64,000 bases of DNA from an uncultured Chloroflexia bacterium (GTDB taxonomy: Bacteria; Chloroflexota; Anaerolineae; JAAYZQ01), in contig CAVOXA010000001.1 of assembly GCA_963700285.1 (NCBI GenBank), positions 1,248,001-1,312,000 of the forward strand. The letters are read 5' to 3'. A program made the translations under genes and the position numbers. Shown piece by piece: positions 1 to 64,000 of this stretch. A model generated the notes under the pieces. The model did no database searches, was not told the origin of the DNA, and was given only the letters and a program-made list of their open reading frames with translations. Position 1 is the first letter of the stretch, and each line of letters opens with the position of its first letter.

Positions 1-198
1 GTTCTTGTCCCAGGTCTCGACACCCAGGGACAGAATCGCCTCGTCAGGGACGACCCGTACCTCCGCATCGCCAGTGACAGTGACGAGACGGGATGGCTCC
101 GCTGCTGCCTGAGGCTCAGCCCAGCCCGCAAGAGCAAAGACCAAGACCAAGAATGTGCTGAGGACACTGATCCTATTGCTGGTTTTTTCTTTCATCAT
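1..198 (-). CDS. SIMPL/DUF541-family exported protein, 5' part (runs off window start)
   Basis: My translation from ATG at 198 (RBS GGGGAGG): MMKEKTSNRISVLSTFLVLVFALAGWAEPQAAAEPSRLVTVTGDAEVRVVPDEAILSLGVETWDKN. Signal peptide, then the typical SIMPL start 'VTVTGxAEVxVxPDxA'. Absent from the ORF track. Confidence 0.8.
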   Translation of the reverse strand, partial: MMKEKTSNRISVLSTFLVLVFALAGWAEPQAAAEPSRLVTVTGDAEVRVVPDEAILSLGVETWDKN

Positions 199-257
199 GC
201 CTCCCCTGTCATGAGTGTTCCTAGGTCCACGCCGAATGTGTGACTCGAGTCATCCAG

Positions 258-313
258 ATTATACTCACATTTCTTGGCAGGATTGTGACACGGATTGGGC
301 AGCCGGATGGCAG
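258..313 (-). promoter_or_regulatory. -10 box with four PhoB/OmpR-type direct repeats upstream of the SIMPL gene
   Basis: Minus-strand TATAAT at 258-263. Heptamers CTGCCAA (274-280), GTGTCAC (285-291), CTGCCCA (296-302) and CTGCCAT (307-313) have an exact 11-bp period. The first lies 10 bp from the -10. Confidence 0.65.
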
Positions 314-614
314 GCTAGGATTGTTATGGGCACAGGCCCAGCTCCAGATCCCATCTCACTTCTTGCTGACCCCAAGTTCCCGTTCAGGTCAGCAGTTTCC
401 CACGGCGAACGCAATGCGCCGGTGCTGGATCTGACAATGCTAGCTGCAATATCGTGTTCCTGCCCGGCCTGTTGCGTGGTTTGCTAACTGATTCCCTGCG
501 ATGTGTTCTGCCAGCAGCGTCGCGCTGACCAGCACGCGCGCTGAGGTATGGCGCGTTGTCACGTGTCTGATTGTTTTCATTGTCCACCCCTTCCCGAATA
601 CGGTGACAAGTGTG

Positions 615-1310
615 CTAGTTTTCGCGCATGACCAGCAGCAGGTACAGGCATGCCAGTCGCTCAAAGCGCCAGATCGATGACCAGATTCCCTCCCCACAGT
701 AGTTGGCGGCCCGTACGTGCCAGTTGTAGGTGACGGGCGCGAGGGCGGAGATTGCTGTGAAGCCTGGGTCCGAGGTCGTAACGTTGATGGCCGGTGACGA
801 AAAGCTGTGGTTGTTGTCTGCCTGGATCTGAGAGGAGATTGCCCCCTGCAACGGCAACCACTCGAAGGTGGGTGTGGCTTCGCACGTGCTGCTCCCGTTG
901 TTTGGGGAGGTGAGCACCGGTGTGTTCGGGGCTGGCGTAATACCGACCAGAACCAAAACGGCGCTTTCTTCTGAAATGGCGATGGCCAGGTACAGGTCGC
1001 CGTCCCCATCCAGGTCCCTTGGCACCACGGGCGACGGCCCGCCACCCGCAGCGTAGGCCAGATGCGTGACAAAGGTGCCATCCCCCTGGTTCAGCAGCAT
1101 CGACACGGTGCCGTCCCCTGGTTCAGCAGCACCGAAACAGTGTCGTCAAATCGATTGGCGACAGCAAGGTCCCAATTGCCATCACCGTTCAGGTCGCCGG
1201 CTGCTGTTGCCTCAGGGGAGTGGCCCACAGTGTAGGTCGGTGCAGGTTGAAACTCGGCGGTACCGCCGGCCACCGCCGCGGTGAATTGCCAGACGGTGGG
1301 GGTCAGAGCT
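615..1310 (-). pseudogene. Truncated, frameshifted FG-GAP repeat / FN3-like surface protein remnant
   Basis: GDLNGDGNWDLAVAN and DLDGDGDLYLA repeats are split over ORFs 1091-1513 and 615-1106. Local duplication of CCCTGGTTCAGCAGCA near 1084-1130. FN3-like YNWHVRAAN..G.WS; C-terminus YLLLVMREN; no signal peptide left. Confidence 0.6.
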
Positions 1311-1623
1311 TCCCTATCGTCGTGCTCGATCCGCCTTTTTCCTCGTCTTTCCCTCCCTCGGGAAGAACGTGACTGCAAAATGCGTGCGCGGCCCTGACGG
1401 CGTGGTAGGTGGTCCAGGAAAGAAAACCACCATCCCTTGGCAGTGTACGAATGTTCGTTCAACCGTACCGGCTGCCGGGGCAACACGCATGACTCGGTCA
1501 CCGCTTCGATCATTGATGCGGTGGTGATCGGGGCATGCCGTGAGCCGATGTCAAAGTTGTCATACCAAATACTGGACGGAAAGGTACGGAGTTCTTCTGA
1601 GTGAAATAACTATGTTCTGTGGG

Positions 1624-3135
1624 TCATAGAGAGGGCAGACAAAAGGTGACGGTCGTTCCTAGCCCCTCCTGGCTGTCCAGGGACAACCTGCCGCCGTGTG
1701 CTTCAACCAGGACTCTGGCGATGGCCAGTCCCAATCCACTGCCGCCTTTGGCGCGAGAGCGGGCCCTGTCGGTGCGGTAGAACCGTTCCCCGATACGTGG
1801 AACTTCCTCGGCGGGGATGCCTATCCCCGTGTCTTGCACCTGAACCTGCACCATTTGCGCCTCGATGCTGTTGATGTACACGACTACTGTCCCACCTGCC
1901 CGTGAGTACTTGATGGCGTTGTCCAGCAGATTGACCAGAACCTGTTGGATCCGGTCACCGTCGGCCAGAGCCAGGGGGGCTTTTGTTCCACGTACTTGCA
2001 GGATCGTATCCTTGGCCTGAGCCTGGGAAGCGAACTGGTCCACCGTCTCGCGGGCCAGGCGAACCAGGTCTATCGGCTCCTTCTGCAGATTCAATGCCTG
2101 CGAGTCGGCCCGGGATAGGATCAGCAGGTCGTTGACCAGTCGGGTAAGACGGTCCGTCTCGGTTTCTACCGTCTCCAGAAAGCGGTCCCGTACTTGAGGA
2201 TCGTCGACGGCTCCAGCGCGCAGTGTTTCTACCATTCCCTTGATGGCTGTCAGTGGAGTGCGCAGTTCGTGGGACACATTGGCCACAAAGTCAACTTGCA
2301 TCTGCCGTGCAGCGCGCAAGCGGGCTGTCATTTCATTGAAGGTCTTGCTCAGTTGGCCCAGCTCATCACGGGATCGGACCGGCACCTGTTGATCTAGGTG
2401 CCCTTGGGCAACCGCTGAGGTGGCCTCTGTCAGCCGGCGGACTGGGCGGGCTACGGCCCCAGACAGCACCAGACCAACAGCCCCCGCCAGAACCAACGCA
2501 ATCACTGTCGACACCAGCCACCGGCTGCGCAAATCGTGGAGTACGGCCGTCACGTCATCCAGTGGTTGGCTCAGCAGCGCCACGCCCACTATCTTGTCCT
2601 CAACCAGAACCGGTGCCGCCAGGTGCATAACCGACTCACGGCCAGTTTTTTCCGTACGGCTGGCTTGCTGGCCAGCTAGGGCTTGGGCAACGAGCGCTTC
2701 AGTGCCCATATCGATACCCGCGCCCTCCCCATGAGAATCTACGAGCACCAGGCCATCGGTATCCAGGAGGCGAATGCGTGTGACAAGCTGTGAGCTAAGC
2801 TGGAGGGAAGCATCAGCCAGATAGCCCAGATCCATGGCCTCCGGGGGATGCTCGCCTTCAACTGGCGTGATGTTCTGTGCCTGGAGAGAGATGTTGCTCT
2901 GTCGTTGCTGGATAGTATTGTATGCCGAAGCCGGAGTCTCGGACGCTGCTTCCACCAGGGCCCCAGGGATCAGTGCCTGCACCGTAATCTGTGCTTGCGT
3001 GGCCAAGCTATCCTCCATCGCACGGAGGAAGTAGTTCTCCAGGAGCGATAGCAGCAGCAATCCCGACAACCCCATGGCCACGACAATGACTGCCAGGTGA
3101 CTGAGAGTAAGCCGGGTCCGGATGCTTGAGAACAC
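1624..3135 (-). CDS. Sensor histidine kinase (2 TM, HAMP, HisKA, HATPase)
   Basis: H-box VANVSHELRTPL, N-box NLLDNAIKY, G-boxes DTGIGI and GSGLGLAI. Confidence 0.95.
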   Translation of the reverse strand: MFSSIRTRLTLSHLAVIVVAMGLSGLLLLSLLENYFLRAMEDSLATQAQITVQALIPGALVEAASETPASAYNTIQQRQSNISLQAQNITPVEGEHPPEAMDLGYLADASLQLSSQLVTRIRLLDTDGLVLVDSHGEGAGIDMGTEALVAQALAGQQASRTEKTGRESVMHLAAPVLVEDKIVGVALLSQPLDDVTAVLHDLRSRWLVSTVIALVLAGAVGLVLSGAVARPVRRLTEATSAVAQGHLDQQVPVRSRDELGQLSKTFNEMTARLRAARQMQVDFVANVSHELRTPLTAIKGMVETLRAGAVDDPQVRDRFLETVETETDRLTRLVNDLLILSRADSQALNLQKEPIDLVRLARETVDQFASQAQAKDTILQVRGTKAPLALADGDRIQQVLVNLLDNAIKYSRAGGTVVVYINSIEAQMVQVQVQDTGIGIPAEEVPRIGERFYRTDRARSRAKGGSGLGLAIARVLVEAHGGRLSLDSQEGLGTTVTFCLPSL

Positions 3136-3159
3136 GGTTCCGCTCCTTGCCGCAGAGCC

Positions 3160-3846
3160 TCAAACCAGCAGTTTGTAGCCAACACCACGTACGGTGACGA
3201 TGGGCTTGGCTTCGGGGTCTGCCTCGCGCAACTTGGCCCGCAGGCGTTTGACAGCGGCATCTACGACGCGCAGATCGCCATAGTAGTCATAGCCCCACAC
3301 CTGCTCCAGCAGTTGCTCTCGACTCAACACCTGGCCGGTGTGACTGGCCAGCGTGGAAAGCAGGTTGAATTCCAGTGCCGTAACCTCAAGTTCAGTCTCG
3401 CCCCACCATGCCTCGTGACGCCCAGCGTCCACCCTCAGGGCTCCAGCCCAGACCGTACCCCCTGCGGCCTCTTCGGGACGGGGCGCCGAACGGCGGAGCA
3501 CGTTCCTGACACGGACCATTAGCTCCCGGACGCTGAACGGCTTGACGACATAATCGTCTGCGCCCAGTTCTAGCCCCACGACCCGATCCACTTCTGCGTC
3601 CCGGGCCGTGAGCATGATGATGGGAACGTCCCGTTCCCTGCGAATGGCCCGGCATACCTCCAGGCCATCCAGTCGGGGCAGCATCAAGTCCAGGATGATC
3701 AGGTCGGGCTGGAATAGGCGGGCCTTTTCTAGAGCCTCTTCCCCATCCCGAGCCACGAGCACCTGATGGTGGGCTTGCTCAATGTTGTAGGTGAGCAAGT
3801 CCACGATGGGTGGTTCGTCGTCCACAACCAGGATCCGGGCAGACAC
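3160..3846 (-). CDS. OmpR/PhoB-family response regulator
   Basis: ILVVDDE, DLMLP, GADDYVVKPF, winged-helix C-terminus TVRGVGYK. Confidence 0.95.
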   Translation of the reverse strand: MSARILVVDDEPPIVDLLTYNIEQAHHQVLVARDGEEALEKARLFQPDLIILDLMLPRLDGLEVCRAIRRERDVPIIMLTARDAEVDRVVGLELGADDYVVKPFSVRELMVRVRNVLRRSAPRPEEAAGGTVWAGALRVDAGRHEAWWGETELEVTALEFNLLSTLASHTGQVLSREQLLEQVWGYDYYGDLRVVDAAVKRLRAKLREADPEAKPIVTVRGVGYKLLV

Positions 3847-3875
3847 ATATCCTCCAGGTGGGGCAAGGTCCTACG

Positions 3876-3952
3876 ATCTTAGCAGAGTTTCGAACTGCCG
3901 TCAAGGCGAAATATGGCAGGTTGGCGGCAGGTTGCGGGTAGAAGGATGACAA
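3876..3952 (-). promoter_or_regulatory. sigma70-type promoter of the two-component operon plus four 11-bp-period repeats
   Basis: Minus strand TTGACG (3899-3904), 17 bp, TAAGAT (3876-3881), with TG extension. Repeats CTGCCAT 3913-3919, CTGCCGC 3924-3930, CTACCCG 3935-3941, TTGTCAT 3946-3952. Confidence 0.6.
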
Positions 3953-4089
3953 TCAACCCGCGGAACTGCGAGCCAGCGCCCAGCTAGCCGTGTTCTGCTG
4001 CGGGCTATCTTGCCTAACCTGACCAGCCCGTGTAGAATGAGTGTGAGCTTGGCGAGCGCGCAGAGCGCATGCCTCAAGGAGGGAGACGA

Positions 4090-5376
4090 ATGGTGGATAA
4101 GGTATGGAAACCTACACGGCTGCGCTGGGTCTCATTGGCGGCAATCTGGGTCCTACTGGCCGGTCTGCTCGTCGGCACGGGCGTGCCGGCCCAGCAGTCG
4201 CGTGCTCGGGCCAGAGAGGCCGGTGATCTGCCACCGATTCTACTGGTTTCTCACATTGATGGGCTGGATTGGCCAGTGCACGTCACCCACGCCGGAGACG
4301 GAAGCGGGCGTATCTTTGTCGTGGAGCAAGCAGGCCGGGTCCAGATCATCCGGAATGGAGTCCTCAACGAGACTCCATTCTTGGACATCTCTGGCCGGCT
4401 GTCCTGCTGCGGGGAAAGGGGTCTCCTGAGTATGGCTTTCCCACCAGGTTATAGTGCCAAAGGCCACTTCTATGTGAACTATACGAACAGATCCGGCAAT
4501 ACCGTCGTTGCTCGTTTCCGGGTGACGGCAGATCCTGATGTGGCTGATCCTGACAGCGAACAGATCGTGCTGACCGTTGACCAGCCCTACAGCAATCACA
4601 ACGGTGGCCAATTGGCCTTCGGGCCCGGCGATGGCTATCTGTACGTCGGCATGGGTGATGGCGGGTCGGCGGGAGATCCCCAGAATCGTGCCCAGAATCC
4701 GTCAACGCTGCTGGGAAAACTGCTGCGCATTGATGTCGAAGCGGGGGATCCGCTCAGCTATACGGTGCCCGCAACGAATCCTTTCCGTGACGTGCCGGGT
4801 TACCGCGATGAGATCTGGGCCCTGGGGCTGCGCAATCCGTGGCGGTTCTCATTTGATACCAAAACCGGTGACCTGTACATTGGGGATGTGGGCCAGGGTG
4901 GCTTTGAGGAGATAGACTACCAGCCGGCCGCCAGCACTGGAGGCGAGAACTATGGCTGGCGCATCATGGAAGCCAGCCACTGCTTCAACTCGCCGGACTG
5001 CGATCCCTCTGGATTGACCCTGCCCGTTGTCGAGTATCCCAACCCGCCAGGCAGGTGTGCTTCTGTGACCGGCGGCGTCGTCTATCGTGGGGTCGAATAC
5101 ACGGGGTTGGAGGGTGTATATGTCTACGGCGACTATTGCAGCGGGCGCATTTGGGGACTAAAGAAGACTGTCTCAGGCTGGCAGGATGACCGTCTTTACG
5201 ATGCTCCCTTTTTGATCACCAGTTTTGGCTTGGATGAGTCGGGTGGACTGTGGGTCGTCAACTACAAGGACGGCCCGCTGGGTGCCATCTATCAAATTGC
5301 GGAGGCCCGCGCTGTCGCCTACCTCCCTTTTCTCTCCAGACCGCGAGGTCAAGAAGCTGCCCATTCGAATAATTAA
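4090..5376 (+). CDS. Secreted PQQ-dependent glucose/sorbosone dehydrogenase-family protein
   Basis: Signal peptide; GERGLLSMAF, NHNGGQLAFG, GDGG, GLRNPWRFSFD, GDVGQ, NYGW. C-terminal YLPFLSR. Start chosen from RBS GGAGGGAG. Confidence 0.9.
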   Translation: MVDKVWKPTRLRWVSLAAIWVLLAGLLVGTGVPAQQSRARAREAGDLPPILLVSHIDGLDWPVHVTHAGDGSGRIFVVEQAGRVQIIRNGVLNETPFLDISGRLSCCGERGLLSMAFPPGYSAKGHFYVNYTNRSGNTVVARFRVTADPDVADPDSEQIVLTVDQPYSNHNGGQLAFGPGDGYLYVGMGDGGSAGDPQNRAQNPSTLLGKLLRIDVEAGDPLSYTVPATNPFRDVPGYRDEIWALGLRNPWRFSFDTKTGDLYIGDVGQGGFEEIDYQPAASTGGENYGWRIMEASHCFNSPDCDPSGLTLPVVEYPNPPGRCASVTGGVVYRGVEYTGLEGVYVYGDYCSGRIWGLKKTVSGWQDDRLYDAPFLITSFGLDESGGLWVVNYKDGPLGAIYQIAEARAVAYLPFLSRPRGQEAAHSNN

Positions 5377-5388
5377 TCTAGTTTTAAC

Positions 5389-5417
5389 TTGACAAATTAA
5401 GGAAAGGGGTGTATAAT
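5389..5417 (+). promoter_or_regulatory. Perfect-consensus sigma70 promoter of SOD
   Basis: TTGACA (5389-5394), 17 bp, TATAAT (5412-5417); AT-rich upstream. Confidence 0.85.
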
Positions 5418-5491
5418 GGGGTTGAAAATCAAGTGCGCTAATAGGCGCAGGTCTAGCGCACCAATCGACTACCGAGGAGGAAAGACGAACG

Positions 5492-6094
5492 ATGGCACAC
5501 GAACTACCACCCCTTCCCTATGCGTATGATGCTTTGGAGCCCTACATTGATGAGCAGACGATGCGCTTGCATCATGACATTCACCACAATGGCTATGTTG
5601 CTGGATTGAATGCCGCCGAGGCCAAGCTGGTGGAAGCCAGGGTCAGCGGCGATTTCGCGTCGATCAAGCATTTGTCCCGCGAGGCCGCTTTTCACGGCTC
5701 CGGTCACTTGCTGCATAGTATCTTCTGGCCGAACATGATCGCCGCTTCTGTGGCAAAGGATGCCCCCGATGGGGCACTGGCCGAGGCGATCGATCGCGAC
5801 TTTGGCAGCTTTGAGGCTTTCAAGGGCCAGTTTGCTGCAGCATCTATCGCTGTAGAGGGCAGTGGCTGGGGTATCCTTGCCTATCGCCCTTCCGACGGTG
5901 CCTTGGTCATTCTGACGGCGGAGAAGCACCAGAACCTGACCCAATGGGGTGTTGTTCCCTTGCTGGTACTGGACGTCTGGGAGCACGCCTACTACCTCAA
6001 GTACCAGAACCGCCGGGCCGAGTATGTGAACGGCTTCTTCAACATCATCAACTGGGACGACGTAGCAGCCCGCTTTGCACAAGCCAAGTCCTAG
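5492..6094 (+). CDS. sod: Fe/Mn superoxide dismutase
   Basis: LPPLPYAYDALEP, HHDIHH, GHLLHSIFW, DVWEHAYY; strong RBS GAGGAGG. Confidence 0.97.
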   Translation: MAHELPPLPYAYDALEPYIDEQTMRLHHDIHHNGYVAGLNAAEAKLVEARVSGDFASIKHLSREAAFHGSGHLLHSIFWPNMIAASVAKDAPDGALAEAIDRDFGSFEAFKGQFAAASIAVEGSGWGILAYRPSDGALVILTAEKHQNLTQWGVVPLLVLDVWEHAYYLKYQNRRAEYVNGFFNIINWDDVAARFAQAKS

Positions 6095-6183
6095 GGTTCG
6101 ACCATCGCGCCCGGCTAGAGTTCACAATCACTTCTTGCGATCACAATAAGTATTTGTCGGGTGGGATGGCCAATATATCCGTC

Positions 6184-6217
6184 AAGAGGACGCCACTGCT
6201 GGCGTCCTCTTTGATTT
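6184..6217 (+). terminator. Intrinsic terminator after SOD
   Basis: 12-bp stem AAGAGGACGCCA / TGGCGTCCTCTT, 4-nt loop, T-rich tail. Confidence 0.7.
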
Positions 6218-6322
6218 GAGCAGAACGAGTAGCGCACGATTCCGTCCCGCGTGGTGAGCCAAGAAGCCTCTGAAGCATTCCAACAGGGGGTAGGAGGATG
6301 GTGCCCCAGTTACCGTGTTGCG

Positions 6323-6895
6323 TTATCGCCGCTGTCGGTAAAGGCTTGGGTCCACAACTGCTGCCATCTTGTCCGCCTCGAGGTGGTCGCCGAGGAACTG
6401 GTTGACACTGCGGGTGTGGTCCAGGGGTTTCTCAAGTATCTGTCCATAGTCGACATAAAGGACCTGAATATTGGGCTGCGCCTCAAGCCATGTTTCGATC
6501 TGCGCTACATGCTTACGGAACAGCTCGGCCATCCTTTCGTCGCTGATGGCATCTGTGGCTTCACCTCGCCTGGCCAGCATTTTCCGCTGAGAGGCCAGGA
6601 CCTCCCTGATCTGCCGGCGCATAAAGATCACTCTATAGTCATATGCGGGCGGAAGGTGCTTGAGGAGCGCGCCCACCATCTTGACAGCCTTGCCCCTGGC
6701 ATCCTCCAGCCAGGCTTGATCATGTTCGATCTGCTTTACTCGCTCAAACTCATAGTAGCCCTTGGGATTGTCCTCGTCGGCCGTCCGGATCTCGTCGGTC
6801 AAGACCCGCATGCCCCCAGCTTCCAGCATCTTCATCATCATCGACGTACCGGAGCGGGGTAAGCCCGACACGATAGTAATCACCTCTTGATCCAA
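6323..6895 (-). CDS. Sulfotransferase-family (P-loop) protein
   Basis: N-terminal PAPS-binding-type motif VSGLPRSGTSMMM and NPKGYYE. Confidence 0.8.
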   Translation of the reverse strand: MDQEVITIVSGLPRSGTSMMMKMLEAGGMRVLTDEIRTADEDNPKGYYEFERVKQIEHDQAWLEDARGKAVKMVGALLKHLPPAYDYRVIFMRRQIREVLASQRKMLARRGEATDAISDERMAELFRKHVAQIETWLEAQPNIQVLYVDYGQILEKPLDHTRSVNQFLGDHLEADKMAAVVDPSLYRQRR

Positions 6896-7060
6896 GATCC
6901 TTACTCCGGGAAAGGTTTGCGCGGTTGTTGTCCGCGCCTGCCGTTGCCTTCAGATTCTACCACAGGTGCAGGTAGGCGCCAAGCTGTCGGCTTGGCCTGC
7001 AGAATACCCCCCACCCGCTTGGCGGGCAGGGGGTAGGGTTCAATCTGAACAGACCTGAAC

Positions 7061-9802
7061 TCAAGCAGGCTGGGACTGGGCCATCCTCCGTAGAATCGTG
7101 TGCAGCACGCCGCCGTTGCGATAGTACTCGACCTCCACGGGCGTGTCCAGACGGGCCACAGCACTAAAGATGGTTTCAGTGCCATCTTCCCTTCGCCCGC
7201 GGACCGTCACCTCCTGCCCGGATTCGAGTTCGCCAGCGATGCCTGTGACGTCGAATACCTCCCGGCCGCTCAGGCCCAGACTCTCTGCATTCTCGCCGGG
7301 CTGGAACTGCAGCGGAAGCACGCCCATGCCCACCAGGTTGCTGCGATGGATGCGCTCATAGCTCTCGGCAATGACCGCCTCGAACGCCCTGAAGGAGCGG
7401 GCCCTTTGCCGCCCAGTCGCGGGAACTGCCGGATGCCGTACTCCCGTCCAGCCAAGACGATCAGCGGCGTGCCTTCGCTTGGTAGCGCATCGCGGCATCG
7501 TAGATGCTCATCTCCTCGCCGCTGGGGAGATGGAGCGTAACGCCGCCCTCGGTGCCGGGCAGCAGCAGGTTCTTGAGGCGGATGTTGGCAAAGGTGCCGC
7601 GCATCATCACCTCGTGGTTGCCGCGCCGCGACCCGTAGGAGTTAAAGTCGCGCTGCTGTACTTCCCGTTCCAGCAGATATCGACCAGCCGGGCCGTCGGC
7701 AGCAATGCTGCCCGGCGGGCGAGATGTGGTCGGTGGTCACCGAATCGCCCAGAAGAGCCAGCACGCGCGCGCCGTGGATGTCCTGCGTGGGCGGCACCTC
7801 AGGCGCCAGGTCCACAAAGAACGGGGGTTCCTGGATGTAGGTGGAAGCCGGCATCCCAGGCGTAGAGCTCGGCAGCTTCCGGCGCGGGAATGGCGTTCCA
7901 GGTCTCGTTTCCTGTGAACACGTTGGCGTACTGCTCCCGGAACATCTGCGGATCAAGGGCGGCGGCAATCGCCTCCTGGATTTCGGACTGGCTGGGCCAG
8001 ATGTCGCGCAGGAAGACAGGCTGGTCGCCCACGTCGCAGCCCAGCGGTTCCGTGTGAAAGTCTACGTCTACCGTGCCGGCCAGGGCGTAGGCCACCACCA
8101 ACGGCGGCGAGGCCAGGTAGTTGGCCCGCACGTGGGGGCTGATGCGCCCCTCAAAGTTGCGGTTCCCAGACAGGACTGCGGCAGCCACCAGGTCAGCCTC
8201 TTCGACAGCCTGGGCGACTGCTTCGGGCAGAGGGCCGCTGTTGCCGATGCAGGTCGTGCAGCCATAGCCCACCACGTTGAAGCCAAGTTGATCGAGATAG
8301 GGCGTCAGTCCTGCAGCGTCCAGGTAGCGGGTGACCACCGTCGAGCCGGGCGCCAGGCTGGTCTTGACATAGGCCGGCACACTCAGGCCCCGCTCCACCG
8401 CCTTCTTGGCCAGTAGGCCCGCGCCGATCATCACCGAGGGGTTGGAGGTGTTGGTGCAACTGGTGATGGCGGCAATGACCACAGCGCCGTGCCTCAGTGT
8501 GCTTTCGCCCTTCCCGTTGGAAGCCGCTACGGTTGCCCTTCGGCTCACCTCTTCCTCGCTGAGGGCAAATCCGCGCTGAGCGGTGGGTGCCCGCAGAGCC
8601 GTCTGGAATGCGGGTTTCATGTCCCGCAGGGGGATGCGATCCTGGGGGCGCTTGGGGCCAGCCAGGCTCGGCTCCACGGTGCTCAGGTCCAGCGTCAGAG
8701 TGTCCGAATATGCTGGCGTTGGTGTGTCGTCAGTGCGAAAGAGGCCCTGGGCCTTGGTATAGCGCTCCACCAGGTCGACCAATTCGGCGAGGACGTCCGG
8801 TGCTGCGCAGATAGCGCAGGGTCTCATCGATCCACAGGAAAAAAGCCCATGGTCGCGCCATATTCGGGCGACATGTTGGCCATGGTCGCCCGGTCGGGCA
8901 GGCTGAGGCGGCTGGTCCCCGGGCCAAAGAACTCGACGAACTTGCCCACTACACCCTCTTGGCGCAGCATCTGGGTCACGGTCAGCACCAGGTCGGTGGC
9001 CGTCGCCCCCTCGGGCAGCTCGCCCGCCAGCTCAAAGCCGACCACCTCTGGCGGCAGCATGGTGATCGGCTCGCCCAGCATGGCCGCCTCGGCCTCGATG
9101 CCGCCCACACCCCAGCCCATGACGCCCAGGCCGTTGATCATGGTCGTGTGCGAATCGGTGCCCACCAGGGTATCGGGAAAGCAACCCAGCTCGCCATCGG
9201 CCTCCTGACGCTTGGTCACGACAGTGGCCAGGTACTCCAGGTTGACCTGGTGGACGATGCCGGTGGCGGGTGGCACCACGCGAAAGTTGTCAAAGGCGTT
9301 CTGCGCCCAGTGCAGGAACTCGTAGCGCTCGCGGTTGCGCTCGAACTCACGCTCGGCGTTGAAATAGAGCGCCGCGTTGCTGCCAAACATGTCTACCTGG
9401 ACCGAGTGGTCGATGACCAGATCCACCGGTACCTGGGGATTGATGCGCCCAGGATCGCCGCCCAGCCGGTGCATGGCCGAGCGGAGCGCCGCCAGATCGA
9501 CCACGGCCGGCACGCCGGTAAAGTCCTGCAGCACCACGCGGGCCGGCTTGAAGGGCAGCTCGCTGGAACCCGGTGACTTGGGCATTCCAGCCCGCCAGGT
9601 TCTTGACGTGCTCCTCGGTGATCTCCCGGCCATTGCACTGGCGCAGCAGGCCTTCCAGCCAGACGCGAATGGAGAAGGGCAGCCGATCCAGATCGGCCAG
9701 ACCCAGTTCTGCCAGTCGCCCCAGCCGGTAGATGGCGACTGGACCGGCGCCTGTCTGGATTGTCGTTCGGGCGCCAAATGGATCAAGGGGCTTACCTGTC
9801 AT
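7061..9802 (-). CDS. acnA: Aconitate hydratase A (several frameshifts, probably assembly errors)
   Basis: Across frames: [108 protein letters not shown] at 9802 with RBS AGGAGGAG. Confidence 0.93.
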
Positions 9803-9827
9803 TGCACTCCTCCTCCTTGCCTTCAGC

Positions 9828-10163
9828 CTAGTAGTAGCCGATGCCCAGGCCGAATTCCTCGTCGTAGCCCAGCTCGTCCTTGGCATAGTCGCTCATCATC
9901 GATGGGTGCCAGAGCGGATTCCAGACCAGGTCGACGTCCACATCCAGGACGTCTTCAATACCCCGCAGTTCCCGCTTGATGTCGCGGATGATCTCGGGGC
10001 CCAGCGGGCAGCCAGGGCTGGTCAGGGTCAGGTCGACGTGCACCCTGCCCTTTTCGTCATCCAGATTGACGCCATAGACCAGGCCCAGATCGACGATGTT
10101 CATGCCAATTTCAGGGTCGATCACCTCGGTAAGAGCTTCCAGAAGCTCATTCTTTGTCGTCAT
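9828..10163 (-). CDS. sufT: DUF59/SufT Fe-S assembly protein
   Basis: VIDPEIGMNIVDLGLVY, TLTSPGCP, VWNPLW. Confidence 0.9.
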   Translation of the reverse strand: MTTKNELLEALTEVIDPEIGMNIVDLGLVYGVNLDDEKGRVHVDLTLTSPGCPLGPEIIRDIKRELRGIEDVLDVDVDLVWNPLWHPSMMSDYAKDELGYDEEFGLGIGYY

Positions 10164-10242
10164 ATGGTACTCCTCCCAAACCTCAGGCCAGAGACATCGA
10201 ATCGCGTATCGCGCCGCGCCTTCGACGCCTGTTGCGTATCCA

Positions 10243-10551
10243 CTAATCTACGTCTACCAGAATGTCATCACCCTCGACCTTGACCTCAAAGGTGGGGAGA
10301 GGAATGATGGCCGGCAGGGCTTTCACCTCGCCGCTCCTCACGTTGAACCGGGCACCATGGCGCGGGCACTCGATCTCCTCACCGAGCAGATAACCATCAC
10401 CCAGAGGACCGTCGTCGTGGGTGCAGACGTCGGCAATGGCATAGATCTGGCCGTCGACATTGCACAATGCGATATCCTCGTCGCCGACCTCGACGGTCTT
10501 GACCCGGCCGGGCGGAATGTCGCCAACTTTTGCTACCTTTACAAAAGCCAT
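10243..10551 (-). CDS. Rieske [2Fe-2S] ferredoxin (SUF-associated)
   Basis: CTH..GPL and CPRHGARF motifs. Confidence 0.93.
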   Translation of the reverse strand: MAFVKVAKVGDIPPGRVKTVEVGDEDIALCNVDGQIYAIADVCTHDDGPLGDGYLLGEEIECPRHGARFNVRSGEVKALPAIIPLPTFEVKVEGDDILVDVD

Positions 10552-10573
10552 CTGTCACCTCCTTGGATGGAGC

Positions 10574-10984
10574 TTACCAATCGTCTTCTGCATTCTCTGT
10601 GTTTAGCGACCCATCGAGCCCATAGGCGCCGACTTTGACCACTTTGAGCGGCAGCAGGGCGCACTTGAGCCGCACCGGTCCCAGGTCAATGCCCAGCTCC
10701 TCGACCACATCCTCATTGGTCAGCGCCTTGATCTCGTCGAGCGTCTGGCCGATGAGCAGGTCACTGAGCATGGAGGCCGAGGCCTTGCTGATGGCGCAGC
10801 CCACGGCCGAGAAGCGCACATCTTTCACCGTCTCCCCGTCTTCGTCCAGTTGGATGTCAAACCGGATCCGGTCGCCGCACAGCGGATTGTTCTCCTCGTG
10901 GGTGATGTCGGGATTCTCCAGCGTGCCATAGTTGTGCGGGTGGGTATAGTGTTCCAGGATCTCTTCTCGATAAAAGTCGTCCAT
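10574..10984 (-). CDS. sufU: SufU/IscU-type Fe-S scaffold or sulfur-transfer protein
   Basis: NPLCGDRI, GCAISKASAS, RLKCALL. Confidence 0.93.
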   Translation of the reverse strand: MDDFYREEILEHYTHPHNYGTLENPDITHEENNPLCGDRIRFDIQLDEDGETVKDVRFSAVGCAISKASASMLSDLLIGQTLDEIKALTNEDVVEELGIDLGPVRLKCALLPLKVVKVGAYGLDGSLNTENAEDDW

Positions 10985-11022
10985 TGTGTCAGTCTATCTC
11001 CGTCATCGAGTCTTTGCAGAGG

Positions 11023-11400
11023 TTAGGGCTGTCTCTGCGAAAGCCCCAGCATATTGCCATCGGGATCAAACACGCAAGCAAGAAATCCTCCCCAGGGCTT
11101 GTGCGTCGGTGGGTATCTCACCTTGGCGCCCAAGCCCACCAGCCGGTCGTAGGCGGCTTGCACGTCGTCGACGGTGAACCACAGGGTCACACCTGCTCGC
11201 GAGTCGCCTTCCGCCGAATCGACCTGGTCAAAGCCCAGATAGACGGACCCAACCTGCTGGCCCATGTGCTGCGGGGAGCGCTGGTAGGAACCCAACTGGA
11301 GGCCATCCCGGTAGAACGCAGCCAATAGCTCCATGCGCTCCGTAAAAATGATCGCCGTATCCAGGCTTGTTCCGCCCACTGCATCCCTGGATCCTGCCAT
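11023..11400 (-). CDS. VOC/glyoxalase-family protein
   Basis: AFYRDGL, LWFTVDDV, PWGG...DPDGN. Confidence 0.88.
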   Translation of the reverse strand: MAGSRDAVGGTSLDTAIIFTERMELLAAFYRDGLQLGSYQRSPQHMGQQVGSVYLGFDQVDSAEGDSRAGVTLWFTVDDVQAAYDRLVGLGAKVRYPPTHKPWGGFLACVFDPDGNMLGLSQRQP

Positions 11401-11409
11401 GCTATCCTC

Positions 11410-11982
11410 CTACGCGTACTCCGATTTGAGCTTGGCCAGATAGCGCTTTCGGAACTTGGTCACCTTGGGGGCGATCACCACCTGGCAATACGGTTGTCGC
11501 TCATTGCGCCGAAAGTACTCTTGGTGGTATTCTTCAGCCCTGTAGAAGGCGCCAAATGGCGTGACTTCGGTCACAATCGGTCCATTCCAGATCTCGGCTG
11601 CGGTCAGATCCTCGATTACCTTGCTGGCTGCCGCCCCCTGATCTGGGCTGTGGTAAAAGATTGCCGAGCGATATTGGGGCCCAATGTCGGCTCCCTGGCG
11701 GTTCAGCGTCGTAGGGTCGTGGGTGCCAAAGAATACCTCGAGAATCTCTTCAAAGGTAATCTTTTGCGGGTCGAAGGTGATTTGCACGACTTCCGCATCT
11801 CCCGTTGTCCCGGCAGATACCTGCTGGTAAGTTGGGTTGGCCACTGTTCCACCCGAGTATCCTGACTCAACCTTCTCAACGCCGTTTAACTGCTCAAAGA
11901 CGGCCTCCAGACACCAGAAACAGCCGCCTCCAAGGGTCGCAATTTCTCTGTCGTCGGCCAACTGTACATGCTGCGAGTCCAT
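11410..11982 (-). CDS. msrA: Peptide methionine sulfoxide reductase A
   Basis: GGGCFWC, HDPTTLNRQGAD.G.QYRS, AEEYHQEY, QPYC; RBS AGAGGAG before ATG 11982. Confidence 0.95.
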   Translation of the reverse strand: MDSQHVQLADDREIATLGGGCFWCLEAVFEQLNGVEKVESGYSGGTVANPTYQQVSAGTTGDAEVVQITFDPQKITFEEILEVFFGTHDPTTLNRQGADIGPQYRSAIFYHSPDQGAAASKVIEDLTAAEIWNGPIVTEVTPFGAFYRAEEYHQEYFRRNERQPYCQVVIAPKVTKFRKRYLAKLKSEYA

Positions 11983-12023
11983 TGTGATTAATTCTCCTCT
12001 GAATGCCAAGGTTCTCTGCGAGC

Positions 12024-12899
12024 CTAAGCAAGGCTCCAGATCCGGATTTTCCTGTCCGCTGCGCCGACGGCAAACCAGCGCCCATCGGGCGAGAAAGCCA
12101 TCCCGTTCACGGCCTTGGTGCCGATAGTGAGTTCAGTCTCCAACTGCCAGTTCTTCACGGACCAAAGTTCTACTCTGCTCTCTGAGCTTAAGGCGGCCAT
12201 GGTCTCGTCCGGAGAGAAGGCCAGCCCTCGTACCCCAGGGGCGCTGCCCCGAACAGTCCGAGCTACCTGCCAGGTAGCCGCGTCCCAGAACTTGATCGTC
12301 TGCTCGTACCCCAGCGATACCAGGTATTGGCCGCTGTCGATGAACCTGAGCCAGCCTACAGCGGTTCTGTGGCCTGCCAGTGTACGGATATGTTCGCCGG
12401 ATGGCAGCGACCAGAGGTTGATGTCATCCCCCAGGCCGGCTGTAGCCAGCATGCTGCCGTCTGGAGAAAAAGCAATGGACCCAAGATTCTTTTTGCTAGC
12501 ACGAATGCCGGCAATATCTTGGCCTGTTAGCGTCCAGACCATGGCCAGGCCGCCGTAGGACCCGGCCGCGACGAGTGCTCCATCGGGTGAAATCTGGACC
12601 GCAGCAACAGTCTTCTTGCGGTCTTGCAGCGTTCGGATCAACCGGCCGTCGGGAAAGGTCCACAGCTTGACGGTGGCGTCTGTTGATCCGGTCGCCAGGG
12701 TCTTGCCGTCGGGGGAGAGCGAGATACTGTTCGCGCTGTTGGCGTGCCCCTCGAACGTTCCTCGCGGCCGCCAGTCAGGGGCAGACCAGAGCTTGATCAC
12801 GTTGTCCATCCCGGCCGAAACCAGCGTCTGGCTGTCACGGCTGAAAAGCAAATCTATCACATAGCTACCGTGAGCCTCAAAAACCGCGCTCTTTTCCAT
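12024..12899 (-). CDS. Stand-alone WD40 beta-propeller protein
   Basis: About 7 repeats of GH...FSPDG..LA..G.D..IKLW; no signal peptide. Confidence 0.9.
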   Translation of the reverse strand: MEKSAVFEAHGSYVIDLLFSRDSQTLVSAGMDNVIKLWSAPDWRPRGTFEGHANSANSISLSPDGKTLATGSTDATVKLWTFPDGRLIRTLQDRKKTVAAVQISPDGALVAAGSYGGLAMVWTLTGQDIAGIRASKKNLGSIAFSPDGSMLATAGLGDDINLWSLPSGEHIRTLAGHRTAVGWLRFIDSGQYLVSLGYEQTIKFWDAATWQVARTVRGSAPGVRGLAFSPDETMAALSSESRVELWSVKNWQLETELTIGTKAVNGMAFSPDGRWFAVGAADRKIRIWSLA

Positions 12900-12916
12900 C
12901 TTACCACGACTCCGCT

Positions 12917-13774
12917 TCAACCCTTGCGTCCGGCGATGATGAGATGCTGATTGACAAAGCTCGCCTCGGGCGTGCCCCAGGAACTCGGCTGCATCCAGTC
13001 CCTGACTGGTTCGGGTGCTTCCTCGACCATTGCTACCAGGCGCTCGATGACCTCCGGCGTGCAGCCCTGGCGCTCGGCCCAGGGATACAGGCTGTGAACC
13101 TTGACAATCTGTTCAGTATCCTCAACGGCTAGCCCGGCTGCCTCAAACATGGCCCGCCACTCCCTCTCCGAACATGCCCGGTGGTGGCTGGGATCTCGCA
13201 ACCGTTCGAAATCGTTGATGTAGCGGGCGGCTTCAGCGTCCTCTGGCAACGCATGGTCTTGGACCAGCAGCAATCCCGGTACCTTCAGTACTCGTGCGCT
13301 CTCTAGCACAAAGCGAGCGGGGTTGGGGAAGTGGTGCGGTGCGATTCGGCAAGTGACAAGGTCGAAACTGCCATCGTCGAAGGGCAACTCCTCGGCATCA
13401 GCCGGTTCAAAGACCACATTCTTGATTCCCTGGCTTTCTATGAAGGCTCGGGCTTTCTCCAGCATCCTGGGCGTGATGTCGGTCGCTGTCACCCGGGTGA
13501 CATGGGACGCGAATTTTAGGGCAGTGTGTCCGCCTCCTGTCGCAATGTCCAGAACGACCCAGCTGGGTTGCGGCTGAGCGATCTCAACTAGGCGGTCCAA
13601 CTCTTGCCCCTTGGCATGGGTCGCACTTGTGACGTATCCTTCGGCGAATCTGGTGTATCGTTGCTGCGAGAGAGCTTTTGCGTCGAAATCGTCGGTCATC
13701 TCGTCACTCCCGGCAGCATCCCTTGCCGGCCCTTCTCGGGTACTGGCTCGGTACCCGGAATCCTTCCTAGTCAT
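12917..13774 (-). CDS. Class I SAM-dependent methyltransferase (YcgJ/YafE-like); alternative start 13699
   Basis: VLDIATGGGH, DAEELPF.DGSFDLVTCRIAPHHF, ERLRDPSH. Confidence 0.9.
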   Translation of the reverse strand: MTRKDSGYRASTREGPARDAAGSDEMTDDFDAKALSQQRYTRFAEGYVTSATHAKGQELDRLVEIAQPQPSWVVLDIATGGGHTALKFASHVTRVTATDITPRMLEKARAFIESQGIKNVVFEPADAEELPFDDGSFDLVTCRIAPHHFPNPARFVLESARVLKVPGLLLVQDHALPEDAEAARYINDFERLRDPSHHRACSEREWRAMFEAAGLAVEDTEQIVKVHSLYPWAERQGCTPEVIERLVAMVEEAPEPVRDWMQPSSWGTPEASFVNQHLIIAGRKG

Positions 13775-15035
<1,261 letters not shown>

Positions 15036-15054
15036 GTGCTCTGCTCTCCTCCGG

Positions 15055-16479
15055 TCAGGACTCTGACGAGCCCAGCCTACTCGAGCCTGTCCGGCCTCGG
15101 ATTCGCCGAACCTCGTCAGCCCTGAGCTTGGCTGCGATGGCCCCGGTCAGCCGCTCCCGCAGCCCTTCCAGGCTCTCCGGCAGGCGGTCCAGCGACGGCT
15201 GGAAAAAGCCCTCGACGATCAGGCGGACGGCCTCATCGCGGGGGATGCCCCGGCTCATCAGATAGAAGACCTGGTTCTCGTCCACCTGGCTCACGGTCGC
15301 GCCGTGGGTGCAGCGCAGGTCATTGGCCTCGATCTCCAGCTCGGGCAGCGAGTCGGCCCGCGCCTTCTTGGACAGCAGCAGGTTGCGGTTCGATTGGTAG
15401 GCATTGGTCTTTTGCGCACCAGGCCAGGCGCGGATGGTGCCCTCGTAGACCGACCGCGACCTGCCCAGCAGCGCGCCCTGATAGAGCAGGTCGCTCATGC
15501 AGTTGCCGGCGACGTGGTCCTGCAGGGTGTCAAAGGCCATGTGCTGCTTGCCGTCGGGCAGATACAGGCCGGTGACCATGGCCTCGCCGCCCGGCTCGCG
15601 CAGGATGCTGTGCTGCGTCGAGCGGCTCACGCCGCCCGCCCAGGCTCACCGTCAGCCACTCCAGGCGGCTGTCGCGATCCAGCAGTGCCGTCTGGGTGCG
15701 CAGGTCATACACCTGGCGGCCAAGATCCTGGGCATTGATATAGCGGACCCGGGCGCCGGCTCCCACGTACAGCTCGGTGACGCCGCCGTGATAGGTGTCG
15801 GGGCAGGCGTCACAACCCATGGAGAGCAGTTCCGAGACCAGCGTCACGCTGCTGCCTTCCTCGGCGATGAGCAGGGTGGGCGGAAAGACGGCCAGTTGTG
15901 GCATCTCCTGCCACAGCACCGAGACGAAGGGCAGGTCGACGCGTCACGTTCTTGGGCACGTAGAGAAAGGTGCCGCCGCTCCAAAACGCGCATGCAGGGC
16001 CGTGTACTTGTCCGCCGTCACCGGCACGGCCTCTTCCATAAAGTACTTTTGCACCAGCTCGGGATGCTCCCGCACCGCGGTGTCCATATCGGTCCAGATC
16101 ACGCCCTGGGCCCGCACCTCGTCGGCCAGGTCCAGGTAGACGCGCGCCGAATCGCGCTGCAGCAGCAGCCCGGCCCGCTGGCCATAGATCGCCAGCGCCT
16201 CGTGCAGCTTGGGCGGCAGGGCCTCCAGATCCGTCGACCGGCGCCTGGGGCGGCGCGTAGGGGATCAGTTCCTCCCACTTGAGCTTGCTGATGTCGGTGC
16301 GCCGCCAGAACGGGGCTCCAATCTCCTGATAGTGGTACCAGCCCTCGTAGCGCTTCTCCAGCATCCAGTTGGGCTCGTCCCGGCTGGCCGACAGGGCCTC
16401 CAGCTGCCTCCCGGCGTAAAGCCCCTGGGCTGGCAGGGTCGGTCTTGCTTTCCTGTTCAATCGTCGCAGCTATGTCCAC
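15055..16479 (-). CDS. sufD: Fe-S assembly protein SufD (frameshifted)
   Basis: WRRTDIS, FWSGGTFLYVP, QKTNAYQSNRNLLLS, PELEIEANDLRCTHGATV, FYLMSRGI. Confidence 0.88.
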
Positions 16480-16531
16480 GGTTTCATCCCTCGATTGCAT
16501 GATCCGCGGATCTGGCCTTCTGGCCCCAGAC

Positions 16532-17942
16532 CTATCCCACCGATCCTTCCATCTCCAACTGGATCAGGCGGTTCATCTCCACGGCGTACTCCATCGGCAG
16601 CTCTTTGACGATGGGCTCGATAAAGCCGTTGACGATCATCATCATCGCCTGCTGCTCGGAGATGCCCCGGCTCATGCAGGTAGAAGAGCTGCTCGTCGCT
16701 CACCTTGCTGACCGTGGCCTCGTGGCTGATGCTGGCATCCTCTTCGTCGATCTCCATCACCGGATAGGTGTCGGAGCGCGAGTGCTCGTCGAGGATGAGC
16801 GCGTCGCAGACCACGTTGCTCTTGACGCCCTTCGGCGCCCTTGTAGACCTTGACCAGGCCGCGATAGCCGGCCCGCCCGCCGCCCTTGCTGATCGACTTG
16901 GAGGTGATGCTGGAGGTGGTGTGCGGCGCGCCGTGGATCGCCTTGGCGCCGGCGTCCTGGTGCTGGCCCTTGTTGGCAAAGGCGATGGACAGGATCTCGG
17001 CCCTGGCCCCCTTGCCCATCATGTAGACGGAGGGGTACTTCATGGTCAGCTTGCTGCCCAGGTTGCCATCGACCCACTCCATCGTCGCGTCCTCGTGGGC
17101 CACCGCCCGCTGGGTCACCAGGTTGTAGACGTTGTGGCTCCAGTTCTGGATGGTGGTGTAGCGCACGCGCGCGCCCTTTTTGACAATGATCTCGATGACG
17201 CCCGAGTGGAACGAGTCGGTGCTGTAGGTCGGCGCCGTGCAGCCTTCGACATAGTGCACCTGCGAGCCCTCGTCGGCGATGATCAGCGTCCGCTCAAACT
17301 GGCCCATGTTCTGGGCGTTGATGCGAAAGTAGGCCTGCAGCGGGAATATCGACCTTGACGCCGGGCGGGATGTAGACAAAGCTGCCACCGCTCCACACCG
17401 CGGTGTTCAGGGCCGCGTACTTGTTGTCGGCGGCGGGCACCACCGTGCCAAAGTACTCTTTGTAGACCTCTTCATACTCGCGCAGGCCGGTGTCGCTGTC
17501 GACAAAGACGACGCCCTGGCGCTCCCACTCCTCTTTCAGGCTGTGGTAGACGGCCTCGGACTCGTACTGTGCGCCCGCACCGGCCAGGAACTTGCGCTCC
17601 GCCTCGGGGATGCCCAGCCGGTCAAAGGTGCGCTTGATGTCGTCGGGCACCTCGTCCCAGGTACGTCCCTGCTGCTTCGACCGGCTTGATATAGTAGTAG
17701 ATGTCGTCGTAGTCCAGCCTGGACAGATCGCCGCCCCAGGTGGGCATCGGCTTGGCGTAAAAGATGTCCAGGGACTTGTGTCGCATGGCGCGCATCCAGT
17801 CTGGCTCGCCCTTCATCTACGAGATCTCGTCGACGATCTCGTGGTCCAGACCCTTGCGGCTCTTGAACACATAGTTTTCATCATCGCGGAACCCGTACTT
17901 GTAGTCGTCCAGGTCCACGCCCAACACAACATTGTCAGACAT
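16532..17942 (-). CDS. sufB: Fe-S assembly protein SufB (frameshifts plus one in-frame TAG)
   Basis: [81 protein letters not shown]. Confidence 0.93.
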
Positions 17943-18020
17943 GTCCAATCCTTTCCGCTAGCGGATCAACCAGGCCCGAATCTGGCTTTCAGGCAGCCGG
18001 CACTCGGAGAATGGAACTCT

Positions 18021-18805
18021 TCACTCGGCTCCCTCTTGCACCCAGTCGTAGCCCCTTTCCTCCAGCTCCAGGGCCAGCTCCGGGCCGCCCGACATGACAA
18101 TCGGCCGTTCACCAGGATGTGGACGTGCTCCGGCTTGATATAGTCGAGGATACGCTGATAGTGGGTGATGACCAGCACACCCAGGTTGGGACTCATCAGC
18201 TCGTTCACGCCTTCGGACACGATGCGCAGGGCATCGATGTCCAGCCCCGAGTCGGTCTCGTCCAGGACGGCGATCTCGGGCTGGAGCATGGCCATCTGCA
18301 AGATCTCCATCCGCTTTTTCTCGCCGCCGGAGAAGCCGTCGTTCAGATAGCGGCGGGCAAAGCTGGGATCCATCTTGAGCATGGCCATCTTTTCTTTGAG
18401 CAGCTCGCGAAACTCGCGCATGGAGATGCCCTTCTTGGCCCCATTGCCGTTGCCGGGTACATCGGACTCTGTGCGCACGGGCGTTGAGGGCCGTCCGCAG
18501 AAAGTTGGCCACGCTTACCCCTGGGATGGCGCTGGGATACTGGAACGCCAGGAACAGCCCCAGCCGCGATCGCTCGTCGGGCGACATTTCGACGATGTTC
18601 TCGCCTTTGAACCAGATCTCGCCGCTCGTCACTTCGTAGGCGGGATGGCCCATCAGGGTGTTGGCCAGGGTGCTCTTGCCCAGAGCCGTTGGGCCCCATG
18701 ATGGCATGGATCTCGCCCTCTGTTCATCTCCAGATTGAGCCCCTTGAGGATCTCCTGACCCTCGACATTGACATGCAGGTTCTTGATCAGCAGATCAGCA
18801 CTCAT
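18021..18805 (-). CDS. sufC: Fe-S assembly ATPase SufC (frameshifted)
   Basis: MGPNGSGKST (split), [44 protein letters not shown] overlap with sufR. Confidence 0.93.
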
Positions 18806-19471
18806 CCGCCTATCAACTCCTTCTTGTTGATCTTTTCCTGTTCCTGGGCAATCGTGAATTGGCAGCCACGATGCCCATCCAGCACGCACTGGGTCAGCTT
18901 GACCCCAGACTCTAGCAGGCGGACCATCACCTGTCGCTCCATCTCACATACGGCGCGGTTCTCCAGAGCCACGTTCTGGTAGGGGCAGCCATATTCCTGC
19001 AGAACGAACCCCTCTGAGGTCTTGACAATCTCGACAGTCACCCCACGCTGGTCCAACAACTCGGCCCAGGCATTCACCCGATCGACCAGTGCTAGTCCCC
19101 CGACCTGGTCTCTGTACAGCGCCGCCATGCGGCTCGCCACCCGACGGAGCACGCCCTGGAGGGCCGTCTGCCCCCTGTGTCTCGCCTACCTCCTCCAGAA
19201 GCAGCCTGGCCAGGTCGCCATAGTCCTTGTAGAAGAGGTTGTGAGCTTGAGGGGTCACCGAGTAGACATAGTAGGGACGTCCTACGCCCTCTCGAACCTT
19301 CTCTGCACGGATCGCGCCACTGGCCTGGAGCTGGGTCAGGTGCAACCTGACTGCCGAAGTGGTTACGCCCAGGTCGGACGCCACCTCCTTGATGCTGGCT
19401 CGGCCGCGCATCTGAATTGTTTTCAGCACTCTACCTGCTGGCGTGCTCGAGAACTCCCATGAATAGTGCAT
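18802..19471 (-). CDS. sufR: SufR-like HTH Fe-S-sensing repressor (one frameshift near 19160)
   Basis: N-terminal HTH (ASDLGVTTSAVRLHL..L, GVGRP..VYS) and C-terminal GCPY..VC..C..GC; first gene of the suf operon. Confidence 0.85.
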
Positions 19472-19501
19472 CGCCTTTTGTTTCCCTTTCTACTGGCCGT
19501 A

Positions 19502-19546
19502 ATCATAGCACGAACTGATGATTTAGTCAAATTTTACTTGCTAAAT
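19502..19546 (-). promoter_or_regulatory. suf promoter with overlapping inverted repeat (candidate SufR operator)
   Basis: Minus strand TTGACT (19525-19530), 17 bp, TATGAT (19502-19507), TG-extended. Imperfect palindrome ATTTAGTCAA-ATTTTAC-TTGCTAAAT (19521-19546) covers the -35. Confidence 0.7.
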
Positions 19547-19850
19547 TGTTCAAAATATCCAGACTTTAGGGTTCGCTTGCCGGCCCGGTGTCCCTGAAAA
19601 CGCGCTGAATCATCTATTATTCTGTGAATTCAAGTGATCACAAGGCAGCTCCGCGGTGATCCTGGATTCAGCTTGGCCATCGATTCCGCGCCTGCGTTTC
19701 TTACAAAGTTCTAATGCCAGAAGGCCGAGTCGGGCGGAGGTCACCCGCTGCCCAGCCTTCGTAACGGCTGGCTGTACCGGCCAGAGGGCTTGCATCATGT
19801 TTCGGTTGGGACTATAATGGCCCACAATTTCCTTGCAGCAGGAGCACGGC

Positions 19851-20561
19851 TTGGAGCGACATACGGTTATAATTCCCACCTACAATGAGCGAGAGAACCT
19901 AAATGCCCTGGTGGAGGAGATCATGGGGCTTGGACTTGGCTCCCACGTCATCATCGTCGATGATAACTCCCCCGATGGCACCATGCAGGTGGCCGACTCG
20001 CTGGCAGAGAGGCACGCCTCGGTCCGGGTCATTCATCGCCCTAGAAAACTGGGGCTCGGGACGGCTCACATCGCAGGCATGAAGCTGGCCTTGGCTGAGG
20101 GCGCCGACCATATCTTGACGATGGATGCTGACTTTTCGCATCATCCTCGCTACATTCCAGATCTGTTGGCGATGCTGCCGGAATGCGACATGGTGATTGG
20201 TTCGCGCTACGTGCAAGGCGGGGGCACGCTCTACTGCACGGCATCGCGCCGGGCGCTGAGTCATGGGGCAAACTGCCTCGCTCGCAGCATGCTGAAACTG
20301 GAAGCCGGCGATGCCACGGCTGGTTTTCGTGCCTATCGCCGGTCGGTGCTGGAATCGATCGCACTGGATGAGATCGTGTCTGACGGTTACTCGTTTCTCA
20401 TCGAGATGCTCTACCGCTGCCAACAACAAGGGTGGCGGATTGGCGAGGTACCGATCATCTTTGAGAATCGGCAGCGGGGCGCATCCAAGATCTCGAAAAC
20501 AGAGATCTTTAGGGCGATGCAGACCGTGCTTCAGCTCAGCCGTGAGCGGCGCCAGAAATGA
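19851..20561 (+). CDS. Polyprenol-monophosphomannose synthase-like GT2 (Ppm1/DPM1)
   Basis: IIPTYNERENL, VDDNSPDGT, KLGLGTA, MDADFSH, GSRY, EVPIIFENR..G.SK. TTG start after AGGAG. Confidence 0.88.
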   Translation: MERHTVIIPTYNERENLNALVEEIMGLGLGSHVIIVDDNSPDGTMQVADSLAERHASVRVIHRPRKLGLGTAHIAGMKLALAEGADHILTMDADFSHHPRYIPDLLAMLPECDMVIGSRYVQGGGTLYCTASRRALSHGANCLARSMLKLEAGDATAGFRAYRRSVLESIALDEIVSDGYSFLIEMLYRCQQQGWRIGEVPIIFENRQRGASKISKTEIFRAMQTVLQLSRERRQK

Positions 20562-20628
20562 GTCGGTACTGTGACCGCTCCTGTTTTAGCTCCAGATCGA
20601 GAGCACTCTTGTAGCACATGTCCAGAAG

Positions 20629-20657
20629 TTGTGATCGAGCCGACTATGTGGTATACT
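20629..20657 (+). promoter_or_regulatory. sigma70-type promoter upstream of Flp pilin
   Basis: TTGTGA (20629-20634), 17 bp, TATACT (20652-20657), TG-extended. Confidence 0.6.
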
Positions 20658-20703
20658 GAACTTGATGGATACTCAAGATCGAACCTGAGAGGAGGTGAGC
20701 AAG

Positions 20704-20856
20704 TTGCCATTTCTGCCTGACGAGGAAGGGCAGGGCCTGGTTGAGTTTGCTTTGATTCTTGTTCTTATCGCAATCGTTGTGATTGCCATTTATCTATTGG
20801 TCGAGCCGGCCATCGGCGACATACTCAACGAGTTGAAGGGTTTTGTGGGCCAGTAG
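20704..20856 (+). CDS. flp: Flp-family type IVb (Tad) pilin, 50 aa (below ORF-track cutoff)
   Basis: RBS AGGAGGTG, TTG start: MPFLPDEEG|QGLVEFALILVLIAIVVIAIYLLVEPAIGDILNELKGFVGQ*. Prepilin G|xxxxE motif followed by a hydrophobic helix. Confidence 0.85.
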   Translation: MPFLPDEEGQGLVEFALILVLIAIVVIAIYLLVEPAIGDILNELKGFVGQ

Positions 20857-20912
20857 GAAGGCGCGAGTGGCCGGATGGGATGAGCATCTTGATCTGTCAC
20901 GTTCACGCTGCT

Positions 20913-20981
20913 TGTCATTCCCGCGGAGGCGGGAATCTGCCGGCTCTTCCAGAATGGATCCCCGCCTGCGCGGGAATGACA
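20913..20981. repeat. Palindromic REP-like element (GTCATTCCCGCG...CGCGGGAATGAC, dRS3-like core)
   Basis: TGTCATTCCCGCGGAGGCGGGAATC, spacer, GGATCCCCGCCTGCGCGGGAATGACA. Terminal inverted arms with an ATTCCC-N8-GGGAAT core. Confidence 0.85.
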
Positions 20982-21027
20982 CGCTGACCAGGCGGATTAC
21001 TGTGCAATATCCTATGGGTGGCAAGGG

Positions 21028-21897
21028 GTGATGGCACAGACTGAACCTGTTCGGCCTTCCCCAACGACAAGGGCATGGCTTGAGAGATTGGGGACTGCGG
21101 TTGCAGATCTACTCTTCCCACCGCACTGTGTTGCATGCAATCGTTATGGTGCCTGGCTCTGTCCCAGTTGCCTGGCAGAGATCGACGTGATCCATCCTCC
21201 TCTCTGCCTTCGCTGCGGTTTGCCGATAGAGGGTAGAATGCCCTCTCAAGGAACAGAGGTGCCAGCACTGGCGCCATCTCATTCGGTGTACGCGGCCGGC
21301 GAGCGGTGGATCTGCCAACGGTGCCGGAACGCTCCCTCACAATTGGATGGTGTGCGGGCCTACGCTTTTCATGACGGGCCGTTGCGAAAAGCCATTCACG
21401 AATTCAAGTATAGTGGGTTGCGTAGCCTGGCGACCATCCTGGGGGATCTGATGGGTCAGGGTTGGGACGCTCTGGCCCCCGATGGTAAAGGTGTCGATGT
21501 CATTGTTCCGGTGCCCTTGCATTCGACTCGCCAGCGGGAGCGGGGCTTTAACCAAGCAGCGCTTCTGGCCAGAGAATTGGGTGCCGTTCTGCGGCATCCG
21601 GTCGCAGAGGATGTGCTGGTGAGGAGCAAGCCTACAACGCCCCAGGTGGGATTGGGTGCGGAAGCGAGGCGGGCCAACGTAGACGGAGCCTTTCAATGTA
21701 ACTCTAACAGGCTGAGTGGCATGTGCTTGTTGCTCGTTGACGATGTTTATACAACTGGATCCACGCTAGAGGCGGCCTGCAGTGCTTTGCTCAGGACAGG
21801 TGTGCAGTCGGTTTGGGCCTATACTCTGGCCCGTGCAGGCGGTCGTCTTGGCGACAGCTCGCATATCATTGACAGGGAGGCTGGACAATGGAACTGA
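21028..21897 (+). CDS. comF: ComF-family protein (zinc ribbons + PRTase-like domain)
   Basis: LLFPPHCVAC, C..C, VPVPLH..R.RERGFNQA, LLVDDVYTTGST. Confidence 0.92.
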   Translation: MMAQTEPVRPSPTTRAWLERLGTAVADLLFPPHCVACNRYGAWLCPSCLAEIDVIHPPLCLRCGLPIEGRMPSQGTEVPALAPSHSVYAAGERWICQRCRNAPSQLDGVRAYAFHDGPLRKAIHEFKYSGLRSLATILGDLMGQGWDALAPDGKGVDVIVPVPLHSTRQRERGFNQAALLARELGAVLRHPVAEDVLVRSKPTTPQVGLGAEARRANVDGAFQCNSNRLSGMCLLLVDDVYTTGSTLEAACSALLRTGVQSVWAYTLARAGGRLGDSSHIIDREAGQWN

Positions 21898-22439
21898 CCA
21901 TCAAGGGAAAGAATGTAGAGATCACAGAGCGATTGGTAGACTATGTGGAGAAAAAGATCGGGAAGCTCGATCGTTACCTGCCCTCCATAAGCGATGCATG
22001 GGTAGAGTTGTCTGTAGAGGGCGCCAGGGCAGCAGCGCATCGACAAGTCTGTCAAGTCACCGTTCGCTCCAATGGCACGATCTTGCGGGCCGAAGAAAGG
22101 TCCGACGACATGTTCAACTCGATTGATACGGTCTTGAACAAGATGTATCGCCAGATTGCCCGCTACAAGGGCAAACGCCAGAACCGCTGGCGAGGAGCGG
22201 GTATGAGCGTTGAGCCGCTCCCCCCTCAGTTTGAGGAAGAGGAATTTGACGAGGAGCCCAGCATCGTACGCATCAAGCGTTTCTCCATGATACCTATGAA
22301 TCCCCAAGAGGCAGTCGAGCAGATGGAGCTGCTCGACCACGACTTTTTTGTTTTCTACAATGCCGATGCTGGCCAGATCAACGTTCTTTATCGTCGTGAG
22401 GGAGCCAGCTATGGTTTGCTTCAACCCGACTTGATGTGA
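21888..22439 (+). CDS. hpf: Long ribosome hibernation promoting factor
   Basis: IKGKNVEIT, YVEKKIGKLDRY, PM.PQEAVEQMELLDHDFFVF, NVLYRR...YGL. Confidence 0.95.
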   Translation: MELTIKGKNVEITERLVDYVEKKIGKLDRYLPSISDAWVELSVEGARAAAHRQVCQVTVRSNGTILRAEERSDDMFNSIDTVLNKMYRQIARYKGKRQNRWRGAGMSVEPLPPQFEEEEFDEEPSIVRIKRFSMIPMNPQEAVEQMELLDHDFFVFYNADAGQINVLYRREGASYGLLQPDLM

Positions 22440-22453
22440 TCTTGCACGTTGTT

Positions 22454-22491
22454 GGGGCCGGGCCTCCAGAGGCTCGGCCCCCGTTGCGTTT
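22454..22491 (+). terminator. GC-rich hairpin after hpf (probable terminator)
   Basis: GGGGCCGGGCCT-CCAG-AGGCTCGGCCCC, followed by a weak T tract. Confidence 0.55.
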
Positions 22492-22553
22492 GAATGGCTG
22501 GCGTGGCTTCAGCCCTGCGCCTCAGCGACGGGCAGGTATCCAGGACGACCATC

Positions 22554-23012
22554 ATGAAAGTGATCTTGTTTGTCTGTACCGGCAACATATGCCGCTCACC
22601 CATGGCAGTCGGCCTATTGCGCCAACGGCTGGCAGAGAAAGGGCTAGAAGGACAGTACCAGGTAATCTCTGCTGGCGTGAGTGCCGTTGACGGATACCGG
22701 GCCAGCAGGAATGGCGTATTTGTGATGGCCGAACGGGGGATAGACACCACCTGTCACATTGCTCACACCGTCACTGGCAATGATATGATCATGGCCAATT
22801 TAGTCCTGTCCATGAGCCGGCGGCAGGCGCAGAGCCTTCGCCAGTCCTGGCCGCAGTATGCCTGGAAAGTCTATCTCTTGAGTGAGATGGCTGGCAGGCG
22901 CCAGGACATCAAAGATCCCTTTGGAGGCACTGTGGATCAGTATAGAGCCGCGGCCGATGTCATCTCACGCTACATCGACGAGGGTCTTGAGCGTATTCTT
23001 GAGTTGGCTTGA
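22554..23012 (+). CDS. Low-molecular-weight protein Tyr/Arg phosphatase
   Basis: P-loop FVCTGNICRSPMA, SAGV, DIKDPFGG. Confidence 0.92.
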   Translation: MKVILFVCTGNICRSPMAVGLLRQRLAEKGLEGQYQVISAGVSAVDGYRASRNGVFVMAERGIDTTCHIAHTVTGNDMIMANLVLSMSRRQAQSLRQSWPQYAWKVYLLSEMAGRRQDIKDPFGGTVDQYRAAADVISRYIDEGLERILELA

Positions 23013-23052
23013 ACCGGAACCCCCGGACGACAACCCCCAGCCCAGGCGCCAG

Positions 23053-23814
23053 TCATTCACTTGTGCGCAGCAACCGCAGGCGCTGGTAAGTGACAAAGGT
23101 ATACCAACCCATAAGGCCGCAGAACAAGAGGCCGTACACGTGGTCGCGATAGCCCCCGAGGGTCACAAAACGCCGCCAGAACTCGCGTAGGGGCATGCTC
23201 GCGTAGCTCCAGGGGCGGACGCGGACCTTCTTCTCGGCCAATATGCGGGCTTCGAAACTGGCATACTGGTTCATCTTGCGCTGAAAGTCGCGGACGGTAT
23301 CATAGTTGTAGTGAATGAGCACGTTCTCCAGGTAGCCTGCTTCGCCATCGAGCATGACGATCTCGTGGACAGGATGGGACGGATCGTAACTGGCCCGGTC
23401 CCTGGCCAGCAACCGCAGTTGGTAGTCCGGATACCACCCGCCGCCCCGCATGCGGTGGCCGATCATATAGTTGTGCCGGGGGACCCACCACCCTGCCCGC
23501 GCTTCTTTGCCATCGTAGCGGATGACGCGCAGCACTTCCTCCGCAAGGGCAGGTGTCGCCCGCTCATCAGAATCCACGAAAAAGACCCAGCGCGCCTCCA
23601 CGGCTTCCAGAGCTGCGTTCCTCTGAGCCGCAAAGTCCTCAAAGGCATGTTGGATCACCCACGCGCCCTGCGCGCACGCAATACTGGCCGTGCCATCGGT
23701 GCTGAAATCATCAAAAACCACTCGCTTCTCAACCCAGGCCAGGCTATCCAGGCAGTCGCCAATGAGGTACTCGTTATTGTGAGCCAGAACTATGGCTGCA
23801 ACCTCAACCGTCAC
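23053..23814 (-). CDS. Glycosyltransferase family 2
   Basis: DDFSTDGT, FAAQRN.AL, FVDSDER, YPDYQLRL, VHE. Confidence 0.9.
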   Translation of the reverse strand: MTVEVAAIVLAHNNEYLIGDCLDSLAWVEKRVVFDDFSTDGTASIACAQGAWVIQHAFEDFAAQRNAALEAVEARWVFFVDSDERATPALAEEVLRVIRYDGKEARAGWWVPRHNYMIGHRMRGGGWYPDYQLRLLARDRASYDPSHPVHEIVMLDGEAGYLENVLIHYNYDTVRDFQRKMNQYASFEARILAEKKVRVRPWSYASMPLREFWRRFVTLGGYRDHVYGLLFCGLMGWYTFVTYQRLRLLRTSE

Positions 23815-24746
23815 AGTGCTGCTACCTCCCCATAGGCGGCCAGGCGGCCCTCCAGCTCACTGGCCGTGATCTCCCCACGATGATGTGCTGCCATGGCGCG
23901 GCGGGATTCGGACCACAACCCCAACTTTACCAGACGCCGGAATGCCCAGCCAAAAGCACGGCTGCCGTTCTTTTCAGCCAGCAGGAACCGACTCCGCCAC
24001 AGCGCCACGTACATCCGGTCGCGGAACTGCCTGGTGCTCTGGGCTACGAGGTGGACGATCTCGGCTCTGGGCACGCAATAGATCTCCCAACCTGCCTTCT
24101 TGATGCGCTGGCACAAATCGATTTCCTCACAGTACATAAAGAAACGCTCGTCAAAGCCACCGACCTGGGCCAGCGTCTCGCCGCGCACCATTAGCGCCGC
24201 GCCCAGGGGATGATCTACGGAGAAAGGTTTGCCTTTGTACAGCTGGCGAGAATACCGGCCATTAAGACGGGAGTCTAGCAGCCGGTGGTGGATGGGGTAA
24301 AAGTCGAGAAAAACCTGGGCCATGCCTGGAAAGGCAAATGCCGAGTGCTGGAAGCTGCCGTCGCCGTGCTGAAGGCGCGCCCCAGCGGCGCCGGCGCTGG
24401 GTGTCGAGTCCATAAAGTCGACCAGGACGCGCAGGGCATCATCCAACACGCGTGTGTCGGGATTTAGGAAAAGTATGTGCCTCGGCGAGCTGTGTGCACG
24501 AAATCCCATTGTTGCCAGGGCCAGGTTGTTTCCTGCGGCGAAGCCCAGGTTGTCATCGTGGGCAATCAGCCTGACCTGGGGGAATCGCTGTTGTACCATG
24601 TCAGCGCTGCCGTCGGCCGACGCATTGTCCACCACCCATAACTCGCCCACCAGTCCTGACCGCTCCAGGTCGTCCAGGACCGATTCCAGGCAGTCGGCAA
24701 GCAACTCTCGTGTATTATAGCTGACCGTGATGACGGCTAGATCCAT
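23811..24746 (-). CDS. Glycosyltransferase family 2 (rhamnosyltransferase-like)
   Basis: VSYNT, VVDNASADGS, NLGFAAGNN, FLNPDT, GFDERFFMY.EEIDLC. Confidence 0.9.
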   Translation of the reverse strand: MDLAVITVSYNTRELLADCLESVLDDLERSGLVGELWVVDNASADGSADMVQQRFPQVRLIAHDDNLGFAAGNNLALATMGFRAHSSPRHILFLNPDTRVLDDALRVLVDFMDSTPSAGAAGARLQHGDGSFQHSAFAFPGMAQVFLDFYPIHHRLLDSRLNGRYSRQLYKGKPFSVDHPLGAALMVRGETLAQVGGFDERFFMYCEEIDLCQRIKKAGWEIYCVPRAEIVHLVAQSTRQFRDRMYVALWRSRFLLAEKNGSRAFGWAFRRLVKLGLWSESRRAMAAHHRGEITASELEGRLAAYGEVAAL

Positions 24747-24815
24747 GGGCGACCAAAAAGAAACGAGGAACGCAGCCAAACACTCCGTCCCTCGTCCTGT
24801 GTCCTCCGTCCTGTC

Positions 24816-26150
24816 CTATGGCTCGTCGATGTGGATGAGCAGCCGGTCGACATAGTTGTTCTCAGCATTGATCCCCACGTATTCGTGGATCAGACCGCCC
24901 CAGGCAAAGATCGCATCGCGGGGAAAAGGACCTACCATTTCGATGCTCCCCGTGACGGTACCTCGCTTGCCTGGATCCAGGAACCACTGTTCGTGACCAT
25001 CAATGATCTCCTTGCGCAGTTCACCAGGTTGGCCTACCGCCCACCGATAGGGAAAATCGGTACTGGACGTGTCGAAATTGATGCCAAAGCGCCAGACACC
25101 AGCCTGCTGGTGATAGCTCTCTTCACCCAAGTCCAAAGCCAGTGTATTGTAATTCTGGTCGCTGCGATAGGTTGTACCCGGGAACGGTCCGGAGGTGCGC
25201 AGTGGCACCAGGCCATAGTTCTCGATATAGGTCGTGAATACCAGCGTTGAGCCCAGAGGCAGATACATTTCGGTACCTTCCAGGCTGCGCAGGGCGTTCC
25301 CCCATTGGATCTCCCCGTTGACGACCTCAGCCCGGGGCTTCCCGCCCAGTTCGATGGTCAGGGTATTGCTGACTACCACGTGATGACCGGCGAGATCGCG
25401 CGCCTCGGCCGTTACGACATAGGTGCCGTCGGCAGGTGGATCGGCGCCGCGATCTACGCCGCCGTCATAGTCATAGTAGTGGTAGCCCGCTTCACCTGGC
25501 TTGGCCGCGCGCTCTTGTTCCTCCATCGGGTACTGCACATCGGGTTGGTCAGGATGGTAGAGGTATACCTGGACGCTCTCCACATCCTTGCTTAGGAAGT
25601 AGGCGACACCGGTACGGTCGTCCAACCCATCCTGATTGGGCGTAAAGATGGGAAGGGCCACTGTGAACTTGCGCAGCTCGGGTACTACCGTATCCCCCCC
25701 GTTTAGTGTAATCTGCCCCTCGCTGCGTTCCATCTGACCTTCGTCGTCCGTGGCTTCCACCACCCAGGTATAGGTCCCATCAGGCAGCACCCAGCTCTCC
25801 ACTGCTTGCCGGCCAAATTCGTTCTCCAGCCACTTGAGCTGGTTGACAGTGCCGCCCCACTGTACGCGATAGTCGCCGGCTGATCGGGGCCGATCCTGCC
25901 GGAAATAGAAGCGCTCGCCACTGTCATTCTCAAAATAGATAGAGACGTGGGCGTTCCGTGCCAGCTTGTATTCAATATTGGTGACGTCCTCTGTACCGTC
26001 TGCGTTCGGCGAAATAACGTCAGGGGTCAGGGCTACATCGTTGAGGAGAGGGCGGAGCTGGCAACCGCTCAGCAAGAGGCCGAGCAGAAGCAACGCGCCG
26101 AAAACCGAGCCTGCGTAAATGCTTCTGAAGGTATCCTTCGCTGTACTCAC
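24816..26150 (-). CDS. Lipoprotein with two FlgD-Ig/CHU_C-like modules
   Basis: Lipobox LLLSG-C; ISPNADG..D...PDGTY and IFTPNQDGLDD...ADGTY. GTG start just after TTGACG-17-TACACT (26160-26188), so probably near-leaderless. Confidence 0.7.
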   Translation of the reverse strand: MSTAKDTFRSIYAGSVFGALLLLGLLLSGCQLRPLLNDVALTPDVISPNADGTEDVTNIEYKLARNAHVSIYFENDSGERFYFRQDRPRSAGDYRVQWGGTVNQLKWLENEFGRQAVESWVLPDGTYTWVVEATDDEGQMERSEGQITLNGGDTVVPELRKFTVALPIFTPNQDGLDDRTGVAYFLSKDVESVQVYLYHPDQPDVQYPMEEQERAAKPGEAGYHYYDYDGGVDRGADPPADGTYVVTAEARDLAGHHVVVSNTLTIELGGKPRAEVVNGEIQWGNALRSLEGTEMYLPLGSTLVFTTYIENYGLVPLRTSGPFPGTTYRSDQNYNTLALDLGEESYHQQAGVWRFGINFDTSSTDFPYRWAVGQPGELRKEIIDGHEQWFLDPGKRGTVTGSIEMVGPFPRDAIFAWGGLIHEYVGINAENNYVDRLLIHIDEP

Positions 26151-26292
26151 GATGGCGCCAGTGTACCAAAAGGGGATATGTTCGTCAAATCGCCAATTTC
26201 CCAATGCCGGGTTCACTTCTGAAGGTAGAGAGGGCAGCCAGAGACCTCTTCTAGACTGCCCTCCATGTCTGTCTTGCCATGCCAGGTGCTGC

Positions 26293-26493
26293 CTACCCAC
26301 CGGCCGTCATGTGCAGCACCTTGACCTCGGCATTGTCAGGGATCTGCTGCCTGGCATACTCTTCCTTCGGAATCAACACGCCGTCCACGGACACAATGAG
26401 GAGTGGAAAGCTGAATTTGAGCTGCGCCAGCAACTGCGTTACAGTTATCTCTGGCTCCCACTCAACCTCAAACTTGCCATTCACGCGGATCAT
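26293..26493 (-). CDS. MoaD/ThiS-family sulfur carrier
   Basis: 66 aa, MIRVNG start, C-terminal TAGG; directly after AOR. Confidence 0.9.
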   Translation of the reverse strand: MIRVNGKFEVEWEPEITVTQLLAQLKFSFPLLIVSVDGVLIPKEEYARQQIPDNAEVKVLHMTAGG

Positions 26494-26511
26494 GGAATCC
26501 CCACCACGGCC

Positions 26512-28680
26512 TCAAGACAGATGGCGCGTGACGACTGCCACGACCTCAGGGAAGGCGATGCCCAGTTCCTGCAACTTTTCAAGCGTCGGCACGCCATCAG
26601 AGGTCCAGCCTCTCCGTTTGTATACGGCGTCGGAAAGCTTTTCATACTGGTCCTCGCGATAGGCCCGGATGGCTGCCACCTTTTCTTCCGTGCTCTTGCC
26701 TTCAGGATCGAGGCCGAGAATCTCGCACATTTGCTTGTCATACCGGTCGGCGCGGGACTCGTACTCTTCGACGGTCACTGGCCCGGCGCTGCGGTAGGGG
26801 ATCGCGTCATGGGCCCGGCGGCCAAAGCCCATGCGGAGGTTAAAGACTCTCTGATAGTTGTATACACGTTCGGAGTGCAGGATCAGATCGTCCTTCGTCG
26901 TCTCCCTGCCCGTAACTGACTGAAAGAACTTGACATAGTTGTCCACGTGCTCTGGGATTTTGGCCGGGTCGTCGGTCTGGAAGTTATCTTCGGGGACCAC
27001 GTCGTTCCAGATGATCTTGCACAGACCGTTCAGTCCAAACCAGGTCCTCCACATCGGATAGTAGTGCAGTGCTTCCGCCTTGTCCTCAAACGTTGGGATC
27101 TGGTTGTTCACCTGGTCCATAAAGATGAGCCAGGCTTCATCGTGCTGCGGACCCTTGAGGGTCAAGCCGTAGCCGCCCTGCATTGCCAGTGACTCTTTTG
27201 TCACATACTCCGAGTACTCGAGGCCCTTGGACTCCATGCCGATATCCTGCATGAACTGTGGATCGCCACCATATTCCTCGGCAAAGATCTTTTTCATGCG
27301 GCGGATACCCTGGCCAACGATCTGCCCAAAGCCTTCTCCCCGGGCTATCTGGTGGAGGACCGCCATGGTCTCCTCAGCGTTGCCAAAGCTCAGGTCCAGG
27401 CCGCTGGTAATCTCTTTGTTGAGAATACCCACCTCGTAGCACTCCATCACAAAGCCCATCGAGGTACCAAAAGAGATGGTGTCCAATCCGTAGGTGTCGC
27501 AGTAAAAGTTCATTTCTGCAACCCAGTGCGCATCAAAGATGCCCAGGTTTGAGCCACAGCCGGCGATGGTCTCGTACTCGGGTCCATCCACACCGACGAC
27601 CTCGCCCTGGTAGGGCCCTGTACGTATCGTCACACCGTCAATGCCCTTGGAGCAGGCCATGGTACAGCCGTACCAGCAGCCATCGCGGACGCCATAGGGC
27701 GCGAACAGTTTTCGGTATACATCGGACGTGATTTTGTGCGTCTCAGGATGCGAGCCGAACTTAAAGTTGTGGGTAGGCAACAGGTCATAGTCGTCCATGA
27801 TCGATGCCAGGTGCGCAGTGCCCACGCCGGCCATGTCGTTCTGGATTGGATCCAGGCGACGCATCTCGTCGTTGACCCTGCGGCCTGTCTCCTGCAGGAG
27901 CTTGGGATCGGCGGGGTGATTCATATCGCCCTTCATCTCACTGAACTTGACCACGAGGGCCTTGATCTTTTTGTCGCGAAAGACGGTGCCGATACCGCCC
28001 CGGCCTGCCTGCTTGTAGCGCATCCGGCCACGTCTTGGATCCCACCAGCTAAAGTTTAGGCAGCCAAAGTAAGCGTGATCCGCCCCGGAGCCGGCCGAAA
28101 CGCTCGAGATCGCGCGCTTTCCCTTCTCATCGTCCGCATACATCTCGGCCATCTGTTCGCCGATCAAATAGGTGTCTACCGCCTCTTCCGGCGCTTCTTC
28201 GATGGTCACCTTGCCGTTGTCGCCATCCACATAGACAATGACGTCACGGTCTGCTTTTCCCTGGACCTCGATGGCATCCCAACCAGAGTACTTGAGCAGG
28301 GGGCCATAGTAACCGCCCACATTGCTGTCAATGATGCAGTTGGTTAGGGGAGAGAGGCTGACCACCAACGATTTTCCGGCGCCTGGATAGCCAGTGGTGC
28401 CGCCCAAAGGTCCGGAGGAGATGATGATCTCGTTTTCCGGATCATCCCACTGGGTCTCAGGGGTGACGCCATCCCATAGGAGTTTGAGACCGAACCCACG
28501 CCCGCCGACAAAGATCTCCTTCATCTGCTCGGTCACCGGCTTGCTGCTGATGCTGTTGTCCGAGAGGTTGATATACAGGGTCTTGCCGGTGTAACCTCTA
28601 TCGATCGATACCGGTTCGTAGGTGAACTCGGCCAGTGTCTTGTGTGCCTGCTTCATAGTCTGAACATCTGTCGTGCTCAT
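26512..28680 (-). CDS. aor: Aldehyde:ferredoxin oxidoreductase family (tungstopterin)
   Basis: FVGGRG, SPLT...DSNVGG, AGRGG.G.V...K.IKA, C.GC..AC, GPEYET, CD.YGLDTIS, Y..RGW..DGVPT. Confidence 0.92.
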   Translation of the reverse strand: MSTTDVQTMKQAHKTLAEFTYEPVSIDRGYTGKTLYINLSDNSISSKPVTEQMKEIFVGGRGFGLKLLWDGVTPETQWDDPENEIIISSGPLGGTTGYPGAGKSLVVSLSPLTNCIIDSNVGGYYGPLLKYSGWDAIEVQGKADRDVIVYVDGDNGKVTIEEAPEEAVDTYLIGEQMAEMYADDEKGKRAISSVSAGSGADHAYFGCLNFSWWDPRRGRMRYKQAGRGGIGTVFRDKKIKALVVKFSEMKGDMNHPADPKLLQETGRRVNDEMRRLDPIQNDMAGVGTAHLASIMDDYDLLPTHNFKFGSHPETHKITSDVYRKLFAPYGVRDGCWYGCTMACSKGIDGVTIRTGPYQGEVVGVDGPEYETIAGCGSNLGIFDAHWVAEMNFYCDTYGLDTISFGTSMGFVMECYEVGILNKEITSGLDLSFGNAEETMAVLHQIARGEGFGQIVGQGIRRMKKIFAEEYGGDPQFMQDIGMESKGLEYSEYVTKESLAMQGGYGLTLKGPQHDEAWLIFMDQVNNQIPTFEDKAEALHYYPMWRTWFGLNGLCKIIWNDVVPEDNFQTDDPAKIPEHVDNYVKFFQSVTGRETTKDDLILHSERVYNYQRVFNLRMGFGRRAHDAIPYRSAGPVTVEEYESRADRYDKQMCEILGLDPEGKSTEEKVAAIRAYREDQYEKLSDAVYKRRGWTSDGVPTLEKLQELGIAFPEVVAVVTRHLS

Positions 28681-28730
28681 GGTGCAACCTCCATTGGTCC
28701 GAATGTTCTTGTGCCTTGATTCGCCAGGCG

Positions 28731-28759
28731 ATTATACGAGATCTGGGCCAAAGATGCAA
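28731..28759 (-). promoter_or_regulatory. sigma70-type promoter of aor-moaD
   Basis: Minus strand TTGCAT, 17 bp, TATAAT. Confidence 0.65.
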
Positions 28760-28871
28760 TTTGACAGTCGCGGCGAACCCTGCGCGTTATCGCCAGTCTG
28801 CCCGGCTGGTCCAAGCGAATCTGCCAGGCAGCATCCAGGCAGCATCCGGGGGCGAGCCAACTGGCCGCGAA

Positions 28872-29732
28872 TCATTCTACATAAAAGGCGACGCCCAGGG
28901 TTCCGGGTCCTGCATGTGTGCCTATGACTGGCCCGCACTCGCTCTCTATCATCTCCACCGGATGAAAGTGCGCCTCCAACTGTTCCCTAAGGGAGGCTGC
29001 CTCCGCTGCCGCGGCGACGTGAAGTACCGCCATGTGTACTCGGTCCCCTTCGGACAGTTGTTCTTGCACCAGGTTGATCAGTGTGCCCAGGGCTTTGCGC
29101 CGGGTACGCACCCTCGCCAGCGGAGTGACGATACCATCGCGGATCTCCAGGATCGGTTTGAGATTCAGGGCCGAGCCAAAGATTTTGGCCGCAGCGCCGA
29201 TGCGGCCGCCCCGGTGTAGGTATTCGAGGGTATCGACCATAAAGTAGACGTGCGTTTTGCCGACCAGCGCACGGGCTGCGGAAGCGACTTCCTCCAGACC
29301 AGCTCCTTCGGCCGCAGCGCGAGCTGCCGCCAGGACGGTGAAGCCAAGCTGCATGGAGGCAGCCTGGGAATCAACCAGCTCTATTGGAATCTCTGAGAGC
29401 TTTTCCGCGGCGGCCCTGGCCGATCTGAGCGTGCCGCTGAGTGCGTCGGAGACCAGGACGGCAACGACGCCATCTCTGCCTCTGGAGACCTCTGAGAAAA
29501 GCTCTACAAAGCTGGCCACGGTGGGCTGCGAGGTCGTCGGGAAGCTCGATGATCTCTGGAGCAGATCGTAGAACGCGGGCGGATCGATGTCCACACCATC
29601 GCGCCAGGTCTCGGTACCCATGATCAGTATAAGTGGCTCAATATGGACGTCGTACTGTTGGGCGAGATCTGGCGGAATATCAGCAGCGCTGTCGGTGATC
29701 ACGACGATGCGGCGGTGGATTGGCTGGTTCAT
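28872..29732 (-). CDS. DegV/FakB fatty-acid-binding protein
   Basis: ITDSAADI, PTTSQP, LSGT, TLEYLHRGGRIG, LNLKPIL, HAGPG. Confidence 0.93.
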   Translation of the reverse strand: MNQPIHRRIVVITDSAADIPPDLAQQYDVHIEPLILIMGTETWRDGVDIDPPAFYDLLQRSSSFPTTSQPTVASFVELFSEVSRGRDGVVAVLVSDALSGTLRSARAAAEKLSEIPIELVDSQAASMQLGFTVLAAARAAAEGAGLEEVASAARALVGKTHVYFMVDTLEYLHRGGRIGAAAKIFGSALNLKPILEIRDGIVTPLARVRTRRKALGTLINLVQEQLSEGDRVHMAVLHVAAAAEAASLREQLEAHFHPVEMIESECGPVIGTHAGPGTLGVAFYVE

Positions 29733-29875
29733 GCTGGTCCTCCTTGCTGCGCGGTATTGCGGCAGCAGTCCTACTTGTCAGGCTTCTGCTGAACGCTTGT
29801 TGCTCGGAGAAGCCGCTCGAGTGCAAACCACAGATCTGTTTATGGAACCCAAAAGCGCCGCCAACAGGTGCTTCG

Positions 29876-30736
29876 CTAAACAGGTTCGCCTGCAACGGCC
29901 ACAATCCCAACGAGGCCTGCGCCCGAGTGAACAGAGAGCCCGGGGGTCAGCTCGGCCATGATTATGTCTTCGGGGCACGGGAGGCACTCGCGGACCTGCT
30001 CCTCGAATAGGCGAGCCTCATCCAGGGCGCTCGCATGAATGATGGCCATCCGCTCGATGGACTGGTCGCTCATTGCCTCAGAGGTCAATTCGATCACCCT
30101 GACCCAAGACTTTTTCTGTGTTCTAACTCGCTCCAGCAGGTCAAGCTTGCCATTTTGAACGGCAAGAATGGGTTTGACGTTGAGCAGTGTGGCCATACCC
30201 GCCGCGAGGTTTCCTATCCGGCCGCTCATAGCCATGTATTTGACGGTCGATAGGGCGGCATAAACGTGCACGCGCCGGCCCACATCGAGGGCTTGGGCAA
30301 CGATATCCTCCACCGGGGTGCCTCTGACCGCGGCCTCGGCGGCAGCCAAGACCATGAACCCCTGGCCCATGCTCAGGGTCTGGGTGTCGACCACGGTGAT
30401 CTCGGCGTCGGGCAGCGTGTCACGGGCGACCATGGCCGCGCCGTACGTGGCGCTGACCTCGCTGCTGACACAGAAACAGACGATTTGGTCCGCACCCCCA
30501 TCGAGAGCAGCCTGGAAAGCCACCGAGAACTGCCCGGGCGAGGGTGCCGAGGTCGTGGGCAACTTGCCCTCGCGGTCCACCCGCTCAAAAAGCTGAGCAT
30601 CGTCGATCTCTAGGCCCGTTGCCAGGGTCTCATCACCGAAATGGACATTGATGGACACCTGCTGGATGCCATAGCTTGCGGCAACATCGGCTGGCAAGCT
30701 CGCATCGGTATCGGTGATAATGGCGACTGGTGACAT
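29876..30736 (-). CDS. DegV/FakB fatty-acid-binding protein (tandem paralog)
   Basis: ITDTDASL, PTTSAPSPG, SGRIG, LNVKPIL, HSGAG. Promoter TTGACC-17-TATACT at 30767-30795. Confidence 0.92.
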   Translation of the reverse strand: MSPVAIITDTDASLPADVAASYGIQQVSINVHFGDETLATGLEIDDAQLFERVDREGKLPTTSAPSPGQFSVAFQAALDGGADQIVCFCVSSEVSATYGAAMVARDTLPDAEITVVDTQTLSMGQGFMVLAAAEAAVRGTPVEDIVAQALDVGRRVHVYAALSTVKYMAMSGRIGNLAAGMATLLNVKPILAVQNGKLDLLERVRTQKKSWVRVIELTSEAMSDQSIERMAIIHASALDEARLFEEQVRECLPCPEDIIMAELTPGLSVHSGAGLVGIVAVAGEPV

Positions 30737-30828
30737 AAAGTACCCCCTGCTGTGTGCGTGCAAGAGAGTATAACATAACCTGACCTCGCGGTCAAGCCAG
30801 GGAGCGCTACATCTTGAGTTGGCTGTGG

Positions 30829-32355
30829 CTAGTATTGGATCTGGAGATGATAGGGTTGCTTGCTGCCCAGCCCGCTGGCATTGTGGATCTGGATGTAGTA
30901 GTGCCCAGCCGGTATCGTGGCCTCGACGAACTCATCCTGGTTGCCCAACGACAACGAATACCATCCTGGATGCGTTGCGAGATTGTCATCCCGGAGCACG
31001 AGATCGTAGTTATGCCCGGCTGGGATATTCTTGAGCCAAAGCTTGACGCTGCCCTGTGTGGACAGATCGAAAAAGTAATAATCCTTTACATCCTGCCCAC
31101 TGGGGAAGGCACCGTAATAGACCAAGCCTGACACGAGGGGACCGTTGGCTTGGAGGGAGGCGTCGTCGTTCGGCTCTTTTTCCCAAAAGACGTCTACCCT
31201 CTCGACCTTCGACCAGGCGCTGTCTCCCCATCGATTCTGAGCCTTGACCCGGTAAAAGAACCGTGTTGCGCCCTGTCCTACCACTTGAAAGACGGTACCT
31301 GGCCCAGCGTATCGCTCCAGTGCAGAGGCAAAGTTAGAGTCCCTGGTTTCCTCCAGAACGTAGGTCTCGGCCCCGACGGCTGCATCCCACCGGATAGCAT
31401 AGGCGCCGTCACCATCCGTATTGTCAATCGCCTGCAGCGCCGGGGCCCCAGGCAAGGGAGGCCAGCGTTGCATGACCGTGGGCAGAAAAGCCCGCCATTT
31501 TCCATCGTCGTCCAGAACAGTCACAGTCACATCGTCCGGCTTGAGGCCGTCGTAGGCAGGGTCGCTGCTGATACTGGGTCCGACCTGAATCAGGCAGATC
31601 TGCTCTCCATCTTCCTCGATGTCGTCGCTGGCTGATACCCTCGCTTCTGTACCGCTGTCCCAGTTCTCTTGATCCAGGATGACTGAAGGAGGTGAGATGG
31701 TGCACTCGTTGTTGGATGCAGCCAACGGGATGGTGACAGTCACGCCAGGTGAGCTCGTGATAGTCAGTGTAAAAACGGCCGTTCCATCCGGTTCGGCCAC
31801 GGTCAAGCTGGTAGGGCTAACACCGATTGCGGTCGTGTCATTGTCCTCAATGGTGGCGGTCAGCAGTACAGGATCCAGACCCGTGTAGTCAGGGTCGGTA
31901 CTGGCAGTGTAATGAGTGACAGTTCCACTGTGCAGCCCTTCAGCTACAGCGTCGTCCTCAGCCCAGACAGATACTTGCTGAGGCACATCCCAGTCGCCGG
32001 CATCAAAGATCAGCACGCCAAGGCTAACCGCAGTCTGGCTGTCTGCAGAGACCGAGACGATCACGGGCGTGGAGGGTTTCTTTGTCAAGACTACCTGATA
32101 GGTGGTCGGGGGGCCCCCCTCCGCCAGATCCACAGACGATGGCTCCACACTCAGGCCCGGTTTGGCCGACGTGGTTTGAGGCTCAGGCTGGCTGACAGAA
32201 AGACCATCCAATGATTCTGTTGTGAGCGGGCTAGGATTGACTCCAGTGTAATCTGCCTGCACTGCTTTTGCTGGCACGAACAAGGCACAGAGCAAGGCCC
32301 ATGCAACGGCCCAACTGGCTGCAGTCCTTCTCCTGCTGCGCACTAGCACTTTCAT
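30829..32355 (-). CDS. Secreted protein: two Calx-beta/Ig-like modules, LP motif, FN3, PPC-like domain
   Basis: Signal peptide ending VQA; repeated W..PQ.V.V.A.DD...EG....S.DP.Y; FLPTVMQRWPP; FFYRVKA.N.WG.S.WS; EKEPND; DYYFF; NYDLVL. Confidence 0.8.
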   Translation of the reverse strand: MKVLVRSRRRTAASWAVAWALLCALFVPAKAVQADYTGVNPSPLTTESLDGLSVSQPEPQTTSAKPGLSVEPSSVDLAEGGPPTTYQVVLTKKPSTPVIVSVSADSQTAVSLGVLIFDAGDWDVPQQVSVWAEDDAVAEGLHSGTVTHYTASTDPDYTGLDPVLLTATIEDNDTTAIGVSPTSLTVAEPDGTAVFTLTITSSPGVTVTIPLAASNNECTISPPSVILDQENWDSGTEARVSASDDIEEDGEQICLIQVGPSISSDPAYDGLKPDDVTVTVLDDDGKWRAFLPTVMQRWPPLPGAPALQAIDNTDGDGAYAIRWDAAVGAETYVLEETRDSNFASALERYAGPGTVFQVVGQGATRFFYRVKAQNRWGDSAWSKVERVDVFWEKEPNDDASLQANGPLVSGLVYYGAFPSGQDVKDYYFFDLSTQGSVKLWLKNIPAGHNYDLVLRDDNLATHPGWYSLSLGNQDEFVEATIPAGHYYIQIHNASGLGSKQPYHLQIQY

Positions 32356-32499
32356 GTTGCGAGTCTGCGAACTCTGGCTGGTGCCTGGAATACCCCTAAC
32401 CTCGAGGGCCCACAACTCAGGGCCATGACTCCACCTACAGCCAGTCGACTGCTCGTCAATCCTCCTGCCCTCTCAGTGGCGGCCACATGTGGCCATCTG

Positions 32500-34210
32500 T
32501 CACTCGTATGCGGCCCGCAGGTGGTAGGGCTGCGAGCTGCCGCCTCCATCCCGGTGGAAGACCTGGATCAAGTAGCGTCCAGCGGGTACCGAGACCTTGA
32601 TATACTCGTCATTGTTGAAAAGCTGAGCTGAGTAGCCCTTGGTGTTCAAGTTGATATCACGCAGGACCAGGTCATAGTTCTGTCCGGCAGGGATGTCTGT
32701 CAAGCGGAGCTCCACGGCGCGCCTGGTGGGCATTACAAAGTAAAAGTAATCGCTGACGTCTTGAGCCCCCGGGGGAAAAGTTCCAAAGTAGGTCAGACCG
32801 GACATGATGGGACCGTTTGCCTCGGCTGCGGAGTCGTTGGGCTCGGCCTCCCACAGCACGTCCACCTTCTGCGCGTTGGACCACGAACTCTCACCTGAGG
32901 GGTTTCGAGATTTGACGCGATAGAAAAGCCTGGAGGCGCCGTTTCCCACCACCTCAAAGGCAGTGTCCGCCCCCACATAGAATCTCTTGGGTCCCCTGGA
33001 AGCTGTTGTCTGTGGCCTCTTCCAGGATGTAGGTCTTGGCCCTAGCGGCGGTGCTCCAGTTGACCGAGTAGTCTCCAACGCCACCGGGGTTCAGGATGGG
33101 CTGCAGGGATGGTGTCTCGGGTACCGGGGGCCAGATTCGAATTATGACTGGCAGTAGGGCCGTTTGCGCCAGGGCCCCCCCCACCCTGGTTGACTTGGGC
33201 AGGCTCCATCCGCTCATAACACCGCCGGGCCCGTTGGCCCGCACATGGTAGTACCAGATACCCTCAGGCTGATCCTGAACCTGATAGTCGTTGTTGGCCC
33301 CCAGGTAGCGCGTGGTCGGGCTGTTGAACGCCGCATTGTCGTCCTCCTGCAGGGTATAGGAGCTGGCGCCGGCCACCGCGCTCCACGCCACGAGGTAGTT
33401 GGGTTCGTTGTCGGGGTTCACAATGTCGAAGAGCTGCGGGACACCGATGATCACCGTGGCCGACACCGTATTGGACGGACGACTGACTGTCCCGGTGCCA
33501 ATGGCAAAGACCCGGTAGTACCAGGTGCCCGGAGCCCTGTTTGGGAGCACCACCTCAGAATCGGGACCAGTATAGACAGAGGCCGGCGAGTCAAAAGCGC
33601 TACTGATATCCTCCTCGAGCACGTACGCCACGGCCCCCGTTACTTCACTCCACGCTACCAAGTAGCTGCCGTCGCCGTCCTCATTGTCGATCTGCTCCAG
33701 CACTGGGGCTGCCGGCTTGATGAAAATGTCTGCATCCGCGGGCGGTACGTCGGGAAGCGTGCCCGCGCTGCCCTTGAGCGTGAGCGATGCTGTGTTTGTT
33801 GCCATCTGGCCAGCGCCCCCGATCACCTTCATCCTGAAAGTGACGACCTGAGTGCGGTTCATCTTGAGCGTGCCGTCCCACATCACACTCTCAGTCACTG
33901 GCGGCACAGCCGGGACATAGGCAGCGTCACCCGTGATCGAGTCCTGCACGATTTCGAACCAGGCTGGCTTGGGATTCCTGTCGATCACGGTCAGCTCGGC
34001 GTCCTGGACCCATCTGTTTCGGAAGGTCAGCGTGATCTCCACCTCATCGCCTACATCCACGCCGTCCTCTGGGGTAGTACTCTTGGACAGCGTGAAATCG
34101 GCCAGGGGATCTTGCGGCTCGGCAACAGCGCCAGAGGCCACGGAAACGGTGGCGATGATGAAAACAAGGACTAGTCTGGCGACGTGCATGGCACGGCGTC
34201 TAGGGGCCAT
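32500..34210 (-). CDS. Secreted protein: DUF11-like, FN3 x2, LP motif, FN3, PPC-like domain (frameshift near 32980)
   Basis: Signal peptide; three Y.V.WS...A..Y.L.E....F...Y.G..YYRV repeats; LLPVIIRIWPP. C-terminal module (ORF 32500-33084) is clearly paralogous to that of 30829-32355. Confidence 0.8.
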
Positions 34211-34529
34211 TGCTTCTCTCTCCTGCTGGTAAAAGCTCGTCTAGGTTCTCAATCTGATGTCTGAGGCTCGAGACTTGGCGTCGCGCACACTCGGGGCCAT
34301 CATACCCACACCCGCGTCTGCTGGCTGTAACGCAGCATACGATCCGAAGTCGCTCCCGATTCGCAGAACGTGCCGCCCTGTCTCCTGTACAGCCGCACCT
34401 TGAGGATCTGCCAATCACGCTGCTCTAGGCAATCTCTGTGCATCCAATGGCTTTGCTCAGGACTCGAGCCGACGCACTGGCCATAACCACATCAAGGTTG
34501 CTGTGGCCATGATGCGGTCTAGAGACTTC

Positions 34530-35777
34530 CTACGGGGGCGGCGGCTCTGGCGTACCGTCGCCTCCTCCGCCGCCTCCTCCAGACCGTTTCCACTCCAGCG
34601 TTCGCACCTCGCTCAGTGGGCTGCGTGCCGTGCCTTCGGGTTTGCCTTCGTTGTTGATGCCCGTACGGCGCATTACCCGTACCGCCCAACGGAATTCTCC
34701 ATTGTCGGACAGATCGAGAAGATAACGGTGCTCGCTCATGTCCCAACTTGGCTGTTTGGTCCATGGCGTCTCGTCGTACCACGTCTCCCCGAACCGGAGA
34801 AAGGCCACCGTAGGTACATAGTATTCGTCCGGCGCCAACTGTCCCACAGGCTCCCAACGCAAGACCACGCTATCGTTGGACGAGTAGACCCGACCCTCCG
34901 GCGGAGACTGCAGTACCGGAGCTGGAAACTGCGGGCCCGCCGTTGGTCTAAGTGTTGCGGTGGGTGAAGGACTGGTCGGCCTGGCCGTGGGCCTGGGAGT
35001 ATTCGTTGGCGCAACGGTCGCCGTGGGCTCCAGAGTCGGTGTGGCGGTCGCCGTTGGTGGGGTAGTAGCAGTAGCTGTGGGCGATTGGCTAGCCGTCGGC
35101 TTGGTCTCGGGCGTGCCCTGTCCTGGTGTTGCAGCAGCCTGGACAGGTTCTGTCGGCAAAGGGGTTGGCGTCGGCGAAGGCGTGGCGCTGGGTGACTTGG
35201 TTGCAGTCGGGGTAGGAGGGAGTGTCGGCGAGCTGGACTGGGAAGGCAAAGAGGTCTTGGTCGGTTCTGGTGACGATGTCGGCGACGCGGCCGGCGTAGA
35301 GATAGAGACCTCGGTAGAGGTTTTGCCGGAGACGCTGGTGGCCGTGCTTTGCGCCAGAGCTACTGCTTTGGTAGGCGTAGCTGAACCTGTCAGCCCCGTT
35401 GCCGGTCCAAGGAACAGGAACAGTCCGGCGATCAGCGCAACCGCCGCCAGGGCCATGCCGGCAATAGCCCACCCAGGAAGCCTGCGGCTCTGCCCTTTTG
35501 AACGCCCGATCCACGAAATCGTCGTTGGTTTTTCGACAACGCCCTCTGACTGAGTCGCTTTGAAGCGCGGGCAGGCAGCCCACTCACCCTCCAGGCAGGT
35601 ACTGGCCTGGTAGGCGAGCTCAATGCTTAGCGGCGGGCTCTGCGTGTGGCACTGGTTGGCAGCACTGGGATAGGCGTGGTGGGTTTCAGCGTCCACCTGC
35701 CAACCCAAAAAGGGGCACACCCCATTTGAGGCAAACCCTTCAGCCGGATCTGTTCCTGGTCCCCTTTTCTCAGACAT
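34530..35777 (-). CDS. Single-pass membrane protein: N-terminal Cys/His cluster, Pro/Thr-rich stalk, C-terminal beta domain
   Basis: CPFLG...NQCH...CL....CP, one TM, long PT/PS repeats. RBS AAGGAAGGGG; promoter TTGCGA-17-TATACT at 35826-35854. Confidence 0.75.
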   Translation of the reverse strand: MSEKRGPGTDPAEGFASNGVCPFLGWQVDAETHHAYPSAANQCHTQSPPLSIELAYQASTCLEGEWAACPRFKATQSEGVVEKPTTISWIGRSKGQSRRLPGWAIAGMALAAVALIAGLFLFLGPATGLTGSATPTKAVALAQSTATSVSGKTSTEVSISTPAASPTSSPEPTKTSLPSQSSSPTLPPTPTATKSPSATPSPTPTPLPTEPVQAAATPGQGTPETKPTASQSPTATATTPPTATATPTLEPTATVAPTNTPRPTARPTSPSPTATLRPTAGPQFPAPVLQSPPEGRVYSSNDSVVLRWEPVGQLAPDEYYVPTVAFLRFGETWYDETPWTKQPSWDMSEHRYLLDLSDNGEFRWAVRVMRRTGINNEGKPEGTARSPLSEVRTLEWKRSGGGGGGGDGTPEPPPP

Positions 35778-36099
35778 GCCCCTTCCTTGCTCTTGCCTCG
35801 TTGGCAACCGGACGGTGTTAGTCTCAGTATAGCACAGCGCGGCCAATATCGCAAGAACCGCTTCCTCGTCTCCCGCTTGGTGTGGCACTGGGCGCGCAGC
35901 CGGCGGCTGTACACCGGCCGCCTTGCGGAACGCACAATAAACCTGCCCGCGGATCCTCCAAACGGACTGGCTGGCGCTTACGTATCATACCGCCAAAGCC
36001 AATCAAAGGATACGGCTCTGGGCTCGAATTCTGGCAGAATGGAAACACGCGAGTCTCTGCCTAAAAGACACAGCCCAGTGCTGGGTAGCCTGGCGGCCC

Positions 36100-37746
36100 C
36101 TAGTCCTGGGCCTTGCCCCAGCCACCGCCTCCCGGTGTGCATACGATCAGCCGGTCACTCGGTTTCACCCTGAGTTCTGCCTTGCCCGGCAGGGCTATCT
36201 CTTTCCCATCACGTATGAGCAGGTTCCGGCCACATGCGCCTGGCTGGCCTCCTCGCAACCCGTAGGGTACAGTACGCCGGCGCTCGGTGAGCAGCGTTAC
36301 AGTCGCTGGGGAGAGAAACTCGATCTCTCGCACCACGCCGTGGCCGCCATGATGTTTCCCCGCGCCGCCAGAGCCCCTTCTCAGGGAATAGCGCCGCACG
36401 CGAAAAGGATAGGTATACTCTAGCGCCTCAACCGGCGTGTTCAGCGTGTTGCTCATGTGCACGTGCGCGCCGGACAAGCCATTCCCCTTCGGACTTGCTC
36501 CTGCTCCTCCCCCAACCGTCTCATAGTAGGCAAAGGCAGTGCCCCTCTCAGGGTCGTGCCCGCCAATGGCCACGTTGTTCATCGTGCCCTGGCTGGCTGC
36601 CGGGACCAGATCAGGCAAGGCTTTTGCCAATGCCCCCAAGACGGCATCTACGATGCGCTGGGATGTCTCGACGTTGCCCCCGGCGACCGCATGGGGTGGA
36701 GGAGCGTCCAAGAAGCTATCCTCGGGAACCACCACCCTTACCGGCGCAAAGGTACCACTGTTGCCCGGGATATCAGCGCCGGCCACGCAGCGCACGCAGT
36801 ACCAGGTTGCCGACTCGGTGATAGCTCGTACTGCATTGATGCCTCCAGCCACTGCCGGGCTGGAACCTGTGAAATCCACGACCATATGGTCGCCGTCCAC
36901 GGTGACCTCCACCCGAATCTGCGGACCCTGCCCTGCAGCACCTGCTGCGTTCTGCCGGGCTTCTTCCGCCAACCTGGGACCGTGGAGCGAGAACTCTACG
37001 GAGCCCGTGCCATCATCGTCCATCTCATCGCCAAAGGCATAGACGCCATCGGGTATGCGGGCGATGGCGGCACGCGTCAGTCGTTCTGCATAGGCGAGCA
37101 AGCCGTGGGCATAGTGGCTCGTTTCCTGAAGGCCGTACAGGGCTACGATCTCCTGCATGCGTTGCTCGCCAACCTGATGGGCGGCCATCTGGGCCGCCAA
37201 ATCCCCGCGGCGCTCCACCGGCGTGCGCACATTTCTCGCAATGATGTCCAAAGCGGCGTGGTTGATCTGCCCGGCCTCGACCAGTTTGACTGGGGGCAGG
37301 ATAATGCCTTCCTGGTAAATTTCGGTTGCCAGGGGCATGGAGCCCGGCGTCATCCCGCCTACATCGGCGTGGTGGGCGCGACTGGCAACAAAGAAAGAGG
37401 GCGTGTCCAACCCCCCAACAAAGACTGGCGAAACCATGGTAATGTCTGGCAAGTGGGTGCCGCCGAGGTAGGGATCGTTCAACACCACGAGATCCCCAGG
37501 GGACCAGTGCTCAAAGACCTGCAACGCGGCCCGAACCGATGCGGGCATGGCGCCCAGATGCACCGGGATGTGGGCTGCCTGGGCGATCATCTGCGCATCG
37601 GCCAGGAAACAGGCGCAGGAAAAATCGCGGCGTTCCTTGATGTTGGGGCTGTACGCCGTGCGGCCCAGCGTTACACCCATTTCCTCAGCCACCGAGGCGA
37701 ACAGGTTCCGAAAGATCTCCAGGGCGATGGGATCGATTGGGTTCAC
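36100..37746 (-). CDS. Hydantoinase B / 5-oxoprolinase subunit B
   Basis: AYSPNIKERRDFSC, HIPVHLG, NDPYLGGTHLPD, HHADVGGMTPGS, SQGTMNN, YYET..GG, TPGGGGWG. Confidence 0.93.
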   Translation of the reverse strand: MNPIDPIALEIFRNLFASVAEEMGVTLGRTAYSPNIKERRDFSCACFLADAQMIAQAAHIPVHLGAMPASVRAALQVFEHWSPGDLVVLNDPYLGGTHLPDITMVSPVFVGGLDTPSFFVASRAHHADVGGMTPGSMPLATEIYQEGIILPPVKLVEAGQINHAALDIIARNVRTPVERRGDLAAQMAAHQVGEQRMQEIVALYGLQETSHYAHGLLAYAERLTRAAIARIPDGVYAFGDEMDDDGTGSVEFSLHGPRLAEEARQNAAGAAGQGPQIRVEVTVDGDHMVVDFTGSSPAVAGGINAVRAITESATWYCVRCVAGADIPGNSGTFAPVRVVVPEDSFLDAPPPHAVAGGNVETSQRIVDAVLGALAKALPDLVPAASQGTMNNVAIGGHDPERGTAFAYYETVGGGAGASPKGNGLSGAHVHMSNTLNTPVEALEYTYPFRVRRYSLRRGSGGAGKHHGGHGVVREIEFLSPATVTLLTERRRTVPYGLRGGQPGACGRNLLIRDGKEIALPGKAELRVKPSDRLIVCTPGGGGWGKAQD

Positions 37747-39773
37747 GGAGAACCACCCTGTACTACGAGGTTGCCCCACTCGTCCACCGTGGCAGCCCAG
37801 TTTTCGGGTACGATGGTCGTCGTGTCAAACTGAAAGAGCACAGCAGGCCCTATGACAATGTTGCCGGCCGCCAATTTCTCCCTCTGGTACAGGGCAGCCG
37901 GAACAGGGCGGGCAGCACGGGCGTTGCCCGAGTCCGCAAAGTGAACCTGCTTGTAGCCAACGTGCGCGGGCCTGGGATCGACGTCCCCCAGCGGTTGCCG
38001 CTGGAACTGGGGTTTGCTGGTGCTCCCGATCGCTTTGAGCCTCAGATTGACGATTTCCACAGGCTCGCCCCGGCTGGCGTACGAGAACCGCCGTTTGTGT
38101 ACCTCGTGAAAATCCTCCACGTACCGCTGCACATTCCCGCCTGTTCCGCTACTGACCGCGACGCCCAGTTCGTAGGACTGGCCTACGTAGCGCATGTCAA
38201 GCGTGGGGAGCAGGGTAATCTCTCCCTCGATGTTTTCGGCAAGGAGATCAGCCTGGGCGCGCTCGTACAGAGGGGCAAATAGCCGGGGCAGTGTTTGGGC
38301 CTCAGCCTCCTCGGGAGAGAGCATGACTGTCCGAGAATAGTCCTTGGTGATATCGGCCAGGACCATGCCCAGGGCTGACAGGACGCCGGGATGAGGTGGG
38401 ATGAGGACCCGGGGGATATGGAGCGCCGCAGCCAGTTCGCAGGCGTGCAGCGGCCCTGCTCCTCCAAAGGATACAAGCGTAAATCGCCGCGGATCGTAGC
38501 CGCGCTCGACCGAGATCCTACGGATGGCCCGTTCCATATTCGAGTTGGCAACCCGGATCACGCCCCAGGCTGCAACTTCCAGAGGCAAGCTCAAGCTGCG
38601 CGCCAGAGCTTGCATATGATCCCGGGTACGAGCCATGTCCAAATGCATCTTGCCGCCCAAAAAGTGTTCTGGATCCAGACGGCCCAAGACCAGATTGGCA
38701 TCGGTCACTGTGACGGCATGGGCATTTTCCCTGCCATAGCACAGCGGGCCAGGATTCGAGCCCGCGCTCTCGGGTCCCACGCGCAGGGCGCCACCCTCAT
38801 CCAGCCGGGCAATGGAACCCCCGCCGGCCCCGACAGTATGGATATCGATGATCGGCAGGCGAAGCGGCAGGCCGGCAATGTCTCCTTCCGTGGTCTGCTG
38901 GACCCGTCCGGGACAGAGCGAGACATCGGTACTGGTACCACCCATGTCGAAGGTGATCGCCTGCTCGAAACCGGCCATTTTCGCCAGCTCAAAGCCGCCC
39001 ACGACGCCACCGGCGGGGCCCGAAAGGGCAGTCCTTGCGGCCTGATCGCAGGCTGCCTTGGCGGAGATCATGCCACCGTTGGACTGCATGATCCGAAGCC
39101 GTCGCCCAGCCAGTCCTTCCTCCAGGCTGGAGATGTAGCGGCTTAGTAGCGGGGCGACGTAGGCGTTTATGACGGTGGTAGACGTGCGCTCGTATTCCCG
39201 GAACTCGGGCAGCACATCCGATGACAAGGACACAAAGGGGGCAGCTTCCCCATTGAGGGCCACCAACCGGTCGCGGATGGCGTGCTCGTGATCGGGGTTC
39301 AGAAAAGAAAAGAGGAAGCAGATGGCTACGGACTCGATGCTCTCGGCCATTATCTGCCGGATGACGGTGTCGGTGGCCTCGGGCTCAAGGGGCTCGAGCA
39401 CAGCGCCGTCCTTGCCCAGTCGCTCGGGCAGCTCAAAACGCCAGTATCCCGGCACGAGAGGCGCTGGGCGTGTGGGATGCAAGGTGTACAGCGCGCTCCG
39501 GGTCTGGCGACCGATCTCAAGGACATCGCGGAAACCCTGGGTGGTGATCAGGGCTGTGCGGGCGCCACGCCGTTCCAACAGTGCATTCGTAGCCACCGTG
39601 GCGCCGTGGATGATGGTGACCTCAGGCCCGGCATCCAGGTCGATGATCCCCTGCAATACGGAGAAGGACGGATCGCGGGCCGAGGTCAGCAGTTTGTGAA
39701 TGCTGACCTGGCCCGCGTCGTCCAGTAGAACAAAGTCGGTGAAGGTACCGCCGACATCTGTACCAAGGATCAT
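37743..39773 (-). CDS. Hydantoinase A / 5-oxoprolinase subunit A
   Basis: DVGGTFTD, HGATVATNALLER, EYERTSTT, SGPAGG, DMGGTSTD, GAGGGS, GGAGPLH. Confidence 0.93.
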   Translation of the reverse strand: MILGTDVGGTFTDFVLLDDAGQVSIHKLLTSARDPSFSVLQGIIDLDAGPEVTIIHGATVATNALLERRGARTALITTQGFRDVLEIGRQTRSALYTLHPTRPAPLVPGYWRFELPERLGKDGAVLEPLEPEATDTVIRQIMAESIESVAICFLFSFLNPDHEHAIRDRLVALNGEAAPFVSLSSDVLPEFREYERTSTTVINAYVAPLLSRYISSLEEGLAGRRLRIMQSNGGMISAKAACDQAARTALSGPAGGVVGGFELAKMAGFEQAITFDMGGTSTDVSLCPGRVQQTTEGDIAGLPLRLPIIDIHTVGAGGGSIARLDEGGALRVGPESAGSNPGPLCYGRENAHAVTVTDANLVLGRLDPEHFLGGKMHLDMARTRDHMQALARSLSLPLEVAAWGVIRVANSNMERAIRRISVERGYDPRRFTLVSFGGAGPLHACELAAALHIPRVLIPPHPGVLSALGMVLADITKDYSRTVMLSPEEAEAQTLPRLFAPLYERAQADLLAENIEGEITLLPTLDMRYVGQSYELGVAVSSGTGGNVQRYVEDFHEVHKRRFSYASRGEPVEIVNLRLKAIGSTSKPQFQRQPLGDVDPRPAHVGYKQVHFADSGNARAARPVPAALYQREKLAAGNIVIGPAVLFQFDTTTIVPENWAATVDEWGNLVVQGGSP

Positions 39774-40717
39774 GCTACAGCGACCGGCTCCGGGTCGGAT
39801 GGTGAATCAAGGCAGGCGAGGTCACGGTAGGCCAGCGTCCACGCCGCTGAGGTAAAGGTCTCGATGAAGGCGACGATGACAGCAAAGACCACCGCGGCAA
39901 TCACGCCTCCGCAGCATAGCGGGCCGACGGCCCAGGACGCCGGGTCTGCACTGGTCAGCAGGGCGATGAAGGGCAGCATCAGCACCACCATGGCGGCGGT
40001 GATCAGAAGGGCCAGCCCCATCCCAATCAAGAAAAAGATGATCCACAGGACGATCGTGGGACCAAGGTTCTCTTTCAGCACCTCCCAGCCTCGCTTGAAA
40101 GCGTCGATCCAGCCCAGGCCCTCCATGATAGCCGCTCGCTCGGCATAGATTCGGATCTGTGCCAGAACCAGGGCGATGATAAACAGCCCGCACAGAAAGG
40201 TAACGCTGCAGCAGGCTACCGGCGCCAGAATGGCCCCGATGCGGCCCAGCCCTGAGGAACTCCCCGAAGCCGACAGCCCAGCAAAGAACGTGGTACCCAG
40301 GACCGCAATCCCCAGCAGTAAGGCGATGATCATGGGGATGGCCGCCAGGATGCCGATGCCGAACAGCGTCCAGAAGCGGCTGGCGCCTGCCCGCCACGCC
40401 CGGCCAAAGCTGGTGTCGCCTTCCTCCTCCACCTGTTGGACGCCTGCAATCAACCCGCCGCGGGCTATCACCGATATGACCCACAGGGCAATGCCGATGA
40501 TGAGGCCCAGACAGGCGGCGCCGGCAAGGGCCCCGAATACCTCGGGAGGGATCCCGAAATCTTTTGGCCCGCCCCATTCGCCACTGCCTGTGGTGTAGCG
40601 AGTGTTGCTCCCTCCGCTCATGGCTCGCCCCAGGCCGGCCAGCAGACCCAGGATCCAGAGCACCTTCCAGCGCCAACTAATTTGCCATGCGCGTGCTAGA
40701 ACGTTTCCATAATCCAT
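39770..40717 (-). CDS. Integral membrane protein (4-5 TM), function unknown
   Basis: Hydrophobic segments; ATGA overlap with the hydantoinase A start. Confidence 0.75.
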   Translation of the reverse strand: MDYGNVLARAWQISWRWKVLWILGLLAGLGRAMSGGSNTRYTTGSGEWGGPKDFGIPPEVFGALAGAACLGLIIGIALWVISVIARGGLIAGVQQVEEEGDTSFGRAWRAGASRFWTLFGIGILAAIPMIIALLLGIAVLGTTFFAGLSASGSSSGLGRIGAILAPVACCSVTFLCGLFIIALVLAQIRIYAERAAIMEGLGWIDAFKRGWEVLKENLGPTIVLWIIFFLIGMGLALLITAAMVVLMLPFIALLTSADPASWAVGPLCCGGVIAAVVFAVIVAFIETFTSAAWTLAYRDLACLDSPSDPEPVAVA

Positions 40718-40843
40718 TTCTTGCCTCCTCTTCTGGGTTTTGCTTCCTCGAACTGTGCGGCTCGCACCAATGCAGCCGCTTCAAAACAGCTTTTCCGGGG
40801 CCCGCGTTGATCTCGGCCCTGGTGCCGGCAAAGGCACGTCCAC

Positions 40844-42418
40844 CTACTCCCATTCGATGGTTGCCGGCGGCTTGCTAGAGATGTCATAGACTATCCGGTT
40901 TACGTCTGGTACCTCGTTCACGATGCGGTTGCTGACACGAGCGAGCAGGTCGTAGGGCAGCCGTGCCCAGTCGGCGGTCATAAAATCGTCGGTGGTGACG
41001 GCCCGCAGGGCCACGACGTTGGCATAGGTTCGCCCATCGCCCATGACTCCCACGCTACGCACCGGCAGCAGGACGGCAAAGGCTTGGGCCGTACCCGATC
41101 CGCTCCGCTGGTGCAGCAGGCCGGCCTGCTCTAGCTCCTGGGTAAAGATAGCGTCAGCGGCCCGCAGCGTTTCCAGCCTGTCCCAGGTTACCTCGCCCAG
41201 AATCCGAACACCCAATCCAGGTCCGGGGAAAGGCTGGCGCTGGATGATGCTGTCAGGCAGGCCAAGCTCGGCACCCACGGCCCGCACCTCGTCCTTGAAT
41301 AGAAAGCGCAGGGGTTCCACCAGTTCCATCTGCATGTCTTCCGGTAGACCACCAACGTTGTGATGGGTCTTGATGCGGTGCGCTCCGGGACGGCCGGTTC
41401 CAGCGCTTTCGATCACGTCGGGATAGATGGTTCCCTGGGCCAGGTAATCGAACTGGCCAAGCCTGCGGGCCTCGCTTTCAAAGACCCGTACAAATCGCTC
41501 GCCAATGATCCGCCGCTTCTCTTCCGGGTCGGTGACACCCGCCAGCGCTTCGAGATACTCCTCGACGGCGTGGACTGCCACCAGTCGCATTCCCTGTTCC
41601 TGCTCGAAGGTACGGATAACCTGCTCCGGCTCGCCCAACCGCAGCATCCCGTGGTCCACAAAGACGCAGGTGAGCTGGTCGCCAATGGCGCGATGGACCA
41701 GGGTAGCCGCCACGGCCGAATCTACGCCCCCAGACAGGCCACATAGTACTTGGCCATCTCCCACCTGCTGGCGGATCGCTGCAACTGCCTCATCGATCAA
41801 GTGCTTGGCTGTCCAGGTACCATGCAAGCCGCACACCTGGTAGACAAAGTTGCCGATCACTTGCGCCCCTTGCGGGGTGTGCGTCACTTCTGGATGAAAT
41901 TGTAGCCCGTACAAACCACGGCTGGCGTTCGCCATGGCAGCGATGGGCGAGTTGCTGGTCTGGGCCACCGCCGCAAAGCCCGGCGGCAGGCTCTCGATAC
42001 GGTCTCCATGGCTCATCCAAACCGATATCGGTGACTCAAGCTCAGCAAGCAGCAAACAGGCAGGGTCGGAGACGCTCAGCTCTGCCGGGCCGTATTCCCT
42101 ATGCTGGGCGGGAGCCACCCGCCCGCCCAAGTTGTGGGCAAGGAGTTGCATCCCATAGCACAGGCCCAGCACTGGCAGCTTGCTCTCCAGGACGTAGGCT
42201 GGCAGCCGGGGTGCGTTGGGCCCGTAGACGCTGCTTGGCCCGCCACTGAGGATGAACCCTCGCGGTTCCAGCGCCAGGACTTTTTCAGCGGGGGCATCAT
42301 AATCGAACATCTCGCAGTACACGTGGGCTTCGCGCACGCGCCTGGCGATGAGTTGGCTGTACTGAGAGCCAAAGTCGAGGATCGCGATGGCCTCGTAATC
42401 GGGTTTGTGTTGATTCAT
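40844..42418 (-). CDS. guaA: GMP synthase (glutamine-hydrolysing)
   Basis: [49 protein letters not shown]. Confidence 0.98.
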
Positions 42419-42499
42419 TGGCTTGGGCCAAAGCCTGTCTTCGAGTCTTGTCGATGGAGCTGGCTCATCTGCACCGTTGTCCTGCTACTGGGCCAATCC

Positions 42500-43072
42500 T
42501 CAGTCGGAAAACGTGATCTGGTCGTCGGTCATGCTGGCGATCGTCACCAAAGCTCGCAGAGGCACTCCCAGCGGTTCCAGTTTCTTGCGCCCGCCTTCAA
42601 AGGCCTTCTCGATGAGGGCGCCAATGCCTGCCAGCTCGGCGCCTGCGTGGTGAACCATACGCACCAGCGCATTGATGGTCTGACCACTGGCCAAAAAGTC
42701 GTCAATGATGAGTACCCGATCTCCTGGGCCCAGGAACTCTGGTGAACACATGAGAAAGACCGAGACACCCTTGGTGTGCGAAGGCGCTGCCTCGACATAC
42801 ACCGGCTCGGTCATCGTGACGGGCTTTGTCTTGCGCGCATAGAGCAGGGGAATGTCCAAGCCTAGAGCGGTGGTAAGAGCGGGCGCAATGCCCGAGATCT
42901 CGGCCGTCAGTACTTTCGTCGCCTTTACGTCCGCAAAGCAGACGGCAAGCTCTCGCCCAGCTTCCAGCATCAGGGTCGGATCGACCTGGTGGTTGATAAA
43001 GCTATCGACCTTGAGAATGCCCTTGCCCAGGTTCTCTCCGTCGCGCAAGATCCGTTCCTTCAGCGCTTCCAT
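42500..43072 (-). CDS. xpt: Xanthine phosphoribosyltransferase
   Basis: LKVDSFINHQVDP, E.SGI, VLIIDDFLASG, IEKAF. Promoter TTGTAA-17-TAGACT at 43106-43134. Confidence 0.92.
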   Translation of the reverse strand: MEALKERILRDGENLGKGILKVDSFINHQVDPTLMLEAGRELAVCFADVKATKVLTAEISGIAPALTTALGLDIPLLYARKTKPVTMTEPVYVEAAPSHTKGVSVFLMCSPEFLGPGDRVLIIDDFLASGQTINALVRMVHHAGAELAGIGALIEKAFEGGRKKLEPLGVPLRALVTIASMTDDQITFSD

Positions 43073-43185
43073 TGCACTTTTCCTCCCAAGGCTGAGTTCC
43101 AGCATAGTCTACCACATCCAACCCAAGATTACAAAGCTGGTACGGGTGTTGTGCCAGATTGCCAGATTGGGGACCTGTTTGACCT

Positions 43186-43214
43186 TTGCCATCCAGCCGA
43201 GCATGGGGTATAAT
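43186..43214 (+). promoter_or_regulatory. sigma70-type promoter of nurA-HAS-herA
   Basis: TTGCCA (43186-43191), 17 bp, TATAAT (43209-43214). Confidence 0.7.
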
Positions 43215-43231
43215 GGGCAGCGGGAGAAGCC

Positions 43232-44395
43232 ATGACACTGGAACTGAACAAGATCAGCGGGCAAATCGACGAGATGGGACAGGTGCTGGCCTCTCGTGCA
43301 GAACGCTTGCACAAGGTGCTGCCGGCCCTCCGTGCGCTCCGCTTGGCGTTCTCCGCTGACCTGGAGCGCCTGCGTGCTCTGGCCGTGTCGCCTTTGGGGC
43401 AGGAGGTCTGCTGTGCCTCACCCACTGAGGAACGCTTGGACGTGACGATGCCAGCGCCCACTCCCCCCGGATCTGCGACGATCATTGCCGCGGATGGTTC
43501 TCAGATCTATCCCGACACGCATGGTTGGGCGCTATACTACCTGATCAACGTCGGTAGCTTCGTCTATGGCCATGGCAGTGGTGAGGCGCCACAGGCGGCG
43601 ACCGAGCCACTGGTTGGCTATGGCGCTGACGAGGCCGGCAATCTGCTGACCAGCGAACAACTTGGCGCCCGACGGGACGTGGCCGAGATGCGCAAACTGG
43701 CCGAAAAAGCCCAGGAAGCATCGGGCGATGAGCCGCTGGTCGCCCTCTTGGACAGCACCCTTGGCCTGCGGGCTTGGTCGCCGGCCATCCCTCAGGCTGA
43801 ACAGGAATCGCTGCAACAGGACTATGCTGCCGCTCTGGACCGGTTGCGTGTATCAGGGGCTGCGCTTGCCGGGGTGGTCAGCCGCTCCCGGCGGGCCGGG
43901 GCTGTCAGCCTGCTCGAGCTGGCCAGCCGGGAAGATCCACAAAGCCCCTCGCCGGCTCTCTCTCCCTTCAGGGGCATCACGGATCAGGCGCTCTGGGGCG
44001 ATCTGCGCGCAGGCCAGCGGTCCGCGCTGATGTCGGAAGGCGGCTCTCCGCCTGTCTACTTTTTCTACCTCAACACGCAGCCGCCCGATGCGCCGCAGCC
44101 GCTTGAGGCCGAAGCGGAGCCCGCGCGCATTGAGGTCCCCGAATGGGTGGCCCTGAGCAGAGAAAAGCTCGATTGGGTGCACGCGTTGGTGTATGACCAG
44201 TGCAGCATAAACAGTGGCTATCCCTACGCCCTCACCAGGGCCGATGAACTGGCCATCATTCTCGGCGAGGAGCGCGAGGCACTGGAAATGATGATCCTGC
44301 AGTCCGCAAGCCGGCAGGGAGCGCCTTTTCTTCGGTCATCTTATAAGGAAGCGCAAAAGCGGATTGCCCGCGTCCAGCTCAGGAGGCGCAATTGA
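43232..44395 (+). CDS. nurA: NurA-domain nuclease
   Basis: AADGSQIYP, YLINVG, LLDSTL, ARIEVPEW, GYPYALTRADELA. Confidence 0.85.
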   Translation: MTLELNKISGQIDEMGQVLASRAERLHKVLPALRALRLAFSADLERLRALAVSPLGQEVCCASPTEERLDVTMPAPTPPGSATIIAADGSQIYPDTHGWALYYLINVGSFVYGHGSGEAPQAATEPLVGYGADEAGNLLTSEQLGARRDVAEMRKLAEKAQEASGDEPLVALLDSTLGLRAWSPAIPQAEQESLQQDYAAALDRLRVSGAALAGVVSRSRRAGAVSLLELASREDPQSPSPALSPFRGITDQALWGDLRAGQRSALMSEGGSPPVYFFYLNTQPPDAPQPLEAEAEPARIEVPEWVALSREKLDWVHALVYDQCSINSGYPYALTRADELAIILGEEREALEMMILQSASRQGAPFLRSSYKEAQKRIARVQLRRRN

Positions 44396-44982
44396 GCGGT
44401 AAAGTCTATCAGGTAGGAAAGGTGGTCAGCGCCAGCAACGCGCGCTTTGCATTGGCCTGCCGGTCGCTTGCGTCGGAGGTACCCACCTTTGGGTCGCTGG
44501 TCAAAGCCAAATCGGAGCATGATATCGTCATCCTGGGACTGGTCCGCGATGTCCTGTTGTTGGACGATCCCCTCATCCGTCAGGTAGCCATTCTGGCCGA
44601 GGACCGGCCCGAACTGGTTGCTGACCAGCACCAGCGCCTGTTGCCCATCGAAGTTCATGTTCAGGTGGTCGGCCATCGTTGTGACGACCGGTGGTGCTAC
44701 TGGTTGCCACCACAGCCTCCCATGACTTTGGCCCGCATCGTGACCTGCACTGGCGAGGAGTTGTGTGGTTTCTCAGAGCGCTTTGACTACTTCCGGCTTG
44801 TGCTTGAAGGCCGGGATCTGCTCGGTGATGAACTGCTGGCGACGCATTTGCGCTTCGCGGGGGCGGCGCGCGAGGGTCAAGCTAAAAATGACTACCTGCT
44901 GGATGCTGGGCGCGAACTGGCCCGCTTGCTGGCCGTTGATCTGCCGCGGCTGGATGCCATATTGCGGAGGATACGGCCATGA
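44392..44982 (+). CDS. HAS-barrel domain protein
   Basis: GKVVSAS, PTFGSLVK, ILGLV, LPPQPP; overlaps both nurA and herA by 4 nt. Confidence 0.75.
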   Translation: MSGKVYQVGKVVSASNARFALACRSLASEVPTFGSLVKAKSEHDIVILGLVRDVLLLDDPLIRQVAILAEDRPELVADQHQRLLPIEVHVQVVGHRCDDRWCYWLPPQPPMTLARIVTCTGEELCGFSERFDYFRLVLEGRDLLGDELLATHLRFAGAAREGQAKNDYLLDAGRELARLLAVDLPRLDAILRRIRP

Positions 44983-46715
44983 CGGATGCGTACAGCGAAC
45001 TGGATGGCTTTCTTTCTCGCGTGCCCTCAGCCCCAGCCGGGCCCCTGGAGGCTCGCCGCCTGGGTGTCGTCGTTGGCGGCAGCCTGAGCAAGGGGCTCAA
45101 CGTCAAGCTGGACCGCAGTACTGTCGTAGAGGGCATGGCTGTGGGCCGTTATGTGGTAATCCAGGGGCAGACGGGCCGCCGTTTCTTTAGCATCATCACC
45201 GACGTTGTCCTGGATAGTACCAATCCCGTCATCGAAAAGACGCCGCCCGATACTTCGGATCCTTTTCTAGCCCAGGTCCACCGGGGTACCACGGTTTTTG
45301 GCCGGCTGGAAGTGTCGCCCATGCTGGTGCTGGACCCATCGACAGGCTCGGCGCCTGGCGGTAGTAGCGAACCCAAGCCGGTCAAGACGGTTCCCGCTCA
45401 TTTCTCATCCGTCTTTGAAGCGACCGAAGAAGACGTCAACCAGGTCTTTGGCGGCGCGGCGGATGGCCATTTTTACATCGGAGCGCCGCTGGACATGGAA
45501 AACGTGCGCGTCCACCTGAACCTGGATCGCCTGGTAGAGCGTTCTAGCGGCGTCTTTGGCAAAAGCGGCACGGGCAAGACTTTCCTGACGAGGACGCTGC
45601 TGGCCGGTATCGTCAAGCAGAATGCGGCCGTGAATCTCGTCTTTGATATGCACAATGAGTACGGTTGGGAGAGCCAGGCAGAGGGACGCCATAGCGTCAA
45701 GGGCCTGCGCCAGATCTTCTCTTCAGGCCAGGTCAGCGTGATGACGCTGGATCCCGAGTCGTCGAGGCGCCGGGGCAGCAAGGTAGATTTCGATGTGCGC
45801 ATTGGCTACGATCAGATCGAGCCTGAGGACGTCGAAATGCTCAGCAGCTTGCTGGGTCTGACCGATGTCCAGGTGGGAGCCCTGTTCTTCCTGCGGCGTC
45901 GCCTTGGCCGCAACTGGATCGAAATCCTGCTCGCTGAGGGAGAGGATGAGGACGAAGGATCCACAAGGCTGGACGACCTTTTGGAAGAGGGCAAGCTCCA
46001 CGGCGGCACGCTGGGGGCCATCCAGCGAAAGCTGGGCATGTTCCGGCGCTTTGACTTTTTGCGGCCAAAGGCCCACCAGGACGTCGTGGGTACGATTATG
46101 GAGCACCTGGATCGGGGCGTTCACGTCATCCTGGAGTTTGGACGCTACGGCAGTCAGTTGGAAGCCTATATCCTGGTCGCCAACTACCTGACCCGGCGTA
46201 TCCACAGCCGCTATGTGCGCCACATGGAAGAGGCTTTGGGCAATAAATCTGAGGAGCCCACACCGCTGGTCATCACCATTGAGGAGGCGCACAAATTCCT
46301 GGATCCTGTCATTGCCCGCCAGACGATTTTCGGCACCATTGCCCGCGAGCTGCGCAAGTACAATGTCACCCTGCTCATCGTGGACCAGCGGCCCAGTGGT
46401 ATTGACGAAGAGGTGATGAGCCAGATCGGTACCCGGGTCACGGCCTTGCTTGACAATGAGGCCGACATCCGGGCGGTATTCACAGGCGTGTCCGGGGCCG
46501 GGGAACTGCGACAGGTACTGGCCCGGCTCGATACGCGCCAGCAGGCCCTGATCCTGGGCCACGCCGTGCCCATGCCTGTGGTCGTCCAGACGCGGCTCTA
46601 TGGCCCAGATCTTTACGCTGAACTAGGCCACATCGAGGGAGAGGCGCTGAGTGAAAAGCTGGCACAGAACGTGCAAATGATGCGTCCTGACGAGGACTTT
46701 GAAGGCTTTGACTAG
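44979..46715 (+). CDS. herA: HerA-family ATPase/DNA translocase
   Basis: N-terminal barrel, Walker A GKSGTGKT, FDMHNEY, Walker B IEEAH, IARELRKY, DQRPS. Confidence 0.9.
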   Translation: MTDAYSELDGFLSRVPSAPAGPLEARRLGVVVGGSLSKGLNVKLDRSTVVEGMAVGRYVVIQGQTGRRFFSIITDVVLDSTNPVIEKTPPDTSDPFLAQVHRGTTVFGRLEVSPMLVLDPSTGSAPGGSSEPKPVKTVPAHFSSVFEATEEDVNQVFGGAADGHFYIGAPLDMENVRVHLNLDRLVERSSGVFGKSGTGKTFLTRTLLAGIVKQNAAVNLVFDMHNEYGWESQAEGRHSVKGLRQIFSSGQVSVMTLDPESSRRRGSKVDFDVRIGYDQIEPEDVEMLSSLLGLTDVQVGALFFLRRRLGRNWIEILLAEGEDEDEGSTRLDDLLEEGKLHGGTLGAIQRKLGMFRRFDFLRPKAHQDVVGTIMEHLDRGVHVILEFGRYGSQLEAYILVANYLTRRIHSRYVRHMEEALGNKSEEPTPLVITIEEAHKFLDPVIARQTIFGTIARELRKYNVTLLIVDQRPSGIDEEVMSQIGTRVTALLDNEADIRAVFTGVSGAGELRQVLARLDTRQQALILGHAVPMPVVVQTRLYGPDLYAELGHIEGEALSEKLAQNVQMMRPDEDFEGFD

Positions 46716-46790
46716 GGCCCGGGTCCTGTTCGCGGTGACCTGGCTGGTCGCTACCCCGGTCAGGATCCTAGAGTTGACGTAACTGTAAAC

Positions 46791-46819
46791 TTGTCACCCG
46801 AGTTCTTTCGTGGTAGAAT
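46791..46819 (+). promoter_or_regulatory. sigma70-type promoter of FAH-cdaA
   Basis: TTGTCA, 17 bp, TAGAAT, TG-extended. Confidence 0.6.
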
Positions 46820-46905
46820 CCGATCCGTGGCTTCCTTCATGGTCGCCTGGCGGTTCTCTGGGAAGAGAGCGTGGTATCCAACCCTGCTGAGAAAGGCCGA
46901 AACAC

Positions 46906-47670
46906 ATGAGACTTGTTCGTTATCTTCTGGACGGTGACATCGGCTATGGCGTCATCGTCGAGCAGGTGGTGCACAAACTAGAGTCCGGCCCCTGGGGGCG
47001 TTTGCGACCGGGACCGGCGGTTTCTGCACTGCCGGATGTGACCCTGCTCGCCCCTTGCGAGCCCACCAAGGTGGTGGCCGTGGGCCGAAACTATGCCGCC
47101 CATGCCGCCGAGCATGGCTCGGAGGTGCCCAGTGAGCCCCTTATCTTTCTAAAACCTCCCAGCGCTGTCATCGGGCCCGGGCAGCCCATCATCTATCCCG
47201 GACGCTTGTCCCAGCACGTGGAGCACGAAGGCGAGTTGGTTGTGGTTGTGGGTCGACGGGCGCGTTACGTGCCCCGCGAGGAAGCCTTCTCTGTGGTGCT
47301 CGGCTACACCTGCGGCTGTGACGTGACCGCGCGCGACCTGCAACGCAGGGATGGGCAGTGGGCCCGGGCCAAGGGCTTTGATACCTTTTGCCCTTTGGGA
47401 CCCTGGATTGAGACTGAACTCGACATAAGTGATCTGGCAGTGCGAGCCCTCGTGAACGATCAGGTGCGCCAGGATGGCCGCACGAAGGACATGGTCTATC
47501 CCGTGGATGAACTGATCGCCTACGTGTCGGCCTTCATGACCCTCGAGCCGGGCGACGTCATCATGACCGGTACGCCCGAGGGCGTTAGCTCCGTGGTGCC
47601 GGGAGATCAGATCAAAATAGAGATCGAGGGAATTGGTACCCTCGAAAACAGGGTTGAAGGAACCAAGTAG
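46906..47670 (+). CDS. Fumarylacetoacetate hydrolase-family protein
   Basis: GRNYAAH, FLKPPS, EHEGEL, DVTARD.Q, AKGFDTFCPLGP, TGTPEGV. Confidence 0.93.
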   Translation: MRLVRYLLDGDIGYGVIVEQVVHKLESGPWGRLRPGPAVSALPDVTLLAPCEPTKVVAVGRNYAAHAAEHGSEVPSEPLIFLKPPSAVIGPGQPIIYPGRLSQHVEHEGELVVVVGRRARYVPREEAFSVVLGYTCGCDVTARDLQRRDGQWARAKGFDTFCPLGPWIETELDISDLAVRALVNDQVRQDGRTKDMVYPVDELIAYVSAFMTLEPGDVIMTGTPEGVSSVVPGDQIKIEIEGIGTLENRVEGTK

Positions 47671-47682
47671 CGGAGATTTGCT

Positions 47683-48483
47683 TTGGAGGATGTCCTTTGG
47701 GTTCTGTCCCATATGGAGCCTGTGGATGTCGTCGACATCCTGCTGGTTGCCATTGTCTTCTATCTGCTGTTTTCCCTGGCAAAGGGGACGCAGGCAGTCC
47801 AGTTGTTCCGTGGAGTAGTCCTCGTCATTCTGGTGGCTTTCCTGGCCGGGCAGATCTTGCCCTTCACGGGCTTCACCTGGCTCCTCCGAGCCTCGTGGCC
47901 AGCCCTGTTGATCTCGATCCCGGTGATCTTTCAGCCCGAGCTGCGCCGTGCTTTGGAGCGGCTGGGGCGGACGGGCAGTTTCCTGGTCCGGCCGCAGCAG
48001 GACGAGGTCGTGGATCCGGTGATCGACGAGGTTGCACGGGCGGCCCACCGCTTGTCAGGGGAGCGTCATGGGGCGCTGATCGTCTTTGAGCGGGAGACCG
48101 GTCTGCAGGAGTTTGTCGAGACGGGCGTGCCCATCGACGCCGACGTGAACGCGGAACTGCTGCGCACCATCTTTCACCCGAACACGGCGCTTCACGACAA
48201 GGCAGTCATCATCCGCGATGGCAGGATCGCCGCTGCCAGTTCGATGCTGCCCGTAACCCACAATCCTCAGTACAGTGGCATGGGTACCCGCCACCGGGCG
48301 GCTGTGGGTCTGACAGAAGAGAGCGACGCCCTTGTGGTCATCGTATCAGAGGAGACCGGGGTCATCTCCGTCGCCTACAACGGCAAGATCGTCCGTCGCC
48401 TCGACATAAACAGGCTGCGGAACGTGCTGCTGGCCTTCTTCCAGCATCAGCTCGGGGGCCGTGGCTGGACCAATCGGATCTAG
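47683..48483 (+). CDS. cdaA: CdaA/DacA-type membrane diadenylate cyclase with atypical DKA motif
   Basis: 3 TM, VIFQPELRRALERLG, GALIVFER, IFHPNTALHDKAVII, GTRHRAA, IVSEETG.IS. Confidence 0.9.
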   Translation: MEDVLWVLSHMEPVDVVDILLVAIVFYLLFSLAKGTQAVQLFRGVVLVILVAFLAGQILPFTGFTWLLRASWPALLISIPVIFQPELRRALERLGRTGSFLVRPQQDEVVDPVIDEVARAAHRLSGERHGALIVFERETGLQEFVETGVPIDADVNAELLRTIFHPNTALHDKAVIIRDGRIAAASSMLPVTHNPQYSGMGTRHRAAVGLTEESDALVVIVSEETGVISVAYNGKIVRRLDINRLRNVLLAFFQHQLGGRGWTNRI

Positions 48484-48496
48484 GCGGGTTGGCAGG

Positions 48497-49054
48497 TTAG
48501 GGCTCGAGTGCCTTGTCAATCTCCCGGCTCAGTTGTGCCTGGGTGATGGCGCCGAGAAAGTGGTGGACGAGGTTCCCCTGACCATCGACGACAAAGGTCT
48601 CGGGGACGCCGGTTACGCCGTAGGAGCGTGCGGTGTGGTTGCCGGGGTCTATGGCGCTTGGGTAGGTCACTTTGAACTTGTCCAGGAAGGCCTGGGCCTT
48701 TGACGCGGCATCCTTGTAGGCGATGCCATAGAATTGCACCCCTTGGCCCTGGTAGTCGCGCCAGGTCTGCTCCAGATCGGCGGCTTCCTGTTGGCAGGGG
48801 TCGCACCAACTGGCAAAATAGTTGATCACAACTACGTTGCCCCGTTGGGCAGCCAGGTTCATTGAGCTGCCGTCGAGGGCATTGAGCTGAAACTCAGGAA
48901 CTGGACTGCCGGTCTGGGGTAGCTCGGTGGGTTGATCGATAATGGCATAGCCGAGCAGGAACAGAACCAGCAGGGCAATAGCGCCAGCGGCGATCCAAGC
49001 TGGTGAAAAACCCCTTTGGGTATCATCCCTCTGAGGTGGATCGGACGTTTCCAT
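48497..49054 (-). CDS. TlpA/ResA/CcmG-family membrane-anchored thiol-disulfide oxidoreductase
   Basis: One TM, NYFASWCDPC, YGVTGVPETFVVD. Confidence 0.92.
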   Translation of the reverse strand: METSDPPQRDDTQRGFSPAWIAAGAIALLVLFLLGYAIIDQPTELPQTGSPVPEFQLNALDGSSMNLAAQRGNVVVINYFASWCDPCQQEAADLEQTWRDYQGQGVQFYGIAYKDAASKAQAFLDKFKVTYPSAIDPGNHTARSYGVTGVPETFVVDGQGNLVHHFLGAITQAQLSREIDKALEP

Positions 49055-49254
49055 CACGTTTCTCCTGAAAGAATTGGCCTGCATTGTACCTCAGGTTTTA
49101 CTGCCTGTCCAGCTAGAACAAGAGCGCAGGCGGCCCGTGGCAGAGTCACGTCAGCGGACCTTGCTGCGCGAGCCTGCGGGTGGTTGGCCGAATCAAGATA
49201 CAGTGCAGCAGCCCTGAGGGCGTAGGCGACGAGGAAAGGTAGTAGGGTAGCGCA

Positions 49255-49923
49255 TTGAAATTGGAAAACCTGAAAAACCTGAAAAACCGCATTCTGCCGG
49301 TCGTAACCATGGCCCTGGTCCTAATGCTCTTGGCCTTGCTCGTCCTCTCCCCAGCCGATACACGGCTGGGCAATATCGTAAAGCTGGCCTATCTCCACGG
49401 TGCGCTGAACTGGGCAGGCCTGTTCACTTTCTCCGCTGCCGGCGTGCTTGGAGCCGTGGCCCTGCTTTTCCGGCGCCCTGGATGGTATCGTGGTACGCAG
49501 GCGGCGGGACAGGCAGCTCTCATTGTGTGGTTTGTGTACATCATTTCCTCCGTACTTGTCACCGGGCTGACCTGGGGGCAGTGGATCGCCTGGAACGAAC
49601 CCAGGGTGCAGGCCACAGGCTTGATCCTGCTGGCAGCGGTGGTGCTGGCCATCGTCACTCGCCTGGTAGAAAATCGAGATTTCACCGCGGCCGTGAACCT
49701 GCTCATGGGCATTGTCCCCTGGATCGTGATTGGCCAGGCAGATGCCATCCGCCATCCGGCGGATCCCATCGGTGGGTCGGACTCGGCCGCCATCCAACTC
49801 TTCTTCCAGCTCATCGTGCTTGCTACGGTGGGACTGGCCGCCTCGCTCATCGCCTGGCTGTGGACCCGTCAGGAGCTTGCGACAAGGCCACAGTTGGCGG
49901 AGACAGGCTCTACCCCTGAATAA
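49255..49923 (+). CDS. CcmC/CcsA-like heme-handling membrane protein
   Basis: About 6 TM, YLHG, Trp-rich TWGQWIAWNEPR, second His in IRHP. Confidence 0.65.
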   Translation: MKLENLKNLKNRILPVVTMALVLMLLALLVLSPADTRLGNIVKLAYLHGALNWAGLFTFSAAGVLGAVALLFRRPGWYRGTQAAGQAALIVWFVYIISSVLVTGLTWGQWIAWNEPRVQATGLILLAAVVLAIVTRLVENRDFTAAVNLLMGIVPWIVIGQADAIRHPADPIGGSDSAAIQLFFQLIVLATVGLAASLIAWLWTRQELATRPQLAETGSTPE

Positions 49924-49938
49924 AAGGAGGCATCGCCC

Positions 49939-51669
49939 TTGTATCCGATGAAAGTCATTACCGTGGAGATGATGCGCCGTCTGGAGGTTGAGGCCAACGC
50001 GGGTGGCTTGGGCTACGCGGAGATGATGGAGACTGCCGGCTATCGTACTGCCCAGGCGATACGCGAGCGGGTGGCAGTAGAGAACAAGCGTGTCCTTGTT
50101 CTGGCTGGTCCGGGCAACAACGGTGGCGACGGGTTGGTGGCGGCCCACCATCTGAAAGAGATGGGCGCCAAGGTGACCTGTTACCTGTGGAAACGAAACC
50201 CGGAAGGCGATGCGAACTTTCAGCGGGTGAAAGCTGGCGGCATCTTTGTTGTCTGGGCCGAGGAGGACAGCGATTTTGACACCCTCCGCGCACTGGCTTC
50301 CGCGGCCGATGTCGTTGTGGACGCACTGTTAGGCATAGGGGTCACACGGCCCATCGGCGGTAGTCTGGAGGGCATTTTGGGAGTTCTGCGACAATTGGTC
50401 GTCGAGCCCAGGGCCTGGGACGGCTTGCTTGAAGCGATCCCTCGCGGACGGGTGGGAGGCCGCCCTCTTCTCGTTGCCGTCGACTGCCCCACGGGCTTGG
50501 ACTGCGATACGGGAGCTTTGGATCCGGCCGCCGTACCGGCTGACGTGACTGTTACCTTTGCTTACCCCAAGGTAGGCTTGTTGCGCTCCCCGGGTGCCGG
50601 CGCCGTGGGTGACCTCGTCGTGGCCGGCATCGGCATCCCGCCCGAACTGGCCGCTGACGTGCGCTTGGAGATGGCCACGCCCGATCTGGTCCGCGCCTGG
50701 CTCCCAGACCGGCCCCAGTTAGCGCACAAAGGCACCTTTGGTCGGGCGCTTATTATCGCCGGATCAGTCAACTATGTCGGCGCAGCGGCCCTGGCCGGGG
50801 CGGGAGCGACGCGTGTTGGCGCCGGCCTGGTGACCCTAGGCTTGCCTGCCCCCATCCTACCGGCGGTGGCGGCTCGCCTGACGGAGTCGACCTACCTCCT
50901 TTTGCCCAACGATCTGGGCGTGACCGCCTCCGGCGCGGTGGATATGCTGCATGAGAGGGCGAATAGCTACGACGCCCTGCTCGTGGGGCCGGGACTAACG
51001 CAGGAGAGAGAAGCCGTCGCCTTTGTCCATGGCTTTCTGGGAGTGGATCGGTCCGATAGAAAAGGACGGATCGGCTTTGTCTCTCCCCGGCAGGGGCAAG
51101 CATCGGGCCGGCCCAAACTGCCGCCACTGGTGGTGGATGCCGACGCCTTGAACGCTTTGGCCGCGGCCGGCACTGGAGATCCGGACGCTGAGTGGTGGAC
51201 GGCCCTACCGCCCGAAACAATTCTTACGCCTCACCCCGGCGAGATGGCCCGGCTGATGGGGGGCGACGCCACGTCCCGAGACGTCCAGCGAGACAGGGAG
51301 GGACTCAGCCAGCGCATGGCCGCCAAGTGGAACGCCATTGTCGTGCTCAAGGGTGCCTTCACGGTCGTCGCCGCCCCCGATGGCAGGCAGGTCGTGCTGC
51401 CCTTTGCCAATCCTGGACTGGCCACGGCCGGCAGCGGAGACGTGCTTGCCGGGGCCATCGTCGGTCTGCGCGCCCAGGGTGTGGACGCCTTTGAGGCCGC
51501 GGTGGCCGGCGCCTATCTTCATGGTCTGGCAGGGGAGCTGGTCCGGCGGGATCTGGGCGACATGGGTATGGTAGCCGGGGATCTGCCCCCCAGACTGCCC
51601 CTGGCCATACGCCGCGTACGGCAGGTTGGCCGCCCGGCGCTCGGACCCGAACCCGCGCCCACCGGCTAG
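49939..51669 (+). CDS. nnr: Bifunctional NAD(P)HX epimerase/dehydratase (YjeF)
   Basis: GPGNNGGDG, DALLGIG, AVDCPTG, HKGTFG, VDADAL, TPHPGEM, LATAGSGDVLAG. Confidence 0.95.
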   Translation: MYPMKVITVEMMRRLEVEANAGGLGYAEMMETAGYRTAQAIRERVAVENKRVLVLAGPGNNGGDGLVAAHHLKEMGAKVTCYLWKRNPEGDANFQRVKAGGIFVVWAEEDSDFDTLRALASAADVVVDALLGIGVTRPIGGSLEGILGVLRQLVVEPRAWDGLLEAIPRGRVGGRPLLVAVDCPTGLDCDTGALDPAAVPADVTVTFAYPKVGLLRSPGAGAVGDLVVAGIGIPPELAADVRLEMATPDLVRAWLPDRPQLAHKGTFGRALIIAGSVNYVGAAALAGAGATRVGAGLVTLGLPAPILPAVAARLTESTYLLLPNDLGVTASGAVDMLHERANSYDALLVGPGLTQEREAVAFVHGFLGVDRSDRKGRIGFVSPRQGQASGRPKLPPLVVDADALNALAAAGTGDPDAEWWTALPPETILTPHPGEMARLMGGDATSRDVQRDREGLSQRMAAKWNAIVVLKGAFTVVAAPDGRQVVLPFANPGLATAGSGDVLAGAIVGLRAQGVDAFEAAVAGAYLHGLAGELVRRDLGDMGMVAGDLPPRLPLAIRRVRQVGRPALGPEPAPTG

Positions 51670-51690
51670 CGCTGGTCCTTGCCTCTTCCC

Positions 51691-51854
51691 TGCTCGCAAT
51701 GGGTCTGTGACCGGTTGCCTGTGTATGAACGAGCCAGAAAACACCTGGACTCGGAGCAGGCGGGAGCAGGGACAGGTCAGGCACCATGCCGTCCCCTTGC
51801 TCGCAACGGGTCCGTGACCCGTTGTCTGGACATGAACGAGCCAGAAAACACCTG
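51691..51854. repeat. Two 57-bp direct repeats, each with a hairpin (third partial copy 52400-52427)
   Basis: TGCTCGCAAnGGGTCnGTGACCnGTTG...ATGAACGAGCCAGAAAACACCTG at 51691-51747 and 51798-51854. Confidence 0.85.
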
Positions 51855-51906
51855 ATCATGAACCAAGCTTGAGCAGGCAAAATGCAATGTCCGAAGGAGA
51901 TCCATC

Positions 51907-52344
51907 ATGTACACCTTTGAACCAATTGGCCAGATCCGCTCACCTTTCACCCGGCGGGATCGGACCCCCATCCAGCCCTATCGCTCTCAAGCCGTGGGAC
52001 GCGTCGAACTGCTGCCCGAGTACGAGCCTGGCCTTCGGGACCTGGATGGCTTCTCCCACGTAATTCTACTCTATGTCTTTCACCGCGCCGATCCTGGCTA
52101 TGATCTGGAGGTTACGCCTTTTCTCGACGACGAGCCCAAAGGCCTTTTCGCCACGCGCTACCCCCGCCGGCCCAATCCCATCGGCCTGTCGGTGGTACGC
52201 CTGGTGCGGTGCGAGGGCCGGGTGCTGCATGTGGAAGGCATTGATGTCCTGGATGGCACGCCGTTGCTGGACATAAAACCCTACGCTCCACCCTTCGATG
52301 CCCATCCCGACGCGCGCTTTGGCTGGCTGGAGGACAGAGCCTAG
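51907..52344 (+). CDS. tsaA: TsaA/TrmO (YaeB) tRNA methyltransferase family
   Basis: PIGQIRSPF, L.GFSH, GLFATR.P.RPNPIGLS, DVLDGTPLLDIKPY. Confidence 0.92.
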   Translation: MYTFEPIGQIRSPFTRRDRTPIQPYRSQAVGRVELLPEYEPGLRDLDGFSHVILLYVFHRADPGYDLEVTPFLDDEPKGLFATRYPRRPNPIGLSVVRLVRCEGRVLHVEGIDVLDGTPLLDIKPYAPPFDAHPDARFGWLEDRA

Positions 52345-52399
52345 TGCCATCCCACATCGCTTGTACCGGCCTGCTGCTACAAGCAGCCGTCCTATCTCC

Positions 52400-52427
52400 T
52401 GCTCGCACCCGGTCCGTGACCGGGTGC
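52400..52427. repeat. Third copy of the REP-like hairpin
   Basis: TGCTC-GCACCCGGTC-CGT-GACCGGGTGC, a perfect 10-bp stem. Confidence 0.75.
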
Positions 52428-52556
52428 CTTGTGCGAGGAACCTCCCGACGATACCTCGTCACGCACCCGCTGCAGAGCGCGATGAGCCAGTGTTCGCTGT
52501 CTGACAGGCCGTCACTTTGTTCTCAAAGCCTGCAGTCTACTGCATAGAACGCCCCC

Positions 52557-53771
52557 ATGAGCCAATACACCGTCTACCTGATCCTCGAATTCAGCGCGGC
52601 GCTTCTCTTCTCCCTGATCTTCACCGTGAACATGCTCTACCAGGTGACGGTCGTCCAGCTCACCCCGCTGCAACTGGTACTGGTCGGAACCATCCTCGAG
52701 GCCAGCGTCTTCCTCTTCGAGATCCCAACGGGCATATTGGCCGACGTCAAGAGCCGGCGCCTGTCGGTGATCGTGGGCTACCTGCTCATCGGCCTGGGCT
52801 TTATCCTCGAGGGCTCCTTCCCTATCTTTGCGGTGGTGGCGCTGGCTCAGGTCATTTGGGGCTGTGGTTATACCTTCACCAGTGGCGCCACGCAGGCCTG
52901 GATTGCCGACGAGATCGGGGAACAACGGGCGGGCCATGCCTTTCTGCGCGGGCAACAATCGGCGGCTGTTGGTGCCCTCGTGGCCATCCCCATCAGCGTG
53001 GCGCTGGGCGCGGTGAGCGTCCAATTGCCCATTGTAGTAGGGGGTATCCTCATGCTCCTGCTGGCGGTCTTTCTGGCCCTCACCATGCGCGAAGAGGGCT
53101 TCCGGCCAACCCCCAGGGAGGACCGCGACACGTGGGGCATGATGGCCAAGACCATGCGCGACGCCCGTGACATGGCCCGCCGCCAGCCTGTGCTGCTGGC
53201 CCTGTTGGGTACCGGGCTGTTCTACGGCCTATACAGCGAGGGCCTCGACCGCCTGTGGACCGCGCACCTGCTGCAGAACCATACGCTGCCCTGGTATAGC
53301 GCGGTAACGCCTGTGGTTTGGTTTGGAGTCATCAGAGCGGCGGAGCTCCTGCTTGGCCTGGGCGCGGTTGAGCTGGCCCGCCGCCGCGTTGATACGGTAA
53401 ATGCCATCGCCATCGGCCGCACGCTGCTGGTCAGTACTGGCTTGATCGTCGTCACGCTGGCCGTCTTTGCCCTGACCCGTTCCTTCGCCCTTGCCCTGGC
53501 TGGCCTCTGGCTCATCGCGGCCCTGCGCAGTTTCGTGGAGCCGCTCCAGACGGCGTGGTTCAACCTGCGCATCGACGATTCTCAGGTGCGGGCCACCATG
53601 TTCTCCGTCAGCGGCCAGGTCGACGCCGTGGGCCAGATCGCCGGTGGACCCGGTGTGGGGGCCATCGGCAACGCCTCGCTGCGGGCGGCTTTGCTCACCT
53701 CGGCCGTGCTCCTCGCTCCAGCCATGCCCCTCTACGCCCTGGCCATGCGCCACGAGAACCGGGCTGGTTGA
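52557..53771 (+). CDS. MFS transporter, TetA(P)-like
   Basis: LQLVLVGTILE...FLFEIPTG.LAD..SRRLS, FTSGA..AWIADE, SEGLDRLW.AH, RATMFS..GQ.DA.GQ..GGP. Confidence 0.88.
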   Translation: MSQYTVYLILEFSAALLFSLIFTVNMLYQVTVVQLTPLQLVLVGTILEASVFLFEIPTGILADVKSRRLSVIVGYLLIGLGFILEGSFPIFAVVALAQVIWGCGYTFTSGATQAWIADEIGEQRAGHAFLRGQQSAAVGALVAIPISVALGAVSVQLPIVVGGILMLLLAVFLALTMREEGFRPTPREDRDTWGMMAKTMRDARDMARRQPVLLALLGTGLFYGLYSEGLDRLWTAHLLQNHTLPWYSAVTPVVWFGVIRAAELLLGLGAVELARRRVDTVNAIAIGRTLLVSTGLIVVTLAVFALTRSFALALAGLWLIAALRSFVEPLQTAWFNLRIDDSQVRATMFSVSGQVDAVGQIAGGPGVGAIGNASLRAALLTSAVLLAPAMPLYALAMRHENRAG

Positions 53772-53934
53772 TCGGGAGCAACAGCAGTGGCAGGTTTGGA
53801 CGACTTGTGGGATAATAGGTGTTGTCGGAAAGGGCACCAGGCCCATCACGTCATCCACCGCCCCGGCGGCCACCGCACGTTCACCTGGGCTGTTGCCCTC
53901 GGCAACAGACAACCAATTCCAAAGGAGGTCAGCA

Positions 53935-54789
53935 ATGCAAACACGCCGTTTCGGACGCACCGGTCACATGAGTACCATCGTCATCTTTGGGTCCTTTGCC
54001 GTGGGCAAGCTGGATCAGGACTCGGCCGACGCGGTCATAGAGCAGCTACTGGCTGCAGGAGTCAACCATATTGATGTAGCGCCTTCCTACGATGACGCCG
54101 AGCTTCGGTTGGGCCCGTGGCTGGAAAGGTACCGCGATCGCTTCTTCCTGGGCTGCAAGACCCAGCTCCGCGGCCGCGACGAAGCCCGGGAACAACTGCA
54201 CCGTTCGTTGCAGCGCCTGCGCGTGGAGGCCCTTGACCTCTATCAACTGCACGCGGTCACAACCATGGCAGAACTGGAACGGTGCTTCGCGCCGGGGGGC
54301 TCCATGGAGGCCATCCTCGAGGCCCGCGACGAAGGCTTGACCCGCTTTATCGGCATCACCTCTCACGGCCTGCAGGCTCCCGCCGTTGAGATGGCTGCCC
54401 TCGAGCGCTTTGATTTCGACAGCCTGCTGTTTACCCTTAACGCCAATCTCTGGGCGAATGACGAATACCGGCGCGATGCCACGGCTTTGCTTCAGATGGC
54501 CGCCGAGCGGGAGGTGGGCACCATGGTCATCAAGGCTTTCGCCCGCGGACCCTGGGGCGACCAGCCACGGCGCTACCACACCTGGTACGAGCCCCTGGAG
54601 GAGGCCCAAGAGATCGAGACGGCGCTGCGTTTCGCCCTCTCACAGCCCGTGACCGGCGCCATCAGTGCCGGCGACTCCCGCCTGCTGCCCATGATCCTGG
54701 ATGCCGCCGCACGCTTCCAGCCCATGGACGCCGCCGAGCAGCAGGCCCTCATGCAAACCGCAGCGCAATACGATCCGCTCTTCACCTAG
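53935..54789 (+). CDS. Aldo/keto reductase
   Basis: RRFGRTG, IDVAPSY, GCKT, DLYQLHAV, RFIGITSH; RBS AGGAGG. Confidence 0.92.
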   Translation: MQTRRFGRTGHMSTIVIFGSFAVGKLDQDSADAVIEQLLAAGVNHIDVAPSYDDAELRLGPWLERYRDRFFLGCKTQLRGRDEAREQLHRSLQRLRVEALDLYQLHAVTTMAELERCFAPGGSMEAILEARDEGLTRFIGITSHGLQAPAVEMAALERFDFDSLLFTLNANLWANDEYRRDATALLQMAAEREVGTMVIKAFARGPWGDQPRRYHTWYEPLEEAQEIETALRFALSQPVTGAISAGDSRLLPMILDAAARFQPMDAAEQQALMQTAAQYDPLFT

Positions 54790-54802
54790 TCAGAGGCGGC
54801 GC

Positions 54803-55145
54803 GTTATTCTGAGCGATCCATGGCTCGGTACGCCACTCCATGCGGAATGATACCCGTACCTGTCATTGCGAGGAGGCCGCAGGCCGACGAAGCAATCCCC
54901 AACTGCCCAGTAGAGACTGCTTCGGCCCAAACTACGGGCCTCGCAGTGACAAGATCGGCGTCATTAGTAGCGATCCATGGTTCGGTACGCCACTCTATCC
55001 GGAATGACACCGCCACTGTGTCATTGCGACGAGCGCAGCGAGGAAGCAATCCCCACCTGCGACCGGGGAGGAGACTGCTTCGGCCCAGACAGCCGGCCTC
55101 GCAGTGACAAGTTTGGTGTCATTGGTAGCGCAGCGAAGAATCTCT
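54803..55145. repeat. Nested palindromic repeat cluster: two tandem ~157-bp units inside a split GTyATTCTGAGCGCAGCGAAGAATCT element
   Basis: Units 54812-54968 and 54969-55126 each start AGCGATCCATGG.TCGGTACGCCACTC and contain GTCATTGCGA...GAAGCAATC...GACTGCTTCG...CTCGCAGTGAC. Confidence 0.85.
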
Positions 55146-55151
55146 ATCCAA

Positions 55152-55538
55152 TTATAGGCTATCCACCACCCGCTTTAGCTTGGCCTGGACCTCCACAGCC
55201 ACCGATCCCAGTTCTGCATTTTCAATGGCTGCCATCGAAGCGATGGGGTCCACGGCCGCAACCTCCACGCCGCCGCCATCCCGCTCCTGGACGATGACGT
55301 TACAGGGCAGCATGGTCCCGATTTTATCCTCGGCCAGGAAAGCCTGGTACGCGTAAGGTGGGTTGCAGGCCCCCAGGATCCGATAGTTCCGAAAGTCGGT
55401 GCCCAACTTTTTCTTGAAGGTGGCTTTGACATCGATCTCTGTCAGAACCCCGAAGCCCTCATCCTTCAGTTTCTCCGTGACGTGGGCAACCGCGTCGTCG
55501 AACGGCATATCAAGCTCTTTGTTGAAATAATAACTCAT
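55152..55538 (-). CDS. DUF302 protein
   Basis: EGFGVLTEIDV, YRILGACNP, LPCNVIV; RBS AGGAGG. Confidence 0.9.
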   Translation of the reverse strand: MSYYFNKELDMPFDDAVAHVTEKLKDEGFGVLTEIDVKATFKKKLGTDFRNYRILGACNPPYAYQAFLAEDKIGTMLPCNVIVQERDGGGVEVAAVDPIASMAAIENAELGSVAVEVQAKLKRVVDSL

Positions 55539-55940
55539 CCGCTTGCGTCTCCTCCTGGTTCGTTCCAACCGGCTAGATCTGAGTTCACCTGCGGCTCACG
55601 GCCCGCATTGTACCACAACCCACGGGACCTGGCAAAGCCTCCACCCTGATCACCCCCAAGGCGGTACCCGTACACTCGGCCGCTCCAATACCATACCGTA
55701 CCGCTTTCCCAGTTCTCCACCATCGCGTTCCACCCCGCCAGCCCAAGATCCACCAACAGCTTCTTGCCCATCAGAGTACGCGCCTATCAGGCCTGCGTCA
55801 TCACTGCCTACAGAGGGATAGGCCGGTGTGCCGTGGCATGGCTGCTCTGACCTCTTTGACCTCGGAGGTCTGGCTTTACCTACTAGAAACCACCACCCAC
55901 CGTCACCCCTCGCGAAATTCCCTCTGAGCACGGGACCCTT

Positions 55941-56162
55941 GTCACCGAGACCGCCCGCGCCGACAACGCCGCCCTGGCCGAGGCCGCCCGTGACATCGTC
56001 CAGGCCCTGTCCGGGATGCGCGCCCAGGGTTGGATCGACGACGCCACCGCCATCCAGCTCGCCTTCAAGTTCGCCGGCGAGACCATCCCCCAGGAGGAGA
56101 TCGAGCGCATCCTTGAAGCCTGTGGCGAGCGAAGCGAAGCCAACCCTGCCCCTGGACCGTAG
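55941..56162 (+). pseudogene. Start-less coding fragment resembling a phage portal C-terminus
   Basis: Strong GC3 codon bias: VTETARADNAALAEAARDIVQALSGMRAQGWIDDATAIQLAFKFAGETIPQEEIERILEA...*. Identity inferred from recalled similarity and its position before a MuF-like ORF. Confidence 0.35.
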
Positions 56163-56179
56163 CCAAGAGCCGCCCGCCG

Positions 56180-56551
56180 ATGAGCCAGAAGCCTGAGCCG
56201 CCGCCCGAGGAGCCACCCTATGAACCACCCGTCCCGGTCCCCTTTCCCTGGCATCCCTGGTACCCGTGGCCACCGGGCACCGAGCCGCCAGCTGACCTTC
56301 ACCTCCACTACCACAACGCCAACCCCAACCCGGCCAGGGTCTGCCCCGTCTGCCAGACCGACATCGGCAAGGTCTTCCGCCTCGAAGACGCGCCCAGGCT
56401 GCCCCGCCACCCACACTGCTACTGCTTCTACGTCGTCACTGACGCGCCAGTCACCAAGGAAGGAAACGCGCCCATGACCGGCCGCGCCGAGACAGCTTGC
56501 ACCGGCCATCTCCCCATCTCCCTCTCACCCCCTCGCCCCATCGAACCCTGA
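56180..56551 (+). CDS. Small protein with phage head-morphogenesis (Mu gpF/SPP1 gp7)-like Cys/His motif
   Basis: RVCPVC...PRLPRHPHCYC resembles the C..C...P.HPNCRC signature; Pro-rich N-terminus. Confidence 0.45.
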   Translation: MSQKPEPPPEEPPYEPPVPVPFPWHPWYPWPPGTEPPADLHLHYHNANPNPARVCPVCQTDIGKVFRLEDAPRLPRHPHCYCFYVVTDAPVTKEGNAPMTGRAETACTGHLPISLSPPRPIEP

Positions 56552-56799
56552 CCTCGGCCTCAACCCTTAGCGCTGCAAGGCGCCTCATTATGCCCAAAGA
56601 CGCCCCGATCCAGAGCGAACAATCCGAAAATCCCACCAGCCCGATACCCCTGCCAATCAGGCCCACGCACGCACTGGGTCATCCACGAATGTTGGCCACG
56701 AATACACGAATGGTGGCTGTGGGGCACAATCGATTATTCCCGGTTAATTCGTGTGAACAGGGCTACCGAGGGTAACTACCGCACTGTTATCATTTAAAG

Positions 56800-56828
56800 T
56801 TGACAAAAATACACTGAATACGTATAAT
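56800..56828 (+). promoter_or_regulatory. Perfect-consensus sigma70 promoter of the SBBP/InlB gene
   Basis: TTGACA (56800-56805), 17 bp, TATAAT (56823-56828). Confidence 0.85.
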
Positions 56829-56910
56829 TAGCCTTGTTTTACTTTGTCGCCAGCCCAGGCAGTTTAGCGAGCCTGGATAGCATCCACTGAGGAGCAGGAA
56901 GGACGGAATC

Positions 56911-59900
56911 ATGACCCGCATTTCCACCGCTTGCATTGGACCCTTGCTCGCGCTGACCCTGATCGTCACCGCTGTCGTGGGCCCCATCAACCGCCGGGCC
57001 GCTCTGGCCCATCAGGGGCCCCAGCGTACCAGGCCGGCCGTGGAAGCTCCAGCTCGCCCCGCGAATCCCAGTCCTGAGGCCCTATTGCGGACACTGGACC
57101 AGATGCCTCTCAGCTTCGAGGCCAATCAGGGTCAGTTCGCCACGCCTGTGCATTTTACCACCCGCCAGGCTGGCGGCATTTTCTTCTTCACTACCCACGA
57201 GATGGCGGCGGTGTTCCGCCGGACAACGTCCGACTCTGCTTTAGCGGAGGATCTGGAGATAGAGGGCGAAGGGGAGGGGTCGTTGCCGTACCTTGAGTCC
57301 GAAACCCTCGCCCTCAAGGTCCACTTTCTTGGCGCCTCCCCCACGGTCGAGATAGAGGGACTGGACCCTCTGCCCGGCAGGGTCAACTACTTCAGCGGCA
57401 GCGACCCAGTCCGCTGGCAACAGGCCGTGCCCACCTACGCCACCATCCTCTACCACAATCTCTATCCCCACACTGACCTGCGCTACTCCGGCGTGGGCGG
57501 CCGGCTCAAGTACGACTTTCTCCTGGACCCAGGGGCCGAGGTAGACCGCATTGCCCTGGCCTACACCGGGGTGGAGGGATTGGAGCTCAACGGCGCGGGC
57601 CAACTGCAGGTCAGGACCGCCTGGGGCACCCTGGTGGAAGATGCCCCCCTCGCCTGGCAGACGGGCGAGGCGGGGCGCCGCGAGCCGGTCGCCGTGCGCT
57701 ACCGGCTCCAACCAGGTGACATTGTGGGCTTCCAGGTGGGCACCTATGATCCTGCCCGGCCTCTGGTGATCGACCCCACGCTCCGCTACGGCACCTATGT
57801 CGGAGGCGGCAGTGTTGAGCACGGCCGCGACATTGCGGTCGATGGCGAAGGGAACGTTTTAGTCACTGGCTCCACCCAATCCTCCGACTTTCCCACAACG
57901 GCCGGGGCCTTCGACCGCAACCGCGCCGCCGGCCAGGACGTCTACGTCCTCAAGCTGGCGGCGGACGGAAGTGGTCTGCTGTTCAGCACTTTTGTAGGGG
58001 GTAAGGAGAGCGAGTCGGGCTTTGGCCTGGCCCTGGATGGCGATGGGAATCCCGTGGTCGTCGGCTGGGCCTGGTCCTCGGACTTTCCCACTACTTCCGG
58101 GGCTCACGACACCAGCTATGGTGGGAACAGGGACGCCTTTGTGTTCAAGCTGTCGGCCGACGGCAGCAAGCTGCTGTTTAGCACCTTTGTAGGCGGTAGT
58201 GAGCGCGACGCCATCTATCCGGTGCAGGTTGATGGCGACGGGAACGTCATCCTCACCGGCTATACGCTTTCCACAGACTTTCCCACAACCGCTGGGGCCT
58301 ACGATGGCACCCACAATGGTGACAAGGAGATCATCGTCTGTAAGCTGTCCCCAGATGGGAGCGAGCTGCTGTTCAGCACCTTTGTTGGAGGCAAGCACAT
58401 GGACCTTGGCCGCCACATTGTCCTCGACAGCGCGGGCAACTATGTCGTCACTGGCTACACCTGGTCCTCCGACTATCCCACCACCCCTGACGCCTATGAC
58501 CGCACCCACGGTGGGGGAGAGCGCGACATGTTCCTCCTGAAACTGTCCGCTGACGGAAGTACGTTGCTGGCTAGCACCTACGTCGGGGGCAGCGGTGATG
58601 AACGCGGCCGTGGCTTGGCGCTGGATGGGCAGGGCAATCCCGTCATCGCCGGCTATACCAGCTCCTCCGATTTCCCCACCACGCCTGGCGCATACGACAC
58701 CACTTACGGTGGCGCATACGACATCTATGCCCTCAAGCTATCGGCCGACGCCACCACGCTACTGTACAGCACCCTGGTCGGCGGCAGCCAGAACGACTAT
58801 GCCCGCGGGATGGATATGGACGCCTCGGGCAACATCTTTGTCGTTGGGGATTCCTACTCGAGCAGCTTTCCCACCACCCCTGATGCCTTTAGCACCAAAG
58901 GCAATGGAGGTCTGGACGCAGTTGTCCTGAAACTGTCGCCGGATTTAGTTCCCTGCTTTACAGCACCTTTGTGGGGGGCAGCGGTGAGGAGCAGGGACAC
59001 GAACTGGCGCTAGACGGGAAGACCGGTGTCGTGATCACCGGCCACACCAAGTCCAGCAACTTTCCCACCACCTCCGGTGCCCATGATCGCACCTACAACG
59101 GCGACCAGGACCTGTTCGTCTTCTACCTCGACGGGCTGACCGGGCAGGGGCACACCTTGACTGTAAACGTCTCCGGCAGCGGCACCGTGACCAGGGACCC
59201 GCACAAGTCCGCCTATCAATCCGGAGAGCAGGTCAAGCTGACGGCCAGCCCCAGCCCGGGCTGGGGCTTCTCCGGCTGGTCGGGCGACCTCTCCAGCAGT
59301 GCCAATCCGGCTACCCTCACCATGGATGGCAACAGGTCCGTTACCGCCACCTTCACTCAGAATCAATTCACCCTCTCTGTCAACGTCTCCGGCAGCGGCA
59401 CCGTGACCAGGGACCCGCACAAGTCCGCCTATCAATCCGGAGAGCAGGTCAAGCTGACGGCCAGCCCCAGCCCGGGCTGGGTCTTCTCTGGCTGGTCGGG
59501 CGACCTCTCCAGCACTGCCAACCCAGCCACCCTCACCATGGATGGCAACAAGTCCGTCACCGCCACCTTCACCCAGGACCAATACACCCTCTCCGTCAGT
59601 GTCTCTGGCAGCGGCTCGGTGGCCAAGTCGCCCGACCAGGCGGGTTACCACCATGGCGACCAGGTCCAACTCACTGCCAGCCCCAGCGCCGGCTGGACCT
59701 TCACTGCCTGGTCCGGGGACCTGACTGGCGCCGAGAATCCGGCCACCCTCACCATCGACGGCACCAAGTCCGTCACCGCCACCTTTGGCCAGAATGGGTA
59801 CACGCTGACCGTGAACGTCGATGGCAGCGGTTCCGTGAGCAGAGCCCCGGAGCAGGCCGTCTACGTGCTCGGCGAAGAGGTGCAGCTCAGCGCCACCCCA

Positions 59901-60528
59901 GATCCTGGCTGGTCGTTCTCCGGCTGGTCCGGCGCCCTGACCGGCGCTGAGAATCCGGCCACCGTCATCATCGGCGGCGACGAGATGGTCACGGCTGCCT
60001 TCACTCAGAAAGAGCACACCCTGACTGTGAGCATCACCGGCAGCGGGGACGTGACCAAGGCGCCCGATCAGGCCAGCTACCATTACGGCGACCAGGTCCA
60101 GCTCACCGCCAGCCCCGGCGCAGGGTGGCTCTTTGCCGGCTGGTCCGGCGACCTCTCCGGTGGTGACAACCCGGCCAGCCTAACCATCGACGGCGACAAG
60201 GTCGCAACCGCCATCTTTGGACAGACGTGCCACACCTTGAGGCACGGAGGCCAGCCCCGAGGAGGGCGGCTCAATCAGTGTCGACTATGACCCCAATTGC
60301 GACGACGCTGGCGTCGCCAAGTACGTTATTGGCACCGTCGTCCAACTGACCGCCAGCCCTGCCCCGGGCAGGTTCTTTAGCCACTGGAGCGGCGACGTCA
60401 CAGGAAACGCCAATCCCACCAGCCTGTCTGTGAGCGCGGATGCCTCGGTCCTTGCTCACTTCCAGGAGACGCAGATCCTATTCCTGCCCATGCTCCTGAC
60501 GGGGCCATATTCGCTGTCATTCCCTTGA
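56911..60528 (+). CDS. Large secreted surface protein: N-terminal domain, 7 SBBP propeller repeats, 6 InlB B-repeat-like domains (frameshifts near 58950 and 60240-60290)
   Basis: Signal peptide; FEANQGQ, LVIDP; seven STFVGG...D..GN....G.T.S.DFPTT repeats; six LTV.V.GSG.V...Y..G..V.LTA.P..GW.F.GWSGD repeats; ends QILFLPMLLTGPYSLSFP*. Confidence 0.88.
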
Positions 60529-60919
60529 CTCCGGATCCACTCAAGAAAGACTGGGCCAGTCTGTTTCCCGTTCCGCGGGCAGGTGACTGTGTATACACTA
60601 CCGGGATCAGGTTCAAGGTACAACCGAATGGCATGCAGGCCCATTTCAAGGTTCCTCCCTACGAATGCTCTATGCTACCACAGAACCGCGAGGAACAGCA
60701 AAAGGACCGCCTGGAGCGCCTGGAGCGGTCCGCCGGCTTCATGCACTTGTTTTGGTCTTGTCGATGATGGCTGACGCAAAGCTCGCATTGTTGTTCACCT
60801 GGAGCCGGTAGCGGTTTGCCCCCGTGTTGCAGGCCATTCAAAGATGGGCCTTTCTCATGGCTCCTGCTGCCATCCACGGGGGATGAAGGCTCCGGCGCCG
60901 GCCCATAGTTCGCTGTTGG

Positions 60920-61043
60920 TCCTGTGAAGAAGAGCATATCATCAACGGCGGTCAGTTTCTTGGGCCATGAGTCTTCTTCAAAATAGTACAGACACTTTGT
61001 CGGCACTGTACCGGAATGCGGTGCCATCGCTTCCCCAGAGCTG
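60920..61043 (-). pseudogene. Single decayed ELWxxDGT repeat
   Basis: Minus strand QLWGSDGTA, frameshift, then GTVPTK...SWPKKLTAVDDMLFFTG, matching the ELWxSDGT..GT..K..S.P..LT.V...LFF repeat. Confidence 0.6.
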
Positions 61044-61056
61044 AGTTGATCTGCTC

Positions 61057-61085
61057 TTGACAGATTCGAACGTTTGTGCTACAAT
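61057..61085 (+). promoter_or_regulatory. Strong sigma70 promoter with a LexA-like box in the spacer
   Basis: TTGACA (61057-61062), 17 bp, TACAAT (61080-61085), TG-extended. GAAC-GTTT-GTGC at 61068-61079 has one mismatch to GAAC-N4-GTTC. Confidence 0.6.
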
Positions 61086-61388
61086 AGACGAGTAGAGAGG
61101 CATGACAGTGCCAATGTGCTTGCTGCTAGACAGTCATGCAGGAGAGAATTGACCCGAACACGCTCCCCATCCCGATGTTGAACCCGAAACAAAAAGATCC
61201 CGATGCCCGGGTGCCATCTGTTGTTGTCGCCTTTCTCAACATCAGCAACATGATCCTTCAACGTGATACATGAGACCAGCACAAGTATCCTTTTTAACCG
61301 CAGTGTGGTATAATCCCGCCTATTCTGCGACCCCCTGCCGGCCTGCCTTGAGGGCACGAGCAGAGGGCCACGAGTACCGGACCAACGC

Positions 61389-62715
61389 ATGACCACAAAA
61401 AAAGCACCCAGTCATATGCCCGACACGGAGCCGACCCTTCGCCAGATGTTGGCCCTATGGCTTCCCCTGGCCGCCAGCATCGCCATGATGGTCCTCGAAC
61501 CCTCCGTCATCAACATCGGCTTGGGACGTACAGCCGATGCTGAACTGGCTCTGGCTGCCTATGGCGTGGCTTTCAGCCTCGCCCTATTGGTCGAAGCGCC
61601 CATCCTCATGCTCCTCGACGCCTCGGTAGCTCGGGCCACGGACCGGGCGGCCTTTGGTCTGATCCGGCGTTTTGCCCTGGCTCTCGGGCTCATTGTAACT
61701 GCGATCGGATTGGTCGTCACGCTCAGCCCTCTCTATGTGCTGATAGTCGAAGGGCTGATGAACATCCCGACCAACATTGCCGCCGAGGCCCGTCCGACCT
61801 TGCAGATACTTGCCTTTTGGTCTCTGCCCATCGCCTCGCGACCGGCCAACCGGGGGTCTGCTGATCCGCTTGCGACAGACGACCAGCGTCAGCGTGGCCA
61901 CCGCTGTCCGCTGGTCACCCTGGCTCTGGCCTGTTCCTCGGCATGTTCTTCTGCCTCGCAAGGGGCGGTCGTCGCTCGCTTCGCCATGGTGCTCCAGTGT
62001 CACCGTCGGAGCGGCCCTCATCACTGTGTCTGTGCGGTTTGTGCTCCGGTTCCGGTTGAGATCTCCCTGCAGACACTCCGAAACCGATCAACCTCCCTCA
62101 CCTTGCGCGGGCTCTCGCGCTTCTACCGGCCCCTGGGTTCGACGACGATTCTGCGGCGGCGACCCGGCCGTGCTCAACGCTCGCATCACGGCCACCAGTC
62201 TCGCCGTCGCCTCCCTGGCCGCCTGGCCCGTCGGTCTGGGGTTTTGCCATGCTGGTCACCGGTCCCCGGCCTGAGCTTCCAGCAACTCACCACCGCCCTT
62301 GCCCACGGACCAGATACGCCTATCGCCGCGTGCGCCGCTTCTCGCTGAGCTTCAGCGTGATCATCGCCCTCACCTTGGGCCTGGTTGTTGCGCCGCTCTA
62401 TGGCATGGTGATGGGCGGCGTGCTCGATCGTCGCCCGAGAACCTTCAGGCGCTGGCGCGCCAGCCATGCAGCTCCTCGTCATCTGTCCCCTGGTGATCGG
62501 TTCGCGGTCCTGTCCGTCGCGTGCTCATCCGTCGGGCCGTACGGGGCGGTCCGGTCACGATGACGGCCAACGTCCTGACCCTCGCCGGGATGGTACTGGT
62601 CGGGCATCGTGGTCCCCAGCCCACCGCGTACTTCTGGCCACCAGCGCCACGCTGGCCGGGCCCTGGTAGAGTTGGCCTGGCTGCGCTGGAGGGCCTAGTG
62701 CATGCTCGAGACTGA
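61389..62715 (+). CDS. ANKH/MATE-like multi-pass membrane protein (heavily frameshifted after ~61840)
   Basis: LWLPLAAS..MM.LE...IN.GL.R.....ALAAYGVAFSL.LL.EAP, with an internal second half starting RFYRPL; extended -10 TGGTATAAT near 61306-61314. Confidence 0.6.
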
Positions 62716-62908
62716 TGGTTTGAATGTACAGGTCGCGCGGCCTCGAAGGCCAGCGCTATGCCTGAACCACAGACTATGGCTGGCACCACCTGTTTCACGG
62801 CGGTGCGGTCCTGCCTTTCGGAGACTCCTTCCCCTGGCGGTATCGGACAAAATGGCCCTGCAACGGCTATAATCCCACACGAACCGGTTCGTTCTATCAG
62901 GGGAAGCG

Positions 62909-64000
62909 ATCCCCGATTTTTTGCGGGTTGTCTCTGATTTTCCAGTCCGATCGGCCGATCAGCCGCAGGCCGTTGATCTCTGGTCGACGGCTTGGGCCGG
63001 GGCTGTCGACATCGAGACGCTGCTGGCGACGGGAACCGGCAAGACCTTTCCGTGACCAAGGTCGTGGAACGGACCCGGGAGCCAACGCTCGTGATGTGCC
63101 GCGACAGAGACGCTTCGGCGGCCCAGCTCTACTGCCGAGTTTCGCCAGTTCTTTCCCCACGACGCAGTCGAGTACTTTGTCTCCTCTATGGTTACTCCAG
63201 CGGGAAGCATATCTCCCTCGCCACGGACACCTACTCGAGAAGGATGCCCGACATCGACGAAGAGATCCAGAAGCTTCGCCTGGCCGCCACGGAAGCCTTG
63301 ATGTCCGGCGCGATGTGATCAGTCGCCGCGTATCGGCCATCTGCAGCCTCGGTTCGCCCGAGGAGTATGGGCGTGAGGTGGTCGAACTGGTTGCGGGGAA
63401 ACCCGTCGCCGTGCCTCGGTACTGCGCCACCTGGTGGCCATCCACTACACCACGACGACATCGCCTTCAAGCGCGGCTACCTTCGCGTTACGTGGCGATA
63501 CGCTGGACATCTTTCCGGCTTACCGTCGACGCGGCCATGCGGGTCGAATTCTGGCGGTATGTCGACCGCGTCACCGAGTTCGACCCCCTCACCCGCGAGA
63601 TCCTCGACGAACGGCAGTGGATCCAGATCTACCCGGCCGAGCGCTTTTGTCACCGTGTGAGAGGTACCGAGGCCATCAAGAACATCGAGGCCGAACTGGC
63701 GGAGCGCCTGGCCGAGCTCGCGCCCAGGACAAGCTGCTGGAGCGCCCCAGCGCCTGGAGCAGCGTTCCCTGTCTCGTGCGGTGATGCGCGAATCGGCTAC
63801 TGCTCGGGCATCGAGAACTCTCCCTGCACCTCAGCCACCGCGAACCGGCGCCGCACCCTCGACCCTGATCGACTACTTCCCGACGGATCTGTCTCTGGTC
63901 CTCGACGGAAGAGCCATATGACGGTGCCGCGATCCACGGCATGTACAATGGCGACCGGGCGCGCAAGGAGGTGCTGGTCGAACATCGCTTTCGCCTACCC
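62909..64000 (+). CDS. uvrB: Excinuclease ABC subunit B, 5' part (many indels; runs off window end)
   Basis: Across frames: [82 protein letters not shown]. Confidence 0.9.

What the first reader, a model, noticed from the sequence alone, without database searches (positions are those of the whole stretch)
624..60501. Candidate protein-sorting signal [YFL]-L-P-h-h-h-(R) shared by five unrelated exported proteins
Seen: the PQQ dehydrogenase ends ..AVA-YLPFLSR-(11 aa) (5320-5340). The SBBP/InlB protein ends ..QIL-FLPMLLT-(8 aa) (60481-60501). The decayed FG-GAP gene ends ..CL-YLLLVMR-EN* (624-644; the CTG at 636-638 is one base from CCG Pro). Two FN3/PPC proteins carry RA-FLPTVMQR (31465-31488) and TA-LLPVIIR (33137-33157). 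The four intact proteins have signal peptides but no TM anchor, lipobox or LPxTG tail. The motif sits just after a folded domain ends, and I did not notice it at the ends of the cytoplasmic proteins here. Known: LPxTG/sortase, PEP-CTERM/exosortase and GlyGly-CTERM signals include a TM helix, which this motif lacks. Inference: a short beta-strand tag for a lineage-specific surface display or export machinery. I recall similar 'YLPLV'-type tails being common in Chloroflexota proteins but know of no characterised mechanism.
Basis: partly seen in the sequence, partly recalled or inferred. Interest (0 to 1): 0.8.

Follow-up and report, generated by a model that had tools for sequence, protein, structure and literature searches.

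The report
YLP tag and its predicted socket
Five exported proteins here carry a short tag, already listed by NCBI without a mechanism, that is predicted to plug in as the missing strand of a four-domain secreted protein, which would explain how these bacteria hold dozens of different secreted proteins in their cell envelope.

Summary
The five peptides are real. They are loose copies of the 'YLP-box', which NCBIfam lists as a putative sorting motif (NF050076, NF053834); the window's copies miss those models' cut-offs. About 60-70 proteins of this Chloroflexota genome carry it, mostly at the C-terminus, enriched 17-fold in signal-peptide proteins. It is portable (C-terminal, N-terminal or internal) and takes the place of FlgD-Ig, dockerin or SLH anchors in relatives. 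The likely reader is a single-copy secreted protein outside the window (C10:832446-833786) with four ASRT-fold domains. Domains 2-4 start with an h-x-LPLIMR-like strand; domain 1 lacks it. The window's dehydrogenase tail is predicted to fill that gap (score 0.77, best control 0.01; 2 of 3 runs docked). Natural fusions carry the tag in that slot. All 25 tag-rich genomes of 250 have the protein. Five outer-membrane genomes outside the phylum have it and tags, with no C25 protease or sortase found. Binding is untested and the attachment to the envelope is unknown. This scan found the tag on many other genomes and proposed this socket before; the lead came from those notes and was tested here.

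The parts
4069..5376 (+). Secreted glucose/sorbosone (PQQ-type) dehydrogenase, intact cargo with a C-terminal tag
   Evidence: PF07995 E 1.4e-35; hydrophobic N-terminus
5320..5340 (+). YLP-box YLPFLSR; the copy folded with the candidate socket
   Evidence: 15.4 bits; closest relatives carry YLPLLLK, YLPILLK, YLPLVLR at the same place; predicted complex
56911..60528 (+). SBBP beta-propeller plus InlB-B-repeat protein, read in three frames in this assembly
   Evidence: PF25778, PF06739, PF18998; unbroken 1205-aa copy on C13 with the same tail
60481..60501 (+). YLP-box FLPMLLT (no Arg/Lys)
   Evidence: 8.2 bits; seven other InlB-repeat proteins of this genome end in the motif at the same column
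615..1106 (-). Remnant of an FG-GAP/FN3-type gene without an intact 5' part
   Evidence: PF13517 below cut-off; 39% identical to the C-terminal 100 aa of a paralogue on C22 that ends in HLPLVTRGIR
624..644 (-). Degenerate YLP-box YLLLVMR (Leu in place of Pro)
   Evidence: 7.3 bits; codon CTG at 636-638
30829..32355 (-). Secreted Ig-like/FN3/PPC protein, intact, with an internal tag
   Evidence: PPC below cut-off, E 4e-5; N-terminus
31465..31488 (-). Internal YLP-box FLPTVMQR, followed by a Pro-rich linker and an FN3-PPC module
   Evidence: 13.0 bits; 219 aa before the stop
32500..34210 (-). Secreted DUF11-like/FN3/PPC protein, frame change near 32980
33137..33157 (-). Internal YLP-box LLPVIIR in front of the same FN3-PPC module
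   Evidence: 10.5 bits

Best explanation
The peptide is a portable docking strand: after export it likely plugs, uncut and non-covalently, into the first domain of a secreted four-domain ASRT-fold protein that lacks exactly this strand, and so would hold the cargo in the cell envelope. Shown by sequence: the tag, its enrichment and portability; a single-copy gene (G000:C10:832446-833786, outside the window) with a signal peptide and four repeats, of which repeats 2-4 begin with an h-x-[LA]-P-L-I-M strand and repeat 1 begins one strand later; natural fusions with a YLP-box in the empty slot. Predicted: the fold, and that the window's tag fills the gap. Inferred: binding in the cell, one cargo per socket, and that the socket itself is held by a wall polysaccharide or builds part of an envelope layer.
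For: Anatomy. All 8 stand-alone sockets inspected domain by domain lack the first strand. Of 40 loci parsed among 78, 39 have no such strand before domain 1 and one, a long fusion (L137), has YLPYLAKG there. Fusions L052 and L055 have RLYLPVVLRG in the slot, L049 and L050 similar strands. AlphaFold2: socket pLDDT 96, domain 1 one strand short; in the L137 fusion the tag folds as a strand with the same pattern as the internal repeats. Fold: TM1070 (1nc7) Z 14.0, rmsd 2.6, 107 residues, its chain 1-114 on model 91-200, so the LPL strand is strand 1 of the fold. Complex with the window's tail: score 0.77 against best control 0.01; this mark was reached by 116 of 157 solved and 2 of 215 mismatched pairs; runs agree in at least 62% of contacts; partner pLDDT at least 32; Y411-L412-P413 touch S61, V63, A72, Q116, of which S61 and Q116 are invariant in 115 rows. 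Profile: socket family in 25 of 25 genomes with 4 or more NF050076 hits, 16 of 151 with none. Five BamA-bearing genomes labelled delta-proteobacterial (4) or Acidobacteriota (1) have the socket and tags, with C25 found in 0 of 5 and sortase in 0 of 5. Position freedom: 39 C-terminal, 10 N-terminal, 5 internal among 120 dehydrogenases; none of 119 has two tags. Anchor swap: of 95 longer relatives of a 97-aa tagged protein, 30 end in FlgD-Ig and none of these has the tag; 18 others have it.
Against: No binding is measured. One of three complex runs did not dock (0.02), and the pass may only reflect likeness to the socket's own repeats. Stand-alone strand-less sockets occur in genomes with almost no detectable tags: G106, G149 and G205 gave 0, 0 and 1 NF053834 hits at E up to 10. 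The 25 tag-rich genomes come from only 7 families, and C25 proteases match that profile equally well, 25 of 25. NF050076 can hit the socket's own strands, which confounds the low-count bins. The socket has no membrane helix or known anchor, so what holds it is unknown. The window's copies are degenerate: none reaches an NCBIfam model, one lacks the Pro, one the Arg/Lys. Evidence for the high expression that one socket gene for some 60 cargo types would need is weak.
Confidence: 0.7

Rival explanations
1. The tag does bind the four-domain protein, but that protein is a carrier for a second export step across the outer layer, like the C-terminal signal of type IX secretion, and lets the cargo go afterwards.
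For: The tag replaces FlgD-Ig/Por-tail domains in relatives. Chloroflexota have outer layers of unknown make-up (PMC7332563; PMC13319060). The system also sits in genomes with an outer membrane.
Against: No conserved translocon was identified. The tag buries Leu and Pro in a hydrophobic core in the model, which suggests a stable complex. Internal and N-terminal tags are common. The same slot is also taken by plain anchors, dockerin and SLH.
Confidence: 0.12
2. A gingipain/PorU-like C25 cysteine protease reads the tag, cuts after its Arg/Lys and attaches or releases the cargo.
For: C25 is found in 25 of 25 tag-rich genomes and 9 of 151 without hits. Arg or Lys stands at position 7 in 51 of 60 C-terminal tags. 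Arg/Lys specificity of gingipains and the sortase role of PorU are recalled, not from a call.
Against: The tag's seventh residue is the last of the protein in 8 of 60 tags, leaving nothing to cut. N-terminal and loop tags cannot attach a cargo by such a cut. The four full-length C25 proteins of this genome carry the tag themselves. C25 was not found in 5 of 5 tag-bearing genomes outside the phylum (incomplete assemblies).
Confidence: 0.08
3. The peptide needs no protein partner: it inserts into a lipid or hydrophobic outer layer, or pairs with other copies of itself.
For: Aromatic residue, five hydrophobic residues and a basic end fit an interfacial anchor.
Against: The near-fixed Leu-Pro, the match to one strand of a conserved protein and the fusions in cis are unexplained by it.
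Confidence: 0.07
4. A sortase reads the Leu-Pro of the tag as a variant LPxTG signal.
For: The genome has five sortases and few LPxTG-plus-helix tails.
Against: No Thr-Gly, no membrane helix; sortase not found in 5 of 5 tag-bearing genomes outside the phylum; free position of the tag.
Confidence: 0.03

Closest known systems
YLP-box putative sorting motif (NCBIfam NF050076 sort_motif_YLP, NF053834 ultrashort_CTERM)
   Same: Same motif: the models hit the same sites in this genome as my matrix.
   Different: The five window copies miss both models; two are internal; the models' description names no partner or mechanism.
ASRAH/ASRT superfamily (De Souza et al. 2009, PMC2739507; TM1070 1nc7, ASRT 2ii7; DUF5719)
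   Same: The socket's repeats have this fold, come as a tetrad and keep the Asn at the end of strand 2; the paper reports secreted tetrads in Chloroflexi and predicts binding of wall sugars.
   Different: In the two thirds of the paper that I read the tetrads are fused to amidases; no stand-alone tetrad with a missing first strand and no cargo tag is described there. The Trp of strand 1 is absent.
Donor-strand complementation (chaperone-usher and type V pili; recalled)
   Same: A strand from one chain completes an unfinished beta-sandwich of another.
   Different: The socket has no spare donor strand, so it would not polymerise this way; the donor is a seven- to ten-residue tag on dozens of unrelated cargoes.
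Non-covalent display modules: dockerin-cohesin, SLH, type IX C-terminal domain
   Same: They occupy the same slot on the same passenger domains in other lineages.
   Different: They are folded domains of some 50-100 residues (recalled); the tag is one strand with no fold of its own.
LPxTG/sortase, PEP-CTERM/exosortase, GlyGly-CTERM/rhombosortase (recalled)
   Same: Short motif near the C-terminus of unrelated exported proteins.
   Different: No membrane helix or basic tail, free position, no sign of cleavage.

Membership tests
YLP-box (NF050076, NF053834) | Score above the curated cut-off (15 or 10 bits) | tested here: not met
   No hit for the five window copies (absent from the 36 and 28 genome matches); met for other proteins of this genome
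YLP-box (NF050076, NF053834) | Consensus h-[YF]-L-P-h-h-h-[RK] | tested here: met
   7.3-15.4 bits on a matrix from other genomes, at most 5e-5 per site; relatives and paralogues have the canonical form at the same place
YLP-box (NF050076, NF053834) | Carried by exported proteins | tested here: met
   (hydrophobicity rule and Pfam domains; no SignalP)
YLP-box (NF050076, NF053834) | At the extreme C-terminus | tested here: inconclusive
   3 of 5 window copies; internal and N-terminal copies are common in the family
LPxTG/sortase signal | LPxTG, membrane helix, basic tail | tested here: not met
PEP-CTERM and GlyGly-CTERM signals | Motif followed by a C-terminal membrane helix | tested here: not met
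   No hydrophobic 19-residue stretch after the signal peptide; no such model hit
Type IX secretion signal / PorU | Folded Ig-like C-terminal domain | tested here: not met
   No Por-tail or FlgD-Ig hit on the window proteins; the tag and FlgD-Ig exclude each other in 95 relatives
Type IX secretion signal / PorU | C25 protease required | tested here: inconclusive
   25 of 25 tag-rich Chloroflexota have C25; 0 of 5 tag-bearing genomes outside the phylum, which are incomplete assemblies
ASRAH/ASRT superfamily (the socket) | TM1070-type eight-stranded beta-sandwich | tested here: met
   Z 14.0, rmsd 2.6, 107 aligned; ASRT Z 9.1; next rows 6.0; on a predicted model
ASRAH/ASRT superfamily (the socket) | Conserved Asn at the end of strand 2 | tested here: met
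   N117 and N224 invariant, N13 and N335 at 90% or more
ASRAH/ASRT superfamily (the socket) | Trp at the start of strand 1 | tested here: not met
   Trp is not among the commonest residues of the columns around the three LPL strands
ASRAH/ASRT superfamily (the socket) | Hit to Pfam ASRT or DUF5719 | tested here: inconclusive
   None for this genome's socket or 8 distant ones; 3 of 3 close relatives picked for that label reach the DUF5719 cut-off
ASRAH/ASRT superfamily (the socket) | Binding of a sugar or wall polymer | not testable with these tools
   A prediction of PMC2739507
Donor-strand pilus assembly | Each subunit has both an acceptor groove and a spare donor strand | tested here: not met
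   Four domains, three LPL strands, each folded in its own domain

The most novel reading that the evidence does not exclude
A phylum-wide, enzyme-free surface display system: an abundant four-domain ring, itself a building block of the unexplained outer or protein layer of filamentous Chloroflexota, offers one open groove per ring, and any exported protein gains a place in the envelope by acquiring a seven- to ten-residue strand at either end or in a loop. The system arose by splitting cargo-tetrad fusions and has moved as a pair into outer-membrane bacteria.
Probability: 0.45. Interest if true: 0.88.

Novelty: new variant of a known kind. Interest (0 to 1): 0.72.

Why it matters
How Chloroflexota keep proteins in their many-layered envelope is open, and the YLP-box is an orphan signal on about 1% of this genome's proteins. 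A named partner with a predicted interface turns that into a one-experiment question. If true it is a sorting route that needs no sortase, lipid or membrane helix, it points to a candidate component of an envelope layer, and a ten-residue tag with a 420-residue socket could serve as a protein-coupling tool.

Tried and rejected
Literature: no paper held 'YLP-box', 'Chloroflexi' with 'YLPLV', or the term sets; two searches listed 18 and 2 papers, none on this motif by title and abstract start. Most subscription papers are outside the library, and I read no supplements; the supplement of PMC2739507 lists its sequences and may include sockets. No solved relative of the socket by sequence (with the alignment only a weak S-layer Ig hit, E 0.008); Foldseek gave mostly generic multi-Ig rows; NCBIfam has no model for it; the Atlas clusters are unnamed. 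Codon bias as a proxy for expression was uninformative: little signal in this genome, socket rank 247 of 3913. RNA: contigs of four metatranscriptomes cover the socket gene from about 77 bases before its start, and little of the neighbours, but the runs were chosen by this gene and no DNA run was laid, so I give it little weight. Genes next to the socket are rarely cargo: 2 of 78 loci have a tagged neighbour. Whether the window's frame changes and the Leu-for-Pro codon are real or assembly errors stays open. My signal-peptide rule mislabels fragments: of 24 tagged frames it did not call exported (of 25; one not sent), 16 have extracellular-type domains, 6 no family, and 2 are ABC-ATPase fragments, i.e. 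false hits. In one search only 40 of 78 loci fitted the parsing pattern; the rest were not read.
Full report
Observation. Scored with a matrix made from 56 tags of other genomes they reach 15.4 (5320), 8.2 (60481), 7.3 (644), 13.0 (31488) and 10.5 bits (33157), each at most 5e-5 per site in a shuffled proteome. The four genes with a start have a hydrophobic N-terminus and no lipobox, LPxTG or later membrane helix (a hydrophobicity rule, SignalP was not available). Among the called genes of the window only the two with the tag at the end of a called frame score above zero in their last 28 residues. Two of the 'intact' genes change frame in this assembly; the SBBP/InlB gene has an unbroken copy on C13 with the same tail. 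Several other window genes are also called in pieces (they look like aconitase and Suf genes, labels recalled), so assembly errors are likely but not shown.

Genome-wide. On 6649 genes from my own caller, 47 of 175 pattern hits lie within 25 residues of a C-terminus against 4-9 in shuffles. A matrix from 42 of these finds 65 sites at 15 bits or more against 6 by chance. With the independent matrix, 35 of 370 signal-peptide/no-helix proteins and 21 of 3543 others have a tail at 10 bits or more (odds ratio 17.5; 2.3 expected). Of 24 tagged frames that the rule did not call exported, 16 hold extracellular-type domains, 6 no family and 2 are false hits. Named relatives point to Chloroflexota, mostly Anaerolineae.

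What is catalogued. Earlier notes of this scan named two NCBIfam models and I checked them: NF050076 and NF053834, 'YLP-box putative sorting motif-containing protein', hit 36 and 28 sites in this genome at E up to 10, largely the ones my matrix finds. None is in the window, and the window's tails give no hit. So the window holds loose copies of a listed motif. Seven literature searches found no paper on it (search listings only).

The tag is portable and behaves like an anchor. Among the window's dehydrogenase and its 119 best relatives, 39 have it at the C-terminus, 10 after the signal peptide, 5 in an inserted loop and 66 not at the threshold used; none of the 119 has two. Many relatives end where the propeller ends, so the strand is not part of that fold. 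One relative has an SLH domain instead (P0314). A 97-residue tagged protein of this genome has 95 longer relatives: 30 end in FlgD-Ig (two also Por-tail) and have no tag, one has a Pfam dockerin, 18 have the tag. A signal that works at either end or in a loop is hard to square with cleavage and transpeptidation.

The candidate socket. A 446-residue secreted protein at G000:C10:832446-833786 was among my own matrix hits; three earlier notes proposed that a protein of this kind is the receptor, which made me test it. It is single-copy and has four repeats. Repeats 2-4 start with TIGLPLIMR, EVSLPLIMA and KVSAPLIMA; repeat 1 starts one strand later, directly after the signal peptide. The Pro is invariant in 115 rows and the repeat-2 strand scores 9.6 bits on average on the tag matrix; distant relatives read TFYLPLIQR, SAYLPTLFK, EIFLPLLQH. 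AlphaFold2 gives a confident model (pLDDT 96) with domain 1 one strand short. The fold is that of TM1070/ASRT (Z 14.0, rmsd 2.6, 107 residues). De Souza et al. (PMC2739507; I read parts 1 and 2 of 3) describe this superfamily as tetramers or fused tetrads, with secreted Chloroflexi members predicted to bind wall sugars; those parts mention no missing strand or tag.

Tests of the socket model. (a) Complex of the socket with the last 30 residues of the window's dehydrogenase: score 0.77, best of three controls 0.01; runs 0.02, 0.88, 0.77; the mark was reached by 116 of 157 solved and 2 of 215 mismatched pairs; contact agreement at least 62%, partner pLDDT at least 32. Tag residues 406-420 lie against domain 1 and part of domain 2, Y411-L412-P413 against S61, V63, A72 and Q116. 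The 50 interface residues are more conserved than the rest (0.82 against 0.70). The pass may reflect likeness to the socket's own repeats; it does not show binding. (b) Fusions: 8 of 8 stand-alone sockets examined lack the strand, while cargo-tetrad fusions from tag-poor genomes carry their own in that slot, RLYLPVVLRG in L052 and L055. L137 has YLPYLAKG directly before domain 1, and its model folds that peptide as a strand with the pattern of the internal repeats. (c) Profile over 250 genomes of the phylum: the socket family is in 13 of 13 with 8 or more NF050076 hits, 12 of 12 with 4-7, 11 of 26 with 2-3, 13 of 48 with 1 and 16 of 151 with none. (d) Outside the phylum: four genomes labelled delta-proteobacterial and one Acidobacteriota have the socket, BamA (5 of 5) and 26, 22, 13, 25 and 5 NF050076 hits at E up to 2. 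Of 12 loci viewed, 11 are tags in real-looking frames, 10 of them C-terminal. C25 and sortase were found in 0 of 5.

Against. Nothing is measured. The 25 tag-rich genomes belong to 7 families, and C25 proteases share the profile (25 of 25; 9 of 151 without hits), so the profile alone cannot choose between the two; the C25 proteins here carry the tag themselves, and the tag ends the protein at its seventh residue in 8 of 60 cases. Strand-less sockets exist in G106, G149 and G205 with 0, 0 and 1 tag hits, so either the tags there have diverged or the socket has another job. The socket has no known anchor. The envelope papers (PMC7332563, passages; PMC13319060, part 2 of 7 and passages) show outer and protein layers of unknown make-up but name no such protein in what I saw. 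Four metatranscriptomes hold contigs across the socket gene, a weak hint of expression only.

Verdict. The motif is catalogued but unexplained. The best reading (0.7) is donor-strand docking into an ASRT-fold tetrad that retains cargo in the envelope; a carrier role for the same protein (0.12), a C25 protease (0.08), direct insertion into a layer (0.07) and sortase (0.03) are the rivals. Strand complementation is a known principle, but its use as a general sorting route was not found in print, hence a new variant of a known kind. The scan has reported the tag on at least 77 genomes and the socket idea at least three times; the tests above are my own.

Noticed in passing
G000:C7:28441-38774 (L011) and C10:2089657-2090970 (L064): Three C25 (gingipain/PorU-like) genes in tandem and a fourth elsewhere, all carrying a YLP-box; C25 tracks tag-rich Chloroflexota closely.
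   Followed up: partly
G000:C10:1571786-1572094 and 1574654-1574947 (L002), C10:1288399-1288638 (L010): Mini-proteins of 80-100 aa made of a signal peptide, a short Gly-rich domain and the tag; a large unnamed Chloroflexota family.
   Followed up: partly
P0064, P0082, P0088, P0092, P0093: Another very short tail, DLIF[RM]DGF[ED], ends relatives of the same mini-protein in the slot where others have the YLP-box or FlgD-Ig.
   Followed up: no
L049, L050, L052, L055: Cargo-tetrad fusions have the first strand of domain 1 but stop before the last strand of domain 4, so they may offer a different open edge.
   Followed up: no
L021:1-9800 (G000:C10:824001-833800): The socket gene follows a run of glycosyltransferase-like and radical-SAM-like genes (labels by eye); RNA contigs of three studies start 77-78 bases before it.
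   Followed up: partly
window 7061-9786 and 13767-18478: Housekeeping-like genes (aconitase- and Suf-like, labels recalled) are called in several pieces, which suggests indel errors in the assembly.
   Followed up: no
window 55941-61415 and G000:C13: A 5.5-kb stretch with the SBBP/InlB gene has a second copy, 98.7% identical with 12 gaps, on a 32-kb contig: a duplication or a second strain.
   Followed up: partly
G000:C10:1571786-1701737: A dense cluster of more than a dozen tagged genes.
   Followed up: no
G000, five sortase genes: Five sortases but only three clear LPxTG-plus-helix tails among the called genes.
   Followed up: no
L157: A strand-less socket on a contig labelled Brocadiaceae; transfer or misbinning not tested.
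   Followed up: no
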